DNA of 64,000 nt. Origin: an uncultured Chloroflexia bacterium (lineage in GTDB: Bacteria > Chloroflexota > Chloroflexia > Chloroflexales > Herpetosiphonaceae). Positions within the stretch are counted from its first letter, which is position 1; each line of letters begins with the position of its first letter. The notes below the pieces were generated by a model. The model saw only the letters and a program-made list of their open reading frames with translations, did no database searches and was not told the origin of the DNA. Where the stretch lies: assembly GCA_963767035.1 (NCBI GenBank), contig CAVYBW010000001.1:2438547-2502546 (forward strand). Reading direction: 5' to 3'. The position numbers were made by a program, and so were the translations under genes. Below are positions 1 to 64,000 of this stretch, piece after piece.

Positions 1-1795
1 GCAACCATTACGCGAGCCAGCATCGCTTCTGGCGATACAACGCTGCACTTATTTGCCTCCAATAACAACAATCCTGGGCCGAATCTTACGCTGATCGAAA
101 CCGATTTGAGCGATGGAGTGCATACTAATGGCTCATCGGTGATTAGCTCAGCGCCAATTACGACCACTGGCAGCTACTTTATCAAGCTTGAGGGTGGCAC
201 GCCAACCACGCTGATTGAACCTTACGATTTATATGTGCGGGTCTTGAGCACAAACGTTAGTGAGCAAGAACCAAACGACCTCGTACCACAAAGCATTACA
301 ACCCAAGCCAGCGTCAGTGGTATCCTCTCAGCAACCAATGATCTTGATCGCTACCAATTTAGCGTAAATGCTGGCGACACGATTTTTGCAACTGTTGATT
401 TTGACCCTGAGCGCGATGGCACAACCTGGAATGGCTTGCTAAGGATTGGGTTGGTCGACACGCTGTATTTCGAAGTCAATGATGGCAACAGTGTTTCGCC
501 CAATGCCGAAGCCAATGCGATGACGGTTCAGCAAGCAGGAACCTACGAAATTCAGATTGGTTCGGCGGTTGATGTTGGCTCACAAGCCAGCTATCTGGCC
601 CAAGTGCTGATTCTGCCAGCAGCAACTCAGGCCAACTGCCAAACCGTGACGAGCCAAACAGCCGCCCAAGCAATTGGCCCCAATCCCGGAATCATCCAAT
701 CAAGCATCACGGTTGAACAAGCTGCCAACATTGGCGATCTTGATGTGCTGCTTGATTTAGAGCATAGCCTCATGACCGATTTGGATGTAACCTTGACCGC
801 GCCTGATGGCAATGTGGTTGCTCTCTTCACGGATATTGGCAGCGCCCAGCGCCCTAACGTCAATCTCGTGATCGATCAGCAAGCAGCCTTGCCGCTTGGC
901 AGCTATAACAATTTGAGTGGCATTCATTATGCTCCCGAATTTAATAGTAGCCTTGATTGGTTTGCAGGCCAACAAGCCCAGGGCCAATGGACATTGACAA
1001 TCTATGATGATAGCGACCACAATGGCGGCAGCTTAAATAGTTGGGGCTTGCGGATTTGTGGCATGCCTGCGCCTGCTGATTGTCCAACTGGGATGGCGCG
1101 TAGTGTCCTGTATAGCAGTCAATTTGAGGCTGATAATGGTGGGTTTACGTCACCTGACCTGTTTGAGCAAGAATGGGTTTGGGGTAACCGCAACAGCCCA
1201 CCGATTGTCGGCGCTCATAGCGGTGAAAACAGCTGGAACACCAACTTTAACCGGCAATTATCCCAATAGCGCGCGAATGCAATTGGACTCACCTACTATC
1301 AATTTTACAAATGTTAGTGGACCAATTTATGCACGTTGGTATCAACGCTATCAACTTGGTTCTAGCATCAATGATTTTTATCTGGTAACCGCCCATAGCC
1401 CTCAACGAGTATCAACCTTATTTGAGCATCGCAGCGCAGCTATGCGCATGGAAGTTGGCAACCCAGCTCTAACGCTTGAGCAAAGCACGGGCTGGGGCTT
1501 GCAACAGCATGATCTCAGCTATTTGGCAGGCAGTATGATCTATCGGTTGCGGTGGGATTTTGGCAGCGATTCCCATGATACCTTTGCTGGCATCGCGATT
1601 GATGATGTGGAAATTACTGGCTGTATTGATGCTGGTTTGATTACCCCAACCATCACACCAACCTCAAGCACCACCCCAACGCCAAGCGTTACGCCAATAG
1701 TAACGCCAAGCATCACGCCAACGCCAAGTGCGACACCAACGATTGATCCAGCACGCTTCTACATCCATCTACCACTCGTCATAATCAATCAATAG
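1..1795 (+). CDS. Secreted multidomain protein, paralog A (5' partial). Domains: PPC (pre-peptidase C-terminal) domains, a proprotein-convertase P-domain, a C-terminal beta-sandwich domain and a Pro/Thr linker. Reading frame is interrupted near 1249.
   Basis: The frame is open from nt 1. The 'WTLTIYDDSDHNGGSLNSWGLRICG' stretch is a P-domain signature. The '[25 protein letters not shown]' stretch is a PPC-like fold. ORF 1058..1795 continues the alignment with paralog B (GPIYARWYQRYQ vs [12 protein letters not shown]) after a 1-nt shift in 'aactttaacc'. The C-terminus has a TPTPS linker. Confidence 0.6.
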
Positions 1796-1884
1796 CATCG
1801 ATGGCCCAGTGCTCCAGCCGGGGGATTCTCGGCTGGAGCAGAATCCCCCAAATTCACCCTTGTGTTTAGCTGTTAAGTCAGCCT

Positions 1885-4178
1885 ATGCTAGCCCAATCCC
1901 ACCTTCATCATTCCCTCAGCAAAAGCCTTGGTTTAGGAGGTTTGCATGCGTCTACGGATTGGGTTTATCGGCCTCAGATCGCCTTGATTGGGTTAACGGG
2001 CAGTTTTCGCGCTTTCAAGCCCGTGCAAGCAGCGCCAGCACAACCAGCCAGTACATCCAACCAAGCCAACGCTCCGCAAGGTGCAGCCCGGATCAAAGAG
2101 CAGGAGAGCAACAACACGCCAGCAACTGCGAACCAAATCATTGGTCAGTCGGGAATTGTGCGTGGCTATATTACAGCCAATGATAGTGATTTCTTTGCAA
2201 TTCCACTCAGCAGTGGTCAACGCTTAGCTGCTGGAACCATGACTTCAGCCTCAGTTGGCACCGCAGATAGTATTTTAACGCTCTACCATCCTGATGGCAC
2301 AACCGTTGTAGAGTTCGATAACGATGATGGAGGTTTTGGCTCAACGGCATCAGTGATCAGTTCGGCCATTATCACGAATACTGGCACCTATTATCTTAAG
2401 CTCACAGCCAATAACACCACCAATAAAATTTATTACTACGATCTCTACCTGCGGGTATTGACAGCGCCCAACGCCTGAGCAGAGAGCCCAATAACCCAGC
2501 TCAACTGCTGCCGGCCAGCGGCATTGTCAGCGGGGTGGTTTCAACAACTGCGGATCTTGATATCTTTCAAGTAAGCGTGAATGCTGGCGATACGATTTTT
2601 GCGACGCTCGATATGGACCCAGAACGCGATGGCATAAGCTGGAATGGCCGACTTGGCATTGGCAATTTTAATGGCGCCCCCCTGATCGTGAATGATACTA
2701 ATGCCGTTTCGCCTAATGCTGAATTCTTCCCTATGACCGTGAAAGAAGCTGGTAACTATATTATTCGGGTTGATAGCACTGTGGCAGTAAACAACGGCAG
2801 CTATATACTACAAGTGCAAATTATCCCTGCCGAGGCTCAGATCAACTGCCAAACCTATATGAGCACCGATATTAATCAGACCATTCCGGGTGGCCCCGGC
2901 ATGATTACATCCACCCTAACAATCCCCAATACTGGGTTGATTGAAGATTTGGATGTGATTGTTCAGCTGGATCACACGTTTATTCCTGACCTTGACACCC
3001 TCTTAACCGCCCCTGATGGCAATAGTATTGCCTTATTCACTGATGTTGGGGTCTCAACTGTTGCCCCAGCAACCATGAATGTGGTTATCGATGATGAAGC
3101 CGCAATTCCACTCTTATCAGGGATAACTGTTTCTGGCACGGTCTCACTACCAGAACTTTATCGTCTGAGTTGGTTCGATGGACAACGCAGCCAAGGCAAT
3201 TGGACACTCACCCTGTATGACGATGCTTCAGGCGATGGTGGCACATTAAAAAATTGGGGCCTGCGGGTTTGTGCCGCCCCACCACCAGTTGATTGCCCCG
3301 ATGGTTCAACCGTTACCACAATCTATAGCAGCGATTTCGAATCAAGCAATGGCGGCTTTACCCATGCTGGCACAAATGATTCATGGCAATATGGCCAACC
3401 AAATTTTGCGCCAATTGTTGGAAGCTATAGTGGTCTCAATAGCTGGAAAACCAATCTGACTGGGCCTTATTCCGCGTCAATGAGCGCCAATTTAACCTCA
3501 CCAGCAATCGATCTGAGCGGTGTGGTTGGCCCAATTCAAGTCCAATGGCAACAGCGCTATCAGTTGGATACCGCGGTGAACGATAACTATTCAGTCAGTG
3601 TGCTCGGCAATACAACCCAAACCCTTTTTGATCACCGCGACGGAATTATGCGCGAAACGGTCGGTAATCCAGTGGTCACAATTCAACAAAGTACCGGCTG
3701 GAGCCGTCAACTGCACACTATTAATGATTTTGTCGGTCAATCAATTAATCTCCAATTTCACCTTGATAGTGATGCAGCAATTCAATTAGCAGGGGTAGCA
3801 ATTGATAATGTTCAGGTTACTGGTTGTCTTTTGAATCCAACCGCAACCGCAACCGCAACTGCAACTGCAACCAACACGCCAACTGCGACCGCAACCGCAA
3901 CCAACACGCCAACCACGACCAATACACCGATTGTCAGCGATACCCCAACCAACACGCCAACTGCGACCGCAACCGCAACCAATACGCCAACAATTACGGT
4001 TACACCGACCAATACTAATACGCCAACAATTACGGCGACACCCAGCAATACGCCAACCAATACCAATACACCAACGATCACAATCACACCAAGCCATACC
4101 CCAACGGCTACGCCAAGCGTAACCCCGGGGCCAACCCTGATTCCGGTCTATCTGCCGTGGGTTGGAAAAGATGCTTAA
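1885..4178 (+). CDS. Secreted multidomain protein, paralog B. Domain order: PPC, PPC, P-domain, beta-sandwich domain, long Thr/Pro/Ala linker. Frameshift near 2465, possibly a second near 1980. The start may be ATG 1946 behind RBS 'taggagg'.
   Basis: ORF 1885..2478 ends in '[12 protein letters not shown]'. The other frame continues with '[51 protein letters not shown]', which is the paralog A motif. '[25 protein letters not shown]' is the P-domain. The TATATNTPT repeats at 3830-4110 form the linker. Confidence 0.6.
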
Positions 4179-4198
4179 TCGATAACGTTCAGTGTTTG

Positions 4199-4231
4199 AT
4201 AGCCCGTGGCTGAGCCACGGGCTATTTTTTG
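4199..4231 (+). terminator. Rho-independent terminator after paralog B
   Basis: Perfect hairpin 'agcccgtggc tga gccacgggct' followed by 'attttttg'. Confidence 0.7.
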
Positions 4232-4403
4232 CCAACGCATGAGGTTGTGAAGATTTGATGTAGCCTTGGCTAAACGCTGAATGAGCAAGTTAAGTGCTTG
4301 CTCGTATTTCTCTAAACCACCATTTAGCTTACATTAGCCTGCGTTTTAGCTAAATATTGCTACAATACAAGCAGCAAGATAAACGCTCAGCTATGGAGTC
4401 GTT

Positions 4404-5510
4404 ATGACCAATACAAAACGAACCGTCGGTTTCGGCGGATTGATCATTGCCGCATTGGCGCTCTCAGGAATTGGTGGTGGTTTAGTCGGTGGCGTGGCAG
4501 GCTATCGCTTGGCCCAAGTTGATCAAACGGCGACTGCGGTTGTGGTCACTCCAACCAGTACCAATCAACAAACAATCGACAATCTCACCGCCCAACCGGT
4601 TGTTGCCAATAGCAATGATGCAGTCGTTCAAACTGTTGCCAATGCCTCGCCAGCAGTGGTCAAAATCATTAGCACGGTTGCCGGTGGCCAGGCCAGTGGC
4701 TCAGGCGCAATCATCAATCAAGATGGCTATATCATCACCAATAATCACGTTGTCGAAGGCCAAAACCGCCTGCAAGTTATTTATTCCGATGGCACGAGCC
4801 ATAACGCCGAGCTAATCGGCACCGATGCCTTTTCGGATATTGCAGTGATTCGGGTGCTCGATGCGGTGCCAGCCACAATTTCCTTGGGCAATTCGGATGA
4901 GCTACAGCCAGGCGAAACTGTGGTAGCGATTGGTAGCCCGCTTGGGAAGTTCCAAAATAGCGTTACGGTTGGGGTGGTGAGCGCACTCGACCGCACAATC
5001 GATCGTATGGAAGGCTTGATTCAAACCGATGCCGCGATTAACCATGGCAATAGTGGCGGCCCGTTGATTAATCTCAAAGGCGAAATTGTTGGCATCAATA
5101 CCTTAGTTGTGCGTGGCGATGTTGGCAGTTTGGATGAAGCTCAAGGCTTGGGCTTTGCCGTACCCTCGAATATTGTGCGTGAAGTGAGCGATACCTTGAT
5201 TGCCAATGGTCAGGTCGTGCGGCCATACATGGGCATTAGCTACGAATTACTTTCGCCCGAAACCGCCGAACTGGGCATTCCCAGCGATAAAGGTGCGTTT
5301 GTTACCAATGTTGATGAAGGAACACCAGCCCGCCGGGCAGGCATTAGCCGTGGCGATATTATTCTCTCAGTCAATGGCGAGCAAATTACCCAACGCCACT
5401 CGTTGCAACGCCTGTTGTTACAATATAAGCCCGGCGATACGGTTACGGTCGCGATTGAACGCAACGGCCAGCAACAAGAGGTGCAAATTACTCTGACTGA
5501 ACGCCCATAA
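4404..5510 (+). CDS. htrA: HtrA/DegP-family serine protease with C-terminal PDZ domain and N-terminal membrane anchor
   Basis: Catalytic triad motifs 'TNNHVV', 'DIAVIRV' and 'GNSGGPLIN'. The PDZ region is 'RRAGISRGDIILSVNGEQI'. The N-terminus has a TM segment. Confidence 0.85.
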   Translation: MTNTKRTVGFGGLIIAALALSGIGGGLVGGVAGYRLAQVDQTATAVVVTPTSTNQQTIDNLTAQPVVANSNDAVVQTVANASPAVVKIISTVAGGQASGSGAIINQDGYIITNNHVVEGQNRLQVIYSDGTSHNAELIGTDAFSDIAVIRVLDAVPATISLGNSDELQPGETVVAIGSPLGKFQNSVTVGVVSALDRTIDRMEGLIQTDAAINHGNSGGPLINLKGEIVGINTLVVRGDVGSLDEAQGLGFAVPSNIVREVSDTLIANGQVVRPYMGISYELLSPETAELGIPSDKGAFVTNVDEGTPARRAGISRGDIILSVNGEQITQRHSLQRLLLQYKPGDTVTVAIERNGQQQEVQITLTERP

Positions 5511-5535
5511 TCAACCAAATTAATACTCCTCAACC

Positions 5536-5567
5536 AAGCCCTTCGTCAAGCAACGAAGGGCTTTTTG
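5536..5567 (+). terminator. Rho-independent terminator after htrA
   Basis: 'agcccttcg tcaagcaa cgaagggct' followed by 'ttttgg'. Confidence 0.7.
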
Positions 5568-5571
5568 GTGC

Positions 5572-6554
5572 TTACGATTCAATCATTGCAGGTTCTTGCA
5601 GTTCCAAATGCAAATTGGCTGCATCAAGCCTCGCTTGGATGCCTATTGGCAATGGCAGCATCGCTTGATTGTGACCAAAATCAACCTCTGCCAGAATTGG
5701 AAAATCGTAATCGGCCAACACTGCAAGAATCGCCTCGCGTGGCGTTGGATCAGTCGCACTCTCACCAAAATATTGATTAATCCAAATCAATTTGCCAATA
5801 ACCATCCCACTAATCTGATCAAGCACACCTAAAGGTTAAGCCGTGTGAGATCAATCGTCAGATCATACAGCGTCGTTCCAAGTTCTTCCCAAAAAAAGAT
5901 TGCTCCCTCAAACCACGCTGGTTTAGGCCAATAACGCGTTCCAGCAAGCGCAACCAGTCGTTTGAGATTGCCGCCGATCAAGCGCCCGGTCGTTACCCCT
6001 GGCCGCCAGCATTCCCACTCACTCAAGCGCGGCAATTGGCCTAATGGATCGCTACGCAACAGCAGTTGGCGATAGAGATTGGTCAAGCGATCATGCTGTT
6101 CTGGCTTAAGTTTGGCCCAATAATGCCCAAAGCCATCCTTGAGATCGTTGGTATGCAAGCCACTATGGCCGCATTGAGCCAAAATTGCCCACTGATAGAG
6201 GGTTGTATCGCTCATGCCGAGAAATGGCTTAGGATTGGCCGCAATCAGTTGATAATCGAGATAATCCAGCACGGTGAGCGCCGAGAATCCACCAGTCAGG
6301 GCAATAATTGCCCGCACCGCCGGATTGGCGAACATGGCGTTAATATCGGCGGCCTGTTGTTGCGGTGTGCCAGCCGACCACCAACGACGGGTTTCAATGG
6401 TTTTCCCTTCGAGCAACTCGAAGCCCAACATGCGCAAGGTTGCGCTTCCAGCCGCATAGTCTTCTTGCCAATCGTCAAAGAGTGGTAACGACGATGCAAC
6501 GACACCAATTGTATCGCCAGGTTTGAGGCAATGTGGTTTGATCAACAATGGCAT
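5572..6554 (-). CDS. LD-carboxypeptidase (peptidase S66, LdcA/MccF family). Frameshift near 5826-5832 splits it into ORFs 5829..6554 and 5572..5826.
   Basis: N-terminal 'LKPGDTIGVVASS' is the S66 signature. The downstream ORF carries the conserved C-terminal 'GHNQAMLPLPIGIQARLDA'. The two pieces are in different frames and abut at 5826/5829. Confidence 0.7.
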
Positions 6555-6693
6555 GTGTATTCCTTTATAGAATCAACCCAACCAATGTAGCAATCATTGC
6601 TTGGCTTGGCATTGGCCAAACGATGGATTTATGGCATAGCACTTGCCCTTTACAAACGGTTTAGAATGACAGACGAAATGTAGCCCTGAAGGA

Positions 6694-7089
6694 GTGTGTA
6701 GAATGCGCCGTTGGTTTTTAGCTCTGAGTCTTTTGCTGCTGCTCGCTAGCTGCTCAACCAGTAGCATCGCTACCCAAGTTTCCGATACGGTTCAACAATT
6801 AAGTGAAACATCAGTCCAAGATTTGGTTAATCGTTTATCGGGCATCGAAGAGGCAGTGCGCAACAACGATTGGGAGCAAACCCGCGCCTTGTTTAGCACC
6901 GTCGAGCAAGGCTGGAATGCCTTACGCGTGCCAGTCGAGGCGGCTTTTCCCGACATTGCCAACAATATCCAAGCGCAAATTGATCGCTTAAGCCAAGCCT
7001 TGAGTGTCGAGCTACCAAGCTCCGATGAAGTTCGGGCTGGTTTATCCGATCTGCGCGATCAATTAGTGGCCTTATTACAAGCACTGTAG
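6694..7089 (+). CDS. Small lipoprotein, hypothetical
   Basis: Lipobox 'LLLASCS'. RBS 'gaaggag' lies upstream. No recognisable catalytic motif. Confidence 0.5.
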   Translation: MCRMRRWFLALSLLLLLASCSTSSIATQVSDTVQQLSETSVQDLVNRLSGIEEAVRNNDWEQTRALFSTVEQGWNALRVPVEAAFPDIANNIQAQIDRLSQALSVELPSSDEVRAGLSDLRDQLVALLQAL

Positions 7090-7150
7090 AGCTAGTTTTT
7101 GGCCTAAATTGTGGTATGCTTTTTGAGGCTTCCAGCATAGAGGAACCGGT

Positions 7151-7804
7151 GTGAGTGAATTTCAGCAGGCCTTGGCGTATGCGCTTGAGCCGCGCAATTT
7201 AGCGCGATTAAGTGCAGCTCTCAGTCGGCATGGGCAGCTTGTTGCCAGTGCGATGGCGATTGCACTGCTGCTTGGCTTACCTATAGGTTGGTTGAGTAGC
7301 CGCTCACGCCTGATTAGCGCAATCGCGATCAATACCACCAATGTGCTGCGGGTTATCCCGAGCCTTGCGATTCTGTTTCTGTTTGTTGCTATTCCTGGCT
7401 ATGGCCTGAGCATTCGTTCAGCAATTGTGGCGCTCACCATTTTGGCCTTGCCACCAATTTTAATCAATACCAATGCTGCTTTTCGCACGCTCAACCCAGC
7501 GGTGCGCGAGGCGGCTAAAGCCATGGGCATGCCCGCATGGCTCCAATTATGGCGGGTCGAATTGCCCTTAGCTGCGCCAGTGATCTTATCGGGCATTCGC
7601 ATCGCCTTAGTCGAGGTGATTGCCAGCGCAACCTTAGCCGCATTTATTGGGGCGGGTGGCTTAGGCAGTTTTATCACCTTAGGATTTAGTATGAGCCGCG
7701 TCGATATTTTGCTTGTTGGCGCTATTCCGGTGGCTTTGCTGGCCATAGTGGCCGAAATCGTAATGGCAGGGCTGTTGCGATGGGTGCAACCACCACAGTT
7801 TTAG
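7151..7804 (+). CDS. ABC transporter permease (osmoprotectant/glycine betaine type, OpuCB-like)
   Basis: Six TM segments and an EAA-like loop ('AAKAMGMPAWLQLWRVELPLA'). It heads a four-gene opu-like operon. Confidence 0.75.
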   Translation: MSEFQQALAYALEPRNLARLSAALSRHGQLVASAMAIALLLGLPIGWLSSRSRLISAIAINTTNVLRVIPSLAILFLFVAIPGYGLSIRSAIVALTILALPPILINTNAAFRTLNPAVREAAKAMGMPAWLQLWRVELPLAAPVILSGIRIALVEVIASATLAAFIGAGGLGSFITLGFSMSRVDILLVGAIPVALLAIVAEIVMAGLLRWVQPPQF

Positions 7805-7825
7805 TTTGTTTGGACAGGAGGATTC

Positions 7826-8764
7826 ATGCGACGTTTTATTCAGCTAACGGTGTTGCTCACGCTCTTGATGACGATTTTAGCTGCTTGTGGTGATGATACA
7901 GCCGTCACCAGCGTGCCAAGCGGCAGCAATACCCCCGTGCCGAGCAGCAATCAAGTAATTCGGATTGCCTCAAAGAATTTTACCGAGCAATTTATTGTTG
8001 GCGAAATGTATGCTTTGCTCTTAGAACAAGCAGGCTACAAAGTTGAACGCAAAATTGGCTTAGGTGCAACCGATGTTGCTCAAGCCGCAATGGAAAAAGG
8101 CGAAATCGATATTTATCCCGAGTACACTGGCACTGGTTTGTTGACGGTGCTCAAATTGCCAACCCAAACCGATCCCAAAGCCGTCTATGAAACGGTCAAA
8201 AAAGGCTATGCCGAAAAATATCAAATTGCATGGCTCGACCCAGCGCCAATGAACAATACCCAAGCCTTGGCCATGACTAAAGAAGGGGCACAAAAATTTG
8301 GCATTATCACAATTTCTGATATGGCTGCCAAAGCTGGCGAATTACGCATGATCGGCCCACCCGAGTTCCAAGAACGCGAAGATGGTTTGCCAGGCATTCA
8401 AGCCAAATATGGCAACTTCGAGTTAAAAGAATATGTGCCAGTCGATCCAGGCCTCAAGTACAAAGGTTTGGTCGAGGGCAATGCCGATGTGGTCGTGGCG
8501 TTTGGCACCGACGGTGAAATTGCCAATTATGGCTTGGTCGTGCTCAAAGACGATCGCGCCATGTTCCCACCATACCAAATTGCACCGTTGGTTCGCCAAA
8601 GTGTCTTGGATGCCAACCCCAAATTGGCCGAATTGCTCAATGCCTTGGCCCCAAAACTCGATGATGCAACCATGCAACAACTCAATTTCGAAGTCAGTGG
8701 CAATAATCGCAAATACGAAGATGTAGCCAAAGAGTTCTTAACCGCTCAAGGCTTATTAAAGTAG
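7826..8764 (+). CDS. Glycine betaine/osmoprotectant substrate-binding lipoprotein (OpuAC/OpuCC family)
   Basis: Lipobox 'LAACGDD'. The sequence is typical of OpuAC-fold SBPs. It sits between permease and ATPase genes. Confidence 0.75.
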   Translation: MRRFIQLTVLLTLLMTILAACGDDTAVTSVPSGSNTPVPSSNQVIRIASKNFTEQFIVGEMYALLLEQAGYKVERKIGLGATDVAQAAMEKGEIDIYPEYTGTGLLTVLKLPTQTDPKAVYETVKKGYAEKYQIAWLDPAPMNNTQALAMTKEGAQKFGIITISDMAAKAGELRMIGPPEFQEREDGLPGIQAKYGNFELKEYVPVDPGLKYKGLVEGNADVVVAFGTDGEIANYGLVVLKDDRAMFPPYQIAPLVRQSVLDANPKLAELLNALAPKLDDATMQQLNFEVSGNNRKYEDVAKEFLTAQGLLK

Positions 8765-8782
8765 GTTTTCAAGCGAATTGGC

Positions 8783-8922
8783 GTTTCCTCACCCCCAACC
8801 TGCTCTCCCACGTTCGTCAGTGGGAGAGCAGGAGCACCTGTCTTCACCACGAACTGCGGCAGAACCATGGTGTTAAAGCTCTTCACCCGTTGAACGGGAG
8901 AGGAGCTGGGGTGAGGAAACGC
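8783..8922. mobile_element. MITE-like palindromic repeat, family A, with perfect 15-bp terminal inverted repeats
   Basis: Left end 'gcgtttcctcacccc' and right end 'ggggtgaggaaacgc' are exact reverse complements. Internal hairpins are 'ctgctctccca...tgggagagcag' and 'cccgttgaacggg'. The element lies in the opuCC-opuCA intergenic region. Confidence 0.65.
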
Positions 8923-8958
8923 AATCACTCACCAATTTAAGCTTAGGGAGTTGCAGGT

Positions 8959-9932
8959 GTGAGCACTATCGAGTTTCAGAATGTCCGCAAAAGTTATCCC
9001 AAAGCCACAACTGCGGCGCTCGCCGATATTTCACTGACGATCAATCGCGGCGAATTTGTGATTTTACTTGGGCCATCAGGCTGTGGCAAAACCACCTTGA
9101 TGAAGATGATCAATCGCTTGATTGAACCAAGTAGTGGCACGATTTTGCTCGATGGGGTCGATATTCAAACCGTCAATGCCACCAAGTTACGCCAGCAAAT
9201 TGGCTATGTTATCCAGCAAGTTGGCTTGTTCCCCACATGACGGTCGCCGAAAATATTGCGGTCGTGCCCAAATTGCTTGGCTGGCCCAAAGCTAAAATCC
9301 AAAGCCGCATCGACGAACTACTCAACCTGATTCAACTTGACCCAGACCAATTTCGCCAACGCTACCCGGCCCAAATCTCCGGTGGCCAAGCCCAACGGGT
9401 TGGTTTAGCCCGCGCATTGGCAGCCGATCCCGGCGTGATGTTGATGGATGAGCCATTTGGCGCAATCGATGCGATCACCCGCACCATTTTGCAAGATGAG
9501 ATGTTGCGTATTCAACAGCAATTGCATAAAACCATCGTGTTTGTAACCCACGATGTTGAAGAAGCGCTGCGCTTGGCCGATAAAATTGCAATTTTGCACG
9601 AGGGAATGATCGTGCAATACGATACGCCCTTGAATTTATTGCGCAACCCCGCTAATCAATATGTGGCCGATCTGCTAGGAGCCGATGATTTGGTGCGCCG
9701 TTTGAGTTTGATCCAAGTGCGCCATGTGCTTCAACCATTGCCCAAAAGCTATGATGCTGCGCTGGCAACGATTGAAGGTAGCCAGAATTTGCGCGAGGGA
9801 TTGAATCAATTGCTGGCTAGCAGCAGCGATCAACTGTTAGTCATCGAGCACAATCAACCAATTGGCACGCTCTCGTTAGCAGCGATTCACGCCTATCTGC
9901 ACCCTGAGGTACGCCATGAACGACATCGTTGA
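8959..9932 (+). CDS. ABC transporter ATP-binding protein (OpuCA-like, with C-terminal CBS-like region). Frameshift at 9237 splits ORFs 8959..9240 and 9237..9932.
   Basis: Walker A 'GPSGCGKTT', signature 'ISGGQAQRV', Walker B 'MLMDEPFGAID'. The break reads 'GLFPT*' then 'MTVAENI', where homologues have 'LFPHMTVAEN'. This looks like a missing C in a 'cccc' run. Confidence 0.8.
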
Positions 9933-10554
9933 TGGTTTCAACTATCTGATTACCGAGCGCGCTGATGTTTGGCAGTTGCTCGGCCAGCATGTCACAATGA
10001 GCCTGCTTGGCCTATTGATTGCAAGCCTAATCGCGTTACCATTGGGATTGTTGGTAGTCCGGGTACGCTGGTTGGCTGGCATTGTGATGGCTGTGCTGAG
10101 TGTGTTGTATACGATTCCTAGTTTGGCAATGCTGATTATCTTGATTGCGATGTTTGGCCTGAGCAAAACCACCGTGGTTGTTACCTTGGTCATCTATGCT
10201 CAAGTCATTTTAGTGCGCAATATCGTGGTTGGCATGCAAAGTATTGATCGCGCGGTAATCGAAGCGGCGCGTGGTTTAGGCATGAATCCATGGCAAATCT
10301 GGTGGCGCATCGAATTGCCTTTGGCGTTGCCAATTATGCTAGCTGGGGTGCGAATTGCCGCGATTATGTGCATTGCAATTAGCTCAATTGCTGCCATGAT
10401 TGGCGTTGGCGGCTTGGGCCAATTGCTGTTTCAAGGCATTACCTTTGATCGCGCAGATATGATCTGGGCTGGCACCATTAGCATTGCCAGTTTGGCCTTG
10501 GTTTGTTATGGCTTATTGGCTTTAGTAGAGCAACGGCTTAGCCCAAAAACATAA
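9916..10554 (+). CDS. ABC transporter permease (OpuCD-like)
   Basis: Multiple TM segments. EAA loop 'EAARGLGMNPWQIWWRIELPLA'. The start overlaps the ATPase stop. Confidence 0.75.
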   Translation: MNDIVDGFNYLITERADVWQLLGQHVTMSLLGLLIASLIALPLGLLVVRVRWLAGIVMAVLSVLYTIPSLAMLIILIAMFGLSKTTVVVTLVIYAQVILVRNIVVGMQSIDRAVIEAARGLGMNPWQIWWRIELPLALPIMLAGVRIAAIMCIAISSIAAMIGVGGLGQLLFQGITFDRADMIWAGTISIASLALVCYGLLALVEQRLSPKT

Positions 10555-10660
10555 TTGGAGCCGCGACCAAATTGCAACAATCATTGCAAACAATCTCAAG
10601 CTCCAATTATAGCCAAACCATACGATAGTTACGAGCAGCGCCGCAGCGCCATAAACAAGT

Positions 10661-11203
10661 TTAGAACCACTTTTTCTCAACAACATACTTCTGATAGAAC
10701 TCAGCATCAGAAGCCACTAAATATAAGACCGCCTGCACCAAACACACGACCCCGACCAAGGCATAGCCGAAAAAGCCAATCACAATACAGGTTAATGGCA
10801 GAAATATCACATTCGACAACAGTAAAATCAAGCCCATTTGATTATTGCCCATGTAAAAGCCGTGAATCCCAAATGGCCCCAAGAAAAAAGCCAACAAAGC
10901 GGCGACAACTTTATTTTTCTCGCTCTGCGCATAACCTTGGGGAACTTGATATTGATATGGTTGTTGGTAATTAACCATTGGTTGTTGATACTGAGCTTGG
11001 TATGGTGGTGGCTGAACTGGTTGAATTGGCTGGTCATAATTTTGATAGCCTACCGCTGGCTGAGCCGGATTTTGATAGGCTACCGTTTGAGCGCCATGCA
11101 CTGGGCTGCCTTGCAACGAGCCACCACAATTGGTACAAAACATCACATCAGGATGGGTTTGAGTGCTACAGGTTGGGCAAACTTTATAAAATGCTTGAGT
11201 CAT
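10661..11203 (-). CDS. Zinc-ribbon plus Q/Y/P-rich linker plus TM2-domain membrane protein
   Basis: N-terminal 'CPTCSTQ...CTNCGG' is a zinc ribbon. The C-terminal 'GIHGFYMGN' lies within two TM helices, as in the TM2 domain. Confidence 0.6.
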   Translation of the reverse strand: MTQAFYKVCPTCSTQTHPDVMFCTNCGGSLQGSPVHGAQTVAYQNPAQPAVGYQNYDQPIQPVQPPPYQAQYQQPMVNYQQPYQYQVPQGYAQSEKNKVVAALLAFFLGPFGIHGFYMGNNQMGLILLLSNVIFLPLTCIVIGFFGYALVGVVCLVQAVLYLVASDAEFYQKYVVEKKWF

Positions 11204-11437
11204 AACAGTTTCCTCAGCGCTTACAATAGCGGCAGTAAATTATTGAATATATTTTAGTTGCAATCGTATCTGCGTTTAAGACGTTTTTACCTGATCTTTT
11301 GTTTCAAGCTCAGCATATCAGTCAGGGCTTAGGCCGTCATCAGTCGCGAGATGCAGCGTTAATCGGTCGCATGCAGATAGCCTTTAATCGTCAATCAGGC
11401 GAAAATAGCATATCAAACTTTTGCTTGGAGTACAATC

Positions 11438-11884
11438 ATGACGCTTTATTTTTATGCAGTTTCGGCAGAATTTGGCTGCTTCTCGAACTTTTCGGCTCAT
11501 GGATTTAAGCTTGATGGCCAGTATTGGCCCACTAGCGAGCATTATTTTCAGGCCGAAAAGTTTGCTGGCACTGCCTATGCTACTAGCATTCGCTTAGCCA
11601 AATCGCCAGCAATTGCCGCGCGGCTTGGCCGCAGCCGCAAACAACCATTGCGCCCCGATTGGGAAGCAATCAAAGACGATGTAATGCGCCAAGCGTTGTT
11701 CGCAAAATTTCGCAGCCACGCTGATATTCGGGCAATCTTGCTGGCAACCGCTGATCAACCAATCGTTGAGAATGCGCCAGGCGATTATTATTGGGGCTGC
11801 GGCGCTGATGGCTCAGGCAAAAATATGCTTGGTCAATTATTAGTTGAAGTTCGCCAAACCCTACGTGATGAGGAAATTGCATGA
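11438..11884 (+). CDS. NADAR-domain protein (YbiA-like N-glycosidase / ADP-ribose-processing family)
   Basis: 'FSNFS...WPTSEHYFQAEKF...YWGCGADGSGKNMLGQLL' matches E. coli YbiA nearly motif for motif. Confidence 0.8.
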   Translation: MTLYFYAVSAEFGCFSNFSAHGFKLDGQYWPTSEHYFQAEKFAGTAYATSIRLAKSPAIAARLGRSRKQPLRPDWEAIKDDVMRQALFAKFRSHADIRAILLATADQPIVENAPGDYYWGCGADGSGKNMLGQLLVEVRQTLRDEEIA

Positions 11885-12108
11885 GCCATGTCCATTTTTC
11901 AATCGAACAATTGCACCATTTTCAATGTGGCGCATGTAGTGGCTGGTGGAGCATTGGCGATGCTCCACCACGCGAGCATTGGTTTTGCCCATGGTGTGGC
12001 ACCCAGTTAATCAATGCTGGCCCGTTGCCGCCATTAGCGCCAAATAGCGACCTGCCCGAAAGCCCAAATAGCAACCCAGCCTTGAATGATGGCCTAGCAA
12101 TCGATTGA
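11881..12108 (+). CDS. Small zinc-ribbon protein. Overlaps the NADAR stop as ATGA.
   Basis: 'CGACSGWW...CPWCG' are paired CxxC motifs. The 4-nt overlap suggests translational coupling. Confidence 0.4.
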   Translation: MSHVHFSIEQLHHFQCGACSGWWSIGDAPPREHWFCPWCGTQLINAGPLPPLAPNSDLPESPNSNPALNDGLAID

Positions 12109-12193
12109 GCATTTGCTGGAGCAGCAAGCGCTAGTTGGCAAGCATCGCCGAATCTTGTACGATGGCGCAAGCAGTTTTGTGAAGGAGCCGTCT

Positions 12194-12532
12194 ATGTTAA
12201 ACCCCGCTGATCAGCTGTTACTCAAAAGCCTCTGCAACGATTTGGTTGCGGTAGAAGAACAATTAAGTGAACTCGAAACCCATCGTGAAGCAATCCGCGC
12301 GCGGATCTCGGAATTGGTTGAGCAAATGGGCGGCAAAATTCAATTACGTGGTTTTGGCACCTTGCAAATCTCAAATCCAGCGGTGGTCGTCTCATACGAT
12401 CGCAAGGGCATTGAACAATTGGTGCAGCAGTTAGAAGACGCTGGCAATTTTGCGCTGGTTGATGCAATTCAAAGCTCGCGCAAGGAATCGATGCGGAGCG
12501 GTGGTTTGCGCATTATGCGTGAAAAAATCTAA
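12194..12532 (+). CDS. Hypothetical coiled-coil protein
   Basis: ATG behind RBS 'gaaggag'. The ORF tool extends it to 12113, which is probably spurious. Confidence 0.4.
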   Translation: MLNPADQLLLKSLCNDLVAVEEQLSELETHREAIRARISELVEQMGGKIQLRGFGTLQISNPAVVVSYDRKGIEQLVQQLEDAGNFALVDAIQSSRKESMRSGGLRIMREKI

Positions 12533-12535
12533 GCT

Positions 12536-13645
12536 ATGCGTGTATCTGCCCGTTTATTATTCAAAAGCGTATTAATTGTGCTGATTTGGGGCGTAGCGGT
12601 GCTGCAATTGTACCGCCAGCGCGTGCCACCAGCCTTTAATCTGCCTGCTGCGGCGAGCGTCCAAACTCAGCACCCAATTGTGGGAATTCATACCCGCTTG
12701 ATGGGCTTGGATGAAACCACGATTCGGCGTACTTTGCAGCAAGTGCGCGAAATGGGCGCAACCACCATCATCGATCTGTTTCCGTGGGCGGTGATTCAGC
12801 CGCGTTCGGCCAATAGCTATGAGTGGACGGGCAGCGATATGTTGATTGCCCATGCCCAACGTCAAGGCCTGACGGTGATCGCCCGCTTGGATTTTGTGCC
12901 AGCTTGGGCGAGGCCTGCCAACACCAACGATCGCTATATCGCGCCCGATCACTATGTGGCATATGCTGATTTTGTGGCGGCGTTTGCCCAGCGGTATGTG
13001 CCACAGGGCGTGCGGGTGTTGCAAATTTGGAACGAGCCAAATTTACGCTTTGAATGGGGCGATCGTGCGCCCGATCCGGTGGCCTATGCCGAACTCTTGA
13101 AAGTGGTCTATCCACGGGTCAAAGCAGTTGCGCCCGAAGCCATAATCACTTTATCAGGGCTTGCGCCCGGTGGCCCGACCGGGCCGATCGATCCTCAAAC
13201 CTTGAGCGTTAATGACCTGACCTTTCTAGGATTATGTTTAGCTGAAAAGCCACCGTTTGATGCAGTTTCGGTGCATGCCTATGGCTCGATTAATCATGCC
13301 GATCAGCCGCCCGACCCAACGATTACCAATTTTCGTCGCACTGAACTGATTCATGATGTAGTGCTAGCGGCGGGCTATGATGTGCCGTTTTACATCACTG
13401 AGGGTGGCTGGAACGATCATCCACGCTGGCCGAATGCGGTTTCGCCACCAATCCGCGTGCAAAACACGCTTGCCGCTTATGCTTGGGCCGAGCAACACTG
13501 GCCATGGATGCAAAGCGTCGGCTTTTGGCAATTCTCATTGCCCAATCTGACCTACACCTATGCCGATAATTATACTTTTGTCGCGCCTGATGGCATACCT
13601 AAGGCTATTTATTATGCCGTGCAGCAATTTACTCAACAGCCCTAG
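12536..13645 (+). CDS. Membrane-anchored clan GH-A (TIM-barrel) glycoside hydrolase, GH5/GH39-like
   Basis: N-terminal TM helix. 'IWNEPN' contains the acid/base Glu and 'ITEGGW' contains the nucleophile Glu, both typical of clan GH-A. Confidence 0.55.
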   Translation: MRVSARLLFKSVLIVLIWGVAVLQLYRQRVPPAFNLPAAASVQTQHPIVGIHTRLMGLDETTIRRTLQQVREMGATTIIDLFPWAVIQPRSANSYEWTGSDMLIAHAQRQGLTVIARLDFVPAWARPANTNDRYIAPDHYVAYADFVAAFAQRYVPQGVRVLQIWNEPNLRFEWGDRAPDPVAYAELLKVVYPRVKAVAPEAIITLSGLAPGGPTGPIDPQTLSVNDLTFLGLCLAEKPPFDAVSVHAYGSINHADQPPDPTITNFRRTELIHDVVLAAGYDVPFYITEGGWNDHPRWPNAVSPPIRVQNTLAAYAWAEQHWPWMQSVGFWQFSLPNLTYTYADNYTFVAPDGIPKAIYYAVQQFTQQP

Positions 13646-13687
13646 TAGTAATACAGAACCACCTCAACATTCCAAAAAATGAATTTT

Positions 13688-13795
13688 AGGGGGTGCAGGG
13701 GGATTAAAGCCCCCTGCGTTTCCCTCCGGCGGAGGGACGGAAGGGTGGCGAACCATAGTGAGAACCAATAGATCTTTAACCACGAACTATGCTTG
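13688..13795. repeat. Dispersed structured repeat, family B
   Basis: 'gggggattaaagccccc' hairpin, 'tccctccggcggaggga' hairpin, then 'cggaagggtggcgaaccatagtg...ctttaaccacgaact'. Close copies lie at 21661..21712 and 21826..21905, with a fragment at 8840..8880. Confidence 0.6.
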
Positions 13796-13844
13796 ACATA
13801 GCCCAAAAGATTCTCTATACTCAGCTGGTAAGTGGTCTGACCAG

Positions 13845-14537
13845 TTGGTGAGTATGAGTGAATTACAACGACCAGCAGCGTATTGCGAACAACACTTGAT
13901 CAAAGCGATTATTGGTGGCAACTATGCCGCTGGTACGAGCCTGCCGAGCGAACGCGAGCTTGCTGGGCAATTGGGCGTTACCCGACCAACCTTGCGCGAG
14001 GCAATTCAACGCTTGGCACGTGATGGCTGGCTGGTGGTGCAGCAAGGCAAGCCCACCGTGGTTTGCAATATTTGGCAAGCTGGCGGTTTGGGCGTGTTGC
14101 GCAGTTTGCTGCAATATAGCAGCGAGCTACCAGCGCAAATTGTGCCGCAACTGCTAGCGGTGCGCTTGGATTTAGCACCAAGCTACACGGCAATGGCCAT
14201 CGAACAGCATGGCGAGCAAATCGAGGCCTTGTTGCAAACAGGTTTAGTTTTGGCCGATACTGCTGCGGCCTATGCCCAATTCGATTGGCAATTACAGCAT
14301 CAACTGACGATTGCTTCGATGAATCCAATTTATACCTTGATTTTAAATGGCTTTCGCGGCTTCTACCACATGATGGCCTTGGATTATTTTGCACTAGCGC
14401 AGGCACGTGAGCATTCAGCGGCATTTTATCGCACGCTGTTGCACGCTGCCAGCACTCACGATGTTGAGCTAGCGCGTGAGGCGAGCCGCGCTGCCATGCA
14501 CCAAAGCATTGAGTTTTGGCATGAATTAAATCACTAA
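13845..14537 (+). CDS. fadR: GntR-family transcriptional regulator, FadR subfamily
   Basis: 'LPSERELAGQLGVTRPTLREAIQRLARDGWLVVQQGKPT' closely parallels the E. coli FadR HTH region. The C-terminal domain is an all-alpha FadR_C-like fold. Confidence 0.7.
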   Translation: MVSMSELQRPAAYCEQHLIKAIIGGNYAAGTSLPSERELAGQLGVTRPTLREAIQRLARDGWLVVQQGKPTVVCNIWQAGGLGVLRSLLQYSSELPAQIVPQLLAVRLDLAPSYTAMAIEQHGEQIEALLQTGLVLADTAAAYAQFDWQLQHQLTIASMNPIYTLILNGFRGFYHMMALDYFALAQAREHSAAFYRTLLHAASTHDVELAREASRAAMHQSIEFWHELNH

Positions 14538-14555
14538 ATTAACAAAGGGGTTAGT

Positions 14556-16157
14556 ATGCGCCGTTGGAATGGTTGGGGCGATGAGAGCAAAGATTATGTG
14601 GTTAAAGCTGGTATTTTAGGCTTACTCAAGCAATTAATTGGGGTTGGCCCAATTCCCAGCGATGTAACCCTAGCCGAGGTTATTGCCCACGTGCCAGCAT
14701 CACGCTTGCCACACCACGACTTGATTAGCACTGATCCTGAGCTGCGAATTCGCCATGCTCGTGGCCAGAGTTTTGCCGATTTGGTGGCCTTGCGCAGCGG
14801 CGATTTGGGCCAAATTCCCGATGGTGTGGCCTTTCCCCAAACCAGCCAAGCGGTGCGCGAGTTGCTCGATTGGGCTAGCGCCAATACCGTAACCCTGATT
14901 CCCTATGGCGGCGGAACCAGCGTCGCAGGCCATATTAATCCAGTTGCTGGCGAACGGCCAATTTTGACCGTTAGCCTTGCCAAACTCAATCGCTTGCTGG
15001 AAATCAACCCAACTGCGCGGCTAGCACGGTTTGGGGCAGGCATCAAAGGTCCAGATCTGGAAGCACAATTGCGTGCTTTGGGCTTTACGCTCGGCCATTT
15101 TCCCCAATCGTTTGAGCTTTCGACGCTTGGCGGCTGGATTGCCACCCGTTCAAGTGGCCAGCAATCACTTGGTTTTGGGCGCATTGAGCAATTATGGGCT
15201 GGCGGACGAATTGAAACACCCCAAGGCGCATTAGAATTAGCGCCATTTCCGGCCTCGGCGGCTGGCCCTGACTTACGTGAAATGCTACTTGGCTCGGAAG
15301 GCCGCTATGGCATTATCACCGAAGCCACAGTACGCATTCGGCCAATTCCTGAGCTTGATGTGGTGCATGCAATCTTCTTCACTAATTGGGAACAGGCCCA
15401 AACTGCGGCCCGCACGATTGCCCAAGCCAACCTGCCGTTGGGAATGTTGCGGCTGAGCACGCCAACCGAAACCATGACCAACCTCGCCTTGGCAGGCCAC
15501 GAACGAGCGATTGGCTTGCTCGAAGGCTTTTTGAAATTGCGTGGCGTTGGCGCGGAAAAATGTATGCTGTTGGTTGGCTTTATTGGCAGCAAAGCCCAAG
15601 TTGCGCTCAGCCGCCAAGCAGTTTTGCGCTTGACCCGCCAACACGCTGGGGTGCATATCGGCCAAACCTTTGGCAAGGCATGGCGACATGGGCGGTTTCG
15701 CGCACCCTATTTGCGCAATCGGCTGTGGGAATTGGGCTATGGCGTGGATACGGTCGAGACTGCCACGACCTGGGAGAATCTCAACCCATTGTTAGAAACG
15801 CTAGAGCAGCGTTTGCGCAATGGCTTAGCTGCTGAGCACGAACAGGTGCATGTCTTCACCCATCTTTCACATTTCTACACTACTGGTTCCAGCATCTACA
15901 CTACCTATGCGTTTCGGCTAGGCGCTGATGCCCAAGCAACCATGGCCCGTTGGCACCAACTGAAAAGCGCTGCCAGCCAAGCAATTGTTGCCGCCGGCGG
16001 CACGATTAGCCATCAACATGGCGTGGGGCTTGATCATCGGCCCTATCTTGAGGCTGAAAAAGGCCGTTTGGGCATTGGCGCGTTGCAACAACTTGGCCAA
16101 CATTTCGACCCGCAAGGCTTGCTCAACCCCGCCAAATTATACGAGGATGGCCAATGA
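14556..16157 (+). CDS. FAD-linked oxidase of the alkyl-dihydroxyacetonephosphate synthase (AGPS) family
   Basis: 'RRWNGWGDESKDY', 'IPYGGGTSVAGH', 'ELSTLGGWIATRSSG', 'GSEGRYGIITEATVRIRPIPE' and 'ISHQHGVGL' track the conserved blocks of eukaryotic AGPS. The gene is 18 nt downstream of the fadR-like gene. Confidence 0.75.
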   Translation: MRRWNGWGDESKDYVVKAGILGLLKQLIGVGPIPSDVTLAEVIAHVPASRLPHHDLISTDPELRIRHARGQSFADLVALRSGDLGQIPDGVAFPQTSQAVRELLDWASANTVTLIPYGGGTSVAGHINPVAGERPILTVSLAKLNRLLEINPTARLARFGAGIKGPDLEAQLRALGFTLGHFPQSFELSTLGGWIATRSSGQQSLGFGRIEQLWAGGRIETPQGALELAPFPASAAGPDLREMLLGSEGRYGIITEATVRIRPIPELDVVHAIFFTNWEQAQTAARTIAQANLPLGMLRLSTPTETMTNLALAGHERAIGLLEGFLKLRGVGAEKCMLLVGFIGSKAQVALSRQAVLRLTRQHAGVHIGQTFGKAWRHGRFRAPYLRNRLWELGYGVDTVETATTWENLNPLLETLEQRLRNGLAAEHEQVHVFTHLSHFYTTGSSIYTTYAFRLGADAQATMARWHQLKSAASQAIVAAGGTISHQHGVGLDHRPYLEAEKGRLGIGALQQLGQHFDPQGLLNPAKLYEDGQ

Positions 16158-17759
16158 ACCCACGTTTGCAATGGAATGGCGCTTGGCGCGAACGCACGTG
16201 GCATGAGCTTGACCAGCCATGGGATGTGATCATCATTGGCGGTGGGATTACCGGAGCAGGCTTATTGCGCGAAGCAACCCGCTCGGGCCTCAAAGCCCTG
16301 CTGCTCGAAGCACGCGATTTTGCTTGGGGCACTTCAAGCCGCTCATCAAAATTAGTTCATGGTGGGCTACGGTATTTGGCCCAAGGCCAAGTGCGGGTAA
16401 CCTATGATTCAGTGGTTGAGCGCGAACAGCTCTTAAATGAAGCGCCAGGTTTAGTCGGGCCGTTGGGCTTTTTGATTGGCCTGCCACAGGGCAAACCGCT
16501 GAAACGTTGGGTTTATCAGGCTGGATTATTGGCCTACGATGCCCTTGCGCGACGCAGCGAACAGCATTATTTGAGCATGCCCAATTTGCGATTACTTGCG
16601 CCATACCTCAACGATGCCACATTAGCGGCTGGTTTGCGCTACAGCGATGCCCAAACCGATGATGCGCGTTTGGTTTTGCGCATTTTGCGCGAAGCAGCAG
16701 CAGCAGGCGCAACGTTATTAAATTACTGCGGCAGTTACGCAATTGGTGCGTGAAGATCAGCAAGTAGTTGGGGTTGTGGTGCGAGAGCAACTCAGCCAAC
16801 GCGAGCAAACACTCAAAGCTACAGCAGTAATCAATGCTACGGGCGTTTGGGTCGATCAATTGCGTCAACAGATTCAAGCGCCAGCTAAAATGCGCCCACT
16901 GCGTGGCAGCCATTTGGTGTTTGCCCAAGCCCAATTGCCACTGACACAAGCAATCAATTTAGAGCATCCCCGCGATCGCCGCCCGGTCTTTTTTGTGCCA
17001 TGGGAAGGCGTGAGCATCGTTGGCACCACCGACCTTGATCACGAGCCAGATTTGTGGCAAGAGCCAAGTATTAGCCCCGCTGAAGTTGATTATTTATTTG
17101 AAGCAGTTCAGAAGGCGTTTCCCAGTTTGGGTTTAGGCTTGAGCGATGTGATTTCGACTTGGAGCGGCGTGCGGCCTGTGGTCGATACCGGCGCGAGCGA
17201 TCCGTCCAAGGAATCGCGAGATTATGTCTTGTGGCAAGAGCAAGGCTTATTGACGGTAACTGGCGGCAAATTAACTACCTTTCGTTTGATCGCACTTGAA
17301 GCTTTGAAGCTATTACGCCAACGCTTGCCAAAAATCAAGCTTTGGCCGCATGCACCACGGCTCAATCCGGCTCCCGCTGATTTAGCTGGCAATCTCGCAC
17401 CGTTGATTAAGCAACGTTTGTTGGGGCGCTACGCCGCCGAAGCACCGGTGATGCTGCAACAATTGCCAGCCGCTGAATTTGGATCAATTGATGGTTTGCC
17501 AAGTTTATGGGCCGAAATGCGCTGGGCAGCTCGTTGCGAAGCAGTAACCAATTTGGGTGATTTGCTGTTGCGGCGTAGTCGTTTGGGCATATTACTAGCC
17601 CATGGCGCAGCCGCCTATCACGAGCAAATTCAGGCGATCTGTGCTGAGGAGTTGGGCTGGGACGCAGCACGCTGGCAAACTGAGTGGCATAGCTATCAAG
17701 CATTAATTGCCCAGCATTATGGCTTGCCAACCAGCCGTGTTAATGCTGCTCTAATTTGA
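16154..17759 (+). CDS. glpD: FAD-dependent glycerol-3-phosphate dehydrogenase (GlpD/GlpA-like). Frameshift near 16720-16730 splits ORFs 16154..16753 and 16743..17759.
   Basis: 'DVIIIGGGITGAG' is the FAD motif and 'SSRSSKLVHGGLRYL' follows. The second ORF continues with 'VVGVVVRE...VINATGVWVD...RGSHLV'. The start ATG overlaps the AGPS stop as ATGA. Confidence 0.75.
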
Positions 17760-17811
17760 CAATGACCCTAAGCAGGCTATAATGAAATCAAACCTTCTCC
17801 TCTCTCTTCTC

Positions 17812-17852
17812 TCCCACAAGCGGCTCCATTATGCGAGCCGTTTGTGGTTTAA
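17812..17852 (+). terminator. Stem-loop downstream of glpD, probable terminator
   Basis: 'ccacaagcggctc cattatgc gagccgtttgtgg' with one G-U pair, followed by 'ttt'. Confidence 0.5.
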
Positions 17853-17991
17853 GTGACATTTCACCACAGCAACCATGCAACCAATCATCAATCGCATCAA
17901 TTTGCTTGACGCAGACATTACATTGTGATATTTATAACATAGCAACCAATTAAAACCTGCTTACTCGCGGCTTGTGGATAAGGTGGCGTTG

Positions 17992-19245
17992 ATGAAGATC
18001 ACGATTCTGAGTTACGGTTCGCGCGGCGATGTGCAGCCATTCTTGGCACTTGGCCGAGCCTTGCATCATGTTGGGCATAGCGTTCAGTTGGTTGGCCCTG
18101 CCAATTTTGCCGAGTTAAGCCAAGCTGCGGGCGTGCCGTTCGTTTCAGTTGGGGTTGATCTTCAGGCGTATCTACGCGAACGCATCACGAGCTTATCAGG
18201 CTCACGCAACGTCATCAGCCTCTTAAAAAAGCTGCGCAACGAACTCAATGAGCTAATTGAGGAAATTGCCCATGAGACATTGCAGGCTTGCCAAGGCAGC
18301 GATTGTATCATTGGCGCAGGGCCACAAACTGCTAGTCTATCCCAAAAACTTGGGGTTCCATTTATTGAAGCCGTGCTTCAGCCAATGACTCCCACCCGTG
18401 CATTTCCCTCACCAATTGCCCCAAGCTGGCTCCAATTTGGTGGATTTGCCAACTATCTCAGCCACCTTGGGTTTGAGCAGATCTTTTGGCAGATCTTTCG
18501 GCCTACGGTCAATCGGGTGCGGACGCATGTGCTTGATTTGCCATCGTATGGCTTCAGCAGTCCGTTTGCCCAGATTCGCGAGCAGGTTTCACTGCGGCTG
18601 CATGCCTATAGTGCCCACGTAATGCCACGGCCAAGCGATTGGGCCGCCCAACATCAAGTAACGGGATTCTGGTTTCTGCCTCCACCCACCGATTGGACAC
18701 CACCCGCTGATCTCAGTGCTTTTCTGGCAGCCGGCCCTGCACCGATTTATATTGGCTTTGGCAGCATGATGGGTGGTGATCCACAGCAATTAACCGCGCT
18801 GGTGAGTGCCACCTTGGCTCGCTGCGGCCAACGTGGGATTTTAGCTGGCGGCTGGGGGGCGTTAGCCGAAACTGCAGAATCAACAGATCAGTTGTTTTTT
18901 GTTCAGGATGTGCCGCATTATTGGCTTTTACCACAAATGGCCGCGATCGTGCATCATGGCGGTGCTGGCACCACAGGCGCGGCTTTACGCAGTGGCAAGC
19001 CCTCGATTGTGGTGCCATTCGGCTTTGATCAAGCCTTCTGGGGGCGACGGGTGGCAGAGCTTGGCGTGGGTTCCGCTCCCGTTCCGCGCAAGCAACTCAG
19101 CGTTGATCGGTTGGCGAGCGCGATCACTCAAGTAACTAGCCAAGCAGCGATTCGCGAGCGGGCAGCGCAACTTGGTAGCCAAATTCAAGCTGAGTATGGC
19201 ACAGCGCAGGCAATCGATCATATCCATCGGGTCTTGCGCCGCTAA
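17992..19245 (+). CDS. GT1-family glycosyltransferase (UDP-glycosyltransferase, MGT/sterol-GT-like)
   Basis: N-terminal 'ILSYGSRGDVQPFLALGRAL' and C-terminal 'HHGGAGTTGAALRSGKPSIVVPFGFDQ' are UDPGT signatures. RBS 'aaggtgg'. An alternative GTG start is at 17974. Confidence 0.75.
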   Translation: MKITILSYGSRGDVQPFLALGRALHHVGHSVQLVGPANFAELSQAAGVPFVSVGVDLQAYLRERITSLSGSRNVISLLKKLRNELNELIEEIAHETLQACQGSDCIIGAGPQTASLSQKLGVPFIEAVLQPMTPTRAFPSPIAPSWLQFGGFANYLSHLGFEQIFWQIFRPTVNRVRTHVLDLPSYGFSSPFAQIREQVSLRLHAYSAHVMPRPSDWAAQHQVTGFWFLPPPTDWTPPADLSAFLAAGPAPIYIGFGSMMGGDPQQLTALVSATLARCGQRGILAGGWGALAETAESTDQLFFVQDVPHYWLLPQMAAIVHHGGAGTTGAALRSGKPSIVVPFGFDQAFWGRRVAELGVGSAPVPRKQLSVDRLASAITQVTSQAAIRERAAQLGSQIQAEYGTAQAIDHIHRVLRR

Positions 19246-19256
19246 TCGTCTCGGTT

Positions 19257-21392
19257 TTAGGCGATTTCTTCTGGCTCAAGCACTGGCAAATTCCACAATT
19301 CTTCGGGGACTTGCATATGAATCTGGGTGCCGCCCTGCTCAGGTGTGGAAATAGTCAGGCTGCCACCAATCACCATCAATAAACCGCGATGCAAACGCAA
19401 GCCACTGCCGCTGCCCGCTGAACTCGGCTGATTCGCCGCGATGCCCACGCCATCATCACAAATATCTACGACCAACCCATGTCGCCAATCGATCTGCACT
19501 TGAAGATTCAAGTGGCGGCGTGGGTCGTTGCCACGGGCATGGCGGGCAGCATTGCGCAGTGCTTCTTGCAAGGCATAGCTAATTACTTCGCCGATAAATT
19601 GCGGCGTATCAGCCAAACGAGCTTCAGCAGCAGGCGCAACCGTATATCCAACCTGATCAAAGGCATTGCCAAAATCAACCAGCACCATATCGTGCAGGGT
19701 TTGAGCCAAGCCACCTTGAGCTAAACGATAGGGCGTTGCTGGCGGCAAAGAACGAATCAGGGCTGAAAGCTTGGTATGCGCCTCGGATAAGGCCTTAATT
19801 GTTTGTTGCGCCATGGGATCGTTCGCTGAAACAGCGCTCAAATGAATCAAGGCAGCGTGAATTTGGGGCAAAACATCGTCGTGCAAGGTGCGCCGACCTT
19901 GACTACCCAACACTTTGACCTCGGCAATTCGTTGCCGCAGCACATCGCCTAACATTCGAGCCGCCCGTTCGCCCGCTAGCGCATCGGTCAAACGCGCACA
20001 GCAGGCCGCCGCAACTTCCATTAATTCTTCGCTATAAACCGCGCCGTTCTGCGGCGAACCAAGCACCAAAGCACCAGCTAAACCACGACCATCCCAGAGT
20101 GGGATGGCCCATTCAGCGCCACTTTGGGCCTTGAGCTGAATCCCTGATGTGCGGCGTTCTGATGAAATTGGCAATTGCTCAAGAATTGGAATTGGCGTTT
20201 GGCCCCAATGATAGCTGATGACTTTGGGCAAACCTGGCACTGCATCGCGTAGCAACAAACAGGCGCGTTCTGCTCGCAACACATCGCGGCTAATCGCCTC
20301 GACCAAGCCCTCGACTGAGGCCGAGAGACTAGCACCACCATCTAGCAAGCGATCTTGAAAGTGTAAACTGCCGACGAAAGGCCGTAAACGTTCCATAAAG
20401 GCCTCGTGCTCAACCCGATAGCGCCAACTTAACAAGCCATAAGCCAACGAGGCCAAGGTGGTGGCAAACAGCACAATATAAATCGAAGCCACTTCAAATG
20501 CGGCGCTAACCCCAACCATCAAAGCAAAACCACCAGCAATCGCCACCAGCCAGCGCCATTGATCGATGCGGTTCCATTGAGGTAGCGGGCGATCGGTAAA
20601 AGCCGCATAGGCGCCCATGGCTTGGCCAGCAGCACCCAAGGCCGCCGCCACCACGATCAACACCATCACATCCAATTGAAAAAGAGCTCGATCGCTCGAT
20701 CGGCCAGCCATGCTACTTCCGGCGTGCGCACCGATGAGCCTTGCGAAAAAACTACCACCGCGCCGATTAAGGCCACAATTCCGGCTAGCAAGCCAAGCAA
20801 CGATGTGCGAATCAGCCACGAACGCACCCGCAGCCACGCTTGATGCGGCAGATTATTGCGCCGACCAGGTCCAGTCAGCAAGGCATGAAATTGGCAAACT
20901 GAAACACATGATCAAGGCCAAAAGATAGCCAGCGACGATAAACGGCAAGTTGGCAACCAACCATGCTGGCACAAATTTCAAGGCCAAAATGCGGGCTTCT
21001 TGGGGCAATGGGTAAATCGCAGTCAGCACTAAGCCCAAAATCCCAATAAAAATGCCCATGGTAAACAACAGCAATTTATGAACGCGTAGGCTCTTGCCGC
21101 TCACCCCCGTATACCAGATCATCGTGGCATACCAAGCATACGGTGCGAGCAACGAAACCACGCTGATGACCCGCCACCAAAATGGTAGGCCCACATCAAC
21201 GACAGGTGGGCCACGCCCAATAATCGCCGCGTGAATCAAAAAGAACACGCCAGCCATCAGCAAGCCAGCCGCCGCCAAGCGTGGGCCACGTTCGCGCCCG
21301 CCATCAAGCGTCACGGTCATGCCCAACCATAAACAGATAATTGCATTGAAGATTGAAATTGCGAGGGCAATCGATTGCAGAATAAAAATCAT
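19257..21392 (-). CDS. Sensor histidine kinase. N-terminal multi-TM (7TMR-HK-like) domain, then GAF, HisKA and HATPase_c. Probably split by two frameshifts near 20840-20885 into ORFs 20853..21392, 20666..20881 and 19257..20837.
   Basis: C-terminal 'ICDDGVGIA...GSGLRL' is HATPase. A His-containing dimerisation helix sits around 'HDDVLPQIHAALIHL'. The 179-aa upstream ORF is entirely TM helices and a bridging ORF adds another TM helix. No response regulator is adjacent. Confidence 0.55.
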
Positions 21393-21425
21393 GGGCGCTA
21401 CCTATAAGCCAGTTATTTCATCATA

Positions 21426-21905
21426 CCAGCCTCAAACTAGCACCTAGGTGCAAAACCAACGTTCCCTCACCTCAACCCTCTCCTGACAAGGGTGGGTTTT
21501 ACAAAGACTTAGTGAATGTGGATGGTTATGATCCCCTCACCCCAGCCCTCTCTCCCGCCCGCGAGGCGAGGGGGAGTCATAGCTTGGTTGTGACGCTTCG
21601 AACCACACCATGGTAGATTCACCGGAAACCGTGTGCTAACTACCAAATATCCTCGAGGTGGCAGAGATTAAAGCATCTCCCTCAAGCAGAGGGACCGAAG
21701 GGTGGAGAACAAGGGATCAGGATTCAGTGGTCAGGGATGAGCAACTCGGAAACCGCAAAGCACGTGAAGAGCCGAAGCAAGGTTTGGGTATTAGGCAGCA
21801 TAACACTATTCCACAGCGTAAATATTCGGGGGATGAAAGCCCCCGCGTCTCCCTCCAGCTGAGGGACGGAAGGGTGGAGAATTTTGATTCAATCGTGAGG
21901 ACCAA
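21426..21905. repeat. Cluster of dispersed repeats: two family-A palindromic copies (21452-21582) and two family-B copies (21661-21712, 21826-21905)
   Basis: 'gttccctcacctcaaccctctcc', 'tcccctcaccccagccctctctcccgcccgcgaggcgaggggg', and 'gggggatgaaagcccccgcgtctccctccagctgagggacggaagggtggagaa'. These also explain the spurious 168-aa ORF 21658..22164. Confidence 0.65.
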
Positions 21906-21963
21906 AAGCTTTATGGCGGCGATCCCATTGCTGAGATCGCCGTTATTGCACCGAGATTTCAAT

Positions 21964-24102
21964 TTATTGGCAGGTGCCGCCATTAAGTTGGAAGGCATTG
22001 CTTGCCAAACTTGGCGGGCTACCAACACCTTGGAAACCAAAGTTGGCGGTACCACCATTGGCTGCGAGATAGCCGTTCCAGCCAGCGTTGCCGACAGTCA
22101 CCGCGCTACCAGTTTGGCTGAGCGTGCCATTCCACAGATTACTGATGGTTTGGCCGCCAGTTAAGTTGAACTTCAAGTTCCAGCCATTGATCGCACTTGC
22201 TTGGAGGTTGGTCACGGTAACATCGGCAATGAAGCCTGAACCCCATTGGCTGGTTACCTTGAAATCAACCCGACAACCGACTCCAGTGCTGGTTGGGCTA
22301 GCCGTTGGCACTTGGGTTGGTGTCCGCGTCGCGGTTGGTGCGGTGGTTGCCGTCGCGGTTGGCACTTGGGTTGGTGTCCGCGTCGCCGTTGGAATGCTAG
22401 TTGGGCTAGCCGTTGGAATCGTCGTCGCGGTCGAGGTTGGGCCAGTCGTTGGCGTGCGGGTGACGGTTGGAATGCCGGTTGCAGTCGCGGTTGGCACTTG
22501 GGTTGGCGTGCGCGTCGCAGTCGCGGTTGGCCCTGTGGTTGACGTTGGTTGGTTGCTATTCACCACACCAACGGTCAGATAGTCGGCGTAGATTGTTGCC
22601 GTACCAGTGTTGCCAGTCAGGGCATTGAATTCAACCCCCAACTCGCGCACTTGATTGATATCGGGCACGCCTGCTAATTCAATCGTCAGCAAGCTTGTAC
22701 CTGAATCAAGCAGCACTGTGCCACTATCTTTCCAATTCCAAGCACTACCAGTCTTGATGTAGAGCTTCGCGTTGAGACCGCTCCCAACATTTTGGGCACT
22801 CAAGCGAATTTGAATTCGTGATTGACCAGTCAAATTAAGCTCTTGGGCAATGCCAATGCTCGCAGGCGTAGCCGCCAAATTAACTTGTGCTTTGATCCCA
22901 CGTTGGCCGTTAGCGGCCCAATCAGTGGTTACAACCGGCCCTGAAACTAAATTCGAGCCAGTCCAGCCTTGCAGCGTGCCATCTTCAAAATCGCTAACCA
23001 CAATGCCGGGCAATGGCGTTGGAGTTGGCGTACCCGGCGTTGCTGTGGGAGCGATCCCAAGCGTACCATTCCAAAGTTGGCTAACATTGGTACGATTCAA
23101 GGTTGCCCAGTGGGCATAGGTGCTTTGAATCCGGCTATCGGTATTGCGATAAAACATATCGGTATGCCAGATCATAAAGTAGGCAAATGGGGCGCTGCTC
23201 AAAAGCGCAGGGTCCATCATATAGTCGGTTTCGCTGAGCGCTTTAATCTTGGTTTGTGAAAAACGCCCAAGATCTTCGTACCAGCTCACGTAGTTGCCTG
23301 AGGTTTCATTATAAACGTCGCTGCCCAAAATATCGGCCTGGCCAGCGGGATACCATGCCGTGCTGACTCCTTTGACCCCAGGTGTCCAAACCCAGATCAA
23401 GTTGTGCAAGCCACGAGTGGTGACCAAATAGCTGAACATATCGTCCCAGAGGCGGCGATAGTTGATGGCTCCGTTATCTTTATCCCACCAGAACCAACCG
23501 CCACCAGCTTCGTGGTAGGGTCGCCACAGCACTGGCACGTTGGCATCTTCCAGTTGTTGCAAATCATCGGCAATATTATCGAGCCAAATCAGATAATTGT
23601 TGCGTTCAGTTGTGCCGTTGACAAACATATTGTCAATATCAACCACCGTAAACATATCTTGGTGGTTGGTACCTTGGCTGGCAACGGGTGTCCAGTGTTG
23701 GCTGATGGTTGGAATAACTTTGGCGTTGGCCCAATCGCTGATGATCGCATCGATCATCCATTGACCATCATTGGGCAGTGCGCCGCCGATGGGAAAATCC
23801 CAGCCACGCAGCGCGGGGTAACGTTGAGGATTAGTGCGGGCATAAACTGCATTCGACATTTCGTCTTTGCGAGCATTATCCCAGTGAACTTCTTGCTGAC
23901 CGCCGAGCCAATACTGACCTTTGTATTGGTCAAAGCGATCGAGCACATTTTGGGCATACGGGGCGAGATTTGGATCGGCGGCTTGATAGGCGGTAATCGC
24001 GGCCTTGGTGCTATGCGTTGGCAACAAACTTAATGAACCAAGCACAACCCCAAGGAGCGCAATCGTCAACAACGACCGCGAACGGCTCAGGTTCGACCAC
24101 AT
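21964..24102 (-). CDS. Secreted GH26 glycoside hydrolase (beta-mannanase-like) with an internal CBM, Pro/Thr linker and C-terminal CBM2
   Basis: Signal peptide. 'WRPYHEAGGGWFWWDK' matches the GH26 catalytic-acid block. C-terminal 'CRVDFKVTSQWGSGFIADVTVTN...WNLKF...GGTCQ' is CBM2. Confidence 0.7.
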   Translation of the reverse strand: MWSNLSRSRSLLTIALLGVVLGSLSLLPTHSTKAAITAYQAADPNLAPYAQNVLDRFDQYKGQYWLGGQQEVHWDNARKDEMSNAVYARTNPQRYPALRGWDFPIGGALPNDGQWMIDAIISDWANAKVIPTISQHWTPVASQGTNHQDMFTVVDIDNMFVNGTTERNNYLIWLDNIADDLQQLEDANVPVLWRPYHEAGGGWFWWDKDNGAINYRRLWDDMFSYLVTTRGLHNLIWVWTPGVKGVSTAWYPAGQADILGSDVYNETSGNYVSWYEDLGRFSQTKIKALSETDYMMDPALLSSAPFAYFMIWHTDMFYRNTDSRIQSTYAHWATLNRTNVSQLWNGTLGIAPTATPGTPTPTPLPGIVVSDFEDGTLQGWTGSNLVSGPVVTTDWAANGQRGIKAQVNLAATPASIGIAQELNLTGQSRIQIRLSAQNVGSGLNAKLYIKTGSAWNWKDSGTVLLDSGTSLLTIELAGVPDINQVRELGVEFNALTGNTGTATIYADYLTVGVVNSNQPTSTTGPTATATRTPTQVPTATATGIPTVTRTPTTGPTSTATTIPTASPTSIPTATRTPTQVPTATATTAPTATRTPTQVPTASPTSTGVGCRVDFKVTSQWGSGFIADVTVTNLQASAINGWNLKFNLTGGQTISNLWNGTLSQTGSAVTVGNAGWNGYLAANGGTANFGFQGVGSPPSLASNAFQLNGGTCQ

Positions 24103-24299
24103 GGCGACAATCTCCTTTGATTGAGGACATTCAGCGTTGGGTATTGATCGTAGGTAGAACGAGGCTATGATGCGATGGGCTACACGAGTGAATGTCCAAG
24201 ATTCCAGAGCTAATTGAGGAACATTCCCATCAGCGATAATAGTCTAAATTTTTAAAGAGTCAATTCAAATTTTAAGTATTTCTTTAGAATTTCAAACAA

Positions 24300-24334
24300 C
24301 AAAGTCGCCAGCTATGTGCTTAGCTGGCGACTTC
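24300..24334 (-). terminator. Probable terminator for htpG
   Basis: Perfect hairpin 'aagtcgccagct...agctggcgactt' with a T-rich tail on the minus strand. Confidence 0.45.
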
Positions 24335-24454
24335 TTCAATCCTCTAGGCAGTTGTTTTTAGTAATAATTTAGACTTTACCTTTGGCGCGATCGTTGTCCA
24401 GCATAATTATTTGAGGCGTAATCAGTCGCATGTTGGGGATTCTAGTGGCTTGAA

Positions 24455-24648
24455 AGTTCCCTCACCCCCAGCCCCCTCTCCCACCTAGCGGGCGAGGGGG
24501 AGTCGGAAAACGAATAATCTTGCTTTTCCACACGGGGCGCGGAGGAGTCCTGATCCAAAAATGCTGGTTTCTCGATCCAATCTTGATCAAACCACCATAT
24601 CAAGCCCCTCTCCCGCTAGGTGGGAGAGGGGCTGGGGTAAGGGAACTT
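24455..24648. mobile_element. MITE-like element, family A (~194 bp) with ~21-bp TIRs
   Basis: Left 'aagttccctcacccccagcccc' and right 'ggggctggggtaagggaactt'. Sub-terminal hairpins are 'cccctctcccacctagcgggcgagggg' and 'cccctctcccgctaggtgggagagggg'. Confidence 0.65.
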
Positions 24649-24651
24649 GAT

Positions 24652-26526
24652 TTATTGCTTTTTGGTGGCGGCGGCGATCAAGGCATGCACGCCGCTGATC
24701 AACTCGCTGGGGTTGGGGTGTAAGCCTTCGCCCAACAAGGCCGTGCCATACAATTGCTCAACCGCAACCTTGAACAATTCGCCTTGATCAGGCTCGTCGA
24801 GCAATGCTGCCAAGTTATGCACAATCGCGTGGCGTGGATTGAGTTCAAGAATTCGGCTGGGTATGCTATATTCTTGGCCCATCATACGCCGAATGCGATC
24901 CATATCGCGGCCCATATCATCGCTCGGTGCGGCCAAACGCACAGGATTGCTGCGTAGCAATTTCGAGCCACGTACTTCGCTGATTTGCTCGCCCAATAAT
25001 TCCTTGATCCGGTCGCCAAGTTGGCCAAGGGTGGCTGCCGAGATCGAGCCTTCAAGCTCAATATCGTCGCCAGCAATATCGGCATCATCAACCGAGCGCA
25101 ATTTTTTGCCTTGGAAATCGCGCAAGCTCGAAATCACAAAGCTATCGATTGTTTCATGCAGCAACAGCACTTCGAAGCCGCGTTCATTGAAATAATCAAG
25201 GTGCGGCGAACGGCGAGCGGTATCCACATTGTCGGCAATCACATAATAAATATCTTCTTGGCCTTCCTTCATGCGTTCGACATACTCGCTGAGCTTGGTC
25301 AAGCCCTCGCTGTTGGTTGAGTGGAAGCGCAAGAGTGGCTCAATTTGGCTGCGCGTGCCGGGATCGGTCACCAAGCCTTCTTTGAAATATGGCCCAAATT
25401 CACGCCAGAACTCGGCAAATTTCTCGGCATCGTTATCGGCTAAGGTTTCAATTTCTTTGGTAATTTTGTTGGTGATAATTTTGGCAATTTGGCGCAATGT
25501 ACCGCTGCTTTGCACCGTTTCACGCGAGACATTCAACGGCAAGTCTTCCGAATCGACCACACCTTGGACAAAGCGCAAATGCTTGGGCAACAATTCTTCG
25601 TTGCGATCTTGGATGAGCACCTTGCGTGAATACAGCTTCAAGCCAGGATCAGGAATTTGGCGCATCATGCCTTGCTCACGTTTGGCGGGCAAGAACAAAA
25701 TTGCGTGCAAATCAACCGGCGCATCGGTGCTGATGTGGACGGTGCTCAATGGCTCGCTGAAATCCATCGTGGTTTGGCGATAGAAATCATTATATTCTTC
25801 TTGCGTGACTTCGCGTGGTTGCTTGCGCCACAGGGCAGTGCGTTGGTTGAGCGTCTTCTTTTCGTCGCCTTCAGCCGAATAAATTGGGAAGGCCACAAAA
25901 TTGGAGTGCTGGCGCACAATTTGTTCGAGCTTCCAACGTTCGGCGTATTCTTCGGCATCTTCTTTGAGCACAATTTCGATCGTCGTGCCACGTTCGCTGC
26001 GTTCGGCTGCTTCCAAGGTGTAGGTTGCTTCGCCGCGTGAAGTCCAGCGCCAGGCAGTTGCGTCGGGCTGATGCGACAACGAGGTGACACGCACTTCATC
26101 TGCTGCCATAAAGACTGAGTAGAAACCCACGCCAAATTGACCAATAATTTCGCTGCTATTGGTTGGGTTGGCTTCGCCCAGCTTTTGCAAGAAGGCTTTC
26201 GCGCCTGATTGAGCGACAGTACCCAAATTCTTGATCATATCGTCGCGGGTCATGCCAATCCCAGTATCGCTGATGCGAATAATCCGAGCATCTTTATCGG
26301 CTTCAAGCGTGATTGCCAATTCAAGCTCAGGATCGCGCACATCTTGGTTGGTCAGCATCTCGAATTGCACCCGATTCAAGGCATCGGAAGCATTCGAAAT
26401 CAATTCGCGCACAAAAATCTCGCGATGGGTATACAGCGAGTGAATCAGAATATGCAAAACTTGTTGTATTTCAGCTTGGAATTGAAACTGTTCGCGCTCG
26501 TTGGCAACGTCGTGTTGCTCAGCCAT
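24652..26526 (-). CDS. htpG: Molecular chaperone HtpG (Hsp90)
   Basis: 'ELISNASDALNRVQF' and 'GQFGVGFYS' are the canonical Hsp90 N-domain motifs. 624 aa. Confidence 0.92.
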   Translation of the reverse strand: MAEQHDVANEREQFQFQAEIQQVLHILIHSLYTHREIFVRELISNASDALNRVQFEMLTNQDVRDPELELAITLEADKDARIIRISDTGIGMTRDDMIKNLGTVAQSGAKAFLQKLGEANPTNSSEIIGQFGVGFYSVFMAADEVRVTSLSHQPDATAWRWTSRGEATYTLEAAERSERGTTIEIVLKEDAEEYAERWKLEQIVRQHSNFVAFPIYSAEGDEKKTLNQRTALWRKQPREVTQEEYNDFYRQTTMDFSEPLSTVHISTDAPVDLHAILFLPAKREQGMMRQIPDPGLKLYSRKVLIQDRNEELLPKHLRFVQGVVDSEDLPLNVSRETVQSSGTLRQIAKIITNKITKEIETLADNDAEKFAEFWREFGPYFKEGLVTDPGTRSQIEPLLRFHSTNSEGLTKLSEYVERMKEGQEDIYYVIADNVDTARRSPHLDYFNERGFEVLLLHETIDSFVISSLRDFQGKKLRSVDDADIAGDDIELEGSISAATLGQLGDRIKELLGEQISEVRGSKLLRSNPVRLAAPSDDMGRDMDRIRRMMGQEYSIPSRILELNPRHAIVHNLAALLDEPDQGELFKVAVEQLYGTALLGEGLHPNPSELISGVHALIAAATKKQ

Positions 26527-26769
26527 AGGTCTCTACTCCTTATGAAAAAATCTAAATCGGAATTTAAACCGCTAGGCCGATTGTAGCATAGCCAAGCCTG
26601 CTGCGAGAAGCTTTCTACGTTAGCATTGTGTTGGAGATGCGGCATAAGACTGAGGCCAAACGAGCCAAAACTTGGTATAACTCAACTATTCTTTTACCTT
26701 GGAGGCATTTCATGCAAACACTATCACTCACTGCTGGCATTGTTTGGGTTAAGTATCAGCAACGATAAA

Positions 26770-27121
26770 CGATTCCCTCATCCCCCAACCTCACAAGGGT
26801 AGGTTTTTAACAATGGTATGGTTGGATGGACAAGAGTTCATGATTCCCTCACCCCCCAACCCCCTCTCCCACTAGACGCGGGCGAGGGGGCTTACGGGGC
26901 TAGGTTTTTAATCAAGGCTCGTGGTGCACCATTCCCCTCTCCCACTGGATGGGAGAGGGGGAGATGCCCTTGTTCACCGACGCATTGCGAACGAACCATT
27001 GTGTTAAAACCCCTCGCACGTAACGCGGGCGAGGGGTTGATGAGGGAACGCAACCAATCATTAAACCCTTGTAACAAGCCTCACTTGTCGAGCGATCAAG
27101 GGGTTGGATGTGAGGGAATCG
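26770..27121. mobile_element. Nested family-A palindromic repeats (outer TIR pair plus about three inner copies)
   Basis: Outer ends 'cgattccctcatcccccaacc' and 'ggggttggatgtgagggaatcg'. Inner pieces include 'tgattccctcaccccccaaccccctctcccactagacgcgggcgaggggg', 'cccctctcccactggatgggagagggg' and 'cccctcgcacgtaacgcgggcgagggg'. Confidence 0.6.
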
Positions 27122-27172
27122 TAGCAACCGCGCTTATACTTGCCATGCTGGGTTAACTTTTTCTAGCAGGAG

Positions 27173-28387
27173 TTGCATGTGCAACCGCAAGCGCGTTTGA
27201 GCTATCTGGTTTTGGAATTCAGCACGCGGCTGATGTTGAGTTGTATTTTTACCGCCTCGATGCTCTATCGGATTCAAGTTTTGCAGCTTGATCCGTTGCA
27301 ATTAGTTTTAGTTGGCACCGTTTTGGAAGCCGCCGCCTTTGCCTTGGAAATTCCCACGGGCGTGGTCGCCGATGTCTACAGTCGGCGCTTGTCGGTAGTT
27401 TTGGGGGTGGCCTTTTTGGGCTTGGGAGCGCTCAGCGAGGTTTGGCTAGGCAGTTTTGTTGGCAGTTTGCTGGCGCAGCTAGTTTGGGCTTTGGGTTATA
27501 CCCTGATGAGCGGCGCAACCGAGGCTTGGATCACCGATGAACTAGGAGTTGAAGCGGTCGAGCCATTGTTTCTCAAGGCCGCGCAACTCAATAGCATTGC
27601 CAGTTTATTGGGCATTGGCGTAGGCATAGTGCTCGCCAGATTTGGCTTGGTTTGGCCGATGATCAGTGGTGGTGTGGCCTTGGTTGGCTTGGCGTTTGGC
27701 CTTCGTTGGTTAATGCCAGAGACCGGATTTACCCCCGCGCCCGTGGTTGAACGCCAAAGTTGGGGTCGCTTTGGGGCGACGTTGGGCCATGGCTGGCAAG
27801 CGGTACGGGTGCAGCCAATGCTGCTTAGTTTGTTGCTAATCAGTGCAATCGCTGGAGCAGCATCCGAGGGCTACGATCGGCTGTGGGAAGCGCATTTGCT
27901 GACCACGATTGGCCTGCCAACATGGCTTAATCTCCAGCCAGTTACGTGGTTTGGCATAATTGCCGCACTAGGAACCTTGGCAAGTTTATTAGCGGTTAGC
28001 GTGGTGCAACGCTTGGCGAGCAACACCAGCGAACGCAGCATGTGGCTGTTGCGTTGGCAATACGGCTTGTTGGCGCTGGGCTTGCTTGGTTTAGCGTTCG
28101 CCCAACAATTTGCTATAGCCTTGTTTTGGATTATGTTAATTCGAATGCTGCGCCAAAGCATTCAACCGTTGTATAGCGCTTGGCTCAATCGGCTGATTGA
28201 AAGTCGCAGCCGAGCGACAATTATCTCGATTAATAGCCAAGCCGATGCCTTTGGCCAGATTTTAGGTGGGCCAATCATTGGATTAATCGCTAGTCGCATT
28301 GGGCTACCAGCAGCATTTGTGGCCGCAAGCTGCTGTTTATGGCCAATGCTAGTGATATTACGGCGCGGCAGGCTAACCAAGCAATAA
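27173..28387 (+). CDS. MFS-family transporter
   Basis: About 12 predicted TM helices and 404 aa. MFS-like 'GVVADVYSRRLSVVLGV' loop. Confidence 0.7.
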   Translation: MHVQPQARLSYLVLEFSTRLMLSCIFTASMLYRIQVLQLDPLQLVLVGTVLEAAAFALEIPTGVVADVYSRRLSVVLGVAFLGLGALSEVWLGSFVGSLLAQLVWALGYTLMSGATEAWITDELGVEAVEPLFLKAAQLNSIASLLGIGVGIVLARFGLVWPMISGGVALVGLAFGLRWLMPETGFTPAPVVERQSWGRFGATLGHGWQAVRVQPMLLSLLLISAIAGAASEGYDRLWEAHLLTTIGLPTWLNLQPVTWFGIIAALGTLASLLAVSVVQRLASNTSERSMWLLRWQYGLLALGLLGLAFAQQFAIALFWIMLIRMLRQSIQPLYSAWLNRLIESRSRATIISINSQADAFGQILGGPIIGLIASRIGLPAAFVAASCCLWPMLVILRRGRLTKQ

Positions 28388-28424
28388 ATTAAAATCAAGC
28401 GGCTAAAATCGATCAGTCATGAGC

Positions 28425-28456
28425 GTAGGTTTCTACGCCATGGCCGTTTTTTTAAT
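28425..28456 (+). terminator. Rho-independent terminator after the MFS gene
   Basis: 'gagcgtag gtttc ctacgc...' followed by 'gttttttt'. Confidence 0.55.
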
Positions 28457-28559
28457 TTTCACCTAGCAATAAAAACCTAACAATTAAATACAATCGAAAT
28501 AATTGTCGCGTGCGTGTCGCAAGCCTTTCACAGGGTTGTCGCACTGAGAAAACGAAGCT

Positions 28560-28982
28560 GTGTCCAGACCCAAATTGATACAGCTTAGGAGGCTCTCAGT
28601 GTACAACTCATCATCAATTAGCCGCCGCATCCTACTCGCCTTCGCAACCTTCGGTCTGATTTTTGTCAGTTTTGTTTACACTGCCCTCACAAGCAGCCAA
28701 ACCCTTCAATTTGATACACCAGCAGCTTCCAACACCGCATGGCAATGGGGCGACATCGAAACCATTACCGTTACCCAGCAATTACAAACCGCGCCACTTA
28801 ACACCGCATGGCAATGGGGCGACATCGAAACCATTACCATTACCCAGCAATTGCAAACCGCACCACTGAATACCGCATGGCAATGGGGCGATATCGAAAC
28901 CATTACCGTCACCCAGCAATTACAAACCACACCACTAAATGTCGCTTGGCAATGGGGCAATATCGAATCAGGCAAGCTTTAG
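28560..28982 (+). CDS. Membrane-anchored protein with 3.6 near-identical 23-aa tandem repeats (NTAWQWGDIETITVTQQLQTAPL)
   Basis: N-terminal TM helix 'ILLAFATFGLIFVSFVY'. The 69-nt DNA repeats at 28731-28976 are about 95% identical. Confidence 0.55.
   Translation: MSRPKLIQLRRLSVYNSSSISRRILLAFATFGLIFVSFVYTALTSSQTLQFDTPAASNTAWQWGDIETITVTQQLQTAPLNTAWQWGDIETITITQQLQTAPLNTAWQWGDIETITVTQQLQTTPLNVAWQWGNIESGKL
28731..28976 (+). repeat. 69-bp tandem repeat x3.6 inside a CDS
   Basis: Units start at 28731, 28800, 28869 and 28938 (partial). Confidence 0.85.
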
Positions 28983-29001
28983 CCGAGAAGGAGGACGCGG
29001 C

Positions 29002-29634
29002 ATGGATACAACAACATTTCCGGAACTTTGGCACTCCATTCCGCGTGATATTGCAGCCTTGCTACCAAACACGCCAACCCTGCCCTACGAAGCCCATTTG
29101 CTCTTAAATACTATCGCTCGCCATTCGCATGAACTTTATTCTCATTCGCTACGGGTTGGCCAAATGGCGTGGCATATGAGCCAGACGCTGGGCTTACCAA
29201 GCTACGAACATCAGCAGATTTGGCTGGCAGCGCTCTTGCACGATTGTGGCAAAACCCGCATGCCACGCAGTTTGCTGGTTCGTCCGACGCTTGGCAGCCC
29301 ACCTTGGGAAGTAGCGATCTATCAACAGCATGTCAACGAAGGCATCGCGCTATTGCAAGCGTATCCAAGATTGCACGCCTTGATGCCTTTGGTAGCTGAG
29401 CACCACGAACGAATCGATGGCAACGGCTTTCCACGTGGCAGCAAATACCCAACACGTAGCGCCCAAATTGTCGCCTTGGCCAATACGCTCGACCATCTGC
29501 GGGCACAACCAAGCAGCCTTGGCAACAATCTGCAAGGCTTGATCAATCAGGCAATTGGCCACGATTGGGATGCAGCGGTGGCAGCAACGGCGCTTAGTGC
29601 TTGGCGACAAGCCAATCTGGCTGAGGTTGGATAA
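29002..29634 (+). CDS. Stand-alone HD-GYP domain protein, a putative c-di-GMP phosphodiesterase
   Basis: 'HSLRVGQ', 'LLHDCGK' and 'EHHERIDGNGFPRG' carry the HD and GYP motifs. RBS 'gaaggagga'. Confidence 0.7.
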   Translation: MDTTTFPELWHSIPRDIAALLPNTPTLPYEAHLLLNTIARHSHELYSHSLRVGQMAWHMSQTLGLPSYEHQQIWLAALLHDCGKTRMPRSLLVRPTLGSPPWEVAIYQQHVNEGIALLQAYPRLHALMPLVAEHHERIDGNGFPRGSKYPTRSAQIVALANTLDHLRAQPSSLGNNLQGLINQAIGHDWDAAVAATALSAWRQANLAEVG

Positions 29635-30442
29635 CTTGTTCGTGCCATTCGGCGGCTTGTTGGCGCAAACGATTGCGCACCAAGGCCAAGGCATCAGCCG
29701 ATTGATCCGCTGCAATCCAGCGCCGACCTAAGCGTTGAGCCACTGCCGCCGTCGTGCCTGAGCCACAACAGAGATCGGCTACCAGATCGCCTGAATTGCT
29801 TGCTGCGAGGATGATTCGCTCCAGCAAGCGTTCAGGCTTTTGGGTGGGATAGCCCAAGCGCTCGGCAGCCATGGGGTTGAGCATGGGAATATCCCAAACA
29901 TCATCAACCGGCGTGCCATCGGGATGCGGCAAATAGCGCTTGCCTGCTGCCGAGCGAATGCCAGCCTTGGCAAAACCGCTGCTGGCTTTATAGGGTTGGC
30001 GCATCGCTTGCAAATTATATGTCCAGTGTTGGGGATGCTTGCTATACCACAAAATCGTATCGTGTTTGTGCGAAAAGCTACGCCGTGCCCGCCCGCCACC
30101 AGTATAATGCCAAATAATTTCATTGCGAAAACAATCGAAGCCCCAAAGCCGATCAAGCAGCACTTTGGCATAATGCACAGCCCGGCGATCAAGGTGCAAA
30201 AATAACGAGCCATGCTCAGCCACAAGCTGGTGCGCAGCCAGCAAGCGTTGCTCTAGCCAAGCCAAATAGGCAGTTAAGCCACCTTGCCAGCGATCATCAA
30301 ACGCGCCAGCGCTATCGGCAAACACACGGCCAGCAGCAAACGGCGGGTCGAGATACAGGAGATCGATCGATTGTGGCGCGATTGTGGCGATAACGTCCAA
30401 CATTTCGCCTTGAATAAGCTGATTTGATTGCTGCGAATTCAC
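29594..30442 (-). CDS. Beta-class DNA methyltransferase (N6-adenine or N4-cytosine, CcrM/HinfI-like order with motif IV before motif I)
   Basis: 'LLYLDPPFAAG' is motif IV and 'GDLVADLCCGSGTTAAVAQ' is motif I. Its 3' end converges on and overlaps the HD-GYP gene. Confidence 0.75.
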   Translation of the reverse strand: MNSQQSNQLIQGEMLDVIATIAPQSIDLLYLDPPFAAGRVFADSAGAFDDRWQGGLTAYLAWLEQRLLAAHQLVAEHGSLFLHLDRRAVHYAKVLLDRLWGFDCFRNEIIWHYTGGGRARRSFSHKHDTILWYSKHPQHWTYNLQAMRQPYKASSGFAKAGIRSAAGKRYLPHPDGTPVDDVWDIPMLNPMAAERLGYPTQKPERLLERIILAASNSGDLVADLCCGSGTTAAVAQRLGRRWIAADQSADALALVRNRLRQQAAEWHEQVIQPQPDWLVAKH

Positions 30443-30463
30443 GCCTGGCCCTTCTAACTATGA

Positions 30464-31240
30464 TTAACCTAATGATTGAAGCAACAAATTTACCAAGCGC
30501 TCGCGGTTGGTCGTTTCCAATTGATACAGATCATGCTCGAGATTAGTTTGGGTCATGAGCAATGCTTGTTCGCCTGCCTGCAAGAGGGTATATTCGCGGC
30601 TCAACACTTGCTGGCCTTGATAGACCACTGCATTGAAAATCGTAGTCGTGTGGTTTTGGCGCAACAGCTCAATAAACAACAAGCCTGCTTGCTCAGCAAC
30701 TCCCGAATTGCGCAAGGCTTGCAGGGCGGCTTGCTCTTCGCTCGCCTCAACCAAACTACGGGCTTCGGCTAAAACCGTGCTTTGAATATGAAATCGCAAC
30801 TCAGGCTGAGCCGCGCTAGCATAGCCACACCAATCGAGGCTTTGGTTTGCCAATTGCTCCAACGAGCCAAGCGCCTGCAACTGCTGTTGGTCGGGATTAA
30901 GCACTTCATGAAACACGACGGAATCAGCGTGTTTATGGCCAAAGGCTTGCAGCAGCGTGCCATTGCTCTGCACATAATGCAAAATCAGGCTGCGTTGGGG
31001 GTAGGCGCAGGTTGCGACCAACGCCAACGGATCACGGGCGATCATCAGCATGCCATCGTGATCGAGTTGGGCGAGGTTGCGTTGGCGCAATGAAACTTCG
31101 CCCCGTTGCTGAAGTTGGCCTTGCTCAGCAGGATTCTGGGCTGGCTCAACGCCCATAATCGTTGCGGCGCTGACCACTGCACAAATCGCCACAATTTCGG
31201 TCCGATTTAACTCAACAACTAGGCTCATAGCAACCTCCAA
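30464..31240 (-). CDS. Hypothetical protein immediately upstream of, and co-oriented with, the DNA methyltransferase
   Basis: 258-aa ORF with no recognisable motif. The gap to the MTase is 21 nt. Confidence 0.4.
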   Translation of the reverse strand: MEVAMSLVVELNRTEIVAICAVVSAATIMGVEPAQNPAEQGQLQQRGEVSLRQRNLAQLDHDGMLMIARDPLALVATCAYPQRSLILHYVQSNGTLLQAFGHKHADSVVFHEVLNPDQQQLQALGSLEQLANQSLDWCGYASAAQPELRFHIQSTVLAEARSLVEASEEQAALQALRNSGVAEQAGLLFIELLRQNHTTTIFNAVVYQGQQVLSREYTLLQAGEQALLMTQTNLEHDLYQLETTNRERLVNLLLQSLG

Positions 31241-31338
31241 AGATCAACAAGGCTCATCCCATTGTAACGGTAAATCGCTTGGGCCATGCTAAAATGCTCT
31301 GTGCACTCGATTTCTTGTAGCTGTGGTAAGGAGCTGGT

Positions 31339-32109
31339 TTGATGCAATTGACAATTCTTGGGTGTGGCGGCTCGATGGGCGTGCCAATGCTGGCGTGTGA
31401 TTGTGAGGTTTGTACTTCGAACGAGCCACGCAATCAGCGCACACGCACGGCAGCCTTAATTCAAAGCCCTACCACCACGATTTTGATCGATCCTGGGCCA
31501 GATTTGCGAATTCAAGGCTTGCGTCATGGTTTGCAGCAACTTGATGCGGTTTTGGTGACCCATCCGCATCAAGACCATATTGGCGGCATCGACGATTTAC
31601 GGCCATTTACCTTGCAGACCCAACGCACCTTGCCGCTATACGCCAACCAATTTACCCTCGATCGAATTCTCTACCAATACGATTATGCCTTTGCCAGCGG
31701 CGAATCAGCCTCAACGCGCCCGAATCTGGGCCTGAACCAGCTTGATGGAGCACAATTTAGTATCGGCGATATGACGATTATTCCCTTGCCGATTGAGCAT
31801 GGCAGTTGGCAAATTTTGGGCTTTCGAATTGGCGATTTGGCTTATATGACTGATGTCAGCCATATTCCAGCGCCAACCTTTGAACTATTGCATGGTGTAA
31901 AAAGCTTGATTATTGGAGCTTTGCGCCATGAACCACACCCGTTGCATTTTACCGTTGCACAAGCCTTGGCCGCCGTTGAACGGATTCAGCCACAACAAGC
32001 ATTTTTTGTGCATATGAGCCATAGCCTCGATTACACAACTGAGCATGCCAACTTGCCCACGCATGTGCAACTCGCCTACGATGGCTTAGTTGTGCCAATC
32101 GGAGAATGA
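31339..32109 (+). CDS. MBL-fold metallo-hydrolase (PhnP/GPA-like phosphodiesterase)
   Basis: 'ILGCGGSMGVP' and 'THPHQDHIGG' form the HxHxDH metal site. Confidence 0.7.
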   Translation: MMQLTILGCGGSMGVPMLACDCEVCTSNEPRNQRTRTAALIQSPTTTILIDPGPDLRIQGLRHGLQQLDAVLVTHPHQDHIGGIDDLRPFTLQTQRTLPLYANQFTLDRILYQYDYAFASGESASTRPNLGLNQLDGAQFSIGDMTIIPLPIEHGSWQILGFRIGDLAYMTDVSHIPAPTFELLHGVKSLIIGALRHEPHPLHFTVAQALAAVERIQPQQAFFVHMSHSLDYTTEHANLPTHVQLAYDGLVVPIGE

Positions 32110-32192
32110 GACTTTTTGGGTCGGACATGAGACTTTTGCCAAGCGTCGCGCTGCTATGCTACATCTATCGAAATCAAAGAAGGAGTGTAGCG

Positions 32193-33542
32193 ATGAAACG
32201 ACAAACCCAACACCTGTGGCGCTCGACGCTTGGTCTACTAGGAACGGTTGGCCTAATCGCCAGTAGTTTTTCAATCACCACCAATTCAGTGTCGGCCCAA
32301 ACTAGCAGTGCTCGACCATGTTTGACTGGTGATCCACTTCAATTGAACGCACTCAAAACCAAGTTGAGCCAAGCTAATCCACCAAGCGGCATTCAACGGG
32401 TCAATCGCAACTTGACAGTCGAATTTATTACGACTGGCGTGCTGACCGACGAAGTTCCAAGTTTACCAGTGCTGCCAACAGAAATTGGCGACGATGAGCC
32501 GGTCGAACGCGAGCCAGTGCCTGCTGCGACTGCAACATTTCGGGTGTTCAACACCTTAACCTTGAAAGAATTTCGGGTGGTTATGCAAGCCAGCGCAGTT
32601 GGCAGCATCCGCGATTGCTACGAGCGCAATAATTTGCTCAGTGGTACAGCGCCAACCGATTACACCGGCAATATCGATGAGCCAGCACCCCAACGGAGCA
32701 AACAAAGCGAAATTTTCACGCCGTTTGGCTGGAGCAACGGCGATGATAACCGCGAATTAAAAACCAATGCCAGCCAATATCCATTGCGCACAATCAGCCA
32801 ATTTTCACGCGTCAGCGGCGACCAAGATTCCAACTGCACTGGTACGTTTGTTGGCCCACGCCACCTGATCACCGCAGCCCACTGTATCAATCGTGAAGCA
32901 ACCAACGTTTGGTTTCGAACCAAAGTAACGCCGGCCCGCAATGGCACAGGCAGCGGCTCTGCACCGTTCAGCTCAACAGTTATTGAGCCAAATCCATCGC
33001 CACCAGTTGAATCGTGGTATTGGACCTTTGAAGAATGGCGCGACCCTAACCAAAGCAATCGTACTCGTTGGGACATTGGGATGATTGTTGTGCCAGATCG
33101 TTTGGGCGATACGACCTACTGGATGGGCGTTGCGCCCCGCACGGCCAGCTATTTGAAGAACACCGCCAGCTATAATCGGGGCTACCCAAATTGTAATGGC
33201 GATGGTGCGACTCGCGGTAATGCACCAGCAGGCTGTCAAGTAGCTCGTATGTATGGCGATCCAAACGATTGTGGTGCACGCTGGTTCAAAAATTTGGATG
33301 GCGCTAATTGGTCAATGCGCTACGATATCAAATGTGATATTAGTGCAGGCCATAGTGGCAGTCCTGTCTATCATTATGAATACAGTGCCCATCACGGCCA
33401 AGAAATGCCAGTCGTCTCAGCAGTGATTATCACCGAAGAATGTTTCACCTGTTCAAATCTAAATTCATATGTGAATACGGTTCGGCGGGTAACCCCTTCA
33501 GTGCTTGATAACTACGTTGCCTTACGCGAAATCTTCAACTAG
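32193..33542 (+). CDS. Secreted trypsin-fold serine protease, S1B (glutamyl-endopeptidase-like)
   Basis: Signal peptide. 'ITAAHCI' is the His motif, with a 'DIGMIVV' Asp region and the 'GHSGSPVY' Ser motif. RBS 'agaaggag'. Confidence 0.7.
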   Translation: MKRQTQHLWRSTLGLLGTVGLIASSFSITTNSVSAQTSSARPCLTGDPLQLNALKTKLSQANPPSGIQRVNRNLTVEFITTGVLTDEVPSLPVLPTEIGDDEPVEREPVPAATATFRVFNTLTLKEFRVVMQASAVGSIRDCYERNNLLSGTAPTDYTGNIDEPAPQRSKQSEIFTPFGWSNGDDNRELKTNASQYPLRTISQFSRVSGDQDSNCTGTFVGPRHLITAAHCINREATNVWFRTKVTPARNGTGSGSAPFSSTVIEPNPSPPVESWYWTFEEWRDPNQSNRTRWDIGMIVVPDRLGDTTYWMGVAPRTASYLKNTASYNRGYPNCNGDGATRGNAPAGCQVARMYGDPNDCGARWFKNLDGANWSMRYDIKCDISAGHSGSPVYHYEYSAHHGQEMPVVSAVIITEECFTCSNLNSYVNTVRRVTPSVLDNYVALREIFN

Positions 33543-33562
33543 AAACCCATGCATTCACAACA

Positions 33563-33592
33563 AAGCCCGCTGCAACTATTGCAGCGGGCTTT
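33563..33592. terminator. Bidirectional terminator hairpin
   Basis: 'aagcccgctgca actat tgcagcgggctt' with A/T flanks. It lies between the convergent protease gene and a small ORF. Confidence 0.65.
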
Positions 33593-33597
33593 GGGCA

Positions 33598-33789
33598 TTA
33601 TTGGCGATCTACTTTTTTGCGTTGGCGGTGATATTTCGCCATTGCCCGGCCCCATTCTTTAGCCTTTTGTTGGCGCGGATTGGGTGGTGGGCGATCGTCA
33701 TTTTTGCGTTCTCGGCGCTCAGCTATTTCTTCGGTTTCTTGGTCTTCAATCCACTCTTCATTCAAATAATTTCGGGTTTGGCCTTTCAT
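33598..33789 (-). CDS. Possible small highly charged protein (63 aa)
   Basis: ORF only. Composition is Lys/Arg/Glu-rich with no homolog recognised. Confidence 0.2.
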   Translation of the reverse strand: MKGQTRNYLNEEWIEDQETEEIAERRERKNDDRPPPNPRQQKAKEWGRAMAKYHRQRKKVDRQ

Positions 33790-34104
33790 GGCGACAGCTT
33801 ACTCCTCAATAGAAATTGATTCCGCAACGCGAGCGCTACGGGGAGTCTGTCCCAGGGCCGATGTTTTAGGATATCGAGCCCTAGCTACTATAGCTCCCCG
33901 TTTGAGAAAACAATCACGGCAGCCATATATACCCTCCTTGGTTTCAAAATGTATCTGGTCGATAGTGTAAATAGCATACCAATTTTTTTGCTCCATCGCA
34001 AGACTGAATTTAACCCAAATTGGTGGGACATTTTCTACCCCGATTAACTAAAAAACCACCCCTATGACCTAGCATAGAGGTGGTTTGAGCGAAACAGGGG
34101 CGGC

Positions 34105-35985
34105 TTACTCGACGGTGAACTCACCATCGACCACGCCATCATCGGCTGGTTTGGCGTTGGCGGTTGCACCAGCAGCAGCTTGTTCGCCGCTGTACTGGGC
34201 TTCACCAATGCTCATCAAGGTTTGTTGCAAGGTGGTCATTGCAGCTTGAATCCCAGCGTCATCGTCTTCGGCAACCTTGGTGCGCAAATCGGCAATTTGC
34301 GCTTCGGCTTGGCTCTTGATGCTTGGGTCAACCTTATCGCCGAGGTCGTTGAGCGTTTTTTCAGCTTGATAGGCAATGTTATCAGCTTGGTTTTTCAACT
34401 CAATCTTCGCACGGCGAGCTTGGTCGGCTGAAGCATTCGATTCAGCGTCACGCACCATCTTTTGCACATCGTCCTTGCTCAGGTTGGTGCTGGCCGTAAT
34501 CGTGATTTTTTGCTCTTTGTTGGTGGCTTTATCTTTGGCCGAAACATTGATAATGCCATTCGCATCGATATCAAAGGTCACTTCGATTTGTGGTACACCA
34601 CGTGGCGAAGGCGTAATGCCTTGCAATTGGAAACGGGCCAAAGTCATGTTATCGCCAGCCATCTCACGCTCGCCTTGCAAAACGTGAATATCAACCGCGG
34701 TTTGGCCATCAGCCGCGGTGCTGAATACTTCCGATTTGCGGGTTGGGATAGTGGTGTTGCGATCAATCAACTTGGTCATGATCCCGCCAAGGGTTTCAAC
34801 ACCCAATGACAATGGCGTAACGTCGAGCAACAGCACATCTTTGACTTCGCCACCAAGCACACCAGCTTGGATAGCGGCGCCGATTGCTACCACTTCATCA
34901 GGATTCACGCCCTTGTGTGGGTCTTTGCCAGTCAGTTTGCGCACCAATTCTTGCACCACTGGCATCCGAGTTGAACCACCAACCAAAACGACTTCATCAA
35001 TTTGGGTTGCCTTCAAACCAGCATCTTTGAGTGCTTGGGTGAATGGTCCCTTGAGCCGTTCGGTCAAATCGGCGGTCAATTGCTCGAACTTCGAGCGGGT
35101 CAGGTTGGTGACCAAGTGCTTTGGACCGCTGGCATCTGCCGTAATAAATGGCAAGTTGATTTCGGTTTCCATGGTCGTCGAAAGTTCCATCTTGGCTTTT
35201 TCAGCAGCTTCTTTCAAACGTTGCAACGCTTGCTTATCGCTGGTCAAATCAATGCCTTGATCTTTTTTGTACTCATCGATCAACCATTTTACAATCCGAT
35301 GGTCATAGTCATCGCCGCCAAGATGGGTATCGCCATTGGTTGCCTTGACCTGAATCACGCCATCGCCAACTTCGAGCACTGAAACGTCGAAGGTACCGCC
35401 ACCAAGGTCGAATACTAAGATCGTTTCGTCGCTCTTTTTATCAAGACCGTAGGCCAAAGCCGCAGCGGTTGGCTCGTTGATAATCCGCAACACTTCCAAG
35501 CCAGCAATTTGGCCGGCATCTTTGGTTGCTTGGCGTTGAGCATCGTTGAAATACGCTGGCACAGTAATCACCGCTTGGCGTACTGGCTCGCCCAAATATT
35601 GTTCAGCATCATTTTTGAGCTTTTGCAAGGTCATGGCTGAAATTTCTTGCGGCGTGTAATCCTTGCCAGTGCGTGGTACGCGCACCCGAGCATCGCCACG
35701 TGGGCCATTCACAATATCGTATGGAACGGTGCTACGTTCTTGGTTGGCTTTATCAAATTCCAAGCCCATAAAGCGCTTGATTGAGAAAATTGTATTTTCA
35801 GGGTTGACCGTTGCTTGCCGCTTGGCAGTTTGCCCAACCAATCGTTCGCCGTTTTTCGAGAAGGCCACAACTGATGGTGTGGTACGACCACCTTCAACGT
35901 TTGCAATAACCGCTGGATCGCCACCTTCCATAACAGCGACTACCGAGTTGGTTGTCCCCAAGTCGATCCCTACAATCTTTGCCAT
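34105..35985 (-). CDS. dnaK: Molecular chaperone DnaK (Hsp70)
   Basis: 'IDLGTTNS', 'DLGGGTFD' and '[10 protein letters not shown]' are the Hsp70 signatures. 626 aa. Confidence 0.95.
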
Positions 35986-36430
35986 AGCGGTTAATCCTCC
36001 AAAAAAATGTTTGTATTGATATGTGTCATTTGTTTGCGTATCTATTGGAACAGGCTCGCATTGCTGCCCGACCTGTGTATGGAGTATAGCCGATCATCCA
36101 CTAGAACAATATAGATGGAATGTTAGTTTTGTGTAAGAGATGGTTAACAAGCAGCAAATCAAAAATCAAAAGCCAGAAGCCAAAAAGAACAGCAAACATA
36201 GTAAACATGAGGGATGAAGTAAGAACAAAGAGCATACAGATTTTAACGCAGCGGCGCAGAGGAATATATGGCTTTGGGCTATTGGCTTTGGGCTATTGCA
36301 CCAAAAATCAAACAAATCTGGGCAATCTGTGACAAAAATACGGATCATTCGTGCAATTCGTGCAATTCATGGCTAAAAATGAACCCTTCGCGGTTTCAGC
36401 CTTCGTGTTGCTTCATGTGCTTCGTGGATC

Positions 36431-36456
36431 AAAAAAGGGATCAGTTGCCTGATCCC
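36431..36456 (-). terminator. Rho-independent terminator overlapping the stop of the SAM-methyltransferase gene
   Basis: Minus strand reads 'gggatcaggcaactgatccc' followed by 'tttttt'. Confidence 0.6.
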
Positions 36457-37619
36457 AATAGTTGCTCTAAATAGGGCGTAACGCCCCAAAATTGCTTGAG
36501 CGCCTCGTATTCAGCCACGGCTTTGGGGTCGGGCTTTTTGCTGCGGGTAGCGCGAATCATCAAATTCTTGCCGGTATGCTCAGCATCAACAAACTCGATA
36601 ATCTCGCTGCGATAGCCGTTGATCCGCAGAATTTGCGCGCGCAAGCTGTCGGTCACGAGATCGGCGGTGCGCTGGCGAATGCTGCCATAGCGCAACATGG
36701 GGTTAAACACCTCGGCTTGAATCTGATGGGTCAGATGTTTATGACAACAAGGCACGCTCAAAATTGCTTGCGCTTGGCTGCGCAAGGCCAAAGCCAAGGC
36801 ATCGTCGGTGGCGGTATCGCAGGCATGCAACGAAAAAACCACATCAGGTTGTTGCTCAGGTTGCCAATCGGCCAGCGGCGTAGCAATAAAGTGCATGTCG
36901 GTGTAACCCAACTCGGCGGCTTGCGCCCGACATTTATCAATTAAATACTCGTTTGAATCTACGCCAATCACCACTGCCGCCAGCCCACGAATATTAACTA
37001 AATAGTGATAGGCAGCGAAGGTCAAATAGGCCGAGCCACAACCAGCATCGAGAATCCGCAATGGTTGCTCGGCGCTGGGCTTGAGATCAAGCTCATCGAA
37101 CACGCGCAAAAATTCGTTGATTTGAGTGTATTTTTTGCTCATGCTGGCCCGAATCACCCCATCATTGGTCATAATGCCAGTTTTTTGTAAATAGGCATCG
37201 GGGCGATCGCTGGGCAACGGCAAAGCTTTAACATGATTATGGCGCAAATCTGGCGCGTCAGCCTGATTACGGGCACGGCTGATAATCATTTTGCCCTTTT
37301 TGCTGCGCTGCACTTGAATGCGCTCGTTGGTGGTTTCAAGCGTAATATTGCTCAGCGGAATGTCGATAATCTCGCCGAGGGCGCTGCTGGCTTGCTCAAG
37401 CGCATAATTTTTGGTGATATTTTGGCGCTGATCAAAATAGGCTGCTTGCCACGCCCGGCCAGTTTTCAGTTGCACAGGCCGCACCACCACCCGTTGCCAA
37501 CGCAAATCGCTGGCACGCGCCGCGCCGCTCATGGTCAGGCGCACAAAATCGTCAGTTAATGCCAAGGCGATCAACTGGTCGCGATAATTTTCAGCTGTTA
37601 GTTGCATAGAATTAACCAT
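36441..37619 (-). CDS. Class I SAM-dependent methyltransferase (large, 392 aa)
   Basis: 'RILDAGCGSAYLT' is motif I. Confidence 0.55.
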   Translation of the reverse strand: MVNSMQLTAENYRDQLIALALTDDFVRLTMSGAARASDLRWQRVVVRPVQLKTGRAWQAAYFDQRQNITKNYALEQASSALGEIIDIPLSNITLETTNERIQVQRSKKGKMIISRARNQADAPDLRHNHVKALPLPSDRPDAYLQKTGIMTNDGVIRASMSKKYTQINEFLRVFDELDLKPSAEQPLRILDAGCGSAYLTFAAYHYLVNIRGLAAVVIGVDSNEYLIDKCRAQAAELGYTDMHFIATPLADWQPEQQPDVVFSLHACDTATDDALALALRSQAQAILSVPCCHKHLTHQIQAEVFNPMLRYGSIRQRTADLVTDSLRAQILRINGYRSEIIEFVDAEHTGKNLMIRATRSKKPDPKAVAEYEALKQFWGVTPYLEQLLGSGN

Positions 37620-38460
37620 TGTAATAGCCTAAAATCTGGTCAACTTGGCGCCCATAGTGCTCACCAAAGAGCGTTAAATGAACCAAGAGCCAATACAGTT
37701 GATAGAGCGGCTGGCGCTCACGATAGTCGCTGGGTAGCGGCCATGCGGCTTGATAGGCCGCCAGAAATTGGTTGCCAAAGCCGCCAAACAAGCTGGCAAA
37801 GGCAATATCGGTTTCGCGGTCGCTATAACTAACCGCCGGATCGATCAAACATGGCTGGCCAGTGTTGGTCGTGATCACGTTGCCAGTCCACAAATCGCCA
37901 TGCACCAGGCTTGGGCGAGGCTGATGCGCCAACAATTGCTCAAGCTGATCAGCCAAACGCTGGCATTGCTGTTGCCGCTGTTTGGGCATGCGTCCAACTT
38001 GAGCGGCTAGCTCAACTTGCGGCCAAAAGCGTTGATCACGCCAAAATTCGGCCCAATTGGGGCTTAGTTGATTGGGTTGCGCCAAGGCTCCGATAAAATT
38101 CGAGCGTGAGTAACCAAAGTTTGGTCCAAACGTTTGATGTAATTGAGCTAAGCCCGCACCAAGATCACCAGCCTGATAACGCCCCTTGGCTTCGAGCCAT
38201 TCGAGCGCCAACCAGGTTTGGCTCACACCTAAAACTGCTGGTACAGCCAACGCCCCTGCCGCCGCTAAACATGCCAAGCCATCGGCTTCGGCCACAAAAA
38301 AATCATTGGCTGGTTGCTCACGCCATTTGATCAAAGCCAATTGCTGGCCGATTTGAATCTGCACAGCATGGTTGATATCGCCGCCATAGATTGACTTGAT
38401 TGGCCGAATCTTGGCGGCGAAGTGTTGCTCAAGGCTATATTAGATCTCAGCGGGCAGCAT
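37612..38460 (-). CDS. Fructosamine/ketosamine-3-kinase family protein with an in-frame TAA at codon 7. ORF finders report only 37612..38364.
   Basis: 'LVHGDLWTGNV' is the kinase motif. The upstream in-frame 'SIYGGDINHAVQIQ' matches the conserved N-terminal block. ATG at 38460 overlaps the preceding stop as TAATG. TAA lies at 38440-38442. Confidence 0.6.
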
Positions 38461-38996
38461 TAGCCAGCAGTTTGGCGTTTTTTGCGCCAAATCTTATAGC
38501 CAATAAAAACCACTGCCAAACCAACCAAGGTCGCAGGCACGGCAATCACCGCCGCCTCACCAATCGCCTTAAACACCGAATCGACTTGCACCTTGCTCGT
38601 AAAAACCATCTCGCCTTCAGGTGCGCCAAGCACCAAGCGCATATTCCATTGATCGCTGATTGTAAAACGCAGCCGTTCGCTGGTATAGCGTCCGGCGTTG
38701 CGATCCTGGTTTTCTGGCACCATAATAAACAATTCTTCGCGGCCAATGCTTTCGGGCGCGGCATAGAGCTGCACCAAATTGAGCGGCGAAGGCTGGCCAG
38801 ATGTGGCATCGGTAATCACCACCCGCAAGAGGGCATCGCCAACTGCTGGTGGATTGGGGGCAAGCGTGGCGACAACGCGATATGATCCGCGTACTTCGTC
38901 GATCAACACTTGCTCGGTTGGATTATCCGCGAAAGCGCGGTTGGGCAGGAGCACTAGGAGCGCTAGTGCCACACACATAAAACGTAGAATGCGCAT
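38460..38996 (-). CDS. Secreted or membrane-anchored hypothetical protein (signal peptide plus C-terminal TM)
   Basis: 'LALLVLLPNRAFA' is the signal and 'LAVVFIGYKIWRKKR' is the C-terminal anchor. Confidence 0.45.
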   Translation of the reverse strand: MRILRFMCVALALLVLLPNRAFADNPTEQVLIDEVRGSYRVVATLAPNPPAVGDALLRVVITDATSGQPSPLNLVQLYAAPESIGREELFIMVPENQDRNAGRYTSERLRFTISDQWNMRLVLGAPEGEMVFTSKVQVDSVFKAIGEAAVIAVPATLVGLAVVFIGYKIWRKKRQTAG

Positions 38997-39089
38997 ACTT
39001 CCCTATGGTACAATGCTTCAGCCTGCGCCATTGGCGGCGCATTGCCTGTAGTATATCGCGATTTTAACCAAACCTGTCGTGGGGATGTC

Positions 39090-39728
39090 ATGTTTTTAAT
39101 TGTTGGGCTGGGCAATCCAGGTGAAAAATATCTGCAGAATCGGCATAACGTCGGCTTTCAATGCGTGGCTGAGTTTGCCCGTCGCCATGGCTTGAACTTC
39201 GATGGCAAGCGCGCCGATGCCCGCATTGCCGAGGGCAACATTCATGGCCAACGGGTAGTCTTGGCGCGCCCGCAAACTTTTATGAACGATAGTGGAAAAT
39301 CGGTGGTGGGCCTGGTTAATTGGTATAAAATCGACCCAGCCAGCGAATTATTAGTCATTTATGATGATTTAGATTTGCCGTTTGGCACGCTCAAATTGCG
39401 TAATCAAGGCAGTTCTGGCGGCCAGCGCGGCATGAATTCGATTATTCAATTGCTCGGAACTCAAAAATTTGCCCGTTTGCGCTTTGGGATTGGCCGCCCA
39501 CCAGAAGGCTGGGAAGTGATTAATTTTGTGCTGGGCAACTGGAATGCCGTCGAGCGCGAAGAATTGCCAAAGTTATACGATCACGCGGTTGAAGCCAGTG
39601 AATTGTGTATCCGTGATGGCGTAACCAAGGCTATGAATGCGGTCAATGGCGAAGCGCCCAAACAAAAAAGGGAAACGAAAGATAAGGAAACGAAGGATAA
39701 GGAGACAGCTAATGAGCAACCACGTTGA
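39090..39728 (+). CDS. pth: Peptidyl-tRNA hydrolase with KE-rich C-terminal extension
   Basis: 'LIVGLGNPGEKYLQNRHNVGF' is the Pth N-terminal signature. Confidence 0.85.
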   Translation: MFLIVGLGNPGEKYLQNRHNVGFQCVAEFARRHGLNFDGKRADARIAEGNIHGQRVVLARPQTFMNDSGKSVVGLVNWYKIDPASELLVIYDDLDLPFGTLKLRNQGSSGGQRGMNSIIQLLGTQKFARLRFGIGRPPEGWEVINFVLGNWNAVEREELPKLYDHAVEASELCIRDGVTKAMNAVNGEAPKQKRETKDKETKDKETANEQPR

Positions 39729-40068
39729 TTTTGAGCAAGCCCGCAGTTATTGCCTAAGCATTGGCGAGGTGATCGAAGATTATCCGTTTGGCCCTGAGCC
39801 GTTGGTGTTTAAAATTGGCGATGAGCGCGGCAAAATCTTTGCTTTGTTGGTTCAAGGTGAGTCAGCCAATATCAGCCTCAAATGCGATCCCGATCGGGCT
39901 GAGATGCTACGCGAGCAATATCCGGCGATCACGGCTGGCTATCATTTAAACAAGCGCCATTGGAATACGATTGTGCTTGATGGCAGCGTGCCCGATGCTG
40001 AATGCTTGGCGCTAATTGCCCATTCGTATGATTTAGTGAAGCCCAAACGGCGTAAAGCCAAAGCCTAG
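39712..40068 (+). CDS. MmcQ/YjbR-family DNA-binding protein
   Basis: 'FGPEPLVFKIGD...KIFALL...LKCDPDRAEMLREQYPAITAGYHLNKRHWNTIVLDG' matches the YjbR family. RBS 'aggag'. Confidence 0.7.
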   Translation: MSNHVDFEQARSYCLSIGEVIEDYPFGPEPLVFKIGDERGKIFALLVQGESANISLKCDPDRAEMLREQYPAITAGYHLNKRHWNTIVLDGSVPDAECLALIAHSYDLVKPKRRKAKA

Positions 40069-40085
40069 GATATTGAGGTTCATCA

Positions 40086-41228
40086 ATGTTGCCGTTGCAG
40101 ATTGTACCCGTGCGCAATGCCCGCCAGCGGCAGCAGTTTATTCGTTTTCCGTGGAAGGTCTATCGTGGCGCGAATCCCGACCCATTGTGGGTTCCGCCGT
40201 TATTGCTCGAACGCGAACGCTTTTTTAACCCCAAGCATGGCGGCTTTTTTGCCCATGGTGATGTGCAATTGTTTCTGGCCCAGCGCGGCGCGGCAATTGT
40301 TGGCACGATCTCGGCTCACATCAATTTTCTGCACAATCGTACTCACAACGAGCATATTGGCTTTTTTGGCTTTTTCGAGGTGCTTGACGACCCTGAAGCC
40401 GCCGCCACATTGCTGCAAACCGCTTGCGAGTGGGTGCGCGATCGCGGCTATAAAGCGATTCGCGGCCCGATGAACTTTTCAATTAATGATGAATGTGGCT
40501 TGTTGATCGAGGGCTTTGAGCTAGCGCCTGTGATGATGATGACCTATAATCCGCCACGTTATGTTGAGTATATTGAGCAACAGGGTTTTGGCAAGGCCAT
40601 TGATTTATATGCATGGGTGGTTGATCAACAGAGCTACGCTGAAAAAGGCCGTGGCCTGAAGATCGAGCGGGTTGCTGCTTTGGCCCAAGCCCAAACCGGC
40701 TTGAGTTTTCGCAAACTGAATATGCACCGTTTTGCCGCAGAAGTTGAGGCTGGCTGGCATGTTTACAATCAGGCTTGGGCCAACAATTGGGGCGCAATTC
40801 ATATGAGCTTGGCCGAATTCCGCCATTTGGCCTATAGCTTTAAGCCGTTTCTCGACCGCGAAGTGATGATTGTGGCTGAAGATCAGGGCCGCATGGTTGG
40901 TTTATTAATCGCCGTGCCCGATATTAACATTCCGTTGCGTTATAGCGATGGGCATTTATTGCCATTTGGTTGGCTCACAATGCTCCGCCACAAGCGTAAT
41001 ATTAACCAAATGCGGGTGTTAATTATGGGTGTATTGCCTGAATATCGGCGCCGCGGCATTGATGCAGTGTTTTATCGCGAGCTTCGCAATGCTGGCCTCA
41101 AGCGTGGCTATCATACCGCCGAAATGTCGTGGATTCTCGAAAATAATGATGTGATGAACAATACCATTGCTGGGCTGGGCGGGCGGCGCTACAAAACCTA
41201 TCGCATCTACGAAAAATATTTTGCTTAA
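40086..41228 (+). CDS. GNAT-fold N-acyltransferase-like protein (Acetyltransf_6/FemAB-like architecture)
   Basis: About 380 aa. The 'FPWKVYRGANPDPLWVPPL' N-terminus is common to this uncharacterised acyltransferase family. Confidence 0.45.
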   Translation: MLPLQIVPVRNARQRQQFIRFPWKVYRGANPDPLWVPPLLLERERFFNPKHGGFFAHGDVQLFLAQRGAAIVGTISAHINFLHNRTHNEHIGFFGFFEVLDDPEAAATLLQTACEWVRDRGYKAIRGPMNFSINDECGLLIEGFELAPVMMMTYNPPRYVEYIEQQGFGKAIDLYAWVVDQQSYAEKGRGLKIERVAALAQAQTGLSFRKLNMHRFAAEVEAGWHVYNQAWANNWGAIHMSLAEFRHLAYSFKPFLDREVMIVAEDQGRMVGLLIAVPDINIPLRYSDGHLLPFGWLTMLRHKRNINQMRVLIMGVLPEYRRRGIDAVFYRELRNAGLKRGYHTAEMSWILENNDVMNNTIAGLGGRRYKTYRIYEKYFA

Positions 41229-41234
41229 ACTGAT

Positions 41235-41266
41235 CGAGAGCAACCACGTTGGTTGCTCTCGTATTG
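41235..41266 (+). terminator. Terminator hairpin
   Basis: 'cgagagcaacc acgt tggttgctctcg'. Confidence 0.55.
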
Positions 41267-41295
41267 CAAGGCAATGGCTACGAGTGAGGTTTAAT

Positions 41296-41339
41296 ATTCC
41301 CTCACCCCAAACCCCTCGCCCACGACGCGGGCGAGGGGC
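41296..41339. repeat. Family-A palindromic repeat copy
   Basis: 'attccctcaccccaaacccctcgcccacgacgcgggcgagggg'. Confidence 0.6.
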
Positions 41340-41451
41340 GTTTGTTGATCCAGTTCTCACTGATTCGCATACGAAAAAGGTGCATGCTAATCAAGGAATG
41401 CGGACTCGATCAACCTAGTTAGCCGCTGCTCTTAACGCCTCAGAATGTTTG

Positions 41452-42378
41452 TTACCAAGTTGCTGGTGGATCGCTGGCTGGAAAACTGGTATCAACAGCT
41501 TTATCTTCGGTCTCTAGTGATTCTTCTTTATTGGTTTTGGCTTCAACCTTCATTTGATCACTGTATTGTGGGTCGTTCACAGCGGGCTTTTCGCCAACGG
41601 CATTTGACTTAACCGCAGTGCGTTCTTCCTCATCCTCGATTACTTTGCGGAAGCGCTCGAGATCTTCGGCAATCGCTTTTTGCGGATCATTGCCAAACAA
41701 CTTAGCTACGGCTTCGCCAACTGCACCTGCTGGTGGTTGATAATCGAGCTTAACCCGAACCTCGGTTTGCTCATCGCCCAATGCAGTAAATTCAACCCGA
41801 CCTTGATTGGGCAAGCTCGAATTTGGCAACGAACGCCAAGCGATATATTCATTCAATTTGGCATCGGCAATTTCAGCATCCCACGAAATGCTCAGGCCTA
41901 GCGGTGCTTTAGCTTCCCAGTGGCTGGTGCCATTTTGAAACATTTTGACGCTGTTGAGGTAGTGCATAAATTTGGGCAAGTTTTCGAAGTTGCCCCAGAA
42001 GCGGAATACCTCGGCAACTGGCTGTTCAACCGTCACCGTATGTTCGACGCTGATCGCTTTCGCTTGGTCAACGCCTGCTTGATCAGCATTGGTGTGGTTG
42101 GTAGGAATCGGAATCCGTGGCGTTGTTGGCGCGGATGGTTTGCTCCACGTCGATTCAGTGCTAGTTTCAGCGGTATTGATATTGAGTGCGCTATAAGCTG
42201 GGCAATGGCCAGTTAAGCCACGCCACAAGAGCGGTGCGCCCCCAGCAATTGCTGCCAAACTCACTGGCAAATGGCGACGCATAATACCAAACGCAACCAG
42301 TGCGCTGCCGCTTGCTACCGAAAGCAAGCGCTCAGTTTGATGCACATTTTTCTCAGTAGCCATACAGAACTCCTTCAA
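41452..42378 (-). CDS. SRPBCC (cyclase/dehydrase-fold) protein with N-terminal YgaP-like DUF2892 membrane segment and acidic C-terminal tail
   Basis: 'LLWRGLTGHCPAYSALNI' is the DUF2892 motif. The central domain has a START/Bet v1-like pattern. Confidence 0.55.
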   Translation of the reverse strand: MKEFCMATEKNVHQTERLLSVASGSALVAFGIMRRHLPVSLAAIAGGAPLLWRGLTGHCPAYSALNINTAETSTESTWSKPSAPTTPRIPIPTNHTNADQAGVDQAKAISVEHTVTVEQPVAEVFRFWGNFENLPKFMHYLNSVKMFQNGTSHWEAKAPLGLSISWDAEIADAKLNEYIAWRSLPNSSLPNQGRVEFTALGDEQTEVRVKLDYQPPAGAVGEAVAKLFGNDPQKAIAEDLERFRKVIEDEEERTAVKSNAVGEKPAVNDPQYSDQMKVEAKTNKEESLETEDKAVDTSFPASDPPATW

Positions 42379-42489
42379 CTAGGCTAATGCAAACTACTGA
42401 GTACTATCGCAAGTTACGTACCACAAAAAATGCGCTCGGAGGTTGCTAGGGTAAAAAAGGACCGAATTTAAAAACTAACCTTACTTAAG

Positions 42490-43341
42490 TTATAGAATAT
42501 TAAGAATTGTTTGGTTTGATGTACGCTGTGCAATCAGCCTTGTTATATAATCTAATTCCATTCTTGCATCAGCTTGAAGTCCAAGGCTTCTCGCAATTCC
42601 ATTAGCATCAGTGCTTAAGCGAGTCGATAGTTTCAACTTTAGTTCATTATCCAAATCTTTCTCTAGCTGATATGCATGAATATGAGTAGAGTCAGAAATA
42701 TTAACTGTTGGATGAATGTGAGAAAAGTTGAATTCACCTTGCATATAGTTTAAGAATCTATCTTGGATTACTAAAACTAGTTTTTTGTTGATATATTCAA
42801 ATGTTTGAACTTTGTGATGCATTTGCATCATGATTGTTTTAGCAGTCATTTTCCAGTTAATACCATAGGGCTTTAATAAATCAGATTCACCAAAATCAAC
42901 AGCCAGACCTAAAGATTTCAGCAATAACTGGCGAGTAGGCCAGACAGTTCCAGTTGTATCAAGTGTTTGTAATTCAATCCCAACAAAGTCGTGTACAACT
43001 TTATCTTTCATTGAAACTAAGAAATAATCAACATTACCTCCAGGAATTGAAATTTCAGGAATTAAATGTAATTCATTTCCAGGTTCATGTAAGGTTAGTA
43101 AATGAAGGCAATCAATAAATATTTGACGACGTTGAGTTAGTCGCGTAGGGCAAATAATAATTGGTTCATTTAATTTTCCGCTAAGTACAGTACATGTTCC
43201 TATTGATATATTAGGATTACTTTTACGTACTTTATAGCATTTGCGATTTAAGAATACGCATTGCTGTTGATCAACAATATCAATCCAGTTTAATCGAATA
43301 TTTTCTGTGGAATGACCATAAAGTTCAACTATATTATTCAT
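42490..43341 (-). CDS. Putative Type II restriction endonuclease, partner of the adjacent methyltransferase
   Basis: No family motif recognised. Low GC, a 4-nt start/stop overlap with the MTase, and the size (283 aa) are typical of REases. Possible PD-(D/E)xK-like 'DYFLV...VGIELQ'. Confidence 0.5.
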   Translation of the reverse strand: MNNIVELYGHSTENIRLNWIDIVDQQQCVFLNRKCYKVRKSNPNISIGTCTVLSGKLNEPIIICPTRLTQRRQIFIDCLHLLTLHEPGNELHLIPEISIPGGNVDYFLVSMKDKVVHDFVGIELQTLDTTGTVWPTRQLLLKSLGLAVDFGESDLLKPYGINWKMTAKTIMMQMHHKVQTFEYINKKLVLVIQDRFLNYMQGEFNFSHIHPTVNISDSTHIHAYQLEKDLDNELKLKLSTRLSTDANGIARSLGLQADARMELDYITRLIAQRTSNQTILNIL

Positions 43342-44429
43342 TTTATTGAATCAATCCTTTCTTGAGTCAAATTCAAATATTCAGGTGATAAATCAATGCC
43401 AATAGATTTACGCTTAAGCGTTTTAGCAACAATCAGTGTAGTGCCTGTCCCACAGAATGGATCTAGAATTATCCCATTTGGTGGACAGGTAGCAAGAATT
43501 GGGATACGACATAGATCTGTTGGGTAAGCAGCAAAATGTGTATTACGTTTTTGAGTATCTTCAGGAAGAATATCCCATACATCTGTTGGCTTGCTCCCAT
43601 TGGGATGGTAACGTAAAAAATAGAATCCTCTATCACGTAACTCTTTAGCTCTACCTGAAATCTTTTCTTTATCAGAATGAGTTGTTCGTTGTTGTCCGCG
43701 AATCACCATTCTAAAGTCAGCAATCTCACCTGATGCAATACTAGCAAGCATCTGTTGTAGCGATTGAAAAGCGATTACTTTCTCTGCATCTGTCAAAGTA
43801 GTCGATAGTTCAATTTGACGTTTGTAACGAATACCTGAAACTCCTGTAGCAGATACAATTACTCCATTAACAACCTTTGAGGAACGTGGTTTAGTACGAA
43901 TAGAATCTAAATCATAATAATATTTAGGTTGTTTGACGAAATGAAATAAATATTCATGTACATTACCTAGCCTATCCCTTGCTGTATCCATACCACTTTT
44001 AACTTTATTCCAAATGATATCATTTCGTAGAATCCATTGATTTTCATCGATCAGTGTGAGAGCAATCCTCCAAGGAATACCAAGTAAATTCTTATTATGA
44101 TATGAATCGCCCATATTAAGCCAAAAAGAACCTTTAGATTTCAATACTCTTTTACATTCACTAAATACATTCATTAAATTTTCAATAAATTCCTGATATG
44201 TGTCTTCCATACCAATTCCATCATTTTCATATTGTCTCTTCTGCCAGTATGGAGGGGATGTCATAATCATATCAATAGATTCGCTAGGTAGGTTCTTAAG
44301 AATATAAAATGCATCTCCAAGTAATAAAATTGGGTTTCTATTATCATTATCTAAATATTGAGATAAAATATTTTTTTCAGTATATATATTTAATTTTGAT
44401 CTACCATAAACTGTAGCCATAAGAAACAC
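43338..44429 (-). CDS. Beta-class DNA methyltransferase (probably N4-cytosine, SPPY type)
   Basis: 'IMTSPPYW' is motif IV and 'LDPFCGTGTTLIVA' is motif I. Low GC. Confidence 0.8.
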   Translation of the reverse strand: MFLMATVYGRSKLNIYTEKNILSQYLDNDNRNPILLLGDAFYILKNLPSESIDMIMTSPPYWQKRQYENDGIGMEDTYQEFIENLMNVFSECKRVLKSKGSFWLNMGDSYHNKNLLGIPWRIALTLIDENQWILRNDIIWNKVKSGMDTARDRLGNVHEYLFHFVKQPKYYYDLDSIRTKPRSSKVVNGVIVSATGVSGIRYKRQIELSTTLTDAEKVIAFQSLQQMLASIASGEIADFRMVIRGQQRTTHSDKEKISGRAKELRDRGFYFLRYHPNGSKPTDVWDILPEDTQKRNTHFAAYPTDLCRIPILATCPPNGIILDPFCGTGTTLIVAKTLKRKSIGIDLSPEYLNLTQERIDSIK

Positions 44430-44494
44430 CTCTAAATTAAGTGATGCAACTATATTAATGTTGCATCACTGTACATGATATTCTATAAGATTAA

Positions 44495-44995
44495 TTAATC
44501 AATTTGGCTCAATTGATTATCTTGCCATTTGATATGCCCGCGCAGCAGCAATGAGGCCGAGCGTAACTTGTAGATCATATCGTTGATAAAATTGCGCATA
44601 ATTCGATAGCCAATTGCAGTGTTTGTTTCGCAGAGCGCCGAAAGCTCAGGCCCGTTGATCACTAATAACGTGGTTGGGTTCATACTGGCAACCGCTGTGG
44701 CCGAGCGACTGCCGCCGCCAAGCATGGCAATTTCGCCAAAAGCTTGACCTTCGTAGGCAGTATTAATTGTTGATAAGCGACTTTGGCCGTCGGAGCCACG
44801 GGTTTGAACTTGAATTTCAACCGCGCCATCGTGAACAACATACAAATCATCGCCATCACTATCCTCTCGGAAGATAATTTGGCCTTTTTTGGCCTTGGCA
44901 ATTTTGCAAAGCTGGGCAATCTGGCTAAGCTCAAGATCGCTTAGCCCAGCAAAAATATCGACGCGACGTAACACTGCAATGACACTATTGTTCAT
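44495..44995 (-). CDS. Cyclic-nucleotide-binding (cNMP/CAP-effector) domain protein, no DNA-binding domain
   Basis: 'FGEIAMLGGGSRSATAVA' is the cNMP-binding signature. The start overlaps the upstream HK stop by 11 nt. Confidence 0.65.
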   Translation of the reverse strand: MNNSVIAVLRRVDIFAGLSDLELSQIAQLCKIAKAKKGQIIFREDSDGDDLYVVHDGAVEIQVQTRGSDGQSRLSTINTAYEGQAFGEIAMLGGGSRSATAVASMNPTTLLVINGPELSALCETNTAIGYRIMRNFINDMIYKLRSASLLLRGHIKWQDNQLSQID

Positions 44996-47252
44996 CGTTC
45001 CTCCGGCCTGGTTGGGGCGAGAATAAAAAGGCATCAAGATCGAGGGTGGTTTGGGTGGTGTTGGTTTCGTGTTTCTCAGGGATAAAGCGCGGGATGGCGA
45101 TGCAGAAACGTGCGCCGCCGCTCGGAGCGCTATCAACCCAAATCCGCCCATTGTGCAGTGTAATAATTTCGCGACATAAATACAAGCCCAAACCTAAGCC
45201 TTCGGTGCTTGATCCGGTTCGGCGAATCCCCGGCACTCTGTAGTAGCGTTCGAATAAACGTTCGCGTTGGCCTTGGGGAATCCCAGGCCCTTGATCGTCA
45301 ACCTGAACATAGCCAAAATGTTCATCACTAAACACTTGCACCCAAATTTGGGTTTGCTGTGGGCTATAACGAATCGCGTTGGTCAAAAAGTTGGTAGCAA
45401 CTTGGCGCAATTTCAGCGAATCGCCATAGACTACGCTGGAGTTGAGTTGCTCAAAGTGCAGGGTATGATGGTTGGCAGTGTGGCGGGCATGCATCACCAC
45501 CGAATCGAGCAAAATGCCCAAATCAACAGCGTCAAGCTGGATTGTGAAACGCTCAGCATCAATTCGCGATACATCAAGCAGATTATCGACCAGTTGCACC
45601 ATAATATTAACTTGCTGGCTCAAGGTGATAAAGCCGCGCAAATCACGGCCTTCAGTCGCTTGCTTCAATTCACGCCGCAGCAGCAAATCGCTATAGCCTT
45701 TGATTGCCGCCAGTGGCGAGCGCAATTCGTGGGCTGCAACCGCCAAAAATTCATCCTTGGCTTCTTCCAAACGCCGTTGCTCGGTAATATCGCGGAATAC
45801 GATCACCGCCCCATCAAACGAGGTATCACCACTATCAATTAATACTGAACGGCGCAAGGGTGCACCGCTAAAACTCAATACAACATCTTGATCTTGGCTC
45901 CCAGGCACGATTAAGCGATAATCGCGAAAAACCTCGCCAGCCAAGGCACGGGCAAACGGCAGCATGTCGGCTTCGACAAAACTACCATCAAGATAGCGCG
46001 CCCCCGATTCGCTGCTGGTAGCAAGGGTTGGCAAAATTGAAATTTCAACTAAGCCGGCAGCAGTTTCGTTGGCCAGAATTAACTCGCCGATACCATTACA
46101 AATTGCCACGCCATCAGCAATCGATTCGATCACCGTGCCAAGCCGTTGGCGTTCGCGTTGGCTTTCTTCATATAAGCGGGTATTGGCAATCGCGATGCCA
46201 ATTTGCGAACCCATCGAGACCAACGAAGGCCAATCGATATTATTGGATAGCGTTTGGTAATTGCCATACAACACCAAAACACCCACGATCGTGCCACCCG
46301 CTAAGAGTGGCATCGCCGCCCGCCCCATAATATCCTCGCCCAAATCGCTGGTACTGATAACTGGGCGCAATGTTGGCTGGCCATAGTAGACCACATCTTC
46401 TAAGACGCTATTGGCTTGGCTCGAAGCAAGCAGCAGCGCTTCGCGCGGTGGCAGTTGGTGTTGGGCAGCTAAAGTGATGCTACGGCCACCAGGCGAGGCT
46501 AAACAAATTGCCCCACCATTGGCGCTGACCACCTCAATTACCACCAACAAAGCCACATTTAAAAGGTCGGGCAAATCGGATGATGTGCTAATGGCCGTAA
46601 CGACCGCATCGAGCGCAGCCAAACGCCGGCGTTGACCACGGGCATCGGCCTGTTGGCGCACCAACTGCAACAACGAGCCTAGCTGATCAAGGGTTGGTTG
46701 CAACCAACCGGCTGAAGTGGCATTCAGGCTTGGTTTGCTGCTAAAAAACTCAATCACCCCGCTAGGTCGGCCATTGCCGCCAAGCGTAAAGCCCGTTACT
46801 TGAAATGAAATTGGCAGGAGCGCCCGCCAACGATTGAAAAGCGCCTCGCGCCGCCGACCCAAAGCCCCAAACATGCCGCGATACTCATCAGCATTGCGAG
46901 CGGTGATCGCATGGCCTTCGCTAACGACGCGTCCAGCCAGCGCCTCGCCGCTGCGCACTTGCAAAGCACTTAATGCTTCTCTATCGTCGGCGCTAAAATC
47001 CTCGTGGCTGCCATTGTTGAAGTGGCTTAGCAGGTAACGATGTGAAGTAGAACTATAAAACCACACTGCAATGGCATCAACAGCTAAAACTTGGCGCAAT
47101 TGGGCACTGGCTGCGGTAATCAAGCGAGCCGGATCATCAACATTCATAATATCGTTCATGATCCGTGAGAGTGCGAGAAGCCGCGTTTGAATCCGTTTGC
47201 TGCGCAACGTTTGGAGCTGTTGCTGGCCGCGTTGCCGTGATCGTTCTGTCAT
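44985..47252 (-). CDS. Cytoplasmic multi-GAF/PAS sensor histidine kinase
   Basis: 'AAHELRSPLAAIKGY' is the H-box and 'DDQGPGIP...GLGLGLYLCREI' is HATPase_c. Confidence 0.8.
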   Translation of the reverse strand: MTERSRQRGQQQLQTLRSKRIQTRLLALSRIMNDIMNVDDPARLITAASAQLRQVLAVDAIAVWFYSSTSHRYLLSHFNNGSHEDFSADDREALSALQVRSGEALAGRVVSEGHAITARNADEYRGMFGALGRRREALFNRWRALLPISFQVTGFTLGGNGRPSGVIEFFSSKPSLNATSAGWLQPTLDQLGSLLQLVRQQADARGQRRRLAALDAVVTAISTSSDLPDLLNVALLVVIEVVSANGGAICLASPGGRSITLAAQHQLPPREALLLASSQANSVLEDVVYYGQPTLRPVISTSDLGEDIMGRAAMPLLAGGTIVGVLVLYGNYQTLSNNIDWPSLVSMGSQIGIAIANTRLYEESQRERQRLGTVIESIADGVAICNGIGELILANETAAGLVEISILPTLATSSESGARYLDGSFVEADMLPFARALAGEVFRDYRLIVPGSQDQDVVLSFSGAPLRRSVLIDSGDTSFDGAVIVFRDITEQRRLEEAKDEFLAVAAHELRSPLAAIKGYSDLLLRRELKQATEGRDLRGFITLSQQVNIMVQLVDNLLDVSRIDAERFTIQLDAVDLGILLDSVVMHARHTANHHTLHFEQLNSSVVYGDSLKLRQVATNFLTNAIRYSPQQTQIWVQVFSDEHFGYVQVDDQGPGIPQGQRERLFERYYRVPGIRRTGSSTEGLGLGLYLCREIITLHNGRIWVDSAPSGGARFCIAIPRFIPEKHETNTTQTTLDLDAFLFSPQPGRRNDEQ

Positions 47253-48202
47253 CGCCGCTGTTCCTCATCCCACGCAATGTTCCACGCCACTGCTCGGCGT
47301 AAGCCTTCGGCTAAAGCAACTTGGGGCGTGTAACCCAAGAGTTGGCGCGCTCGCCCGATGTTGGCCACATAGTAAGTGACTTCACCAGCGAGTTTTGACG
47401 GTTGCACATTAATCGTTGCTTCAATTTGCAAGGCCTCGGCGATCAATTCGGCCATACGAACCAGGGTATTGCCTTCGCCATAGGCTAAATTAAAGGTCTG
47501 ATTGGCAACGTGGCCACTGACAATTCGCTCGATGCCACGCACAATTCCATCGACACAATCATCGACGTAGGTGAAATCGAGGGTTTTTTCACGCCCAAAG
47601 ACGGTCACAGGTTGGCCGTCGCGGATGCGGCGAATGAACAGGGGAATTACCCGTTCCATACGCTCGATGTCGTTATCGTAGCGCCCATAGACATTCGAAA
47701 ATCGAAAGACTAAATAGGGCAGATTGTAACATCGGGCATAGGAATAGATAAATGCTTCGCCGCTGATTTTTGAAGCCGAATACGGGCTTTCGGTATACAC
47801 AAAGTCGGCTTGGGCTTCTTCGGTTAAGTAGCGATGAATATCACCATAGACTTCACGTGATGAGCTAAAAATGATTGGCACTTGTTGATGGCGACAGTAT
47901 TCCAATACGTTGTAGGTGGTCATCACGTTTTCCAACGCTCGGTGGGGATAGGTGACCAGTTCATGGACTTTGGCATTGGCCGCCAAGTGTACTACGACAT
48001 CGGGTTTAGGATAGGGCACGCCGCCGATGCCGCCTTCGAAATCGCGGTAGGGTGCGCCAAGATCCTGAATCACATACTCAAAGGCTTTGGTCCACGTGTT
48101 GACTCGTTGATCAACTCCAAACACTTCATGGCCATCTGCGAGAAGGCGTAGCGCCAAATTGGTGCCAATCTGCCCACTGGAACCTGTGATCAAAACCAAC
48201 AC
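47249..48202 (-). CDS. NAD-dependent epimerase/dehydratase (SDR, UDP-sugar epimerase-like)
   Basis: 'VLITGSSGQIGTNL' is the Rossmann motif. A YxxxK catalytic motif is present. GTG start behind 'aaggag'. The stop overlaps the HK start. Confidence 0.75.
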   Translation of the reverse strand: MLVLITGSSGQIGTNLALRLLADGHEVFGVDQRVNTWTKAFEYVIQDLGAPYRDFEGGIGGVPYPKPDVVVHLAANAKVHELVTYPHRALENVMTTYNVLEYCRHQQVPIIFSSSREVYGDIHRYLTEEAQADFVYTESPYSASKISGEAFIYSYARCYNLPYLVFRFSNVYGRYDNDIERMERVIPLFIRRIRDGQPVTVFGREKTLDFTYVDDCVDGIVRGIERIVSGHVANQTFNLAYGEGNTLVRMAELIAEALQIEATINVQPSKLAGEVTYYVANIGRARQLLGYTPQVALAEGLRRAVAWNIAWDEEQRR

Positions 48203-48309
48203 GGGAGACTCCTTGCTTAGTATGGTGTGGCTGCGATTATAGCATGCGGATTTGGCGGTGTGAAAGCTGCAAGCCCAATCCATGCCGCAAGTGAGCTTGC
48301 AGCACGTTT

Positions 48310-48555
48310 CTAGGCTTGTTGGGCGAGATAGGCAGCGATTAATGTTTCAACTTCGCCGGCCTCGGCATGACGTTCGGTCTGAAGTTTGCTATAGAGCAGC
48401 TGCCCATTAACTACGACTTCAAAACAACCACCCTTCGCGGGAATCAGGCTCAGTTGCGCAATCGCTTGGCGATGAATGTCCAACAGTTGGGCTGCCAAAC
48501 TGACAGCACGCGGGGTGTAGTTTCAATCCATGCAAAATGTAATTGTGATCTGCAT
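48310..48555 (-). CDS. selW: SelW/Rdx-family selenoprotein with in-frame TGA (Sec) at codon 11. ORF tools report only 48310..48498.
   Basis: ATG at 48555 sits 7 nt after 'aggagg'. Translation is 'MQITITFCMDU NYTPRAVSLAAQLL...GGCFEVVVNGQLLYSKLQTERHAEAGEVETLIAAYL'. This parallels human SelW ('VVYCGAUGY...GFFEVMVAGKLIHSK'). TGA is at 48523-48525. A hairpin 'gctgtc agttt ggcagc' lies 15 nt 3' of the TGA. Confidence 0.6.
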
Positions 48556-48678
48556 AGCGAGCCTCCTATATCAATTAACCATAGGTTTATTATAGCTCTA
48601 TCTCTCAGCCCATAAGCGCATAGAACAGAGAGCATAGAGCATAGTAGATTAGGCTATGGTCTATTGGCAGGTTTGACC

Positions 48679-49006
48679 TCTCACCTCCTAGCCTGCTCTC
48701 CCTTCAAGGATAGGTTTTAACAAAGGGCTAGTGGATGGTCATATTAATAATCCCCTCACCCCCTATCCCCCGCTCCCACTGAACGCGGGCGAGGGCGAAC
48801 CGTGCCTCCATTTCCCATGGATCTGCGAAAACCACCATATGAAGCCCCAGCCCCGAGCCACGGGAGCGTGGCTGGGGTCAGGGCATCTTAACCGACTACC
48901 CTTGAACGCGGGCGAGGGGGAACCGTGCCTCCATTTCCCATGGATCTGCGAAAACCACCATATGAAGCCCCAGCCCTGTGGCGCGGGGCTGGGGGTGAGG
49001 GAATGC
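48679..49006. repeat. Family-A repeat cluster containing a ~110-bp direct duplication
   Basis: 'gaacgcgggcgaggg(c/g)gaaccgtgcctccatttcccatggatctgcgaaaaccaccatatgaagccccagccc' occurs at 48781-48868 and again at 48904-48991. The cluster ends in 'ggggctgggggtgagggaatgc'. Confidence 0.65.
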
Positions 49007-49230
49007 AAAAGAAATTTTTGGTTCTTCTGCCACGTCTTGGGGCTAAATACAACAGAGAACAGATGGGATTAGGCTCTGAGTTGTTGGCTTTGATTCTTGA
49101 GGTTACGAACAAATGACCGATAGCCATAAGCCAATAGCCTCAAGTCATTCGTGGTTAATGACCCTTGTAATCGTTTTGCTTTAACATACACTCTCAATAC
49201 AGCATTTGATTCAGTTAAATGGAGCAACGC

Positions 49231-49726
49231 TATGTCAAGTCAACTTTGGTGGATTATTGTAGCAGTCTTGATAGGGTTGGCAATTTGGGTTTGGAGCATG
49301 CGCTCCGAACGGCCAACCAGCAGCATCAATCTCAATCAACAACCGCTTAATCACAAGCCAACCCCAACCTTCGATCCAGCGATGATCAATCAATTCAGAT
49401 CAAAATCCGATCCTAGCACGATCGATCAAGCCCAAATTCAAGCGTTATTATTGCAAGGCAAAAAGATCGAGGCAATTAAGCAGGTGCGCCAACAGACAAA
49501 CCTTGGGCTAAAAGAAGCCAAAGATTATGTCGATCAGATTGAGCATGGTACAAGTCCGATCAGCCCACATCTGGCGATACCACAAGCGCACGCATTACCA
49601 GAAGATCTGCTGCGCGAAGCCCAAATGGTTGCCAACCAAGGCAACAAGATTAAAGCGATTAAACTGGTGCGACAGGCCACCAATTTGAGTTTGAAAGAAG
49701 CCAAAGATATGGTTGATAGTTGGTAA
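49231..49726 (+). CDS. Membrane-anchored protein with two ribosomal-L7/L12-CTD-like repeats
   Basis: TM helix 'WWIIVAVLIGLAIWVW'. The repeats 'KKIEAIKQVRQQTNLGLKEAKDYVD' and 'NKIKAIKLVRQATNLSLKEAKDMVD' resemble L12 C-terminal 'KIAVIKVVREATGLGLKEAKDLV'. Confidence 0.5.
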
Positions 49727-49823
49727 GCACAAAACCACGCTGGGCCAGAATCCAGCGTGGTTTTAAGGCATGGTTGCGTCAAGGCGACGCGAAGAGGTTC
49801 GACAAGCGAGGCTTGTCCGCTAA

Positions 49824-52148
49824 TCAGGCTTTTTTGGCACGCACAGCTAAGGCATGCTCAATTGCCCAAATCGATTGTGGCCGCATGTACATGCTGGCAC
49901 GGAAGGTTCGTTCAACGCCCCATGCTTCTGGTGTGCGGAACCACAAACCAAGTTCGTTATAGGTGGCGTTATAGGCTCCCCAAGCGGTTTGCCAGCCTTC
50001 AACGTCAAGGCCTTCTTGCAGCATCATGGCCGCAATCGCGTAGGTTGTGCCGCTCCAAACTTCGCTGGCTTGGTTCGAACTGGTATCAACCGTGCCATCT
50101 GGATGCATACCATTGACTGCACCCAACGCGCCATTGGCATATTGCATGACGTTGAAGCGATAAACCGTTTGCAAGGCCGAACGAATCATGGCGTGTGGGG
50201 CAACCGCTGGCAAGCCAATCGCGCCAGCATACCATTGGCCCACCAATTGATCGGCCATAATCACTTCGCGCAAATCGGTATCAGCAGTGTGATAGCGGAA
50301 ATAGGTTCCATTCCAGAGTTTGGTTTCGAAACTTTGACGAGCCGCAGCCAACCATTCGCTCCATGCATCGGCTTGGGCATGCTCGCCCATGCGTTGCGCC
50401 AAGCGAATCGCCGCCTCCAAGGCACAAATCAACAAGCTGGCCGAATAACTGGCCGCGCCGCTCATGGCCCAAGTATCGTAAGTTTGGTCGGCTCCACTAT
50501 GGTCGAGCAAACCATCGCCATCGCTATCAAATTGATGCACATATTCCAAAGCGGTCGGAATCGTTGACCAGGTTGCTTCAAGCATGGCCTGATCATTCCA
50601 CAAGGTTACGTCGCGATAGATGCGCAAGATATACTTGAGGTTGAGATCTTTCCAGTTATTGATATCTTGAAAGTCGTAGGCATTAGTTTTGATTAGCGGT
50701 TGCTCTTTGGGCGCGCCAAGATCGTGTGGCAATGCCCCAGCGGCCTTACGAATCGCTTGGACTTGGGTTGCCACAATCGTCACGACCGTATCATCAGCAT
50801 CGTTGACGGTTTTGGAGAAGGCAATAATTTCGCCCCGTTCAAGCTCTGGCCAAAGCGCCAAGATGCTCCACGAGCTATAGAACGACACATCGAGTGTGCC
50901 ATAGAAAGGATAATCGTAACATTCGAGGTAGCTGAACAAGCCCACCGCATCAGCCGCAGGCTCGGGTTCGCCGACCGCACGATCAACCCACAACGTACCA
51001 CCATCAACCAAATAATACAGTTCGTTAAAAAGAGCAGATTTATACCAAAGTGGCCGTTGATCGTCAGCCAGAATTGGATTTTGCCATGCTTCAATTGCGT
51101 TGCGCCAAGCATCGCCATTGTTCAAACTTGCAACCGCCAAGGCTTGGGCTTGATCACCATTCGTGCCCCAAAAATGGGTATAGCGCTTGTACCAGCGGCT
51201 TTCATCAGCAAACTCAACGATTGGGAAGTCCCAAGCGAGGCTGAAGGGAATCACGGCGCTTTCACCAGGCGCAAGTTCGAGGGTTACGGCAATTGCCGTG
51301 GCGCTGCGTTGATCGGCAGCAACTTGCTGACTGGTTGGATATTCAGCCAATTGACCATCGCTGGCAAAATCTTGCCAAAGCGCAGCGGCATCGTTAGCAA
51401 CATCCCAGCATGTCCATTGGCTCACAGTGGCAGCTTCAGGTGCTTGCACCGCCAAAGCCCAAGTGCCATTATGGCTGCTCAAGGCTTGATCGCTGGTTTG
51501 GCTCAAAGTCACACCAATGCTGTTGCCATCGTTCCATGCTGTGTGTTGGCGTTGCAAGCTCAAGCCAGCTGCTTCGACCGCCCGGGTATGTTCCCATGAC
51601 AGCATTAATCCCAAGCGCACAGTTTCGCTGCCCCGATTGGTCACGCGCCATGTGAACACGCCAACCGGATAGCTACTTTCCTTGAGATTGCCAGCCAAAA
51701 CTGGTGAAAATTGCTCTTGCACCAATTCGAGTGGCCAATCGGGGTGTTGATAATCGAACCACGCGCGGGGAAACAGCGCATGATAATTGCCAGCGCCAAC
51801 TGGATAATTCCAATTCCACGTGCTCAATTCATCAGTATCAGGCTGGGTTGTGCACAACACCTGGGCCGCTTGTTGGCTGGCGGTTTGCCAGAAAACACTC
51901 CATTGATTGGGCCAAACGCTGCGCTGAACGTGTTTGCCAACTTCTAAATGCCAGCGCGACCAATCGCCACGAAAGTTGCGGCCAATCGCCCCGCTGCCCA
52001 TGCCACCAATTGGCAAACCATGAAAGACTCCATCGTCAATGATTGGCCCGTGATCGTGGGCGGCAACCGCCGCATTCGGATAATCGAGGCCAAGCGGGCG
52101 TTGCCACGCTGCGAGAGGAATTGAGGGATGGTGGCGTTGTTCGGTCAT
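49824..52148 (-). CDS. GH116-family beta-glucosidase (GBA2-like)
   Basis: 'HGLPIGGMGSGAIGRNFRGDWSRWHL' matches the GBA2 N-terminal domain. 774 aa with a six-hairpin C-terminal region. Confidence 0.7.
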   Translation of the reverse strand: MTEQRHHPSIPLAAWQRPLGLDYPNAAVAAHDHGPIIDDGVFHGLPIGGMGSGAIGRNFRGDWSRWHLEVGKHVQRSVWPNQWSVFWQTASQQAAQVLCTTQPDTDELSTWNWNYPVGAGNYHALFPRAWFDYQHPDWPLELVQEQFSPVLAGNLKESSYPVGVFTWRVTNRGSETVRLGLMLSWEHTRAVEAAGLSLQRQHTAWNDGNSIGVTLSQTSDQALSSHNGTWALAVQAPEAATVSQWTCWDVANDAAALWQDFASDGQLAEYPTSQQVAADQRSATAIAVTLELAPGESAVIPFSLAWDFPIVEFADESRWYKRYTHFWGTNGDQAQALAVASLNNGDAWRNAIEAWQNPILADDQRPLWYKSALFNELYYLVDGGTLWVDRAVGEPEPAADAVGLFSYLECYDYPFYGTLDVSFYSSWSILALWPELERGEIIAFSKTVNDADDTVVTIVATQVQAIRKAAGALPHDLGAPKEQPLIKTNAYDFQDINNWKDLNLKYILRIYRDVTLWNDQAMLEATWSTIPTALEYVHQFDSDGDGLLDHSGADQTYDTWAMSGAASYSASLLICALEAAIRLAQRMGEHAQADAWSEWLAAARQSFETKLWNGTYFRYHTADTDLREVIMADQLVGQWYAGAIGLPAVAPHAMIRSALQTVYRFNVMQYANGALGAVNGMHPDGTVDTSSNQASEVWSGTTYAIAAMMLQEGLDVEGWQTAWGAYNATYNELGLWFRTPEAWGVERTFRASMYMRPQSIWAIEHALAVRAKKA

Positions 52149-52271
52149 GATCCTGTGCTCCTATGTTTGGTTGCGATTACCAAACACTGCTCGATAAATA
52201 ACAAAGCGGCGTGCAGACCTCAGCAACGCCAAAGTCTGCACGCCTTTGTCCCGGTTGTTGAGAAAATAAAT

Positions 52272-53165
52272 CTATTTGACTGCGCCAGCGGTCAGGCCAG
52301 CGATAAATCGCTTTTGTAAAAGGAAGAACATCGCGGCAACTGGCAGAATAATCACCACCGAAGCTGCCGAAAGCAACTCGTAGCGATTTTGCGAGCCAGC
52401 TACGCCCGTAAATTGGCGAATGCCCACCGGAATCGTTTGGACGTTCAAGATCCACGCGAACAACAGTTCATCCCACGCGGTCAAGAACACAAAGATTGCG
52501 GTTGAAATAACGCCTGGGCCAGCCAATGGCATCACGATATACAAGAAGGCTTGGAAGCGGGTTGCCCCATCGACCATGGCCTGTTCTTCCAAGTCGATTG
52601 GAATCGTCGCAAAGAAACTGCGCTGAATCCAGAGTGAGATTGGCAAAAAGAAGCCAACATACAGCACAATTGCGCCAAAATTGGTGCCAATCAAGGGAAC
52701 GCCAAGGTTATTTTTCAACCAAAGGAAGGTCATATACAGCGGAATCAGGAACAACGTGCCAGGCACCAATTGGGTTCCCAAAATCGCCATACTAAACCCG
52801 CCCGAACCAGGAAAGCGGAATCGTGCCAAGGCATAGCCCGACATCGAAGCCAAAATGGTTACAACCAAGGTTGTAATGCCACAAATAATTAAGCTATTGC
52901 TGAAATAGGTGCCGAATTTAACCCGCGTCCACATTTCGCTATAGTTGCTAAATTTCCACTCGCTGGGAAAGAAATTGCTAGCAGCGGCAAATTCATCGCG
53001 CGATTTGAACGAGCCAAGAATCAAAAAGATAATTGGCAATAACATAAAGGCAATCAGAATCAGCAGTAAGATATCGCCACCACGATCGAGAAACCATGCT
53101 TTGTAGTTAATCGTCGTGCGAGCTGGTCGGGCCGATTCGGCCTTTTTGCTGAGCGAAACACCCAT
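52272..53165 (-). CDS. Carbohydrate ABC transporter permease (MalG/CebG-like)
   Basis: Six TM helices and an EAA loop. Confidence 0.75.
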   Translation of the reverse strand: MGVSLSKKAESARPARTTINYKAWFLDRGGDILLLILIAFMLLPIIFLILGSFKSRDEFAAASNFFPSEWKFSNYSEMWTRVKFGTYFSNSLIICGITTLVVTILASMSGYALARFRFPGSGGFSMAILGTQLVPGTLFLIPLYMTFLWLKNNLGVPLIGTNFGAIVLYVGFFLPISLWIQRSFFATIPIDLEEQAMVDGATRFQAFLYIVMPLAGPGVISTAIFVFLTAWDELLFAWILNVQTIPVGIRQFTGVAGSQNRYELLSAASVVIILPVAAMFFLLQKRFIAGLTAGAVK

Positions 53166-53176
53166 AAACGGCCTCC

Positions 53177-54154
53177 TTATTCAGCCCGCAAGCTTTCGCG
53201 GAATGTACGATACCAAATGCCAACAAAGACCAACAGCATACACATCAGAATCACTGAGGCTGCCGAGCCAAAGCCATATAAGTGACGTTCCCATGTCTGG
53301 CGCGTAATCGCGGGCACCAGCAGGTCGGCATATTCGCCAGCGAAACCGGTACCACCACCAAACATTTGGACAGCGATATTATAGCCGCCATAGAAACCAT
53401 TAATCAAGCCAAACAACACTTGGGTTGCAGCAATGGGCTTAATCAGCGGCAAGGTAATGTGGCGAAAGCGTTGCCAACCATTTGCGCCGTCAAGTGAGGC
53501 CGCCTCATATAAGTCGGTTGGAATCACCTGAATTGCGGCGAGGAACATAATTGTGGTGAAGGGCAAACCACGCCAAACCGTGGCAATCACCAAGGCATAG
53601 AGCGAGTTGGGGCCAATCAACCAGGTTACTGGGTTATCAACGATGTTCAAACCAAGCAAGATCCGATTGGCCAAGCCACCTTGTTCCAGCCAAATAAAGT
53701 TGAAAATCGTTCCAGTTACGAAGGTTGGCACAACCCATGGCAACAATACCAAGGTTCGCGCAAGCCCACGCCAGCGGAAATTACGATTCAGCAACAGGGC
53801 TAGAATCAAGCCCACGCCCAGGGTGCCAATATTCGTCCAGATGGTATAAACTAAGGTATTTGCCGCAGCATTGATTAGGCCAGTTACCCGCGAACTTGTG
53901 CCAGCTTCGCCAAGCCCAAAGATCGCGTTGAATACTTCGATGTAGTATTTTAGCCCAACAAATGGTGCTTTGAGGTAGAGGGTTAAGGTTGTAAGTCGAA
54001 CGTCGAGGAGTGAAAGGTACAAGCCTTGCACAATCGGAATCAAGTGGACAACCAGCATCGCCACAATGGTTGGAGCGATAAATTTATATGCTAGGCTGTT
54101 TTCCCGAATCCGTTGCCACAATGAGAGTTTATTTTTTTTTGGTGCCAGAGCCAT
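53177..54154 (-). CDS. Carbohydrate ABC transporter permease (MalF/CebF-like). The ORF tool start at 54202 is an alternative.
   Basis: TM topology and EAA loop 'YEAASLDGANGWQRFRHITLPL'. A T9 homopolymer lies just after the ATG. Confidence 0.7.
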   Translation of the reverse strand: MALAPKKNKLSLWQRIRENSLAYKFIAPTIVAMLVVHLIPIVQGLYLSLLDVRLTTLTLYLKAPFVGLKYYIEVFNAIFGLGEAGTSSRVTGLINAAANTLVYTIWTNIGTLGVGLILALLLNRNFRWRGLARTLVLLPWVVPTFVTGTIFNFIWLEQGGLANRILLGLNIVDNPVTWLIGPNSLYALVIATVWRGLPFTTIMFLAAIQVIPTDLYEAASLDGANGWQRFRHITLPLIKPIAATQVLFGLINGFYGGYNIAVQMFGGGTGFAGEYADLLVPAITRQTWERHLYGFGSAASVILMCMLLVFVGIWYRTFRESLRAE

Positions 54155-54234
54155 AAACGTCGCTCCATTGCGTGGATGCAATCGTTGATGGAATGCAGGC
54201 ATTTTGCAGCCTGCATTCCATCACCAAGTCCGAT

Positions 54235-55692
54235 TTATTTACCCAACAATTCGTTGACGGTTTGAGCAGCTTGATCCAAGCGGGTCTTGACGACTTCAGC
54301 GCTGACTGGGCCGCCAGCGGTTGCTACATCGTCCCACAGTGAACCAAGTTGTTCGTTGAGAACGCTCTCAACTTGACCCCATTCAGCGATAGGTGCTGAG
54401 GTCTTGCCTTTAGCGGCAGCCGAGATGAACACGCTGTACAACGGATCGCTGGCGATGCTAGCATCGGCTTGAGCGGTCTTGGTTGCTGGCAACATGCCAA
54501 TGGCTTGGCTGTAGCGCAATTGTGATTCGTTACCGGCCAAGAATTGAACAAACTTGACAGCGGCTTCGACGTTTTCGCAGCTCTTCAAGATGGCCAAGTT
54601 GCTACCACCAACGAAGGTGTATGAGCCACCAGGGCCAGCTGGGAATTCGGCGTAGGCCAAGCTATCGGCTACGGCGCGGTTGGTCCAGCCACCAGCATCA
54701 GCAGCAGTGCGAGCATTGCTGATCGACCATGGGCCGGTGATGGCGCTGAAGGTGCGGCCATCGCCGAAACTGGCATCAACTTGCGCTGAGTTCAATTCCA
54801 AGGTGTTGGTGACGGTCAATTTGCTGCTGTAGAGGTTAGCAAATTCTGAAACACCAGCAACAGCTGCATCTGAGTTGAAGGTTGCTTCGCTGAGGTCGGT
54901 GCTCAACAAATCGCCACCGCTGTTCCAGATCCACATTGAGCTATTTTGCCAAACGTTCCAGTCGTTGCGGCCTGGGAAAGCGATCCCAGCAACGTCAGGA
55001 TTTTGTTCTTGGATGGTAGCCAAAGTGGTTTTGAAGCTAGCCCAATCCTTGAAGGCATCTTCTGGCTTCAAGCCAGCTTTTTCCAACAAGTCTTTGCGAT
55101 AGGCAACGGCGCGAACATCAGCAAACCATGGAATCGAGAAGGTGCCTTCGGTACCTTGCAATTGTGAGGTTGCCCATGAAGCGGCGACAAAGCTATCGCT
55201 GCCACCCATAGCGGTGATTTCTTCTTCGGTGAATGGGCGCAAGCCACCCATTGCAGCAAAGGTTGGGTTCCAAGTCGTGCCCAATTGGGTCAAACATGGG
55301 CCTTCGCCACCTTGGACTGAGGTTTGGATGCGTTGGAAAGCTGCACCCCAGTCGAGCATTTCTGGCTCAACATTGATGCCAGGGTTGGCTTTTTCGAAAG
55401 CATCAATTTCAGCTTGGATTGCATCGGCTGGAGCAGCGCCGTTTGGCATGTGCCACAGCTTCAAGGTCACTTCGCCAGCAGCTGGCTCAGCGGTTGCAGC
55501 AGCTTCGGTTGGAGCGGCAGCTTCGGTTGGCGCAGTAGCGCTGGTTGGTTCGACTTGAGCTGCGGTGGTTGCAGTTGCAGCTGGAGCAGTTGTTGCAGTG
55601 GGAGCGGTCTCACCACCACAAGCAACTAAGATCATTGAGATCAGGGTTAAGAGGCTTAGCCACGTAATAAATGGACGTCGTGAGCGTTGCAT
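54235..55692 (-). CDS. Extracellular solute-binding lipoprotein (family 1, cellobiose/cellodextrin CebE-like) with Ala/Thr/Pro-rich tether
   Basis: Lipobox 'LVACGG'. ATG behind 'ggagga'. It is the first gene of the SBP-permease-permease-GH116 unit. Confidence 0.7.
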   Translation of the reverse strand: MQRSRRPFITWLSLLTLISMILVACGGETAPTATTAPAATATTAAQVEPTSATAPTEAAAPTEAAATAEPAAGEVTLKLWHMPNGAAPADAIQAEIDAFEKANPGINVEPEMLDWGAAFQRIQTSVQGGEGPCLTQLGTTWNPTFAAMGGLRPFTEEEITAMGGSDSFVAASWATSQLQGTEGTFSIPWFADVRAVAYRKDLLEKAGLKPEDAFKDWASFKTTLATIQEQNPDVAGIAFPGRNDWNVWQNSSMWIWNSGGDLLSTDLSEATFNSDAAVAGVSEFANLYSSKLTVTNTLELNSAQVDASFGDGRTFSAITGPWSISNARTAADAGGWTNRAVADSLAYAEFPAGPGGSYTFVGGSNLAILKSCENVEAAVKFVQFLAGNESQLRYSQAIGMLPATKTAQADASIASDPLYSVFISAAAKGKTSAPIAEWGQVESVLNEQLGSLWDDVATAGGPVSAEVVKTRLDQAAQTVNELLGK

Positions 55693-55749
55693 ACGAATCC
55701 TCCTTGATTCTGGAGTGGGTTGAACATCAATGTCCAATGCGAACTCATT

Positions 55750-55763
55750 TGGGATCGCTCCCA
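55750..55763. promoter_or_regulatory. CebR/CelR-type operator box TGGGATCGCTCCCA
   Basis: 13 of 14 match to the actinobacterial consensus TGGGAGCGCTCCCA. It lies 58 nt upstream of the SBP start and next to the lacI-family gene. Confidence 0.55.
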
Positions 55764-55817
55764 AAAACTCCCGTGTTCGATCAGACCATGCGATCTAGTG
55801 AATCCGCTGGGTATGGT

Positions 55818-56855
55818 TTAGGATACCCGTGGCCCGCACGATTGGCGTAAGACTAACGAAGGTGAGAGTCGGATGTGTTGCTGCAGCGGTGGTCGGCCTT
55901 CGAGATGGTCAAGCAACATCGTGGCGGCGGTACTGCCAAGTTTCTGAATCGGTTGGTGAATTGTTGTCAGGGCGGGAGTTGTGTAGGCCGCGCCTGGCAC
56001 ATCGTCAAAGCCTATCAGCGAAATATCGTGGGGAGCATGTAACCCGGCCTCGTAAATAGCCCGTAAGGCTCCTAATGCCATGGTGTCGCTGGCCACAAAG
56101 ACAGCGCTTGGTCGATGTTCAAGGCTCAGCAATTGGCGCATTGCAGCATAGCCACCCTCTTGGGTGAATTCGCCCTCGATCATCAATTGATTTTCGATTG
56201 CGACCCCTGCTTGCAACATCGATTGCTTATACCCATCACGGCGATCAATGGCGGTTTTCATCTGCAGTAGGCCGGTAATTGCCCCAATCCGTCGATGGCC
56301 AAGTTGCAATAAATGGTTGACTGCCAGCACTGCGCCTGCCCGATTAGCAACATCAACGGTATACATTGGTTGCATATAGGGGTGTTCGCCAATTAAGACC
56401 AACGGCATTTGGTCGTTAATCAACAAGGGCAAAACTGGGTCATCAATATCGCTCGAAAGCATCAACAGACCGTCGGTCATCCGACTGCGTAATACCCGCT
56501 GATAGAAATCCCGTTCTTGCAGCCCCGTCACCATCGAGAGCATCACCGAATAATCCCGTTCAGAACAGGTTTCGGTAATTCCTTGGATGATTAATGGGAA
56601 GAATGGGTCGGTGAAGATTACTGCCGAGCTGCGTGGGATCAACAGGGTCACCACATTGGTTCGGCGGCTTGCCAGACTGCGGGCGGCTGCCTGTGGAACA
56701 TATTCTTGCTCGCGAATAACTTCCAACACCCGTTGTCGCACTTCAGCCCGCACGCTGGGATGATTATTAATTACCCGCGAAACGGTTGAGCGTGAAACAT
56801 TGGCAAGTTGGGCTATTTGGCGAATCGTGAGTTGTTCCACGGTGAAACCCCACAA
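55818..56855 (-). CDS. LacI-family transcriptional regulator (CebR/CelR-like)
   Basis: HTH 'LTIRQIAQLANVSRSTVSRVINNHPSV' plus a periplasmic-binding-protein-like sugar domain. It is divergent from the GH9 gene and upstream of the ABC operon. Confidence 0.8.
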   Translation of the reverse strand: MWGFTVEQLTIRQIAQLANVSRSTVSRVINNHPSVRAEVRQRVLEVIREQEYVPQAAARSLASRRTNVVTLLIPRSSAVIFTDPFFPLIIQGITETCSERDYSVMLSMVTGLQERDFYQRVLRSRMTDGLLMLSSDIDDPVLPLLINDQMPLVLIGEHPYMQPMYTVDVANRAGAVLAVNHLLQLGHRRIGAITGLLQMKTAIDRRDGYKQSMLQAGVAIENQLMIEGEFTQEGGYAAMRQLLSLEHRPSAVFVASDTMALGALRAIYEAGLHAPHDISLIGFDDVPGAAYTTPALTTIHQPIQKLGSTAATMLLDHLEGRPPLQQHIRLSPSLVLRQSCGPRVS

Positions 56856-57038
56856 ACTGATTTAAATTACTTTGGAACCGGTCTCAGAAGTCTTGGGGAG
56901 AGAATAAAAGATCTTATGTCTTTTGTCAAGTTGTGCGGTATCAAAAATATATTTTAGTTTTCTTTATAGCTGTGTAGTAGGTTTTTAGGGCTTTACAATA
57001 GCCTAAAGCTAAATCTAAAAACTTTTTAAAATTTACGC

Positions 57039-57067
57039 TTGACAAGTTGCAATGAATCATTTACGAT
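57039..57067 (+). promoter_or_regulatory. Sigma70-like promoter for the GH9 gene (TTGACA, 17 nt spacer, TACGAT)
   Basis: The -35 hexamer is at 57039-57044 and the -10 at 57062-57067. Confidence 0.45.
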
Positions 57068-57094
57068 ATTTTTACTTTCATAACAACCTGTGCT

Positions 57095-57108
57095 TGGGAG
57101 CGATCTCA
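57095..57108. promoter_or_regulatory. CebR/CelR-like operator half-degenerate box TGGGAGCGATCTCA
   Basis: 11 of 14 match to TGGGAGCGCTCCCA. It lies between the promoter and the GH9 start. A second copy is at 57175..57188. Confidence 0.45.
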
Positions 57109-57174
57109 TTCTATCACTGCATCATGCTCATCACTCCCCTCGCGGTTCAGCAAACACGTATTTGCTAGTAGCAT

Positions 57175-57188
57175 TGGGAGCGGTCTCA
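57175..57188. promoter_or_regulatory. Second CebR/CelR-like box TGGGAGCGGTCTCA
   Basis: Direct repeat of the 57095 box, 80 bp apart. Confidence 0.45.
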
Positions 57189-57274
57189 ATCAACCTACAA
57201 GCCAGCTGAACCCACAGTAGCTATGAAAATTATGCTGTGCGCTGTTGCACACCAGTACATGCAATCAACATTAA

Positions 57275-59860
<2,586 letters not shown>

Positions 59861-60035
59861 CCAACTGATTAGCAACTCCTCGGCAATGTTTGCATCGAAC
59901 TGTCCGCGCTGTTTTATGCAAGCATTGCCCCGGCCACGCTAAACCAGTTGTATGGAAATAGATAGCTCTGCCGTCGATTGGGCAGAGGTTCGCTTCGTGT
60001 TGTCTCTGAACTTTTTATGTATCCAAGGAGCATGT

Positions 60036-62614
60036 ATGTCTCGGCACTATTATGCCCGCGGGGCGATGTTGTTAGCCCTGCTAACAATGATTGGTGGTCT
60101 ATTGACCACTCAGAATGCCAAACCAACCGCCGCTGCTGCCAGTTGTGTTGTCACCTATCGCGTGCCCAATCAATGGGGCAATGGCTTCTTAGGCGATGTC
60201 AATATTCAAAATAATGGCGCTGCGATCAATAGCTGGACAGTTGGCTGGAGCTTTGCTGGCAATCAGCAAATTACCAACCTCTGGAATGGGGTTGTGACCC
60301 AAACTGGCCAAAACGTCAGTGTCAGCAACGCTGGCTGGAACGGTTTCATCGGCAGCGGTGGTGCTGTCAATGTTGGTTTCCAAGGAACCTACAGCGGAAG
60401 CAACGCCATCCCAACCGTGTTTACCTTGAATGGTGTGGTTTGTGGCGAAAACACGCCAACGCCAACCACTGGCCCAACCAACACCACGACCCCACCAACC
60501 GCAACCACGCGGCCAACCAATACCGTGGTTGTGCCAACCAACACGGCTGTGCCGCCAACCGCGACAACTCGGCCAACCAACACGGCTGTGCCGCCAACCG
60601 CGACGACTCGGCCAACCAACACGGCTGTACCGCCAACCGCAACCAATGGCCCAACCAGCACGCCACGACCAACGAGTATCCCAACGGTTGTGCCACCAAC
60701 CAGCACTCCAACCCTGCCAGGCGATGATACCTATGATCAACGCTTCTTGGAGCTGTATGCTGAATTGAAGAATCCAGCTAATGGTTACTTTAGCTCAGAA
60801 GGCGTGCCGTATCACTCAATCGAAACCTTGATTGTTGAAGCCCCTGATTATGGCCACGAAACCACATCCGAAGCCTATAGCTACTGGTTGTGGCTCGAAG
60901 CCATGTATGGCGAAGCAACTGGCAACTGGCAACCATTGGCCGATGCTTGGCGCAATATGGAAATGTACATCATTCCAACCAGCCAAGATCAACCATCGGT
61001 TGGGGCTTACAATGCCAATAGCCCAGCCACCTATGCTGGCGAATGGGAATTACCAAGCCAATATCCATCAGCCTTGCAAACCAACGTTTCAGTTGGCCAA
61101 GACCCAATTGCCGCTGAATTGCGCTCGGCCTATGGCACCAGCGATGTGTATGGCATGCACTGGTTGCTCGACGTTGATAACTGGTATGGCTATGGCCGCC
61201 GTGGCGATGGCACCAGCAAACCATCATATATCAATACCTTCCAACGGGGCGCACAAGAATCAGTTTGGGAAACCGTACCACACCCATCTTGGGAAAACTT
61301 CAACAATGGTGGCCCAAATGGCTTCTTGAATCTGTTCACTGGCGATGCTAGCTACGCTCGCCAATGGCGCTACACCAACGCCCCCGATGCCGATGCCCGC
61401 GCTGTCCAAGCGATCTATTGGGCAAAAGTGTGGGCCGACGAACAAGGTGGCTCACCGATCGTCAATGGCTTGGTAAGCAAGGCCGCTAAGATGGGCGACT
61501 ACTTGCGCTATGCCTTCTTCGACAAGTACTTCAAGCAAATTGGCTGTACTTCAACCTCGTGCCCAGCAGGCTCAGGCTACAGTAGCTCCCACTATCTGTT
61601 GTCGTGGTACTACGCTTGGGGCGGTTCGATCGGCAGTGGCGGCGCATGGTCATGGCGCATTGGCAGTAGCCACAATCACTTCGGCTACCAAAACCCAATG
61701 GCAGCCTGGATTTTGGGCAGCCAATCGGCTTTCAAGCCAGCCTCAACCAATGGTGCTCGAGACTGGAACACCAGTTTGACTCGCCAAATTGAGTTCTACA
61801 CCTGGTTGCAATCAAGCGAAGGCGCAATCGCCGGTGGCGCTACCAATAGCTGGAATGGCCGCTACGAAGCAGCTCCAGCTGGTACCAGCACCTTCTACAA
61901 TATGGCCTACGACGAAAAACCTGTGTACCACGACCCAGCAAGCAACACATGGTTTGGTTTCCAAGCTTGGTCAATGGAACGGGTCGCTGAATATTATTAC
62001 GCATCAGGCGATGTCAAAGCCAAAAACGTGCTCGACAAGTGGGTAACATGGGCTTTGGCCAACACCACCTTGACCAGCAATGGCAGCTATGAAATTCCAT
62101 CAACCTTGGCTTGGAGCGGCCAACCAGTTACCTGGAACGCCAGCAACCCAGCCACCAACACCAACTTGCACGTCACGGTCGTCGATAAAACCCAAGACGT
62201 GGGTGTTGCCGCCGCTTATGCCAAAACCTTGATGTACTACAGCGCCGCTACCAAGCGCTATGGCACCCAACACGTTGCTTCACAAACCATCGCCAAAGAA
62301 TTGATCGACCGGATGTGGACCCAGTATCGCGATGATAAGGGTGTTGCAAACCCCGAAACCCGCAAAGACTACAACCGCTTCGACGATTCAGTCTATGTTC
62401 CAAACGGCTGGACTGGCACCATGGCCAATGGTGATCCAATCAACAATTCATCAACGTTCTTGAGCATTCGCACCAAGTACGAAGATGATCCAGCCTTCCC
62501 AGCAGTGCAAGCCTACCTCAATGGTGGCCCTGCGCCAACCTTCACCTACCACCGCTTCTGGCTCAAGCCGATATCGCAATGGCTTACGCCGAATACGATC
62601 GCTTGTTCCAATAA
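60036..62614 (+). CDS. CBM2-linker-GH48 exocellulase (reducing-end cellobiohydrolase). C-terminal frameshift near 62556.
   Basis: N-terminal CBM2 '[23 protein letters not shown]'. The GH48 block '[37 protein letters not shown]' is present. After 'HRFW' the +1 frame gives the conserved end '[17 protein letters not shown]', with one G missing in 'tggg'. Confidence 0.8.
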
Positions 62615-62715
62615 GCCCTATGGATGCTCGCTAGCGCCGGCTGGCGAGCATCCGTTAATAAAGCTTAATTGCAGGACTTTTAGGCTATCCATTAAGATCT
62701 TAATAAATAGTAAAC

Positions 62716-62750
62716 TGAGGGCGGCAGTTAATCGTCTGCCCTCTTTTTCT
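62716..62750 (+). terminator. Rho-independent terminator after the GH48 gene
   Basis: 'gagggcggcag ttaatcg tctgccctc' followed by 'tttttctc'. An upstream palindrome 'ggatgctcgc...gcgagcatcc' sits at 62621-62652. Confidence 0.55.
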
Positions 62751-62773
62751 CAATTGTTCTTTTTGGAGGTTGT

Positions 62774-64000
62774 TTGATGTTTAAGCATCGTAAAATTCTA
62801 CTAATTGTGGCGTTGCTCACGCTGCTGACCGTGCCATGGTGGCAATCCAAAGCTGCGCAAGGCAATAATGTTAGTCCGTTATTGTTTCCATATAACCAAG
62901 CTTCTGGCATTAGCTACAATGTGACCGATCTCACGCAGGCTTGGAACGAGTGGAAAAGTAATCTTATCACTGCCAATAACGCTGGCGGCGGCAATCGCCT
63001 ACGCGTCCTTGGTGGGGTCGATAGCTCTTCAACTGTCTCCGAAGGCCAAGGTTATGGCATTCTGTTTGCCTCGATTTTCGATGACCAAACCACGCTTGAT
63101 GGTTTGTGGTTGTTCACTCGCGATCACCTCGACCCCAATGGCTTGATGCACTGGCACATTGGCAATCCCGGCCAATTGCGCGGTAGCTACGCCGCCACCG
63201 ATGGCGATGAAGATATTGCCTTAGGTCTGGTCAATGCTTGTGTTAAAAGTGCGCAAGGGCGTTTGGTCAGCCAGCAGCAATGGCCTCGATTATTGCAGCC
63301 TTGCCACCACCATGATCAACAATATTTACACCTATGAAGTTGATCATCCAGGTTCAAGCCCAATCGCTGGTTTGCCCAACAACCCCGGCAACGAATTATT
63401 GCCCGGCGATGGCTGGAATTTGACCCGCGATTATCCCGAAGGTATCGTCAATCTTTCCTATTTCTCACCTGGCTATTTCACCGTGTTTGGTAAATTCACT
63501 GGCAAATCAAGCGAATGGGAAGCAGTCAACACCCGCAATTATGAAATTACCAACCTCGCTCAATCGCGGGCTGGCAACTGCTCTAAGCTTGTGCCGAACT
63601 GGAACCAGTATGATGGCGATGCCCAGCTGGTTTCGTGGCAGCCCGAAGAATACGCCTGGTGGAGCTATGATGCCGCCCGCTTTGCATGGCGCGTCGCCGT
63701 CGATAAGGCTTGGTATAACACCGCTAGTTCACGCGAAACCATGAACGAAGTTGGTGGTTTTTTCAGCAGCGTCGGCATCGAAAATGTGCAGGCTCGCTAT
63801 CGCATGAACGGTACGTCAGTTGATAATTATCGCGGCGTGTTCTTCGTGGCCAATGCTGCTGCCGCAATTTGGGCCGCTCCCGCCGCTCAAGCAGTCAATT
63901 GTGGTGCTGCCACCGGCACGCTCAAAACCAGCCCACAACAAGCTTACAATCTGGTTTTGACCACCAAAGATGCGCCAAATTCATATTATGTCAATGCTTG
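62774..64000 (+). CDS. Secreted GH8 glycoside hydrolase (endoglucanase/chitosanase family), 3' partial, frameshift near 63265
   Basis: Signal peptide. '[13 protein letters not shown]' and '[15 protein letters not shown]' fit the GH8 PROSITE pattern. The frame-0 continuation '[26 protein letters not shown]...[12 protein letters not shown]' extends to the window end. Confidence 0.75.

What the first reader, a model, noticed from the sequence alone, without database searches (positions are those of the whole stretch)
1..64000. At least nine frame disruptions in conserved genes: indel-prone assembly or unusually pseudogene-rich region
Conserved protein alignments continue across reading-frame switches at:
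- ~1249 (paralog A)
- ~2465 (paralog B)
- ~5828 (LD-carboxypeptidase)
- 9237 (opuCA, CCCC run; LFPT* then MTVAEN where LFPHMTVAEN is expected)
- ~16725 (glpD)
- ~20840-20885 (sensor kinase, twice)
- ~62556 (GH48, GGG run)
- ~63265 (GH8)
There is also an in-frame TAA in the fructosamine kinase. That is one lesion per roughly 7 kb, several in short homopolymers. This is the signature of unpolished long-read or 454 data rather than biology. The six-frame ORF list therefore over-splits genes and creates spurious ORFs such as 63487..63744.
Basis: seen in the sequence. Interest (0 to 1): 0.55.

Follow-up and report, generated by a model that had tools for sequence, protein, structure and literature searches.

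The report
Single-base frame breaks in Herpetosiphon assembly
Nine of about fifty genes in this stretch of an environmental Herpetosiphon genome are broken by one-letter insertions or deletions (plus one stop codon), and most of these look like errors in the assembled sequence, so this is a data-quality warning and not a discovery.

Summary
The window comes from a 3.69-Mb contig of an unannotated Herpetosiphon (Chloroflexota) metagenome assembly. Comparison with Pfam profiles, orthologous proteins and syntenic DNA of relatives shows 10 definite 1-nt indels, one ambiguous change at the C-terminus of glpD, and one CAA->TAA nonsense codon. These fall in 9 of about 50 genes.

Two lesions are new or moved. 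Paralog B has a second shift at 1976/1977. The second kinase shift is at 20679-20683, not about 20840.

I favour artefact (about 0.7) for four reasons:
- All orthologs in named Herpetosiphon species are intact.
- Every other coding indel against relatives is a multiple of 3.
- Broken genes show the same strong purifying selection as intact ones (dN/dS 0.025-0.14 against 0.007-0.20).
- A same-strain assembly of run ERR11593883 has the LD-carboxypeptidase intact, with one extra base.

Some points qualify this:
- The opuCA break is reproduced in that same run.
- Only 2 lesions sit in runs of 5 or more, while about 122 of 124 such coding runs are in frame.
- Three lesions are not demonstrably in homopolymers.
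- The lesions cluster (none between 20.9 and 62.5 kb; P about 3e-4).
- The fructosamine-kinase stop may be real.

Interest is low.

The parts
1245..1248 (+). Paralog A (secreted PPC / P-domain / MAM-like protein, 1-1795; its N-terminus lies off the window). One extra base in CTTT (C or T).
   Evidence: Intact orthologs read AAT/C TTA ACN (WNTNLTG)..
1976..1977 (+). The T of ATG codon 11 is lost: CTCA^GATC against CTCATGATC in three L085 paralogs. No homopolymer is involved.
2460..2463 (+). Paralog B, second lesion. One base is missing from the Thr codon AC[N] before AGC. The frame changes from RVLT to [11 protein letters not shown].
5829..5833 (-). LD-carboxypeptidase (5572-6554). One base is missing in a T run on the gene strand (T4->T3; A3 at 5831-5833 on the + strand).
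   Evidence: Repair gives LNLLGVLDQ and a 327-aa protein. That protein aligns without gaps and is 91% identical to the H. llansteffanensis enzyme. The ERR11593883 contig has the gene intact at 327 aa and 984 nt, against 983 nt here..
9231..9234 (+). opuCA-type ABC ATPase (8959-9932). One base is missing from the Pro codon CC[N] in TTCCCCACATG. Repair gives LFPHMTVAEN and 324 aa, as in all orthologs.
   Evidence: The same 93 + 231 aa split is present in the ERR11593883 contig..
16726..16726 (+). glpD (16154-17759). One extra base in TA[C]T. Orthologs read LLNYAAVTQ. No homopolymer is involved.
   Evidence: The ERR11593883 contig ends at 16721, 5 nt upstream..
17722..17759 (+). Ambiguous C-terminal change in glpD. 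The window ends ...LPTSRVNAALI*, whereas relatives end ...LP(S/T)AAR*. The net difference is -1 nt. It could be natural variation, or a GT duplication just before the stop.
20888..20890 (-). Sensor histidine kinase (19257-21392), first shift. One extra T on the gene strand (TT->TTT): CCAATTTCATG against CCGA-TTCATG.
20679..20683 (-). Sensor histidine kinase, second shift. One T is missing (T6->T5 on the gene strand) and the original frame is restored. The 65-70 codons between the two shifts are out of frame and contain the TAA at 20853-20855.
   Evidence: Repair gives 711 aa, as in all orthologs..
38440..38442 (-). Fructosamine kinase (37612-38460). Codon 7 is TAA, where NSE202 has CAA. This is a substitution, not an indel.
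62560..62561 (+). GH48 cellulase (60036-62612 when repaired). One G is missing (GGG->GG) in TTCTGGCTCAAG. Repair gives [21 protein letters not shown]. Unrepaired, the ORF runs on to 62777.
63245..63248 (+). GH8 (62777 to beyond the window end). One extra A (AAA->AAAA). Repair gives NACVKVRKGVW. The C-terminal 448-aa fragment of the same contig continues in frame.

Best explanation
The window is part of a 3.69-Mb contig from an unannotated metagenome assembly of a Herpetosiphon species. An assembly this contiguous was almost certainly built from long reads. Nine of about 50 genes are interrupted by 10 (possibly 11) single-base insertions or deletions and one nonsense substitution.

The most likely cause of most of these is residual consensus error. 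That means local stretches where the assembler or polisher had too little or conflicting read support, for example low coverage or co-occurring strains. This leaves random 1-nt indels, preferentially but not only in short runs. The genes themselves are probably functional in the organism.

A minority may be genuine strain-specific lesions. The opuCA shift is reproduced in a second data set. The fructosamine-kinase stop is a substitution in a gene that is also broken in a relative.

Shown: the lesions, their exact positions, the intactness of orthologs, the absence of relaxed selection, one lesion contradicted and one reproduced by another assembly, and the clustering.

Inferred: the sequencing technology and the coverage or strain-mixture cause.
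For: 1. Source. All window fragments (179, 93, 231, 241, 199, 186, 84, 250 and 913 aa) are on record on a single 3,688,802-bp contig. Its sources are 'NCBI, ENA' and it carries no accession or name.
2. Direct contradiction of one lesion. The Logan assembly of ERR11593883 carries 100%-identical neighbouring proteins, but there the LD-carboxypeptidase is an intact 327-aa gene, one base longer than in the window. The repaired protein aligns without gaps to the H. llansteffanensis ortholog.
3. Orthologs are intact in H. aurantiacus, giganteus, llansteffanensis, geysericola, gulosus and NSE202: kinase 711 aa, OpuCA 324, GlpD 529, GH8 607-620, GH48 831-854. Single-base repair restores these lengths exactly or nearly: 711, 324, 528/534, 626, 859.
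4. Against syntenic DNA of relatives, covering 1-13.6, 6.6-42.4 and 44.5-64 kb, the only coding indels that are not multiples of 3 are the lesions.
5. dN/dS of lesion genes is 0.025-0.138, inside the range of 40 intact genes (0.007-0.20). The out-of-frame kinase segment is also conserved in the repaired frame.
6. Density. 9 of 50 genes are hit here. In the same region NSE202 has one, and the Logan and JGI relatives have none.
7. Clustering. There are no indel lesions between 20,890 and 62,560 (P about 3e-4 per lesion, 1.5e-3 per gene). This fits locally poor consensus better than gene-by-gene decay.
8. 7 of 10 indels are in runs of 3 or more, against 16% of bases overall (P about 1e-3).
9. One ERR11593883 contig ends 5 nt from the glpD lesion. 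This suggests reads disagree at that point.
10. Low-coverage Nanopore MAGs are documented to retain gene-fragmenting indels unless polished (PMC9262707).
Against: - The opuCA split (93 + 231 aa) is identical in the ERR11593883 contig. Either it is real, or that run shares the same systematic error.
- About 122 of 124 coding homopolymers of 5 nt or more, and 34 of 35 of 6 nt or more, are in frame. This is not the classic unpolished homopolymer signature.
- Three indels (1976/1977, 2462/2463, 16726) are not demonstrably in homopolymers.
- All affected genes are accessory. DnaK, HtpG and Pth are intact, although only about 0.7 hits would be expected in them.
- The nonsense codon is a C->T transition, and the same gene carries an independent 2-nt deletion in NSE202.
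- The platform of the source assembly and of ERR11593883 could not be established. ERR11593883 may not be independent of the assembly.
Confidence: 0.7

Rival explanations
1. Genuine, very recent gene inactivation or segregating frameshift polymorphisms. In this reading the strain really carries most of these indels, for example after loss of mismatch repair, which raises 1-nt indels in short runs. The assembly then reports them faithfully.
For: - The opuCA lesion is present with identical fragment lengths in a second assembly, ERR11593883.
- Only accessory genes are hit.
- Fructosamine kinase is independently disrupted in isolate NSE202, so at least that gene is dispensable in the genus.
- Long homopolymers are almost all correct, which argues against gross sequencing error.
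Against: - The LD-carboxypeptidase is intact in ERR11593883, although the flanking proteins there are identical to the window's.
- There is no elevation of dN/dS in any lesion gene.
- There are no larger deletions, IS insertions or other signs of decay. Every lesion but one is exactly 1 nt.
- 18% of genes broken is far above what the six relatives show.
- The lesions cluster by position and not by function.
- Two lesions in one gene, as in the kinase and paralog B, would be expected of old pseudogenes. Yet these genes are under strong constraint.
Confidence: 0.2
2. Collapsed strain heterogeneity. Two or more closely related Herpetosiphon strains co-occur in the sample. The consensus switches between them or mis-resolves indel differences, which creates frameshifts found in neither strain. 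This is a specific form of the artefact explanation.
For: - ERR11593883 contigs of this organism are short (2-6 kb) even though their proteins are 100% identical to the window's.
- One contig starts exactly at 14529, the position of a 12-nt indel relative to NSE202.
- Another contig ends 5 nt before the glpD lesion.
- One lesion agrees between the two assemblies and one disagrees.
- Lesions are clustered by region.
Against: - Other contig ends fall in a repeated C/T-rich intergenic element, so those breaks need no strain variation.
- No direct read-level evidence is available.
- All looked-up proteins were identical, so no second haplotype was actually seen.
Confidence: 0.25
3. Functional recoding: programmed ribosomal frameshifting, transcriptional slippage, or phase-variable contingency loci.
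For: A -1 slip on CCCC in opuCA would recreate exactly LFPHMTV. That lesion is reproducible.
Against: - Orthologs in all named Herpetosiphon species are single uninterrupted ORFs.
- The contexts are heterogeneous and share no slippery motif.
- The runs are short (2-6 nt), unlike contingency tracts.
- The kinase would need two opposite shifts and reads through a TAA in between.
- There are ten such sites in 64 kb.
Confidence: 0.02

Closest known systems
Gene-fragmenting indel errors in long-read (Nanopore or PacBio) assemblies and MAGs, as measured by IDEEL-type length-ratio tests (PMC9262707; also PMC12007338, PMC8103633)
   Same: - Single-base indels split otherwise conserved genes into adjacent ORFs.
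- They are enriched in homopolymer runs.
- They occur in a highly contiguous metagenome-derived contig.
- Orthologs elsewhere are full length.
- At least one site is not reproduced by another assembly of the same strain.
   Different: - Long homopolymers (5 nt or more) are almost all correct.
- Several errors lie outside homopolymers.
- Insertions and deletions are mixed.
- The errors are confined to two sub-regions of the window.
- One site is reproduced in a second data set.
- The sequencing platform was not verifiable here.
Recent pseudogenes in bacteria under relaxed selection, for example host-restricted symbionts or mismatch-repair-deficient lineages
   Same: About 18% of genes carry inactivating lesions. 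The lesions are small frameshifts plus a nonsense codon, and they fall in accessory genes.
   Different: - There is no relaxed dN/dS.
- There are no large deletions and no IS expansion.
- The organism belongs to a free-living genus with large genomes, in which relatives have the same genes intact.
- One lesion is absent from same-strain data.
Homopolymer-tract phase variation (contingency loci; PMC8808543 describes the phenomenon and its confusion with sequencing error)
   Same: Length changes of +1 or -1 in mononucleotide runs switch genes out of frame.
   Different: The tracts here are 2-6 nt, where contingency loci have 7 or more. They lie at arbitrary positions inside housekeeping-type enzymes and are not conserved as tracts in relatives.

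Membership tests
Long-read assembly consensus indel artefact | Single-base indels that split ORFs whose orthologs are uninterrupted | tested here: met
   There are 10 one-nt indels in 8 genes. Orthologs are intact in 6 named Herpetosiphon species and 3 metagenomic relatives.
Long-read assembly consensus indel artefact | Enrichment in homopolymers, especially long ones | tested here: inconclusive
   7 of 10 indels are in runs of 3 or more (P about 1e-3). But only 2 are in runs of 5 or more, while about 122 of 124 such coding runs are in frame. Three are not demonstrably in homopolymers.
Long-read assembly consensus indel artefact | Not reproduced by independent accurate reads of the same strain | tested here: inconclusive
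   Only two sites could be tested through the gene tables of ERR11593883 contigs. The LD-carboxypeptidase lesion is not reproduced and the opuCA lesion is. The platform and independence of that run are unknown. Its DNA was not retrievable.
Long-read assembly consensus indel artefact | The assembly derives from error-prone long reads at low coverage or without polishing | not testable with these tools
   The only indication is indirect: a 3.69-Mb contig of an unannotated ENA/NCBI record. No run metadata or coverage are available.
Genuine pseudogenes / genome decay | Relaxed selective constraint on the disrupted genes | tested here: not met
   dN/dS is 0.025-0.138 for lesion genes and 0.007-0.20 for intact genes. 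This test cannot exclude inactivation that is very recent.
Genuine pseudogenes / genome decay | A spectrum of lesion types (larger deletions, IS insertions, multiple stops) and other signs of decay | tested here: not met
   Apart from one nonsense codon, all lesions are exactly 1 nt. All other coding indels against relatives are multiples of 3. No IS elements were seen.
Genuine pseudogenes / genome decay | The lesion is fixed in independent data from the same lineage | tested here: inconclusive
   opuCA: yes. LD-carboxypeptidase: no. The other sites were not covered by retrievable contigs.
Programmed frameshift / transcriptional slippage | The frameshift and its slippery site are conserved among orthologs | tested here: not met
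   All orthologs are single ORFs of full length.
Phase-variable contingency locus | A long mononucleotide or SSR tract (typically 7 or more units) at the switch site | tested here: not met
   The runs at the lesions are 1-6 nt.

The most novel reading that the evidence does not exclude
Most of the indels are real and mark a wild Herpetosiphon lineage that recently went through a burst of single-base indel mutation. Candidates are loss of mismatch repair or a local error-prone repair or recombination tract. Such a burst would have inactivated nearly one gene in three across a 21-kb stretch while neighbouring DNA stayed clean.
Probability: 0.08. Interest if true: 0.45.

Novelty: not a real feature. 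Interest (0 to 1): 0.1.

Why it matters
The finding matters mainly for how the data are handled. Gene calls, domain counts, pseudogene statistics and metabolic reconstructions from this contig will be wrong unless a frameshift-aware caller or polishing is used. Several short ORFs, such as 63487-63744 and the split fragments, are spurious.

The analysis also shows that 'homopolymer error' is too simple a label here. Errors or variants are regionally clustered, and one is reproducible, so individual lesions (opuCA, fructosamine kinase) should not be dismissed without reads. If the lesions were real, they would indicate an unusual local mutational burst in a free-living predator. The evidence does not favour that.

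Tried and rejected
- A genome-contig scan with the FAD oxidase returned only relatives at 62% identity or less (other Chloroflexota, Proteobacteria). It gave no usable synteny. The organism was identified later from cluster membership.
- Exact look-up of nine single-base-repaired proteins found none in the collection. The positive control, the 327-aa LD-carboxypeptidase known to exist in ERR11593883, was also absent, so the test says nothing.
- Look-ups of GH9 with two alternative starts, and of the kinase N-fragment, found nothing. This is uninformative.
- DNA of the ERR11593883 contigs could not be retrieved because the file is too large. Only gene tables were usable.
- I searched the paper library for ERR11593883 and for Herpetosiphon long-read MAGs, to learn the platform. 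Nothing relevant came up.
- I tested whether lesions associate with GATC sites, as a possible methylation-linked basecalling error. Two of 12 lie within 6 nt, which is not significant (P = 0.14).
- Rfam and tRNA scans of the window found nothing.
- I considered programmed frameshifting and phase variation. I rejected both because orthologs are uninterrupted and the tracts are short.
- Several apparent non-3n indels against relatives turned out not to be lesions. Those at 12175, 27109, 28985, 49195/49215 and 55713/55736 lie upstream of the true start codons or inside spurious ORFs. The one at 37610 lies at the junction of two gene ends.

Full report
**What the window is.** The GC content is about 0.50. 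Pfam annotation of the major ORFs gives these genes:
- two tandem secreted PPC / P-domain / MAM-like paralogs
- HtrA
- an LD-carboxypeptidase
- an opuC-type ABC operon
- a FadR-like regulator with an FAD oxidase and glpD
- a glycosyltransferase
- a membrane sensor kinase
- a GH26 mannanase
- HtpG and DnaK
- a fructosamine kinase
- Pth
- a low-GC restriction-modification island
- a GH116 enzyme with a sugar ABC system
- a GH9-GH48-GH8 cellulase cluster

Exact look-ups place every protein fragment of the window on one 3,688,802-bp contig. That contig is held by 'NCBI, ENA' without accession or name. The fragments sit in 90% clusters whose named members are all Herpetosiphon: H. aurantiacus, giganteus, llansteffanensis, geysericola, gulosus and sp. 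NSE202. The window is therefore from an unannotated, highly contiguous Herpetosiphon metagenome assembly. That it was built from long reads is an inference from contiguity; I could not verify it.

**Checking the observation.** Pfam profile coverage is split across adjacent ORFs for several genes:
- LD-carboxypeptidase (S66C positions 1-50 | 55-120), opuCA (ABC_tran 1-72 | 75-136) and glpD (DAO 1-170 | 179-351).
- GH48 stops at profile position 604 of 619, and GH8 covers only 25-135 of 341.
- Paralog B aligns to paralog A in frame 1 up to nt 1248 and in frame 2 from nt 1247. Paralog A aligns to B across 2463-2481 with a frame change.

For the kinase I searched a read-through translation. The best hits were 711-aa proteins, 87% identical over 100% of the query. 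Their sequences show that the window leaves the frame after ...CFSLPI and returns at QLDVMV....

**Exact positions from relatives' DNA.** I obtained syntenic DNA from five sources:
- three Logan contigs with the kinase (L081-L083)
- a 29.5-kb Logan contig covering the cellulase cluster (L084)
- a 524-kb JGI contig (L085)
- three 22-kb loci of Herpetosiphon sp. NSE202, GCA_042688385.1 (L165-L167)

Together these cover window 1-13.6 kb, 6.6-42.4 kb and 44.5-64 kb at 79-91% nucleotide identity. Listing every alignment gap gives the census below.

| Gene | Position | Change |
|---|---|---|
| Paralog A | 1245-1248 | +1 |
| Paralog B | between 1976 and 1977 | -1: T of ATG codon 11, CTCA^GATC against CTCATGATC. 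New; |
| Paralog B | between 2462 and 2463 | -1 |
| LD-carboxypeptidase | 5831-5833 | -1 in the run |
| opuCA | CCCC 9231-9234 | -1 |
| glpD | 16726 | +1 (TA[C]T) |
| Kinase | 20888-20890 | +1 |
| Kinase | 20679-20683 | -1 |
| GH48 | 62560-62561 | -1 (GGG->GG) |
| GH8 | 63245-63248 | +1 (AAA->AAAA) |

The last four codons of glpD also differ from relatives by a net -1 nt, giving a 5-residue extension. This is ambiguous.

The fructosamine kinase has TAA at codon 7, where NSE202 has CAA.

Every other indel inside a bona fide coding region is a multiple of 3. The remaining non-3n gaps lie upstream of true start codons, at gene ends, or in spurious ORFs.

The second kinase shift is about 160 nt from where it was placed. 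The GH8 shift is about 20 nt upstream. Two lesions were missed. In total, nine of about 50 genes are affected.

**Error or biology: evidence for error.**
1. *Same-strain data.* Looking up intact window proteins by exact sequence repeatedly found short contigs (2-6 kb) in the Logan assembly of run ERR11593883, with identical neighbours. In the contig spanning window 3953-10284, the LD-carboxypeptidase is one intact 327-aa gene, 984 nt against 983 nt in the window. Inserting one T in the run reproduces a 327-aa protein. It aligns without gaps, at 91% identity, to the H. llansteffanensis enzyme. The opuCA split, however, is identical there (93 + 231 aa). Another contig ends at 16721, 5 nt before the glpD lesion. 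The chance that any of the ten observed contig ends falls that close to a lesion is a few percent.
2. *Selection.* Nei-Gojobori dN/dS on repaired frames, against NSE202, L084 and L085, is 0.025-0.138 for lesion genes. It is 0.007-0.20 for 40 intact genes. The roughly 68 out-of-frame kinase codons differ from the ortholog at only 3 residues when read in the repaired frame.
3. *Repair.* Single-base repair restores ortholog lengths.
4. *Density.* Over the same region, relatives have no lesions, or one in NSE202: a 2-nt deletion in its own fructosamine kinase.
5. *Clustering.* Eight or nine lesions lie in 1-20.9 kb, two in 62.5-63.3 kb, and no indel lies in the 41.7 kb between. Under uniformity P is about 3e-4, or 1.5e-3 counting genes. 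This pattern suits locally poor consensus better than independent gene decay.
6. *Precedent.* Low-coverage Nanopore MAGs are documented to keep gene-fragmenting indels unless polished (PMC9262707).

**Error or biology: evidence that complicates it.**
- The opuCA lesion is reproducible.
- Only two lesions are in runs of 5 or more. About 122 of 124 coding runs of 5 nt or more, and 34 of 35 of 6 nt or more, are in frame. This is not an unpolished R9 or 454-type assembly.
- Three indels are not demonstrably in homopolymers.
- Insertions and deletions are mixed, 4 to 6.
- Only accessory genes are hit, though essential genes make up only about 4 kb of the window.
- The nonsense codon is a transition, in a gene independently broken in another Herpetosiphon genome.
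- I could not learn the platform of either data set. ERR11593883 may be the very read set behind the assembly, in which case agreement at opuCA could be a shared systematic error.

**Verdict.** Most lesions are best explained as residual consensus errors or unresolved read or strain variation in a long-read metagenome assembly (about 0.7). The opuCA shift and the fructosamine-kinase stop are plausible genuine strain-specific lesions. Genuine recent inactivation of most genes remains possible (about 0.2) but fits the selection, density and clustering data poorly. Programmed frameshifting and phase variation are excluded by the uninterrupted orthologs and the short, heterogeneous contexts. The finding is a sound data-quality flag of low biological interest. 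Its practical consequence is that ORF-based annotation of this contig needs frameshift-aware calling or polishing.

**What did not work.**
- The genome-contig scan found no close relative.
- Exact look-up of repaired proteins failed its positive control.
- Several look-ups returned nothing.
- A GATC association was not significant.
- Rfam and tRNA scans were empty.
- Literature searches did not identify the run.

Noticed in passing
window 8784-8802, 24457-24475, 26844-26862, 27100-27118(-), 41297-41315, 48751-48769, 48985-49003(-): There is a repeated intergenic element, consensus TTCCCTCACCCCCAACCCCCTCTCCCAC..ACGCGGGCGAGGGG, which contains a GC-rich hairpin. It has 7 copies where 0.02 are expected by chance. 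Two inverted pairs, 240-260 nt apart, underlie the ORFs 26818-27156 and 48731-49072. Those ORFs have no Pfam match and are probably spurious; the element looks REP- or MITE-like. One Logan contig end (26870) lies beside a copy of the element, and another (17823) falls in similar C/T-rich sequence.
   Followed up: partly
window 5572-6642; L085 11163-11178; L166 54-191: The LD-carboxypeptidase gene is absent between the HtrA and lipoprotein genes in Herpetosiphon sp. NSE202 and in the JGI relative L085. A 91%-identical 327-aa ortholog exists in H. llansteffanensis. The gene is therefore a lineage-variable insertion or deletion.
   Followed up: partly
L165 7512-8358 (NSE202), aligned to window ~38317: The isolate genome Herpetosiphon sp. 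NSE202 has its own 2-nt deletion in the fructosamine kinase, which is called there as 88 + 227 aa. This gene may be genuinely decaying in the genus, or NSE202 may have an assembly error of its own.
   Followed up: partly
window 42430-44490: A low-GC (0.38) island carries a NotI-like restriction endonuclease and an N6/N4 DNA methyltransferase. In NSE202 it is replaced by four unrelated small genes, so it was probably acquired horizontally.
   Followed up: no
window 1-4178; L085 748-9771: There is a tandem family of secreted proteins with a PPC domain, a proprotein-convertase P-domain, an InhA-like MAM domain and a Thr/Pro-rich linker. Relative L085 has four intact copies of 707-724 aa. The window shows two copies, both frameshifted. 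The first is cut by the window start, so more copies may lie upstream.
   Followed up: partly
window 28731-28967: A 69-nt unit is repeated 3.4 times at 91% identity inside ORF 28560-28982. That ORF has no confident Pfam match. The repeat is also present in NSE202.
   Followed up: no
window 9192-9230: An imperfect 21-nt direct repeat, CCAGCAA(A/G)TTGGCT(A)TGTT, lies immediately upstream of the opuCA lesion. It could complicate read alignment or polishing at that site.
   Followed up: no
window 21451-21917: The intergenic region between the kinase and the GH26 mannanase is about 435-465 nt and cannot be aligned to relatives. The equivalent region is 117 nt in L081 and 274 nt unaligned in NSE202. 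The ORF 21658-22164 in it is probably spurious.
   Followed up: no
window 49223-49726: A protein carries two partial matches to the ribosomal L7/L12 C-terminal domain. It is conserved in NSE202 (167 aa). It is not the ribosomal protein itself, and its function is unknown.
   Followed up: no

Follow-up and report, generated by a model that had tools for sequence, protein, structure and literature searches.

Six intergenic loci in the 64-kb window (the whole stretch of DNA analysed, 64,000 nucleotides) carry copies of a dispersed palindromic repeat, hereafter Family A, that contains no gene. Its core TCCCTCACCCC occurs 11 times with one mismatch allowed, against 0.39 copies expected, a count that none of 100 shuffles reached. 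A search of the window for the three-block end module described below, with at most one mismatch per block, returned six full modules and eight hairpins, while 30 dinucleotide shuffles returned nothing. Moreover, a profile built only from loci outside Herpetosiphon matched the six loci (E = 6e-9 to 5e-3) but no other part of the window, and the list of loci drawn up in an earlier, sequence-only reading is therefore complete. That reading had described dispersed, intergenic, nested palindromes with terminal inverted repeats (TIRs), and a proper multiple alignment bears it out, with the repeat present at 6/6 loci. C/G run lengths in the window are uncertain, because three frameshifted genes suggest homopolymer errors.

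The first element (E1, 8783..8922; unstranded, as are all six but the fifth) is a complete ~140-bp unit defined by inverted-repeat, alignment and profile evidence. As had been proposed, it lies inside the opu operon: a binding-protein gene with an OpuAC domain (7826-8764) stops 19 nt ahead of it, and an ABC ATPase gene (8959-9932) follows after 37 nt. It opens on the left with a degenerate BoxC-type module (TTTCCTCACCCCCAACC plus the hairpin CTGCTCTCCCAC/GTGGGAGAGCAG), followed by a core (..GAACCATGGTGTTAAAG..) and, on the right, a hairpin and GCTGGGGTGAGGAAA. The perfect 15-bp TIR noticed earlier is confirmed (GCGTTTCCTCACCCC / GGGGTGAGGAAACGC), and the RNA fold reaches -83.4 kcal/mol (z = -9.5). 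The second element (E2, 21461..21712; block search and profile) is a composite of a variant outer arm (21461-21530), a left BoxC-type module with a partial core (21531-21609) and a variant, 'D15-type' module at the right end (21656-21709). The copy originally placed at 21452-21582 is thus real but merely the left part of this composite, which reaches ~21712 and is closed by the variant module. E2 lies between two minus-strand genes, downstream of one for GH26 and upstream of one for HATPase, and is absent at the orthologous site of H. geysericola. The third element (E3, 24455..24648) spans 194 bp with near-perfect 45-nt inverted ends, the 27-nt arms of which are 96% complementary. Its right end is 4 nt from the stop codon of htpG, a minus-strand gene, and its RNA fold has z = -8.6.

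Two larger elements occupy divergent intergenic regions. E4 (26772..27121), a 350-bp mosaic in the htpG/MFS promoter region, has outer variant arms (26772-26842 and 27053-27121) around an inner unit (26843-27052) with an additional hairpin segment. E6 (48679..49006) comprises a variant outer arm (48679-48749), a unit (48750-48886) and a partial tandem second unit (48896-49006) that is 87% identical to the first over 105 nt. We rejected a description of 26770-27121 and 48679-49006 as simple nested insertions, because one and the same junction between arm and unit is seen at 21530, 26842, 48749 and also at a further locus, L064; each instead combines an outer variant arm with one or two ~140-bp units into a mosaic. 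By comparison, E5 (41296..41339, plus strand) is a solo module, TTCCCTCACCCCAAA-CCCCTCGCCC-acgacgc-GGGCGAGGGG followed by CGTTTGTTGA, between convergent genes and 68 nt past the stop of the gene at 40086-41228. It is the top terminator-like site in its region, with 10 pairs, 9 of them G-C, and a T-rich tail.

A related variant end module, the 'D15' family, is found at 13685..13752 on the plus strand (GGGGGATTAAAGCCCCC, the hairpin TCCCTCC/GGAGGGA, then CGGAAGGGTGGCGAA), with other copies at 21656-21709 and 21828-21881. Its stem shows a compensatory change to CCCGCC/GGCGGG in relatives. Three open reading frames had been called spurious products of Family A: those at 26818-27156 and 48731-49072 do lie inside repeats and have no Pfam match, but the one at 21658-22164 takes its start from the variant module family, not from Family A proper.

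The end module is ~40 nt long and reads outward as three blocks: CCCCTC(G/T)CCC, a loop, GGGAGAGGGG, a short linker and GGGGTGAGGG. In the ~140-bp unit, two inverted modules with their third blocks outermost enclose a ~60-nt core that is specific to Herpetosiphon and in which AACCA and TTAAAG are conserved. These units combine with two diverged types of module, in the way that BIMEs are assembled from REP units, and the resulting mosaics are as long as 352 bp. Both hairpin flavours recognised earlier are present (CCCCTCTCCC/GGGAGAGGGG and CCCCTCGCCC/GGGCGAGGGG), the mixed form CCCCTCTCCC...GGGCGAGGGG being the most frequent. The Herpetosiphon consensus folds into an outer stem and two hairpins, and RNA folds of single copies have z = -8 to -9.5. 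Copies within the genome are old, with cores ~70% identical, and nothing points to recent activity.

The ends are those of a known repeat. The sequence-only reading had seen a 'TIR plus hairpin' without identifying the motif, and we rejected the idea of a new transposon terminus: the blocks match the published BoxC/PIT/TMECO motif, CCCTCNCCC-loop-GGGNGAGGG-linker-GGGTGAGGG, which is the closest known system, described as BoxC repeats or PIT (potential intrastrand triplex) elements from E. coli and further Proteobacteria (Bachellier et al. 1990s; Hoyne & Maher 2000, 2002; Holder et al. 2015, PMC4666352). The triplex motif given there is 5'-CCCTCNCCC N3-6 GGGNGAGGG N3 GGGNGAGGG (Holder et al. 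2015, PMC4666352). Family A blocks are identical to this motif and to the 23 E. coli copies, and the Herpetosiphon consensus agrees with E. coli type 'A mm' at 27/27 block positions. The two systems share three 9-mers in a conserved order (CCCTC[T/G]CCC, GGGAGAGGG, GGGTGAGGG) and a frequent G.A mismatch, the recurrent 'mm' variant CCCTCGCCC...GGGAGAGGG. Six window modules have the block order CCCTCNCCC, GGGNGAGGG, GGGNGAGGG on one strand, and the shuffles have none. As in BoxC, Family A is intergenic without strand bias, often forms inverted pairs, lacks neighbouring mobility genes or an associated transposase, and varies by presence, absence and small rearrangements among relatives.

The differences are of length, arrangement and host. 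The strict ITxF pattern of Holder et al. (loop 3-6 nt, linker exactly 3) finds no copy in the window, because Herpetosiphon first loops measure 7-9 nt and linkers 3-7 nt. Third blocks are outermost in Herpetosiphon and in most cross-phylum matches listed, around a core or second hairpin, whereas they face inward in the E. coli pair examined. Herpetosiphon also has a 60-nt core particular to the genus and two variant forms of the module, and the host belongs to the Chloroflexota; the text of PMC4666352 contains no occurrence of 'Herpetosiphon' and does not mention that phylum. Judged by their blocks, Herpetosiphon modules are a length variant of BoxC/PIT/TMECO with the same block set.

The family is not confined to the window. 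A genome-collection scan placed the end module at at least 115 loci in at least 12 phyla, almost unchanged over its 40 nt and with a nearly invariant third block. The complementary G block, absent from the search pattern, follows in 116/130 matches listed. The matches listed include 213 three-block modules in 110 loci and 42 inverted pairs with third blocks outermost, 9 of which are ~50-nt single-hairpin palindromes; 3-nt loops predominate in this cross-phylum sample. Beyond Herpetosiphon, matching is limited to the ~45-nt module, and cores are lineage-specific.

Orthologous sites vary between species, and full, solo, remodelled and empty states were seen across five of them. At the opu site, both H. 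aurantiacus DSM 785 and H. giganteus also have an element at the E1 position, H. aurantiacus having a 'D15' module where the window has E1. The E3 site holds a full element in H. llansteffanensis, a solo module in H. aurantiacus and H. gulosus, and none in H. geysericola. The E4 site holds a 133-bp unit in H. llansteffanensis, a ~95-bp decayed copy in H. gulosus and 35 nt of unrelated filler in H. aurantiacus and H. geysericola. On the local tree, each of these two sites requires at least two events, and gains versus losses are not polarisable. One E. coli BoxC pair is comparably variable: among 5,426 genomes it occurs in full, turned round at its site, without its centre, or not at all.

How such elements spread is best considered against other short repeats. 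The REP/BIME/REPIN elements of Proteobacteria, associated with RAYT transposases, are likewise short, G+C-rich imperfect palindromes whose inverted doublets form long hairpins, and Family A shows the REPIN layout of two inverted palindromic units, a spacer and a long hairpin fold. Both build mosaics with other motifs, lack target duplications, receive insertion sequences (ISs) in their loops, and occupy intergenic and intra-operon positions, including sites after binding-protein genes with an mRNA-stabilising use that is presumed for Family A. The earlier comparison with REP/ERIC was apt: one copy sits behind the binding-protein gene of an ABC-transporter operon in three species, and one solo copy is terminator-like. 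Unlike REPs, Family A lacks a GTAG-type 5' tetranucleotide and has an extra third block, and its module is conserved across phyla while REPs are species-specific. We found no GTAG-like 5' tetranucleotide beside the palindrome, the flanks outside the CCCTCACCC block being weakly pyrimidine-preferring, and no RAYT (Y1 HUH) gene among the window ORFs scanned. The best reading of Family A is a mosaic of palindromic repeats that resembles REP/BIME or REPIN elements and lacks target-site duplication.

The sequence-only reading had instead called the copies MITE-like and suggested that a transposase encoded elsewhere may mobilise them. As a classical MITE, Family A would be a deletion derivative of an IS, with TTCCCTCACCCC termini bound by a DDE transposase encoded elsewhere and moved by cut-and-paste. 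In size and form Family A qualifies: like Correia/NEMIS, ERIC/IRU, RUP and Nezha, it is dispersed, non-coding, multicopy, intergenic, bounded by TIRs, 100-350 bp long (below the ~500 bp usual for MITEs) and presumably co-transcribed with its neighbours. Orthologous sites are patchily occupied, and the three CCCTCNCCC sub-repeats per end could serve as multiple protein-binding sites. The hairpin 'mismatch' disappears when the two ends pair, and the ends are therefore exact inverted repeats as DNA. Yet those MITEs have target-site duplications (e.g. TA), and several have an identifiable parent IS; neither was seen here. Among the matches listed, the flanks of 48 inverted pairs from various phyla were inspected and none showed a target-site duplication; 10 full Herpetosiphon copies and the E. 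coli empty allele showed none either. The inverted repeat stops at the block in 34/48 of the pairs, as chance predicts. No transposase gene appeared among the window ORFs scanned or in the annotation of syntenic loci, and no IS with matching TIRs in the window or ~1.1 Mb of other loci. The sole IS between such ends (locus L122, 15124-16365) is bounded by inverted repeats of its own, GTTTAAGSGCGGACAGGT, and is inserted in the loop of a hairpin. Published searches likewise found no transposase near E. coli copies, and no mobilising enzyme has been reported (PMC4666352). Since the ~70% core identity also argues against recent bursts, we consider a classical MITE unlikely.

A second alternative holds that the module is a non-mobile DNA structural motif, a triplex or G-quadruplex (G4) with an i-motif opposite, selected or tolerated in place and acting on replication, recombination or supercoiling to cause local genome instability. 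The G-rich strand of every end is a predicted canonical G4 and triplex former. The window holds six canonical G4 motifs, all in Family A ends, against 1.2 in shuffles, and the block order is the one that a purine-motif intrastrand triplex requires. The E. coli motif forms a triplex in vitro (PMC4666352), and raised local variability has been published for it. Every G-rich end equals the Klebsiella tract KP-PGQ-5 GGGAGAGGGCCGGGGTGAGGG or a one-base variant, and G4 formation by this tract in Klebsiella is published. The bacterial G4 literature concerns isolated regulatory tracts; here the tract ends a repeated palindromic element in which its complement competes in cis as a hairpin. G.T wobble mismatches are commoner on the G-rich than on the C-rich strand (54 vs 32 outside Herpetosiphon, ~39 vs 4 within it), a weak comparison because copies are not independent. 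Against a purely structural origin, purine/pyrimidine runs would suffice, yet three 9-mers in fixed order recur across phyla with an almost invariant third block. The module also travels with lineage-specific flanks as one unit, which indicates copying and not independent origin. According to published work, no triplex of the E. coli motif was detected in vivo, and purine-motif triplexes do not form in RNA. This explanation, too, seems improbable to us.

Several copies look like 3' hairpins of RNA. A hairpin and CTTTTTGT lie 9-14 nt downstream of the htpG stop in three species: the tail accompanies the solo module of H. aurantiacus and H. gulosus and, in the full element of H. llansteffanensis, the hairpin nearer to htpG, while the window copy (E3) has lost its T-run. 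Within the window, only E5 has the hairpin plus T-run terminator form. The opu copy is kept directly behind the ABC-transporter binding-protein gene in three species; REP sequences reportedly hold the equivalent position in E. coli malE-malF (attributed to Newbury et al. 1987). A host cis-regulatory RNA element copied by ordinary recombination, whether terminator or mRNA-protecting 3' stem-loop, is nevertheless very unlikely as a general account, given that T-rich tails mark only 8/116 (~7%) of the cross-phylum modules listed, E4 and E6 each stand 5' of both flanking genes, the paired and mosaic forms far exceed what a terminator needs in size, E. coli PIT elements are published as having neither promoter nor terminator activity, and ordinary recombination leaves one 40-nt module in a dozen phyla unexplained.

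Combining these observations, we propose, with somewhat better than even confidence, that Family A represents the BoxC/PIT/TMECO palindromic repeats in Herpetosiphon, spreading in a REPIN-like manner, with some copies serving as RNA 3' hairpins. Family A would multiply as non-autonomous palindromes, the likely route being a single-stranded hairpin or cruciform intermediate acted on in trans by a putative enzyme, not a cut-and-paste DDE transposase. Because no mobilising enzyme was found, this propagation step is one that we infer. Later turnover would proceed by deletion, inversion and internal replacement between inverted arms, and the G4 and triplex potential of the G-rich strand at every end may account for the local instability. 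Inserted copies would be transcribed as very stable stem-loops, and those just downstream of genes (opu, htpG and 41296) may end or protect the upstream mRNA and be retained for that reason. Such a role makes no sense for E4 and E6, because both lie in divergent promoter regions, where copies are presumably tolerated passengers.

The BoxC/PIT class itself has long been known. We raise, as a rather doubtful idea, that its module marks the recognition ends of tiny mobile palindromes that all belong to one pan-bacterial class, leave no target-site duplication and are moved through single-stranded hairpin intermediates by a conserved putative enzyme. If so, cores peculiar to one lineage, for instance the AACCA...TTAAAG segment of Herpetosiphon, would serve as cargo or as sites for cofactors, and the near-identity of 40 non-coding nt in at least 12 phyla would reflect enzyme constraint and horizontal transfer, not structure alone.

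Family A, the dispersed palindromic repeats at six intergenic loci of the window, is a new Chloroflexota member of the known, unexplained BoxC/PIT repeat class. BoxC/PIT repeats have been known for thirty years, and to our knowledge they have neither an accepted function nor a known means of spread. The described sequence is present at all six loci named by the sequence-only reading, delimited here as E1 (8783-8922), E2 (21461-21712), E3 (24455-24648), E4 (26772-27121), the solo module E5 (41296-41339) and E6 (48679-49006). Its TCCCTCACCCC core (at most one mismatch) occurs 11 times in the 64 kb against 0.39 expected, a count reached by 0 of 100 dinucleotide shuffles, and the window holds six complete three-block modules and eight hairpins alone, where 30 shuffles gave none. 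When a profile HMM was trained solely on other phyla, it matched the same six loci (E = 6e-9 to 5e-3) and no seventh in the window. Because it recovers exactly these six, the earlier list of loci is complete and the family is not circularly defined.

Other identities for the repeats were set aside. Rfam at gathering thresholds found no family in the whole window, the sole repeat match at E <= 1 in 21400-27200 (Antizyme_FSE) is sub-threshold and due to chance, and a search for a tRNA or tmRNA origin found neither. The repeats do account for spurious ORFs, which is of use in annotation. Three such ORFs had been ascribed to Family A, and all of them lack Pfam matches; two lie inside the repeats, while 21658-22164 begins in a different, related repeat family. 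All six canonical G4 motifs in the window lie within Family A ends (shuffles, 1.2). Lengths of C and G runs in the repeats are uncertain, as three apparently frameshifted genes suggest homopolymer assembly errors. These genes encode an ABC ATPase (ORFs 8959-9240 and 9237-9932; a single gene of 324 aa in relatives), a DAO/GlpD-like oxidoreductase (16154-16753 and 16743-17759; a single 529-aa gene) and a HATPase-domain protein (19257-20837 and 20853-21392; a single gene of 711 aa), and are either pseudogenes or products of such errors.

The basic unit is ~140 bp long. Alignment of ten copies from the window and other Herpetosiphon species gave the consensus TTCCCTCACCCC(CC)AACCCCCTCTCCCAC-TGAAC-GCGGGCGAGGGGGAGCA, ~35 variable nt, then AAGAACCACGATGTTAAAG-CCCCTCGCCCGC-loop-GGGAGAGGGG-TT-GGGGTGAGGG-AC. 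In the consensus fold the termini pair as an outer stem and each end forms one hairpin; the middle has no conserved structure, and AACCA and TTAAAG are invariant. Single copies fold far more stably than shuffles (z = -8.3 to -9.5). Both ends, read outward, are one module, CCCCTCGCCC-loop-GGGAGAGGGG-linker-GGGGTGAGGG. Folded locally, the hairpin has a G.A mismatch (T.C on the other strand), which is gone once the left end is paired to the right end; each end is therefore the exact inverted repeat of the other. The terminal inverted repeats described in the sequence-only reading hold up on a proper alignment. Also confirmed are the perfect 15-bp inverted repeat of the 8783 copy, the place of that copy between the genes for an OpuAC-domain protein and an ABC ATPase, and the two hairpin flavours.

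Longer loci are mosaics. At 21461, 26772 and 48679 a diverged outer arm (TTCCCTCAYC..AAGGGTRGGTTTTWAACAA..GGATGG..) precedes the unit. The arm-unit junction is identical at all three and recurs in H. llansteffanensis (locus L064), so the composite itself propagated, rather than arising by nested insertion three times independently. A third module type, the D15 family (GGGGGAT(T/G)AAAGCCCCC, hairpin, then ACGGAAGGGTGGNGAA), has the layout of the other modules: TTAAAGCCCC, hairpin, linker and a G-rich block, GGGTGGNGAA. Copies lie at 13685-13752, 21656-21709 and 21828-21881 in the window, and at 11973-12039 and 15273-15341 of L117 and about 3560-3625 of L170, two of the compared loci. The D15 hairpin stem shows compensatory change between species (TCCCTCC/GGAGGGA versus CCCGCC/GGCGGG), and the family probably represents a variant of the end module in the Family A mosaic system.

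The window has other repeats unrelated to Family A, in the regions 28731-28967, 1642-4135, 59306-60685 and 22262-22545. ORF 28560-28982 contains three tandem repeats of 69 bp at 28731-28967, and the largest direct-repeat families are ACN/CCN codon runs (Thr/Pro linkers) of secreted proteases and glycoside hydrolases. ORF 49151-49726 has two L7/L12 C-terminal-like segments (49454-49534 and 49637-49717; 70% DNA identity), and this duplication is an unusual arrangement for the domain. At 42490-44429 a NotI-like restriction endonuclease gene adjoins an N6/N4 DNA methyltransferase gene; since this is the lowest-G+C stretch of the window (0.44 versus about 0.51), it is likely an acquired restriction-modification island.

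Searching full texts for the G-rich blocks turned up a described bacterial repeat, 5'-CCCTCNCCC N3-6 GGGNGAGGG N3 GGGNGAGGG (Holder et al. 2015, PMC4666352). It was named first BoxC in E. coli, then PIT element (Hoyne and Maher) and then TMECO (Holder et al.), with 3,610 copies counted in 262 proteobacterial genomes (PMC4666352). The same study detected neither promoter nor terminator activity, saw no connection with gene function, noted greater local variability between strains, and placed a transposase nearby 'never' (PMC4666352). The Herpetosiphon ends share three 9-mers with the 23 E. coli sequences printed there, 13 of which also have the Herpetosiphon G.A mismatch (PMC4666352). We verified one BoxC pair in the hrpB-mrcB spacer of E. 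coli MG1655, and in Klebsiella the identical G tract has been characterised in the literature as a G-quadruplex. The strict published pattern (loop 3-6, linker 3) has no copy in the window, because loops there are 7-9 nt and linkers 3-7 nt. Judged by their blocks, Family A modules are a length variant of the BoxC/PIT set. Our literature search found no paper joining Herpetosiphon to such repeats and, after Holder et al., no mechanism for BoxC/TMECO.

The range of the BoxC module extends far beyond the Proteobacteria and Cyanobacteria of its original description. Scanning a genome collection (one genome per species, 596 Gb) with the pattern TCCCTCACCCC-N1-6-CCCCTCKCCC yielded at least 115 loci. 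Lineages were read off record titles, and the matches listed come from Pseudomonadota (alpha, beta, gamma), Chloroflexota (five classes), Acidobacteriota, Armatimonadota, Bacteroidota, Planctomycetota, Verrucomicrobiota/Lentisphaerota, Cyanobacteriota and Nitrospirota, and also from Geomonas, Omnitrophota, two candidate-phyla-radiation lineages, Turneriella and Entotheonella. Copies are thus not confined to the window, occurring in other Herpetosiphon species and in other phyla. By rough calculation, a pattern of 21 specified bases and six gap lengths should match 596 Gb by chance ~3 times at equal base frequencies and a few tens of times at most at 65% G+C. What decides against chance is the complementary GGGNGAGGG block, absent from the search pattern, which follows 2-14 nt downstream in 116 of the 130 matches listed.

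The cross-phylum sample carries the bias of its search pattern, and its figures describe the matches listed. Among these, relaxed matching gave 213 three-block modules in 110 loci. The variable position covaries (C-rich orientation: T/A 130, G/C 5 and C/G 5 versus T.C 44 and G.A 0). Third blocks, the last G-rich ones, are outermost in 42 neighbouring pairs, nine of them minimal ~50-nt palindromes with one hairpin in common; tail-to-tail pairs number a further 19, and solo modules 83. Within a lineage, flanks specific to it move with the module, for example in Thiomargarita, Gallionellales/Nitrosomonadales and Herpetosiphon. In this repeat class the module crosses phyla and the cores are specific to lineages. 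When the Herpetosiphon consensus was run by BLAST against 72,556 plasmids, nine matched, through the ~45-nt module only. Phages find no support as main carrier: 2.9 million viral contigs hold 42 stretches, none paired.

Orthologous sites show that the repeats turn over. HtpG of the window is 96.5-98.2% identical to that of named Herpetosiphon species, and we compared htpG neighbourhoods of H. geysericola, an H. aurantiacus-like contig, H. llansteffanensis and H. gulosus. DNA identity over this region points to ((aurantiacus, gulosus), (window, (geysericola, llansteffanensis))) as the tree. On the 3' side of htpG, a full element occurs in both the window and llansteffanensis, its boundaries the same and its interiors unrelated; aurantiacus and gulosus have the htpG-proximal module alone, followed by CTTTTTGT, and geysericola has no element. 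The htpG-MFS spacer holds a 350-bp mosaic in the window, a 133-bp unit in llansteffanensis, a decayed copy of ~95 bp in gulosus, and an unrelated 35-nt filler common to aurantiacus and geysericola. On the local tree each htpG site requires at least two events, which may be gains or losses. In relatives (compared loci L117, L121, L122 and L123, about 11876-12990), htpG is separated from its downstream neighbour by a 178-aa RNA-ligase-domain gene, which is in two fragments in H. geysericola; this gene is missing from window 24103-24651, a spacer that holds only the 194-bp repeat element.

The opu spacer after the binding-protein gene carries a standard unit in the window and in H. giganteus. In H. 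aurantiacus DSM 785 a mosaic of outer-arm and D15-type modules lies where the window has the Family A unit; this site shows retention with remodelling, and its D15-type modules tie the D15 family to the same repeat system. The hrpB-mrcB BoxC pair of E. coli has four states among 5,426 complete genomes (loci L116 and L124-L127): full; turned round in place together with its flanking arms; cut down to one hairpin after loss of the centre; and absent. The absent allele has 11 nt in place of the pair and no duplication.

How might such a repeat multiply? Its architecture is that of a palindromic mosaic, and most likely it is a non-autonomous palindrome that would spread via a single-stranded hairpin or cruciform intermediate, handled in trans by a putative enzyme on the analogy of REPINs and RAYTs, where no duplication is left either. 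The inverted arms would then undergo deletion, inversion and internal replacement, and the host may occasionally use the transcribed stem-loop. G.T wobbles show a weak excess on the G-rich strand among copies that are not independent, compatible with a single-stranded functional form.

Three observations support host use of the stem-loops. Of the hairpins in its region, E5, 68 nt past a stop codon, most resembles a terminator. Three species share a conserved T-run behind the htpG module, and in three species the element behind the opu binding-protein gene is retained. Newbury and colleagues reportedly found in 1987 that a REP in the corresponding malE-malF position stabilised the upstream mRNA. 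Family A may act at the RNA level. That its role is purely one of RNA is argued against by E4 and E6, which lie upstream of both neighbours, by T-rich tails on only ~7% of modules among the matches listed, and by E. coli PIT elements, which do not terminate transcription (PMC4666352).

A new MITE with a matching transposase is not supported. No direct repeats flank 48 inverted pairs or the full Herpetosiphon copies. No transposase, integrase or Y1 gene was found among scanned window ORFs, nor does the syntenic H. geysericola locus show one in its Pfam annotation. We searched for a parent IS among listed segments between inverted modules 0.4-6 kb apart, inspecting the one with a transposase-domain annotation. 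It is a decayed, G+C-rich DDE_Tnp_1 IS at 15124-16365 of L122 (H. llansteffanensis CP188824.1), sitting exactly in the loop of a BoxC-type module hairpin and recalling IS elements that target REP loops. It has inverted repeats of its own (GTTTAAGSGCGGACAGGT); the data examined contain neither target duplications nor a parent IS. A palindromic target was also rejected: at E1, E3 and E4 the inverted repeat continues for 3-5 nt into the flanks, and across phyla the repeat ends at the CCCTCACCC block, with extension 0, in 34 of 48 pairs, in agreement with chance. Core identity among copies within the genome is only ~70%, so the family is old. From the sequence-only reading, REP-like palindromes with a possible RNA role survive; in the data examined the MITE finds no support.

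A mobile palindrome whose stem-loops the host may at times use is the reading we prefer. Chloroflexota are a new host for the BoxC module and present a new architecture, in which it forms the inverted ends of larger mosaics. Herpetosiphon has full, solo, remodelled and empty alleles at shared sites, together with one conserved intra-operon copy; because allele states vary and one copy is conserved within an operon, the genus can serve as a system for testing both mobility and RNA-level function.

Follow-up and report, generated by a model that had tools for sequence, protein, structure and literature searches.

The 64-kb window (the whole stretch of DNA that was analysed, 64,000 nucleotides, from a Herpetosiphon species) contains a short sequence with two neighbouring hairpins, here called Family B, which recurs at three sites and raises the question whether it is an RNA gene, a regulatory element, a mobile element or a repeat of another kind. 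We found that Family B is a dispersed two-hairpin intergenic repeat of Herpetosiphon genomes, which is real, structurally conserved and under selection. As to its nature, we give roughly even credence to a Herpetosiphonaceae-specific, non-coding, strand-polar dispersed repeat belonging to the general class of REP/BIME and BOX elements.

Copies in the window

The window contains precisely three occurrences of the core GAGGGACSGAAGGGTGG (at 13732, 21689 and 21861), always on the + strand, compared with 0.15 expected; none of 100 shuffled sequences contained three or more. A covariance model built solely from copies of other genomes recovered the same three sites and nothing else in the 64 kb (Table 1). 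The predicted recurrence at three loci is thus correct as regards the sites, but only copies 1 and 3 keep both hairpins: what had been taken for a third intact copy (21661–21712) is the decayed copy 2, which has lost hairpin 1. Copy 2 retains hairpin 2 (TCCCTC/GAGGGA) and the tail (CCGAAGGGTGGAGAA) and has a folding z-score of −0.25. In copy 3 hairpin 2 is down to 6 pairs and the tail is intact (…GGTGGAGAA). The core of copy 1 is 100% identical to copy L017 of H. aurantiacus over exactly its 68-nt span. Orthologue comparison via the ORF at 20853–21392 found just two fragmentary homologues and no usable locus.

Table 1. Family B copies, their parts and an accompanying module in the window
Feature	Position	Strand	Basis or remark
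Copy 1, intact full-length (5' extension and 68-nt core)	13653..13752	+	Covariance model, 111.3 bits over 13662-13758
Copy 1, edges against other genomes	5' 13653/13666/13671/13685, 3' 13752	+	BLAST
Copy 1, 68-nt core: TTTA, G-run, hairpin 1, hairpin 2, G-rich tail	13685..13752	+	
Copy 1, unpaired 5' G-run GGGGG	13689..13693	+	Outside the two-hairpin model
Copy 1, hairpin 1: TGCAGGGGG / ATTAAAG loop / CCCCCTGCG, 9 pairs including U-G	13694..13718	+	RNAalifold
Copy 1, hairpin 2: TCCCTCC / GGC loop / GGAGGGA, 7 pairs	13721..13737	+	Invariant in most copies
Copy 1, G-rich 3' tail CGGAAGGGTGGCGAA	13738..13752	+	Alignment A2
Copy 2, decayed, hairpin 1 destroyed	21630..21709	+	Covariance model, 38.7 bits, many non-pairs
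Copy 3, hairpin 1 shortened to CGGGGG/CCCCCG, G-run lost	21801..21881	+	Covariance model, 66.0 bits
CCACGAA unit, accompanying module outside Family B	13780..13786	+	17 window sites compared with 7.7 expected

Extent and architecture

Family B is about 70–90 bases long. Its 68-nt core consists of a G-run, a 9-bp GC hairpin, a 7-bp hairpin and the tail CGGAAGGGTGGCGAA, and is often preceded by a variable 5' extension of 20–35 nt. The boundaries were determined from 1448 pairwise comparisons: the 3' boundary is sharp, ending in …GGTGGCGAA with the right edge at −2 to +3 nt in most comparisons, and the 5' edges are nested with no unique one, the commonest lying at −67/−68. In the window, family-wide similarity stops at 13752, 21881 and 21709 (…GGTGG[C/A]GAA); similarity of copy 1 sets in at about 13685 for the 68-nt core and at 13653–13671 for extended forms. 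The extents given originally (13688–13795 and 21826–21905) overran this 3' edge into unique flank and left out the conserved 5' G-run and the 5' extension. A proposed related tail (gaaccatRgtg … accacgaact, 13750–13788 and 8846–8872) lies outside the boundary as well; it dissolves into two short permuted motifs with marginal excess (5 observed versus 1.9 expected and 6 versus 2.0), and the site at 8840–8880 belongs to a different repeat family.

Short tandem repeats with the unit CCACGAA often accompany Family B in the same orientation, and units of the NACGAA type within 200 nt of copies lie on the same strand in 114 cases versus 29 on the opposite strand. Flanking inverted repeats are present in a few copies (L026, L114, L031 and L078).

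In an alignment of 37 copies (A2) the tail columns are invariant and the G-run columns nearly so. The copies were collected through an exact 17-mer match, so that the tail seems more conserved than it is, and a metagenome scan anchored on hairpin 1 (8 loci) cures this bias only in part; the G-rich 3' tail is retained even in copies found via hairpin 1 alone. Hairpin 2 is preceded by an unpaired CGTT in the majority of copies or CGTC in subfamilies, and the base two positions 5' of hairpin 2 (T/C) and the tail variant (C, A or T) are associated. Hairpin function alone does not account for the invariant unpaired G-run and tail.

Covariation of the two hairpins

Across 52 copies, 98.1% of the pair cells are standard pairs, compared with 56–70% in slid controls. 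Changes on both sides were found at 5 of the 16 pairs, in both hairpins, and none of 500 shuffles reached as high a value. The co-varying stems of the original prediction, and the compensatory changes it expected of a larger set of copies, are therefore found in both hairpins, whereas the three window copies on their own hardly covary. One pair of hairpin 1 is represented by AU 32, UG 12, CG 4 and UA 1, another by GC 45, CG 2 and AU 1. Hairpin 2 reads TCCCGCC/GGCGGGA in subfamily B2 and CCCCTCC/GGAGGGG in metagenome copies, and its covariation was also seen in copies ascertained through hairpin 1 only.

The 52 copies contain 60 U-G cells versus at most 15 non-pairs. Since U-G (T-G) pairs are common, we infer that the G-rich strand is the strand that folds. 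Two GC-rich hairpins can form on either strand, with folding energies of −30.6 kcal/mol for the G-rich strand and −28.5 kcal/mol for its complement (z = −3.3). Pairing of the 5' arm of hairpin 2 with the tail is favoured by the minimum-free-energy fold and by lineage L117, but is contradicted by subfamily B2, in which only the proximal arm compensates and the tail is unchanged.

Genomic context

All 45 copies examined are intergenic. For 38 copies both neighbours could be called, using crude gene calls (longest ORFs of at least 80 aa): 18 copies are in the same orientation as both neighbours, 13 are opposite to both, 4 lie in divergent and 3 in convergent spacers, so that the ORFs on either side are unidirectional or convergent for 34 of the 38. 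Most copies lie nearest to the 3' end of a gene. Relative to the copy, 22 downstream genes are co-oriented and 19 point the opposite way. Orientation relative to local GC skew is split 23 versus 23, the 8-kb skew mainly following the gene strand.

In one case the two neighbours are an ABC substrate-binding gene and its permease gene. The association with a gene class that the original prediction suggested looking for did not emerge: the 119 neighbouring ORFs belong to 166 Pfam families, none of them recurrent, neither all-against-all BLAST of the neighbouring ORFs nor Pfam on 119+10 ORFs revealed a recurrent neighbour, and orientation to the neighbours is mixed. Neither the 25 families listed, which are those shared by most members, nor ten upstream genes checked singly included a transposase, and we found no partner IS with the same ends within 0.38 Mb around the 52 copies.

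A discrete small transcript had also been suggested, of which we found no sign. In a search limited to sigma-70 promoters, upstream sites, scattered in distance, were present on the copy's own strand at 8 of 52 and on the opposite strand at 7 of 52, and a terminator-like site downstream was found at 1 of 52 copies and at none of the window copies. As a stand-alone sRNA gene should have its own promoter and terminator at a conserved distance, Family B is probably not a self-contained sRNA gene. Nor is it a riboswitch or the leader of a particular regulon, given the mixed orientation of the downstream genes and the lack of a recurrent Pfam family among the neighbours. Neither is it a canonical intrinsic terminator, since the hairpins are followed by GUUUCCC and CGGAAGG instead of a U-tract.

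Conservation and turnover between species

At five orthologous pairs 324 of 340 core positions are identical (95%), compared with 187 of 300 in the upstream flank (62%) and 237 of 300 in the downstream flank (79%). The core thus evolves about six times slower than its flanks, and the changes between orthologous copies are compensatory. This makes Family B more than selfish DNA in decay. A-U and U-G variants of the stem occur side by side in single genomes, and orthologous copies have them in common, which speaks for conservation locus by locus and not for homogenisation within genomes. Judged from these alignments, once a copy is present at a locus, purifying selection preserves its two hairpins and G-rich flanks.

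The slow core and the conservation of the stems as structures bear out the earlier view that Family B is not just a MITE. Terminal inverted repeats are missing, the ends sharing at most CCAC/GTGG, and no duplicated flank indicative of a target-site duplication was found among 40 aligned copies; MITE membership is ruled out on both counts. We also rejected an enclosing outer stem or insertion into existing palindromes, as duplex energies in 44 copies were no better than those of mismatched flanks (p = 0.08).

Turnover is seen in the spacer between a GH39 gene and fadR, where Family B lies on the + strand in the window. In NSE202 this spacer has it elsewhere and on the opposite strand, and in H. 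llansteffanensis the spacer lacks it. The fadR promoter and operator are conserved in all three. The term mobile rests on such differences in presence and orientation, seen between species whose proteins have diverged by about 16%; no precise pair of empty and filled sites was found. Clustered copies are direct tandems with a spacing of 152–261 nt, and comparison of L075 with L002 revealed a 261-bp tandem duplication.

Among the matches listed there are at least 8 copies in H. aurantiacus, at least 13 in H. geysericola and at least 12 in H. giganteus, and in the genome scan the core is, among the matches listed, confined to Herpetosiphonaceae. Plasmids, phages and viral contigs gave no Family B match. 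Where viral sequences match the hairpin-1 motif by itself, the matches are mostly coding (GGAGGxPPA) or unrelated. Gain and loss at spacers, together with the lack of small-transcript signs and of an associated gene class, is the behaviour of a dispersed REP-like repeat.

Comparison with REP, BIME and BOX elements

Family B resembles REP and BIME elements in being short, GC-rich, hairpin-forming, extragenic and conserved over long times, in lying mostly downstream of coding regions between unidirectional or convergent genes, and in its occasional siting between binding-protein and permease genes. In REPs one end of the stem bears an unpaired conserved tag, GTAG or CGTC (PMC3733652); in Family B a short conserved unpaired CGT[T/C] stands beside a stem, before hairpin 2. 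Family B lacks a GTAG tag and departs from CGTC-REPs in stem and loop geometry, its stem not starting with the A-T pairs of the CGTC families. Whereas a REP is a single palindrome of 20–40 nt, Family B has two distinct hairpins in fixed order over about 68 nt. It forms singletons and direct tandems only, in contrast to the head-to-head dimers or REPINs of REPs; reverse-strand matches of the covariance model are merely the hairpins' own palindromes, without inverted partners. Its copies number tens per genome and not hundreds (>100), no RAYT was seen near them, and the host phylum is Chloroflexota.

BOX/RUP-type repeats of Streptococcus pneumoniae, Correia and ERIC elements are modular, non-coding, structure-forming and intergenic and do not encode a transposase. 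Family B shares these features with them, as well as the variable module composition and the embedding in transcripts. It differs by lacking sequence similarity to them and terminal inverted repeats, and by its strict strand polarity and conserved G-rich single strands.

The mobile promoter reported from H. aurantiacus occurs across four phyla (PMC3488235), and nothing identified it with Family B. Our literature search found no paper linking Herpetosiphon with REP, RAYT, MITE or the Family B motif. On our best reading, what is new is Family B as a REP/BOX-like structured dispersed repeat; the REP/BOX class itself is already known.

Relation to structured RNAs

Among the alternatives, the one that survives best is a structured non-coding RNA encoded in many copies, which would be either a transcript in its own right or a processing product of longer transcripts. 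Its hairpins would expose the G-rich single strands (5' GGGGG and CGGAAGGGUGG) for a protein or a C-rich RNA target. Covariation of both stems, abundant G-U pairs on one strand only, purifying selection on individual copies and invariant unpaired segments would all suit such an RNA. Four G-U pairs could lengthen hairpin 1 in RNA only, a fold that is energetically competitive, as is the alternative pairing between the 5' arm of hairpin 2 and the tail, and arm, partner and tail changed together in lineage L117.

Such an RNA could be a distant relative of orphan Rfam motifs. The Rfam scan of the window at gathering thresholds was empty, and targeted E-value scans gave only sub-threshold matches to wcaG, Clostridiales-2 and Whalefall-1. 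Of 10 loci, 9 matched Clostridiales-2 (RF02937) with 19–25 bits, a targeted search giving E = 3e-4; this is far under the gathering threshold of 58.6. The first ~38 consensus positions of Clostridiales-2 (AuAAAauaGGGggUGcaGgGGg-loop-cCCcCugC) are nearly identical to the corresponding stretch of Family B (A/U-rich leader, G-run, hairpin 1), but its central 27–34 model positions and 3' block fail to align. Because the match is below the gathering score and depends on hairpin 1 alone, and a viral intergenic hairpin with no relation to it scores the same 26 bits, we rejected membership.

The wcaG RNA (RF01761) is a riboswitch candidate of marine cyanophages (PMC2864571). One window copy aligned over the full length with 28.1 bits (E = 7e-4), the score falling to 17 bits on another copy; the gathering threshold is 42. 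The order of blocks is alike, namely GGUGC, a G/C hairpin with a 7-nt loop, GUUUC, a second hairpin and GUGGCGA. However, wcaG occupies 5' UTRs, with a terminator behind it, and neither applies to Family B. To pursue the resemblance we examined 116 genuine wcaG RNAs of viral contigs and ran a reciprocal search, in which the Family B model found no wcaG RNA in 0.88 Mb of wcaG-bearing contigs. With these scores, the negative reciprocal search and the mixed orientation of Family B, membership was rejected here too.

Apart from the low Rfam scores, a structured RNA is opposed by the background level of promoter signals and the single terminator, by subfamily B2, which argues against the tail pairing, and by the gain and loss of copies between species. 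We therefore consider it unlikely. In its most specific form, Family B would be an undescribed strand-specific class of structured RNA in Chloroflexota, a processed two-hairpin RNA of ~70 nt derived from read-through or antisense transcripts, and this we regard as slightly more doubtful still. The invariant single strands of such an RNA could bind a protein or C-rich targets, and its competing folds (G-U-extended hairpin 1 versus hairpin 2, proximal arm versus tail) might act as a switch. Its 5' module (UAGGGGGUGCAGGGGG-loop-CCCCCUGC) might be ancient and common to Clostridiales-2 and phage hairpins.

Relation to transposon ends and terminators

A purely selfish miniature element (PATE) derived from the ends of a HUH single-strand transposon of the IS200/IS605 or IS91 type is, in our estimate, improbable. 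Hairpin 1 would then be the left-end hairpin, hairpin 2 with the 15-nt tail the right end, and the hairpins would be conserved for recognition by the transposase only. Family B shares with IS200/IS605 ends and PATEs the subterminal hairpins without terminal inverted repeats or target duplication, single-strand polarity and a sharp 3' end a short way (15 nt) past a hairpin. Strand-specific T-G tolerance suits recognition of top-strand single-stranded DNA, and the link between the T/C base before hairpin 2 and the tail variant, as well as the presence/absence and orientation switch at an orthologous spacer, would fit too. It differs from them, however, in that no tnpA/tnpB is associated and no transposase gene adjoins any of the 52 copies, and in its 5' edge, which is not unique; the direct tandem copies come from segmental duplication. 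Resident orthologues are under purifying selection (95% conserved versus 62–79% in the flanks) and their variants are inherited per locus, a pattern not expected from selection for transposability. The even split relative to GC skew is uninformative.

Least probable, and in our view very unlikely, is an orientation-independent transcription terminator or insulator after genes: GC-rich hairpins form on both strands, most copies lie 14–170 nt past a stop codon in either orientation, and copy 1 is the sole structure that separates the GH39 gene from the fadR promoter, but neither hairpin has a U-tract on either strand, the terminator scan of the window copies was empty, some copies are intercistronic within operons or in divergent spacers, the orthologous spacer of H. 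llansteffanensis dispenses with Family B, and the strand-specific G-run and tail would play no role.

Proposed origin and maintenance

For the REP/BOX-like repeat that we favour, the following course may be proposed. New copies would be made by a trans-acting activity that recognises the hairpins and conserved tail on single-stranded nucleic acid, a copying logic resembling that of HUH/Y1 transposases at REP and IS200/IS605 ends; we identified no mobilising enzyme. Local tandem duplication would add further copies. Resident copies may be retained because stable hairpins act on transcripts running through them. By analogy with REPs between binding-protein and permease genes, they might protect upstream mRNA from 3' exonucleases or mark processing points. 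Forty per cent of the copies are antisense to both neighbours, where read-through RNA carries the complement and U-G thus becomes C-A; together with the strong strand polarity this is awkward for a purely cis-acting role in mRNA.

Significance

Small structured dispersed repeats have so far been characterised mainly in Proteobacteria and Firmicutes. Family B comes from the deep-branching Chloroflexota and shows purifying selection at individual loci across the divergence of a whole genus. For annotation, it accounts for recurrent conserved blocks in Herpetosiphon intergenic regions that are absent from Rfam, and it warns that weak Rfam matches to wcaG or Clostridiales-2 in these regions are not memberships. 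The 68-nt core offers a defined substrate for seeking the enzyme or binding protein that recognises Family B. As a two-hairpin, strand-polar family, Family B provides a clean case for the debate that sees REP-like elements either as selfish DNA or as structural modules that have been domesticated.

Copies in the window and their boundaries

The core 17-mer GAGGGACSGAAGGGTGG of the two-hairpin repeat Family B is located at positions 13732, 21689 and 21861 of the window, each time on the + strand. By chance 0.15 sites would be expected, and in 100 shuffles a count of three was never reached. R1, a covariance model trained on Family B copies from other genomes, returned precisely three sites when run over the 64 kb with filters off, scoring 111.3, 66.0 and 38.7 bits. 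These are the same sites, and Family B is a real repeat. The original prediction of three copies therefore holds for the loci but not for their completeness: according to sequence reading and copy alignment copies 1 and 3 contain both hairpins, whereas copy 2 has lost the first and retains the second together with the tail. Copy 2 is one of several decayed or internally deleted copies, the others being those of the retrieved loci L008, L046, L057, L059 and L113.

The intervals initially assigned were too long, since likeness to all other copies ends at 13752, 21881 and 21709, right after ...GGTGG(C/A)GAA. For copy 1 it starts at 13685 (68-nt core) or at 13653-13671 (longer forms). A "related tail" had also been proposed, which is not part of Family B: its two pieces, an 11-mer and a 10-mer, occur twice each, in swapped order and only marginally above chance, and its site at 8840-8880 belongs to another repeat family (D10).

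Positions of Family B copies and of other features in the window and in retrieved loci (L-numbers); D-numbers are other repeat families catalogued in the window
Feature	Sequence	Positions	Remark
Family B copy 1	window, +	13653-13752	
Family B copy 2	window, +	21630-21709	
Family B copy 3	window, +	21801-21881	
fadR promoter and palindrome	window	13793-13846	TTGACA-17-TATACT, then TGGTCTGACCA
ORF of 179 aa	window, -	20853-21392	
Inverted repeat GGCGATC...GATCGCC	window	21915-21945	35 nt from copy 3
Mannanase gene	window, -	21964-24102	
Second repeat family (D8-D11, D14, D17, D18)	window	8780-8925, 21525-21576, 24449-24643, 26837-27036, 41290-41364, 48744-49006	
ACNCCAAC-type repeats (D1-D7)	window	1642-1740, 3838-4135, 22262-22545, 59306-59534, 60445-60685	
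Three near-perfect 69-nt tandem copies (within D1-D7)	window	28731-28967	
Spacer mosaics	L075, L099, L066, L121, L124	2350-3300, 6150-6800, 4350-5200, 2320-3010, 2540-3010	in the order of the loci
pan motif RNA (RF01749)	L058 (H. giganteus)	818-902	orthologous in L083
Viral hairpin GTAAATTAGGGGGTGCAGGGGGAAGCGTCCCCCTGC	L249	1718-1799	identical sequence in L259, L266

Anatomy and accompanying repeats

The consensus of Family B reads aaCAaTCCAcnAAaTaAAtaTT-aGGGGG-TGCaGGGGG-ATGAAAA-CCCCCtGCG-TT-TCCCTCC-GGC-GGAGGGA-CGGAAGGGTGGCGAA. Its boundaries are defined: across 1448 pairs of copies the 3' edge lies at -2 to +3 nt from the final A, and the 5' edges peak at -67/-68 and again between -82 and -87. 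In the subfamily B2 hairpin 2 is TCCCGCC-TTGA-GGCGGGA and the tail ends in GGTGA(T/A); B2 and the main form are found together in H. aurantiacus, H. giganteus and NSE202. Both the 5' GGGGG and CGGAAGGGTGG are invariant.

Short tandem units of the CACGAAG/CCACGAAT type, lying on the element's strand, are found beside about half of the copies. Within 200 nt of copies, 114 CACGAAG-type units were counted on the same strand versus 29 on the opposite one; the background is about 20 for each flank and strand. CACGAA-type units are strand-locked to Family B. Direct tandem copies are spaced 152-261 nt and originate from duplication of whole mosaic segments. Herpetosiphon spacers are mosaics in which short units are repeated in tandem with periods of 7-10 nt, with CACGAAG/CCACGAATT, CACAGATTGT, GGGATCAGG, CCATAGCC, GAATTATGA, AACATAG and GTCAAAA as units.

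Other repeats were observed in the window as well. A second, more abundant family has the form CCCTCACCCC...CCTCTCCC-loop-GGGAGAGG...GGGGTGAGGG and frequently occurs as halves in inverted arrangement; one of its copies shares the spacer with Family B copies 2 and 3. Degenerate repeats of the ACNCCAAC type and its complement, with periods of 6-18 nt, appear to be low-complexity linker-coding sequence; one block lies inside the mannanase gene.

Folding and covariation

Two hairpins were predicted by RNAalifold. In an alignment of 52 copies, which was fitted to the model and is therefore biased toward structure, standard pairs make up 98.1% of cells, 5 of the 16 pairs changed on both sides, the observed values were reached by 0 of 500 shuffles, and pairing falls to 56-70% when partners are slid. 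Hairpin 2 also covaries in copies ascertained via hairpin 1 alone by a metagenome scan with GGGGGATGAAAACCCCCNGCG, where T-A is replaced by G-C in TCCCGCC/GGCGGGA and by C-G in CCCCTCC/GGAGGGG. Both results bear out the earlier claim of covarying stems.

The structure has a strand polarity. U-G pairs occupy 60 cells of the alignment versus at most 15 for non-pairs, so the G-rich strand is the one with conserved folding, as its complement would have C-A mismatches. Such strand-specific tolerance of U-G fits RNA and single-stranded DNA equally. There are two competing folds, a hairpin 1 lengthened via four G-U pairs and an arm-tail pairing. In one metagenomic lineage arm, partner and tail changed in concert.

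Distribution, constraint and turnover

The core was scanned for in one genome per species. Among the matches listed it is found in Herpetosiphon aurantiacus, H. giganteus, H. geysericola, H. llansteffanensis, Herpetosiphon sp. NSE202 and a Herpetosiphonaceae MAG. Matches in other phyla are mostly a C variant within a conserved coding context, which presumably encodes EGPKGGPGM, a dihydroxy-acid dehydratase motif; the rest are scattered single matches. Nothing similar to Family B was found in the plasmids, phages and viral contigs searched. With R1 52 copies were gathered from 0.38 Mb; three genomes contain at least 8, 12 and 13 copies. Examples in H. aurantiacus DSM 785 (CP000875) are the copies at 4,912,184-4,912,280 (-), 1,871,860-1,871,956 (+) and 4,917,222-4,917,319 (+). 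The window's FadR protein is identical to a FadR encoded on a 3.69-Mb contig and 82-84% identical to FadR of named species, which places the window in Herpetosiphon.

Five orthologous locus pairs from different species keep the element in both. Here identity is 324/340 (95%) in the core, compared to 187/300 (62%) in the 60 nt upstream, 89/121 (74%) in the 5' extension and 237/300 (79%) in the 60 nt downstream. The few core differences are mostly compensatory, as in L012 (CGCTGGGGG/CCCCCGGCG) versus L055 (TGTCGGGGG/CCCCCGACG) and in hairpin 2 of L026 versus L114 (main type versus B2 type). Variants of hairpin 1 with A-U and U-G coexist within every genome and are common to orthologous copies. 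Homogenisation within a genome is therefore not the cause of this conservation, and individual resident copies are under purifying selection.

At the same time Family B turns over between species, being gained and lost. The spacer between GH39 and fadR is 199 nt long in the window, with the element on the + strand; in NSE202 it measures 650 nt and holds a B2 copy that is differently placed and lies on the opposite strand, and in H. llansteffanensis it measures 430 nt without a copy. The fadR promoter and its presumed operator are kept in all three.

Genomic context and transcription signals

Based on crude gene calls (the longest ORFs that do not overlap, with a minimum of 80 aa) all copies are intergenic, and the closest gene end is mostly a 3' end. 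Orientation classes were same/same (18), opposite/opposite (13), divergent (4) and convergent (3). Family B is not associated with a gene class: the neighbours encode unrelated housekeeping proteins, 119 ORFs yielding 166 Pfam families, each in at most 3 ORFs. Ten upstream genes checked singly include dnaX, a GH31 enzyme, adenylate cyclase and parts of ABC transporters, and no transposase. In one operon a B2 copy separates an ABC substrate-binding gene from the permease gene. REPs of E. coli and Salmonella located between substrate-binding and permease genes stabilise the upstream mRNA segment.

Sigma-70-like sites were detected upstream of 8/52 copies versus 7/52 on the opposite strand, at scattered distances, and a terminator-like site downstream of 1/52. 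The same scan picks up the genuine fadR promoter, so this promoter type exists in the organism. The promoter and the palindrome that follows it, the latter resembling a FadR operator, also precede fadR in three other Herpetosiphon genomes, with or without Family B. This conservation suggests that fadR is autoregulated.

Near copy 3, an inverted repeat just downstream of the mannanase stop codon is a candidate terminator hairpin; the consensus terminator scan gave it no score because a T-run is missing. The 179-aa ORF lacks a Pfam domain. Among 5.8 billion proteins no more than two homologues were found for it, both fragmentary (100-108 aa), and it may not be a real gene. In that case the spacer with copies 2 and 3 exceeds 570 nt.

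Comparison with known families

At gathering thresholds Rfam gave zero matches to Family B, while the same library does recognise the pan motif 150 nt from one copy. This pan motif scores 42.8 bits (gathering score 36.2) and stands behind a TTGACA...TACAAT promoter about 150 nt downstream of the copy, in a block about 98% conserved between species.

For the window copy the wcaG model gave 28.1 bits and a suggestively similar block order, for another copy 17 bits; R1 recovered 0 wcaG RNAs from 0.88 Mb of wcaG-bearing viral contigs. With Clostridiales-2 (RF02937) nearly all copies scored 19-25 bits, since leader, G-run and hairpin 1 agree with the first ~38 positions of its consensus, and for the same reason an unrelated viral intergenic hairpin reached 26 bits. 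In view of the low scores, the negative reciprocal search and the equally high viral hairpin, membership in either family was rejected. The hairpin-1 module may be common by descent or by convergence.

The viral hairpin (26.4 bits versus RF02937) lies between two phage genes and has even the A/T-rich leader common to Family B and the Clostridiales-2 consensus, a likeness that may stem from common origin or from convergence. The motif GGGGGTGCAGGGGG-loop-CCCCCTGC occurs in about ten distinct viral sequences, some clearly coding. Its exact form in L246, L250, L257, L264, L268 and L269 is read in frame as GGAGG(S/T)PPAE... to the stop codon, which is followed by a T-run terminator; a Gly/Pro-coding palindrome thus mimics hairpin 1. 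These contigs are 4.3-4.7 kb long, the size of Microviridae, except for L250 (7.8 kb, two matches). The wcaG RNAs (L125-L244, IMG/VR contigs) contain an internal duplication, GGTTTC-hairpin-GTGG[T/C]G twice, a CC-NGG stretch before the second GTTTC that covaries with the last hairpin's loop and, in most examples, an intrinsic terminator 10-25 nt past the motif.

Family B is like REPs (PMC3733652) in its extragenic, gene-3'-proximal placement and perhaps in a short tag beside a stem, but lacks their single-palindrome architecture, GTAG tag, inverted dimers and copy number. Having neither terminal inverted repeats nor target duplication, it is not a MITE.

Nature of Family B

With moderate confidence we regard Family B as a new structured repeat of the REP/BOX kind, dispersed in the genome and confined to one genus. 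Its main rival, a processed, strand-specific structured RNA using the invariant G-rich single strands, would account better for the unpaired conserved blocks; it is unlikely, lacks any transcription signal and is hard to reconcile with the turnover. The end architecture resembles that of IS200/IS605, of which no partner element was seen in the 0.38 Mb around the copies, but a purely selfish relic of a single-strand transposon is contradicted by the locus-by-locus conservation and seems quite improbable. A terminator is highly improbable, since U-tracts are absent. As a dispersed repeat of the REP/BOX kind, Family B would spread via a trans-acting activity that acts on single-stranded nucleic acid and recognises its hairpins and tail; resident copies may be retained through an effect of the hairpins on transcripts traversing them.

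Follow-up and report, generated by a model that had tools for sequence, protein, structure and literature searches.

A predicted FadR-regulated operon for AGPS-like and GlpD-like flavoproteins in a Herpetosiphonaceae bacterium, with a possible role in glycerol lipid salvage

Introduction

Alkyl-DHAP synthase (AGPS/ADPS; EC 2.5.1.26) can swap the alkyl group of alkyl-DHAP for another and, if no alcohol is available, hydrolyses acyl-DHAP. Catalytic roles have been described for two Arg residues and a Tyr residue of the enzyme (PMC3509576); its active-site loop reads HHH and spans residues 615–617 of the guinea-pig protein. The full eukaryote-type gene set is present in only 73 bacterial genomes, mostly Myxococcota (10.1101/2025.10.10.681575). 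According to two reviews, alkylglycerol monooxygenase (AGMO) is the only enzyme known to cleave the 1-O-alkyl bond of glycerol ethers (PMC9192799, PMC7911779).

The closest described bacterial system is the PA3026-PA3025-PA3024(-PA3023) operon of Pseudomonas aeruginosa, which is activated by the AraC regulator GliR/PA3027 (PMC8151288). GliR co-induces this operon and the phospholipase gene PA3464. When the operon was deleted, no phenotype emerged from Biolog plates or from growth with glycerol, ether lipids not being among the conditions, and some hosts reportedly have no other glpK/glpD genes (PMC8151288). Kotecka et al. have already suggested, without proof, that the operon functions in ether-lipid biosynthesis (PMC8151288). 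The abundance of the PA3026 protein differs between growth on C16 and C18 alkanes (PMC5491041).

Here, we analyse a related locus in a 64,000-nucleotide stretch of DNA from a Herpetosiphon species of the Chloroflexota (the 64-kb window), and compare it with other loci that encode AGPS homologues.

Results

Organization of the operon

The features of the locus are as follows:

13793..13821, + strand: sigma-70-type promoter (TTGACA, 17-nt spacer, TATACT; 11 of 12 consensus positions match)
13825..13846, no strand assigned: predicted FadR operator, 22 nt; the minus strand reads AACTGGTCAGACCACTTACCAG
13833-13843: operator core palindrome, TGGTCTGACCA
13854..14537, + strand: fadR, encoding a 227-aa FadR-type GntR regulator; the reading frame is open from TTG 13845
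14556..16157, + strand: AGPS-like FAD enzyme of 533 aa, clade A, with an HQH loop
16154..17759, + strand: GlpD/GlpO-family FAD dehydrogenase, in two ORFs (16154-16753 and 16743-17759)
16726..16726, + strand: extra C that shifts the GlpD-like frame; the sequence here is AATTACTGC, against AATTA-TGC in H. llansteffanensis
17756..17783, + strand: second promoter, for the downstream glycosyltransferase gene (12 of 12 consensus matches)

The fadR, AGPS-like and GlpD-like genes are all present at the sites given in the preliminary description, and are predicted to form a three-gene operon served by one sigma-70 promoter. As given in the preliminary description of the locus, the fadR stop is separated from the AGPS-like start by an 18-nt gap, and the AGPS-like and GlpD-like genes share an ATGA overlap, in which ATG 16154 overlaps TGA 16155-16157. 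The GlpD-like gene is predicted to be translationally coupled to the AGPS-like gene. The glycosyltransferase gene's own promoter is the predicted mark of the 3' end of the operon, and in the other loci compared that gene was not a conserved neighbour.

FadR and its predicted operator

The fadR product contains the Pfam domains GntR (1.2e-20) and FadR_C (3.6e-38) and scored 218.6 bits against NCBIfam FadR NF003444, above the cut-off of 189; against the stricter TIGR02812 it scored 210.3 bits, below the cut-off of 249.2. It aligned with E. coli FadR (1hw1) over the whole length and without gaps (E = 3.5e-51). These matches bear out the earlier assignment to the FadR subfamily of GntR regulators, and by sequence the protein is a predicted FadR orthologue. 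The gene had been placed at 13845; the frame is indeed open from there, but TTG 13845 falls within the operator, and the start is most likely ATG 13854, which is the start in the public gene call and yields the publicly recorded 227-aa form. The equivalents of E. coli FadR R213, S219 and W223 are kept, while that of G216 is not; we take all four to have ligand roles.

A FadR box had been anticipated upstream of the gene, and one was found at 13825-13846. The element is a palindrome of the TGGTCNGACCA type that agrees at 16 of 17 positions with the E. coli-type box of the preliminary description. Each of the 14 loci that encode FadR has the 22-nt element, in either orientation, at a distance of 20-50 nt upstream of the fadR gene, and it is also present in two further loci without a called fadR ORF. 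The exact 11-mer is found in 9 of 81 loci, with eight of the nine copies at that upstream position. Loci that conserve the operator come from Chloroflexota, Bacillota, Acidimicrobiia, Holophagales and Archangium. The promoter lies 3 nt upstream of the box. The predicted operator has the -10 hexamer on one side and the fadR ATG on the other, a position expected for a repressor, and covers the likely transcription start.

The AGPS-like flavoenzyme

The second gene encodes a protein with the Pfam domains FAD_binding_4 (PF01565, 8.6e-27) and FAD-oxidase_C (PF02913, 8.3e-40). Its closest solved relatives are Dictyostelium ADPS (2uuu, 2.7e-80) and mammalian AGPS (4bby, 1e-61), which scored 273 and 212 bits, respectively, compared to 89 bits (2.4e-24) for D-lactate dehydrogenase. 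When the PDB was searched with Foldseek, the first 37 matches were all AGPS chains, with TM scores of 0.71-0.80, versus ≈0.6 for D-lactate dehydrogenase. R299, R387 and Y448 correspond to R352, R447 and Y508 of Dictyostelium ADPS, and their equivalents are invariant in 66/66 clade-A proteins. By sequence, catalytic Arg/Arg/Tyr and fold, the flavoenzyme thus belongs to the AGPS superfamily, as first proposed. Two of the three sequence blocks previously cited for it are present, WNGWG at residues 4-8 and GGGTS at residues 118-122; the third, given as HHGVG, actually reads S-H-Q-H-G-V-G, with H486-Q487-H488 in place of the HHH loop.

The GlpD-like gene and its frame break

The third gene had been called glpD. 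Its product has the Pfam domains DAO and DAO_C and the family motifs, and the repaired protein has 3da1 as its closest solved relative (E = 3.6e-71). However, at 295.9 bits it falls below the NCBIfam GlpD equivalog cut-off of 360, as do its relatives from H. geysericola (304.1) and Pseudomonas (270.6, locus L015), and the frame is split by the extra C at 16726.

This C is probably an assembly error, since two more genes within 13 kb, encoding an ABC ATPase (9229) and a histidine kinase (20679/20888), are, in comparison with H. llansteffanensis, also broken by 1-nt indels that are not compensated, a rate that suggests such errors. The question is separate from that of function. We considered the possibility that the frameshift is real, and that the GlpD-like gene has recently become a pseudogene in an operon decaying in this strain. 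A 199-aa truncated product is recorded for this assembly, and for this assembly only, and the site is not a homopolymer. However, the 338 codons past the shift are still open and ≈90% identical to the unbroken orthologue, and four other Herpetosiphon species have an unbroken 529-aa version of the gene, as does every other genome of the genus sampled. Decay of the operon therefore seems unlikely.

Conservation of the gene pair

In the window, and likewise in 79 of 80 loci from more than eight phyla, the AGPS-like gene has a GlpD-like gene of the same orientation directly on its 3' side. An FGGY kinase gene comes next in 54 loci, and a YegS-type lipid kinase gene is present in eight, holding the kinase position in one of them (L079). 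The AGPS-like and GlpD-like genes are thus a fixed pair across bacterial phyla, usually accompanied by a kinase. No FGGY homologue was found in the 64-kb window, and the kinase-less layout with FadR recurs elsewhere (L004, L005, L007, L014, L018, L038, L048, L062 and L077). The upstream neighbours among the loci scanned are regulators, AraC-type in 21-22 and FadR in 13. The FGGY protein distantly resembles glycerol and xylulose kinases. Both it and the GlpD-like protein fall below every NCBIfam equivalog cut-off, which suggests that they are subfamilies of their own.

Two clades of bacterial AGPS homologues

In a neighbour-joining tree built from simple distances and midpoint-rooted without an outgroup, the Herpetosiphon protein fell inside a monophyletic clade A, while clade B and eukaryotic AGPS made up the other branch. 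The Gln of the HQH loop is invariant in clade A (66/66 proteins), whereas all 18 clade-B and all three eukaryotic proteins have HHH. The gene contexts differ as well. At least one ether-lipid partner (acyltransferase, FAR-like, SDR or PEDS1-type) is found in 7/7 clade-B contexts, comprising a PF01553 acyltransferase in five, adh_short in five, a NAD_binding_4 FAR-like protein in four and a PF10520 desaturase in one; none of the seven has a GlpD-like or FGGY neighbour. Conversely, neither the 81 clade-A loci nor the window contained homologues of an acyltransferase, FAR or PEDS1, so that the search for a DHAP acyltransferase and a FAR suggested with the original reading came back empty over this range. 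An alkyl-DHAP reductase was not linked to the operon in the loci compared. Clades A and B differ in where they fall in the tree, in their loop motif and in their gene neighbourhoods. The clade-B clusters are probably of the Myxococcus MXAN_1676 type.

Discussion

Proposed function

The constant quinone-type GlpD-like partner, the usual kinase and the inducible regulators together correspond to the arrangement of an operon for catabolism or salvage. Judging from sequence and gene context, we tentatively suggest that the operon salvages or breaks down glycerol lipids of the ether or ester type, and does not serve de novo ether-lipid synthesis. The co-induction of the P. aeruginosa operon with PA3464 (PMC8151288) would agree with this. 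So would the alkyl exchange and acyl-DHAP hydrolysis of AGPS. FadR would repress the operon until rising long-chain acyl-CoA released the repression. In loci that have an FGGY or YegS-type kinase, this enzyme would first phosphorylate the free glycerol lipid. The GlpD-like protein would oxidise the 1-substituted sn-glycerol-3-phosphate (1-O-alkyl or 1-acyl) to alkyl- or acyl-DHAP, and the AGPS-like enzyme, through the flavin-N5 adduct chemistry of AGPS, would then free the C1 substituent. Replacement of this substituent by water or a fatty acid would yield DHAP or acyl-DHAP, together with a fatty alcohol or acid.

It is a more doubtful proposition that the AGPS reaction proceeds towards cleavage in the clade-A "AGPS" enzymes, by a route that would lead from alkylglycerol via alkyl-glycerol-3-phosphate and alkyl-DHAP to DHAP and a fatty alcohol. 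If true, this would be a second, non-oxidative route of ether-lipid degradation besides AGMO, and metagenomic counts of "agps" genes would overstate the capacity for ether-lipid synthesis.

Several points count against salvage. The P. aeruginosa deletion strain had no phenotype under the conditions given above (PMC8151288). The operons of Herpetosiphon and many Chloroflexota have no kinase, and we know of no lipid substrates for FGGY kinases. A YegS-type kinase also occurs near a clade-B cluster (L086), in a biosynthetic context. E. coli FadR can activate biosynthetic genes too. Furthermore, clade A is ≈33% identical to Dictyostelium ADPS, the same as guinea-pig AGPS is, so that true AGPS activity is possible.

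Alternative functions

The preliminary description had taken the three genes for a minimal unit of alkyl-glycerone phosphate synthesis. The data do not support this, since the enzyme belongs to clade A, whose members have the HQH loop and only GlpD-like and kinase neighbours, in contrast to the partners of clade B. De novo ether-lipid synthesis, in which the GlpD-like protein would supply DHAP, an unlinked acyltransferase would form acyl-DHAP and the AGPS-like enzyme would swap in a fatty alcohol, is consequently unlikely. It would agree with the variation of PA3026 abundance between the two alkanes (PMC5491041). The superfamily membership, the Arg/Arg/Tyr residues and the AGPS fold are also as expected for a synthase, and FadR ties the operon to acyl-CoA levels. 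Moreover, fatty alcohols would be available in many hosts (Marinobacter, Oleiphilus, Ketobacter, Pseudomonas), since these degrade alkanes or produce wax esters. However, partners for synthesis are missing from all 81 clade-A loci and the window but accompany every clade-B context, and the few bacterial genomes with the full eukaryote-type set are mostly Myxococcota (10.1101/2025.10.10.681575). DHAP is a glycolytic intermediate, making a dedicated respiratory dehydrogenase unnecessary, and the linked kinase and inducible regulators suit catabolism better. To our knowledge, P. aeruginosa does not produce ether lipids. An acyltransferase would not be needed if the operon remodelled the cell's own ester lipids into ether lipids, with the GlpD-like protein turning 1-acyl-glycerol-3-phosphate into acyl-DHAP and the AGPS-like enzyme adding a fatty alcohol, whenever acyl-CoA or alcohols were abundant. 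While this would account for the obligatory pairing of the two genes, and is consistent with FadR control and fatty-alcohol-rich hosts, it would still require both a supply of fatty alcohol and a reductase for alkyl-DHAP, and neither is linked. The kinase would be redundant, lysophosphatidate being already phosphorylated, and we are not aware of ether lipids from these hosts. Remodelling is thus quite unlikely.

We consider it very unlikely that the operon serves ordinary catabolism of glycerol or glycerol-3-phosphate by kinase and GlpD, in which case the flavoenzyme, instead of performing AGPS chemistry, would be a simple dehydrogenase or oxidase for a 2-hydroxy acid or similar compound. The GlpD-like protein keeps GGLRY, SGVRP and GGKLT, which we take to be the phosphate-contacting motifs of GlpD; the resemblance of the FGGY protein to glycerol and xylulose kinases points the same way, and the VAO family does include D-lactate and glycolate dehydrogenases. 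The reported lack of other glpK/glpD genes in some hosts would also fit, but the P. aeruginosa deletion strain is normal on glycerol (PMC8151288). Further, the flavoenzyme is far closer to AGPS than to D-lactate dehydrogenase in both score (273 versus 89 bits) and fold (TM 0.8 versus 0.6), it retains the AGPS-specific N-terminal WNGWG domain and the catalytic Tyr, and the GlpD-like and kinase proteins are both under the equivalog cut-offs.

Comparison with known systems

Herpetosiphon FadR shares the operator type of E. coli FadR (1hw1/1e2x) and keeps R35, R45, T47, R49, G66 and K67, presumably most of the DNA-contacting residues. It differs in T46, which is Pro, and H65, which is Gln, and in its host, a member of the Chloroflexota. 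The GlpD-like protein has DAO and DAO_C and the three motifs in common with GlpD/GlpO (3da1, 2rgh, 2qcu); unlike these, proteins of its type score under the GlpD equivalog cut-offs and are always paired with an AGPS-like gene.

Eukaryotic AGPS/ADPS (2uuu, 4bby) resembles the Herpetosiphon protein in its fold (TM 0.75-0.80), and the two have the Arg/Arg/Tyr residues, both Pfam domains and the WNGWG domain at the N-terminus in common. The Herpetosiphon protein is however only 30-33% identical, has HQH instead of HHH, and belongs to a separate clade with other genomic partners. The clade-B clusters (e.g., Silvanigrella aquatica L082 and metagenomic L083-L088) have the superfamily and Arg/Arg/Tyr in common with it, but their proteins carry MKWWGWG at the N-terminus and HHH in the loop, and they group with the eukaryotes. 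AGMO would share cleavage of 1-O-alkyl glycerol ethers with clade A if the cleavage reading holds. It is an oxidative, tetrahydrobiopterin-dependent membrane enzyme without homology to the clade-A proteins, whereas the proposed route would depend on flavin, would involve no oxidation of the ether carbon, and would act on the phosphorylated keto form.

The closest likeness is to the P. aeruginosa PA3026 operon, which has the same gene order, an AGPS-like FAD oxidoreductase followed by a GlpD-like protein. The Pseudomonas loci in our set (e.g., L015, L017, L023) show the published arrangement of AraC, FAD enzyme, GlpD, FGGY and YegS, and their AGPS-like proteins are 56-58% identical to that of Herpetosiphon. 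In Herpetosiphon, a predicted co-transcribed FadR repressor takes the place of the divergent AraC activator, and neither the operon nor the window encodes an FGGY or YegS kinase. Based on synteny, the Herpetosiphon operon is apparently orthologous to PA3026-PA3024, and by its predicted gene content it is a further case of an already known operon type.

Organization of the operon

The region from 13793 to 17783 contains, in order, a promoter, a 22-nt element, fadR, an AGPS-like gene, a GlpD-like gene and the promoter of the next gene:

13793–13821, sigma-70-type promoter, TTGACA-N17-TATACT, 11 of 12 consensus positions
13825–13846, 22-nt FadR-box element, box sequence read on the minus strand
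13845–14537, ORF of the GntR/FadR gene; ATG 13854 is the start in the public gene call
14556–16157, AGPS-like FAD enzyme, 533 aa, after an 18-nt gap from fadR
16154–16753 and 16743–17759, ORFs in which the GlpD-like gene is read; its start (ATG 16154) overlaps the preceding TGA
17756–17783, promoter of the next gene, a glycosyltransferase forming a separate unit, perfect match (12 of 12)

Since the glycosyltransferase has a perfect promoter of its own, the operon consists of fadR and the AGPS-like and GlpD-like genes. These three identifications, made in the preliminary description, hold, as do the 18-nt gap and the start/stop overlap. Two of the motif blocks that it named in the flavoenzyme (WNGWG and GGGTS) are present, but the third reads SHQHGVG and not HHGVG. 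The window belongs to a species of Herpetosiphon. The AGPS-like protein is 90% identical to its counterpart in H. llansteffanensis, and the flanking region is syntenic.

A perfect 8-bp GC-rich hairpin (GCAGGGGG-ATTAAAG-CCCCCTGC, 13695–13717) separates the operon promoter from the GH39-like gene upstream. It may be the terminator of the GH39-like gene; its T tract is weak, and it was not flagged by the terminator scan. Downstream of the operon, the gene for the macrolide-type glycosyltransferase (17974–19245) is intact in the window and encodes 423 aa. Its equivalent in H. llansteffanensis (L001:9420-10672) is split into 353 and 59 aa by a single-nt difference close to window position 19038.

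The FadR regulator and its operator

The regulator scored 218.6 against the NCBIfam FadR model, above the cut-off of 189, and could be aligned to E. coli FadR (1hw1) over its full length without gaps (3.5e-51). A FadR box upstream of fadR, which the preliminary description had suggested looking for, is present: the minus strand of 13825–13846 reads AACTGGTCAGACCACTTACCAG, agreeing at 16 of 17 positions with the E. coli-type consensus quoted there, and it is conserved across loci. A relaxed pattern allowing two mismatches did not rise above chance when applied to the window alone (1 found, 1.44 expected), and the significance of the box therefore comes from its exact core and its conservation. 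The core, TGGTCNGACCA, was found in 9 of 81 related loci, with 8 of these copies just upstream of fadR. All 14 FadR-carrying loci have a copy with at most two mismatches 20–50 nt upstream of fadR, and two further loci also have one; the loci with the conserved box belong to Chloroflexota, Bacillota, Acidimicrobiia, Holophagales and Archangium. As it follows the –10 hexamer and precedes the start codon, the predicted box is in a repressor position, and the operon is thus most likely autorepressed by its own FadR. By homology, repression would be relieved by long-chain acyl-CoA.

A frameshift in the GlpD-like gene

Compared to H. llansteffanensis, the split of the GlpD-like gene is caused by one extra C at 16726. 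Deleting this base gives a protein of 534 aa, which can be aligned from end to end to its orthologues, intact and 529 aa long, in H. geysericola, H. llansteffanensis, H. giganteus and Herpetosiphon sp. NSE202. The 338 codons 3' of the shift remain open, and no assembly other than this one has the 199-aa truncated form on record. Judged against H. llansteffanensis, uncompensated 1-nt indels interrupt two more genes within the same 13 kb:

8959–9240 and 9237–9932, ABC ATPase, indel at 9229
19257–20837 and 20853–21392, histidine kinase, indels at 20679 and 20888

The single-base breaks at 9229, 16726, 20679 and 20888 suggest an error-prone, perhaps long-read, assembly. Programmed frameshifting was rejected, because the insertion is missing from every other Herpetosiphon orthologue, and we consider the shift at 16726 to be quite probably an assembly error rather than the mark of a pseudogene. 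An independent 2193-nt Logan contig (ERR11593883) encodes an identical AGPS-like protein and ends ≈5 nt before 16726; this end could reflect a variant at that position.

Elsewhere in the window, a low-GC island on the minus strand (42490–44429; GC 0.38 vs. ≈0.50) contains a gene for a DNA methyltransferase with the motif TSPPYW (43338–44429) and, overlapping this gene by 4 nt, a 283-aa ORF (42490–43341); the two are probably a type II restriction-modification pair that was acquired. In-frame-looking, CCA/ACC-rich tandem repeats with periods of 18–78 (3838–4105, 28731–28967, 59324–59532 and 60530–60662) probably encode Pro/Thr-rich linkers in secreted proteins.

Two clades of bacterial AGPS homologues

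An AlphaFold model of the AGPS-like protein (mean pLDDT 76) matched AGPS structures first (37 chains, TM 0.71–0.80), followed by D-lactate dehydrogenases (TM ≈0.6). Equivalents of R352, R447 and Y508 of the Dictyostelium enzyme (ADPS), residues that matter according to mutagenesis (PMC3509576), are kept in all 66 full-length GlpD-linked proteins, each of which also has the middle His of the HHH loop replaced by Gln. When Dictyostelium ADPS was used as the query, a second, apparently bacterial set of homologues was found, with 42–47% identity to the query. Bacterial AGPS homologues form two clades, A (including the window protein) and B, whose active-site loops differ and whose gene neighbourhoods exclude each other.

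Table. Comparison of the two clades. Tree positions are from a simple distance tree of 46 sequences without an outgroup.
Feature: clade A; clade B
Tree position: monophyletic, separate branch; with eukaryotic AGPS
Identity to eukaryotic AGPS: 26–32%; 31–45%
Active-site loop: HQH; HHH
N-terminal motif: RRWNGWG; MKWWGWG
GlpD-like gene adjacent: 79/80 loci; 0/7
FGGY kinase adjacent: 54/80 loci; 0/7
PF01553 acyltransferase nearby: none found; 5/7
Short-chain dehydrogenase nearby: generic matches, 3 loci only; 5/7
NAD_binding_4 FAR-like reductase nearby: none found; 4/7
PF10520 PEDS1/CarF-type desaturase nearby: none found; 1/7

All seven clade-B contexts contain at least one ether-lipid partner gene. 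With the clade-B partner proteins as queries, no acyltransferase, fatty acyl-CoA reductase (FAR) or desaturase was found in the 81 clade-A loci or the window, the sole matches being generic short-chain dehydrogenases in three loci. The clade-B locus L086 (2757–8006) encodes a FAR-like reductase, AGPS, a fused acyltransferase-SDR and a PF10520 (PEDS1/CarF-type) desaturase, with a YegS-type kinase upstream, and looks like a complete plasmalogen set.

The module across bacteria

Scanning one genome per species with the flavoenzyme alignment gave 80 loci (49–59% identity), in Chloroflexota, Pseudomonas, Marinobacter, Oxalobacteraceae, Moraxellaceae, Archangium, Holophagales, Gemmatimonadota, Bacillota, Acidimicrobiia and Vulcanimicrobiota. 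The GlpD-like gene lies directly 3' of the AGPS-like gene on the same strand in all but one, where the contig ends, and is followed in 54 loci by a gene for an FGGY kinase of ≈520 aa; none was found in the window. Both the GlpD-like proteins and the FGGY kinase score under every NCBIfam equivalog cut-off, indicating that they are distinct subfamilies. YegS/DAGK-type lipid kinases occur in 8 clade-A loci. One of these, of the YegS/Rv2252/BmrU family, takes the usual FGGY position directly after the GlpD-like gene in an uncultured member of the Eubacteriales (L079:10371-11336), and the module may accept either type of kinase. Upstream regulators are AraC-type in 21–22 loci and FadR in 13 of the loci scanned, while the remaining neighbours in the census are lineage-specific housekeeping genes (FtsH, S1, LexA, MoeA, type II secretion). 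The window operon is an ordinary member, in a FadR-regulated, kinase-less form, of this widespread and already described family, with a clear predicted FadR autoregulatory circuit.

In a Chloroflexota MAG (L081:8616-13421), the order is AGPS-like, FGGY, a 539-aa PLP-dependent decarboxylase-family protein and GlpD-like; the top NCBIfam match of the extra gene, below cut-off, is the tyrosine decarboxylase MfnA.

Synthesis or breakdown

AGPS can exchange the alkyl group on alkyl-DHAP, and can hydrolyze acyl-DHAP if the alcohol is absent. The preliminary description had read the operon as a unit for ether-lipid synthesis. This reading is not supported, because clade A is never found with synthesis partner genes; it is always accompanied by a respiratory-type dehydrogenase, usually with a kinase as well, and the regulators are inducible; and DHAP needs no dedicated supplier. 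In the window itself, a crude motif screen and tblastn found no FAR or glycerolipid acyltransferase. De novo synthesis is therefore unlikely. We tentatively propose, from gene content and order, that the operon may instead serve the salvage or breakdown of 1-substituted glycerol lipids, and the layout is a chemically complete linear route in that direction. The kinase, where present, would phosphorylate the free 1-substituted glycerol, the GlpD-like enzyme would oxidize C2, and the C1 substituent would be released via AGPS-type flavin-N5 chemistry.

The salvage proposal has several weak points: the Herpetosiphon operon has no kinase, a YegS-type kinase also occurs near one clade-B cluster, the phylogeny is a simple distance tree that has no outgroup, and FGGY kinases are not known to accept lipids. 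A variant in which the lipids are remodelled appears somewhat less probable even than de novo synthesis. The most doubtful of these readings is ordinary glycerol catabolism accompanied by an unrelated dehydrogenase. All such gradings are rough estimates and do not fully partition the possibilities.

Implications and comparison with P. aeruginosa

Surveys of genomes and metagenomes take AGPS homologues as a sign that bacteria make ether lipids (e.g., PMC11868695), and KEGG- and IMG-style annotation names the AGPS-like family alkyl-DHAP synthase. The split of bacterial “agps” genes into two clades matters for such counts: given the different loops and exclusive neighbourhoods, the presence of the widespread GlpD-linked clade may say nothing about ether-lipid synthesis. 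Degradation or remodelling of glycerol ether lipids by clade A, if it occurs, would close a gap, since our literature searches found no bacterial route for alkylglycerol ether cleavage; nor did they find a paper connecting Herpetosiphon with ether lipids. It would also provide a function for the regulon of GliR, the AraC-type regulator PA3027 of P. aeruginosa.

The Pseudomonas loci (AraC, FAD enzyme, GlpD-like, FGGY, YegS) have the PA3027–PA3023 layout of P. aeruginosa. Kotecka et al. showed that GliR strongly induces PA3026–PA3023, along with the phospholipase gene PA3464 and PA3342, and that deletion of the operon gave no phenotype (PMC8151288). By database mining, they proposed a route from glycerol to alkylglycerone phosphate (PMC8151288), as did the preliminary description, whose idea is thus already in print and still unproven.
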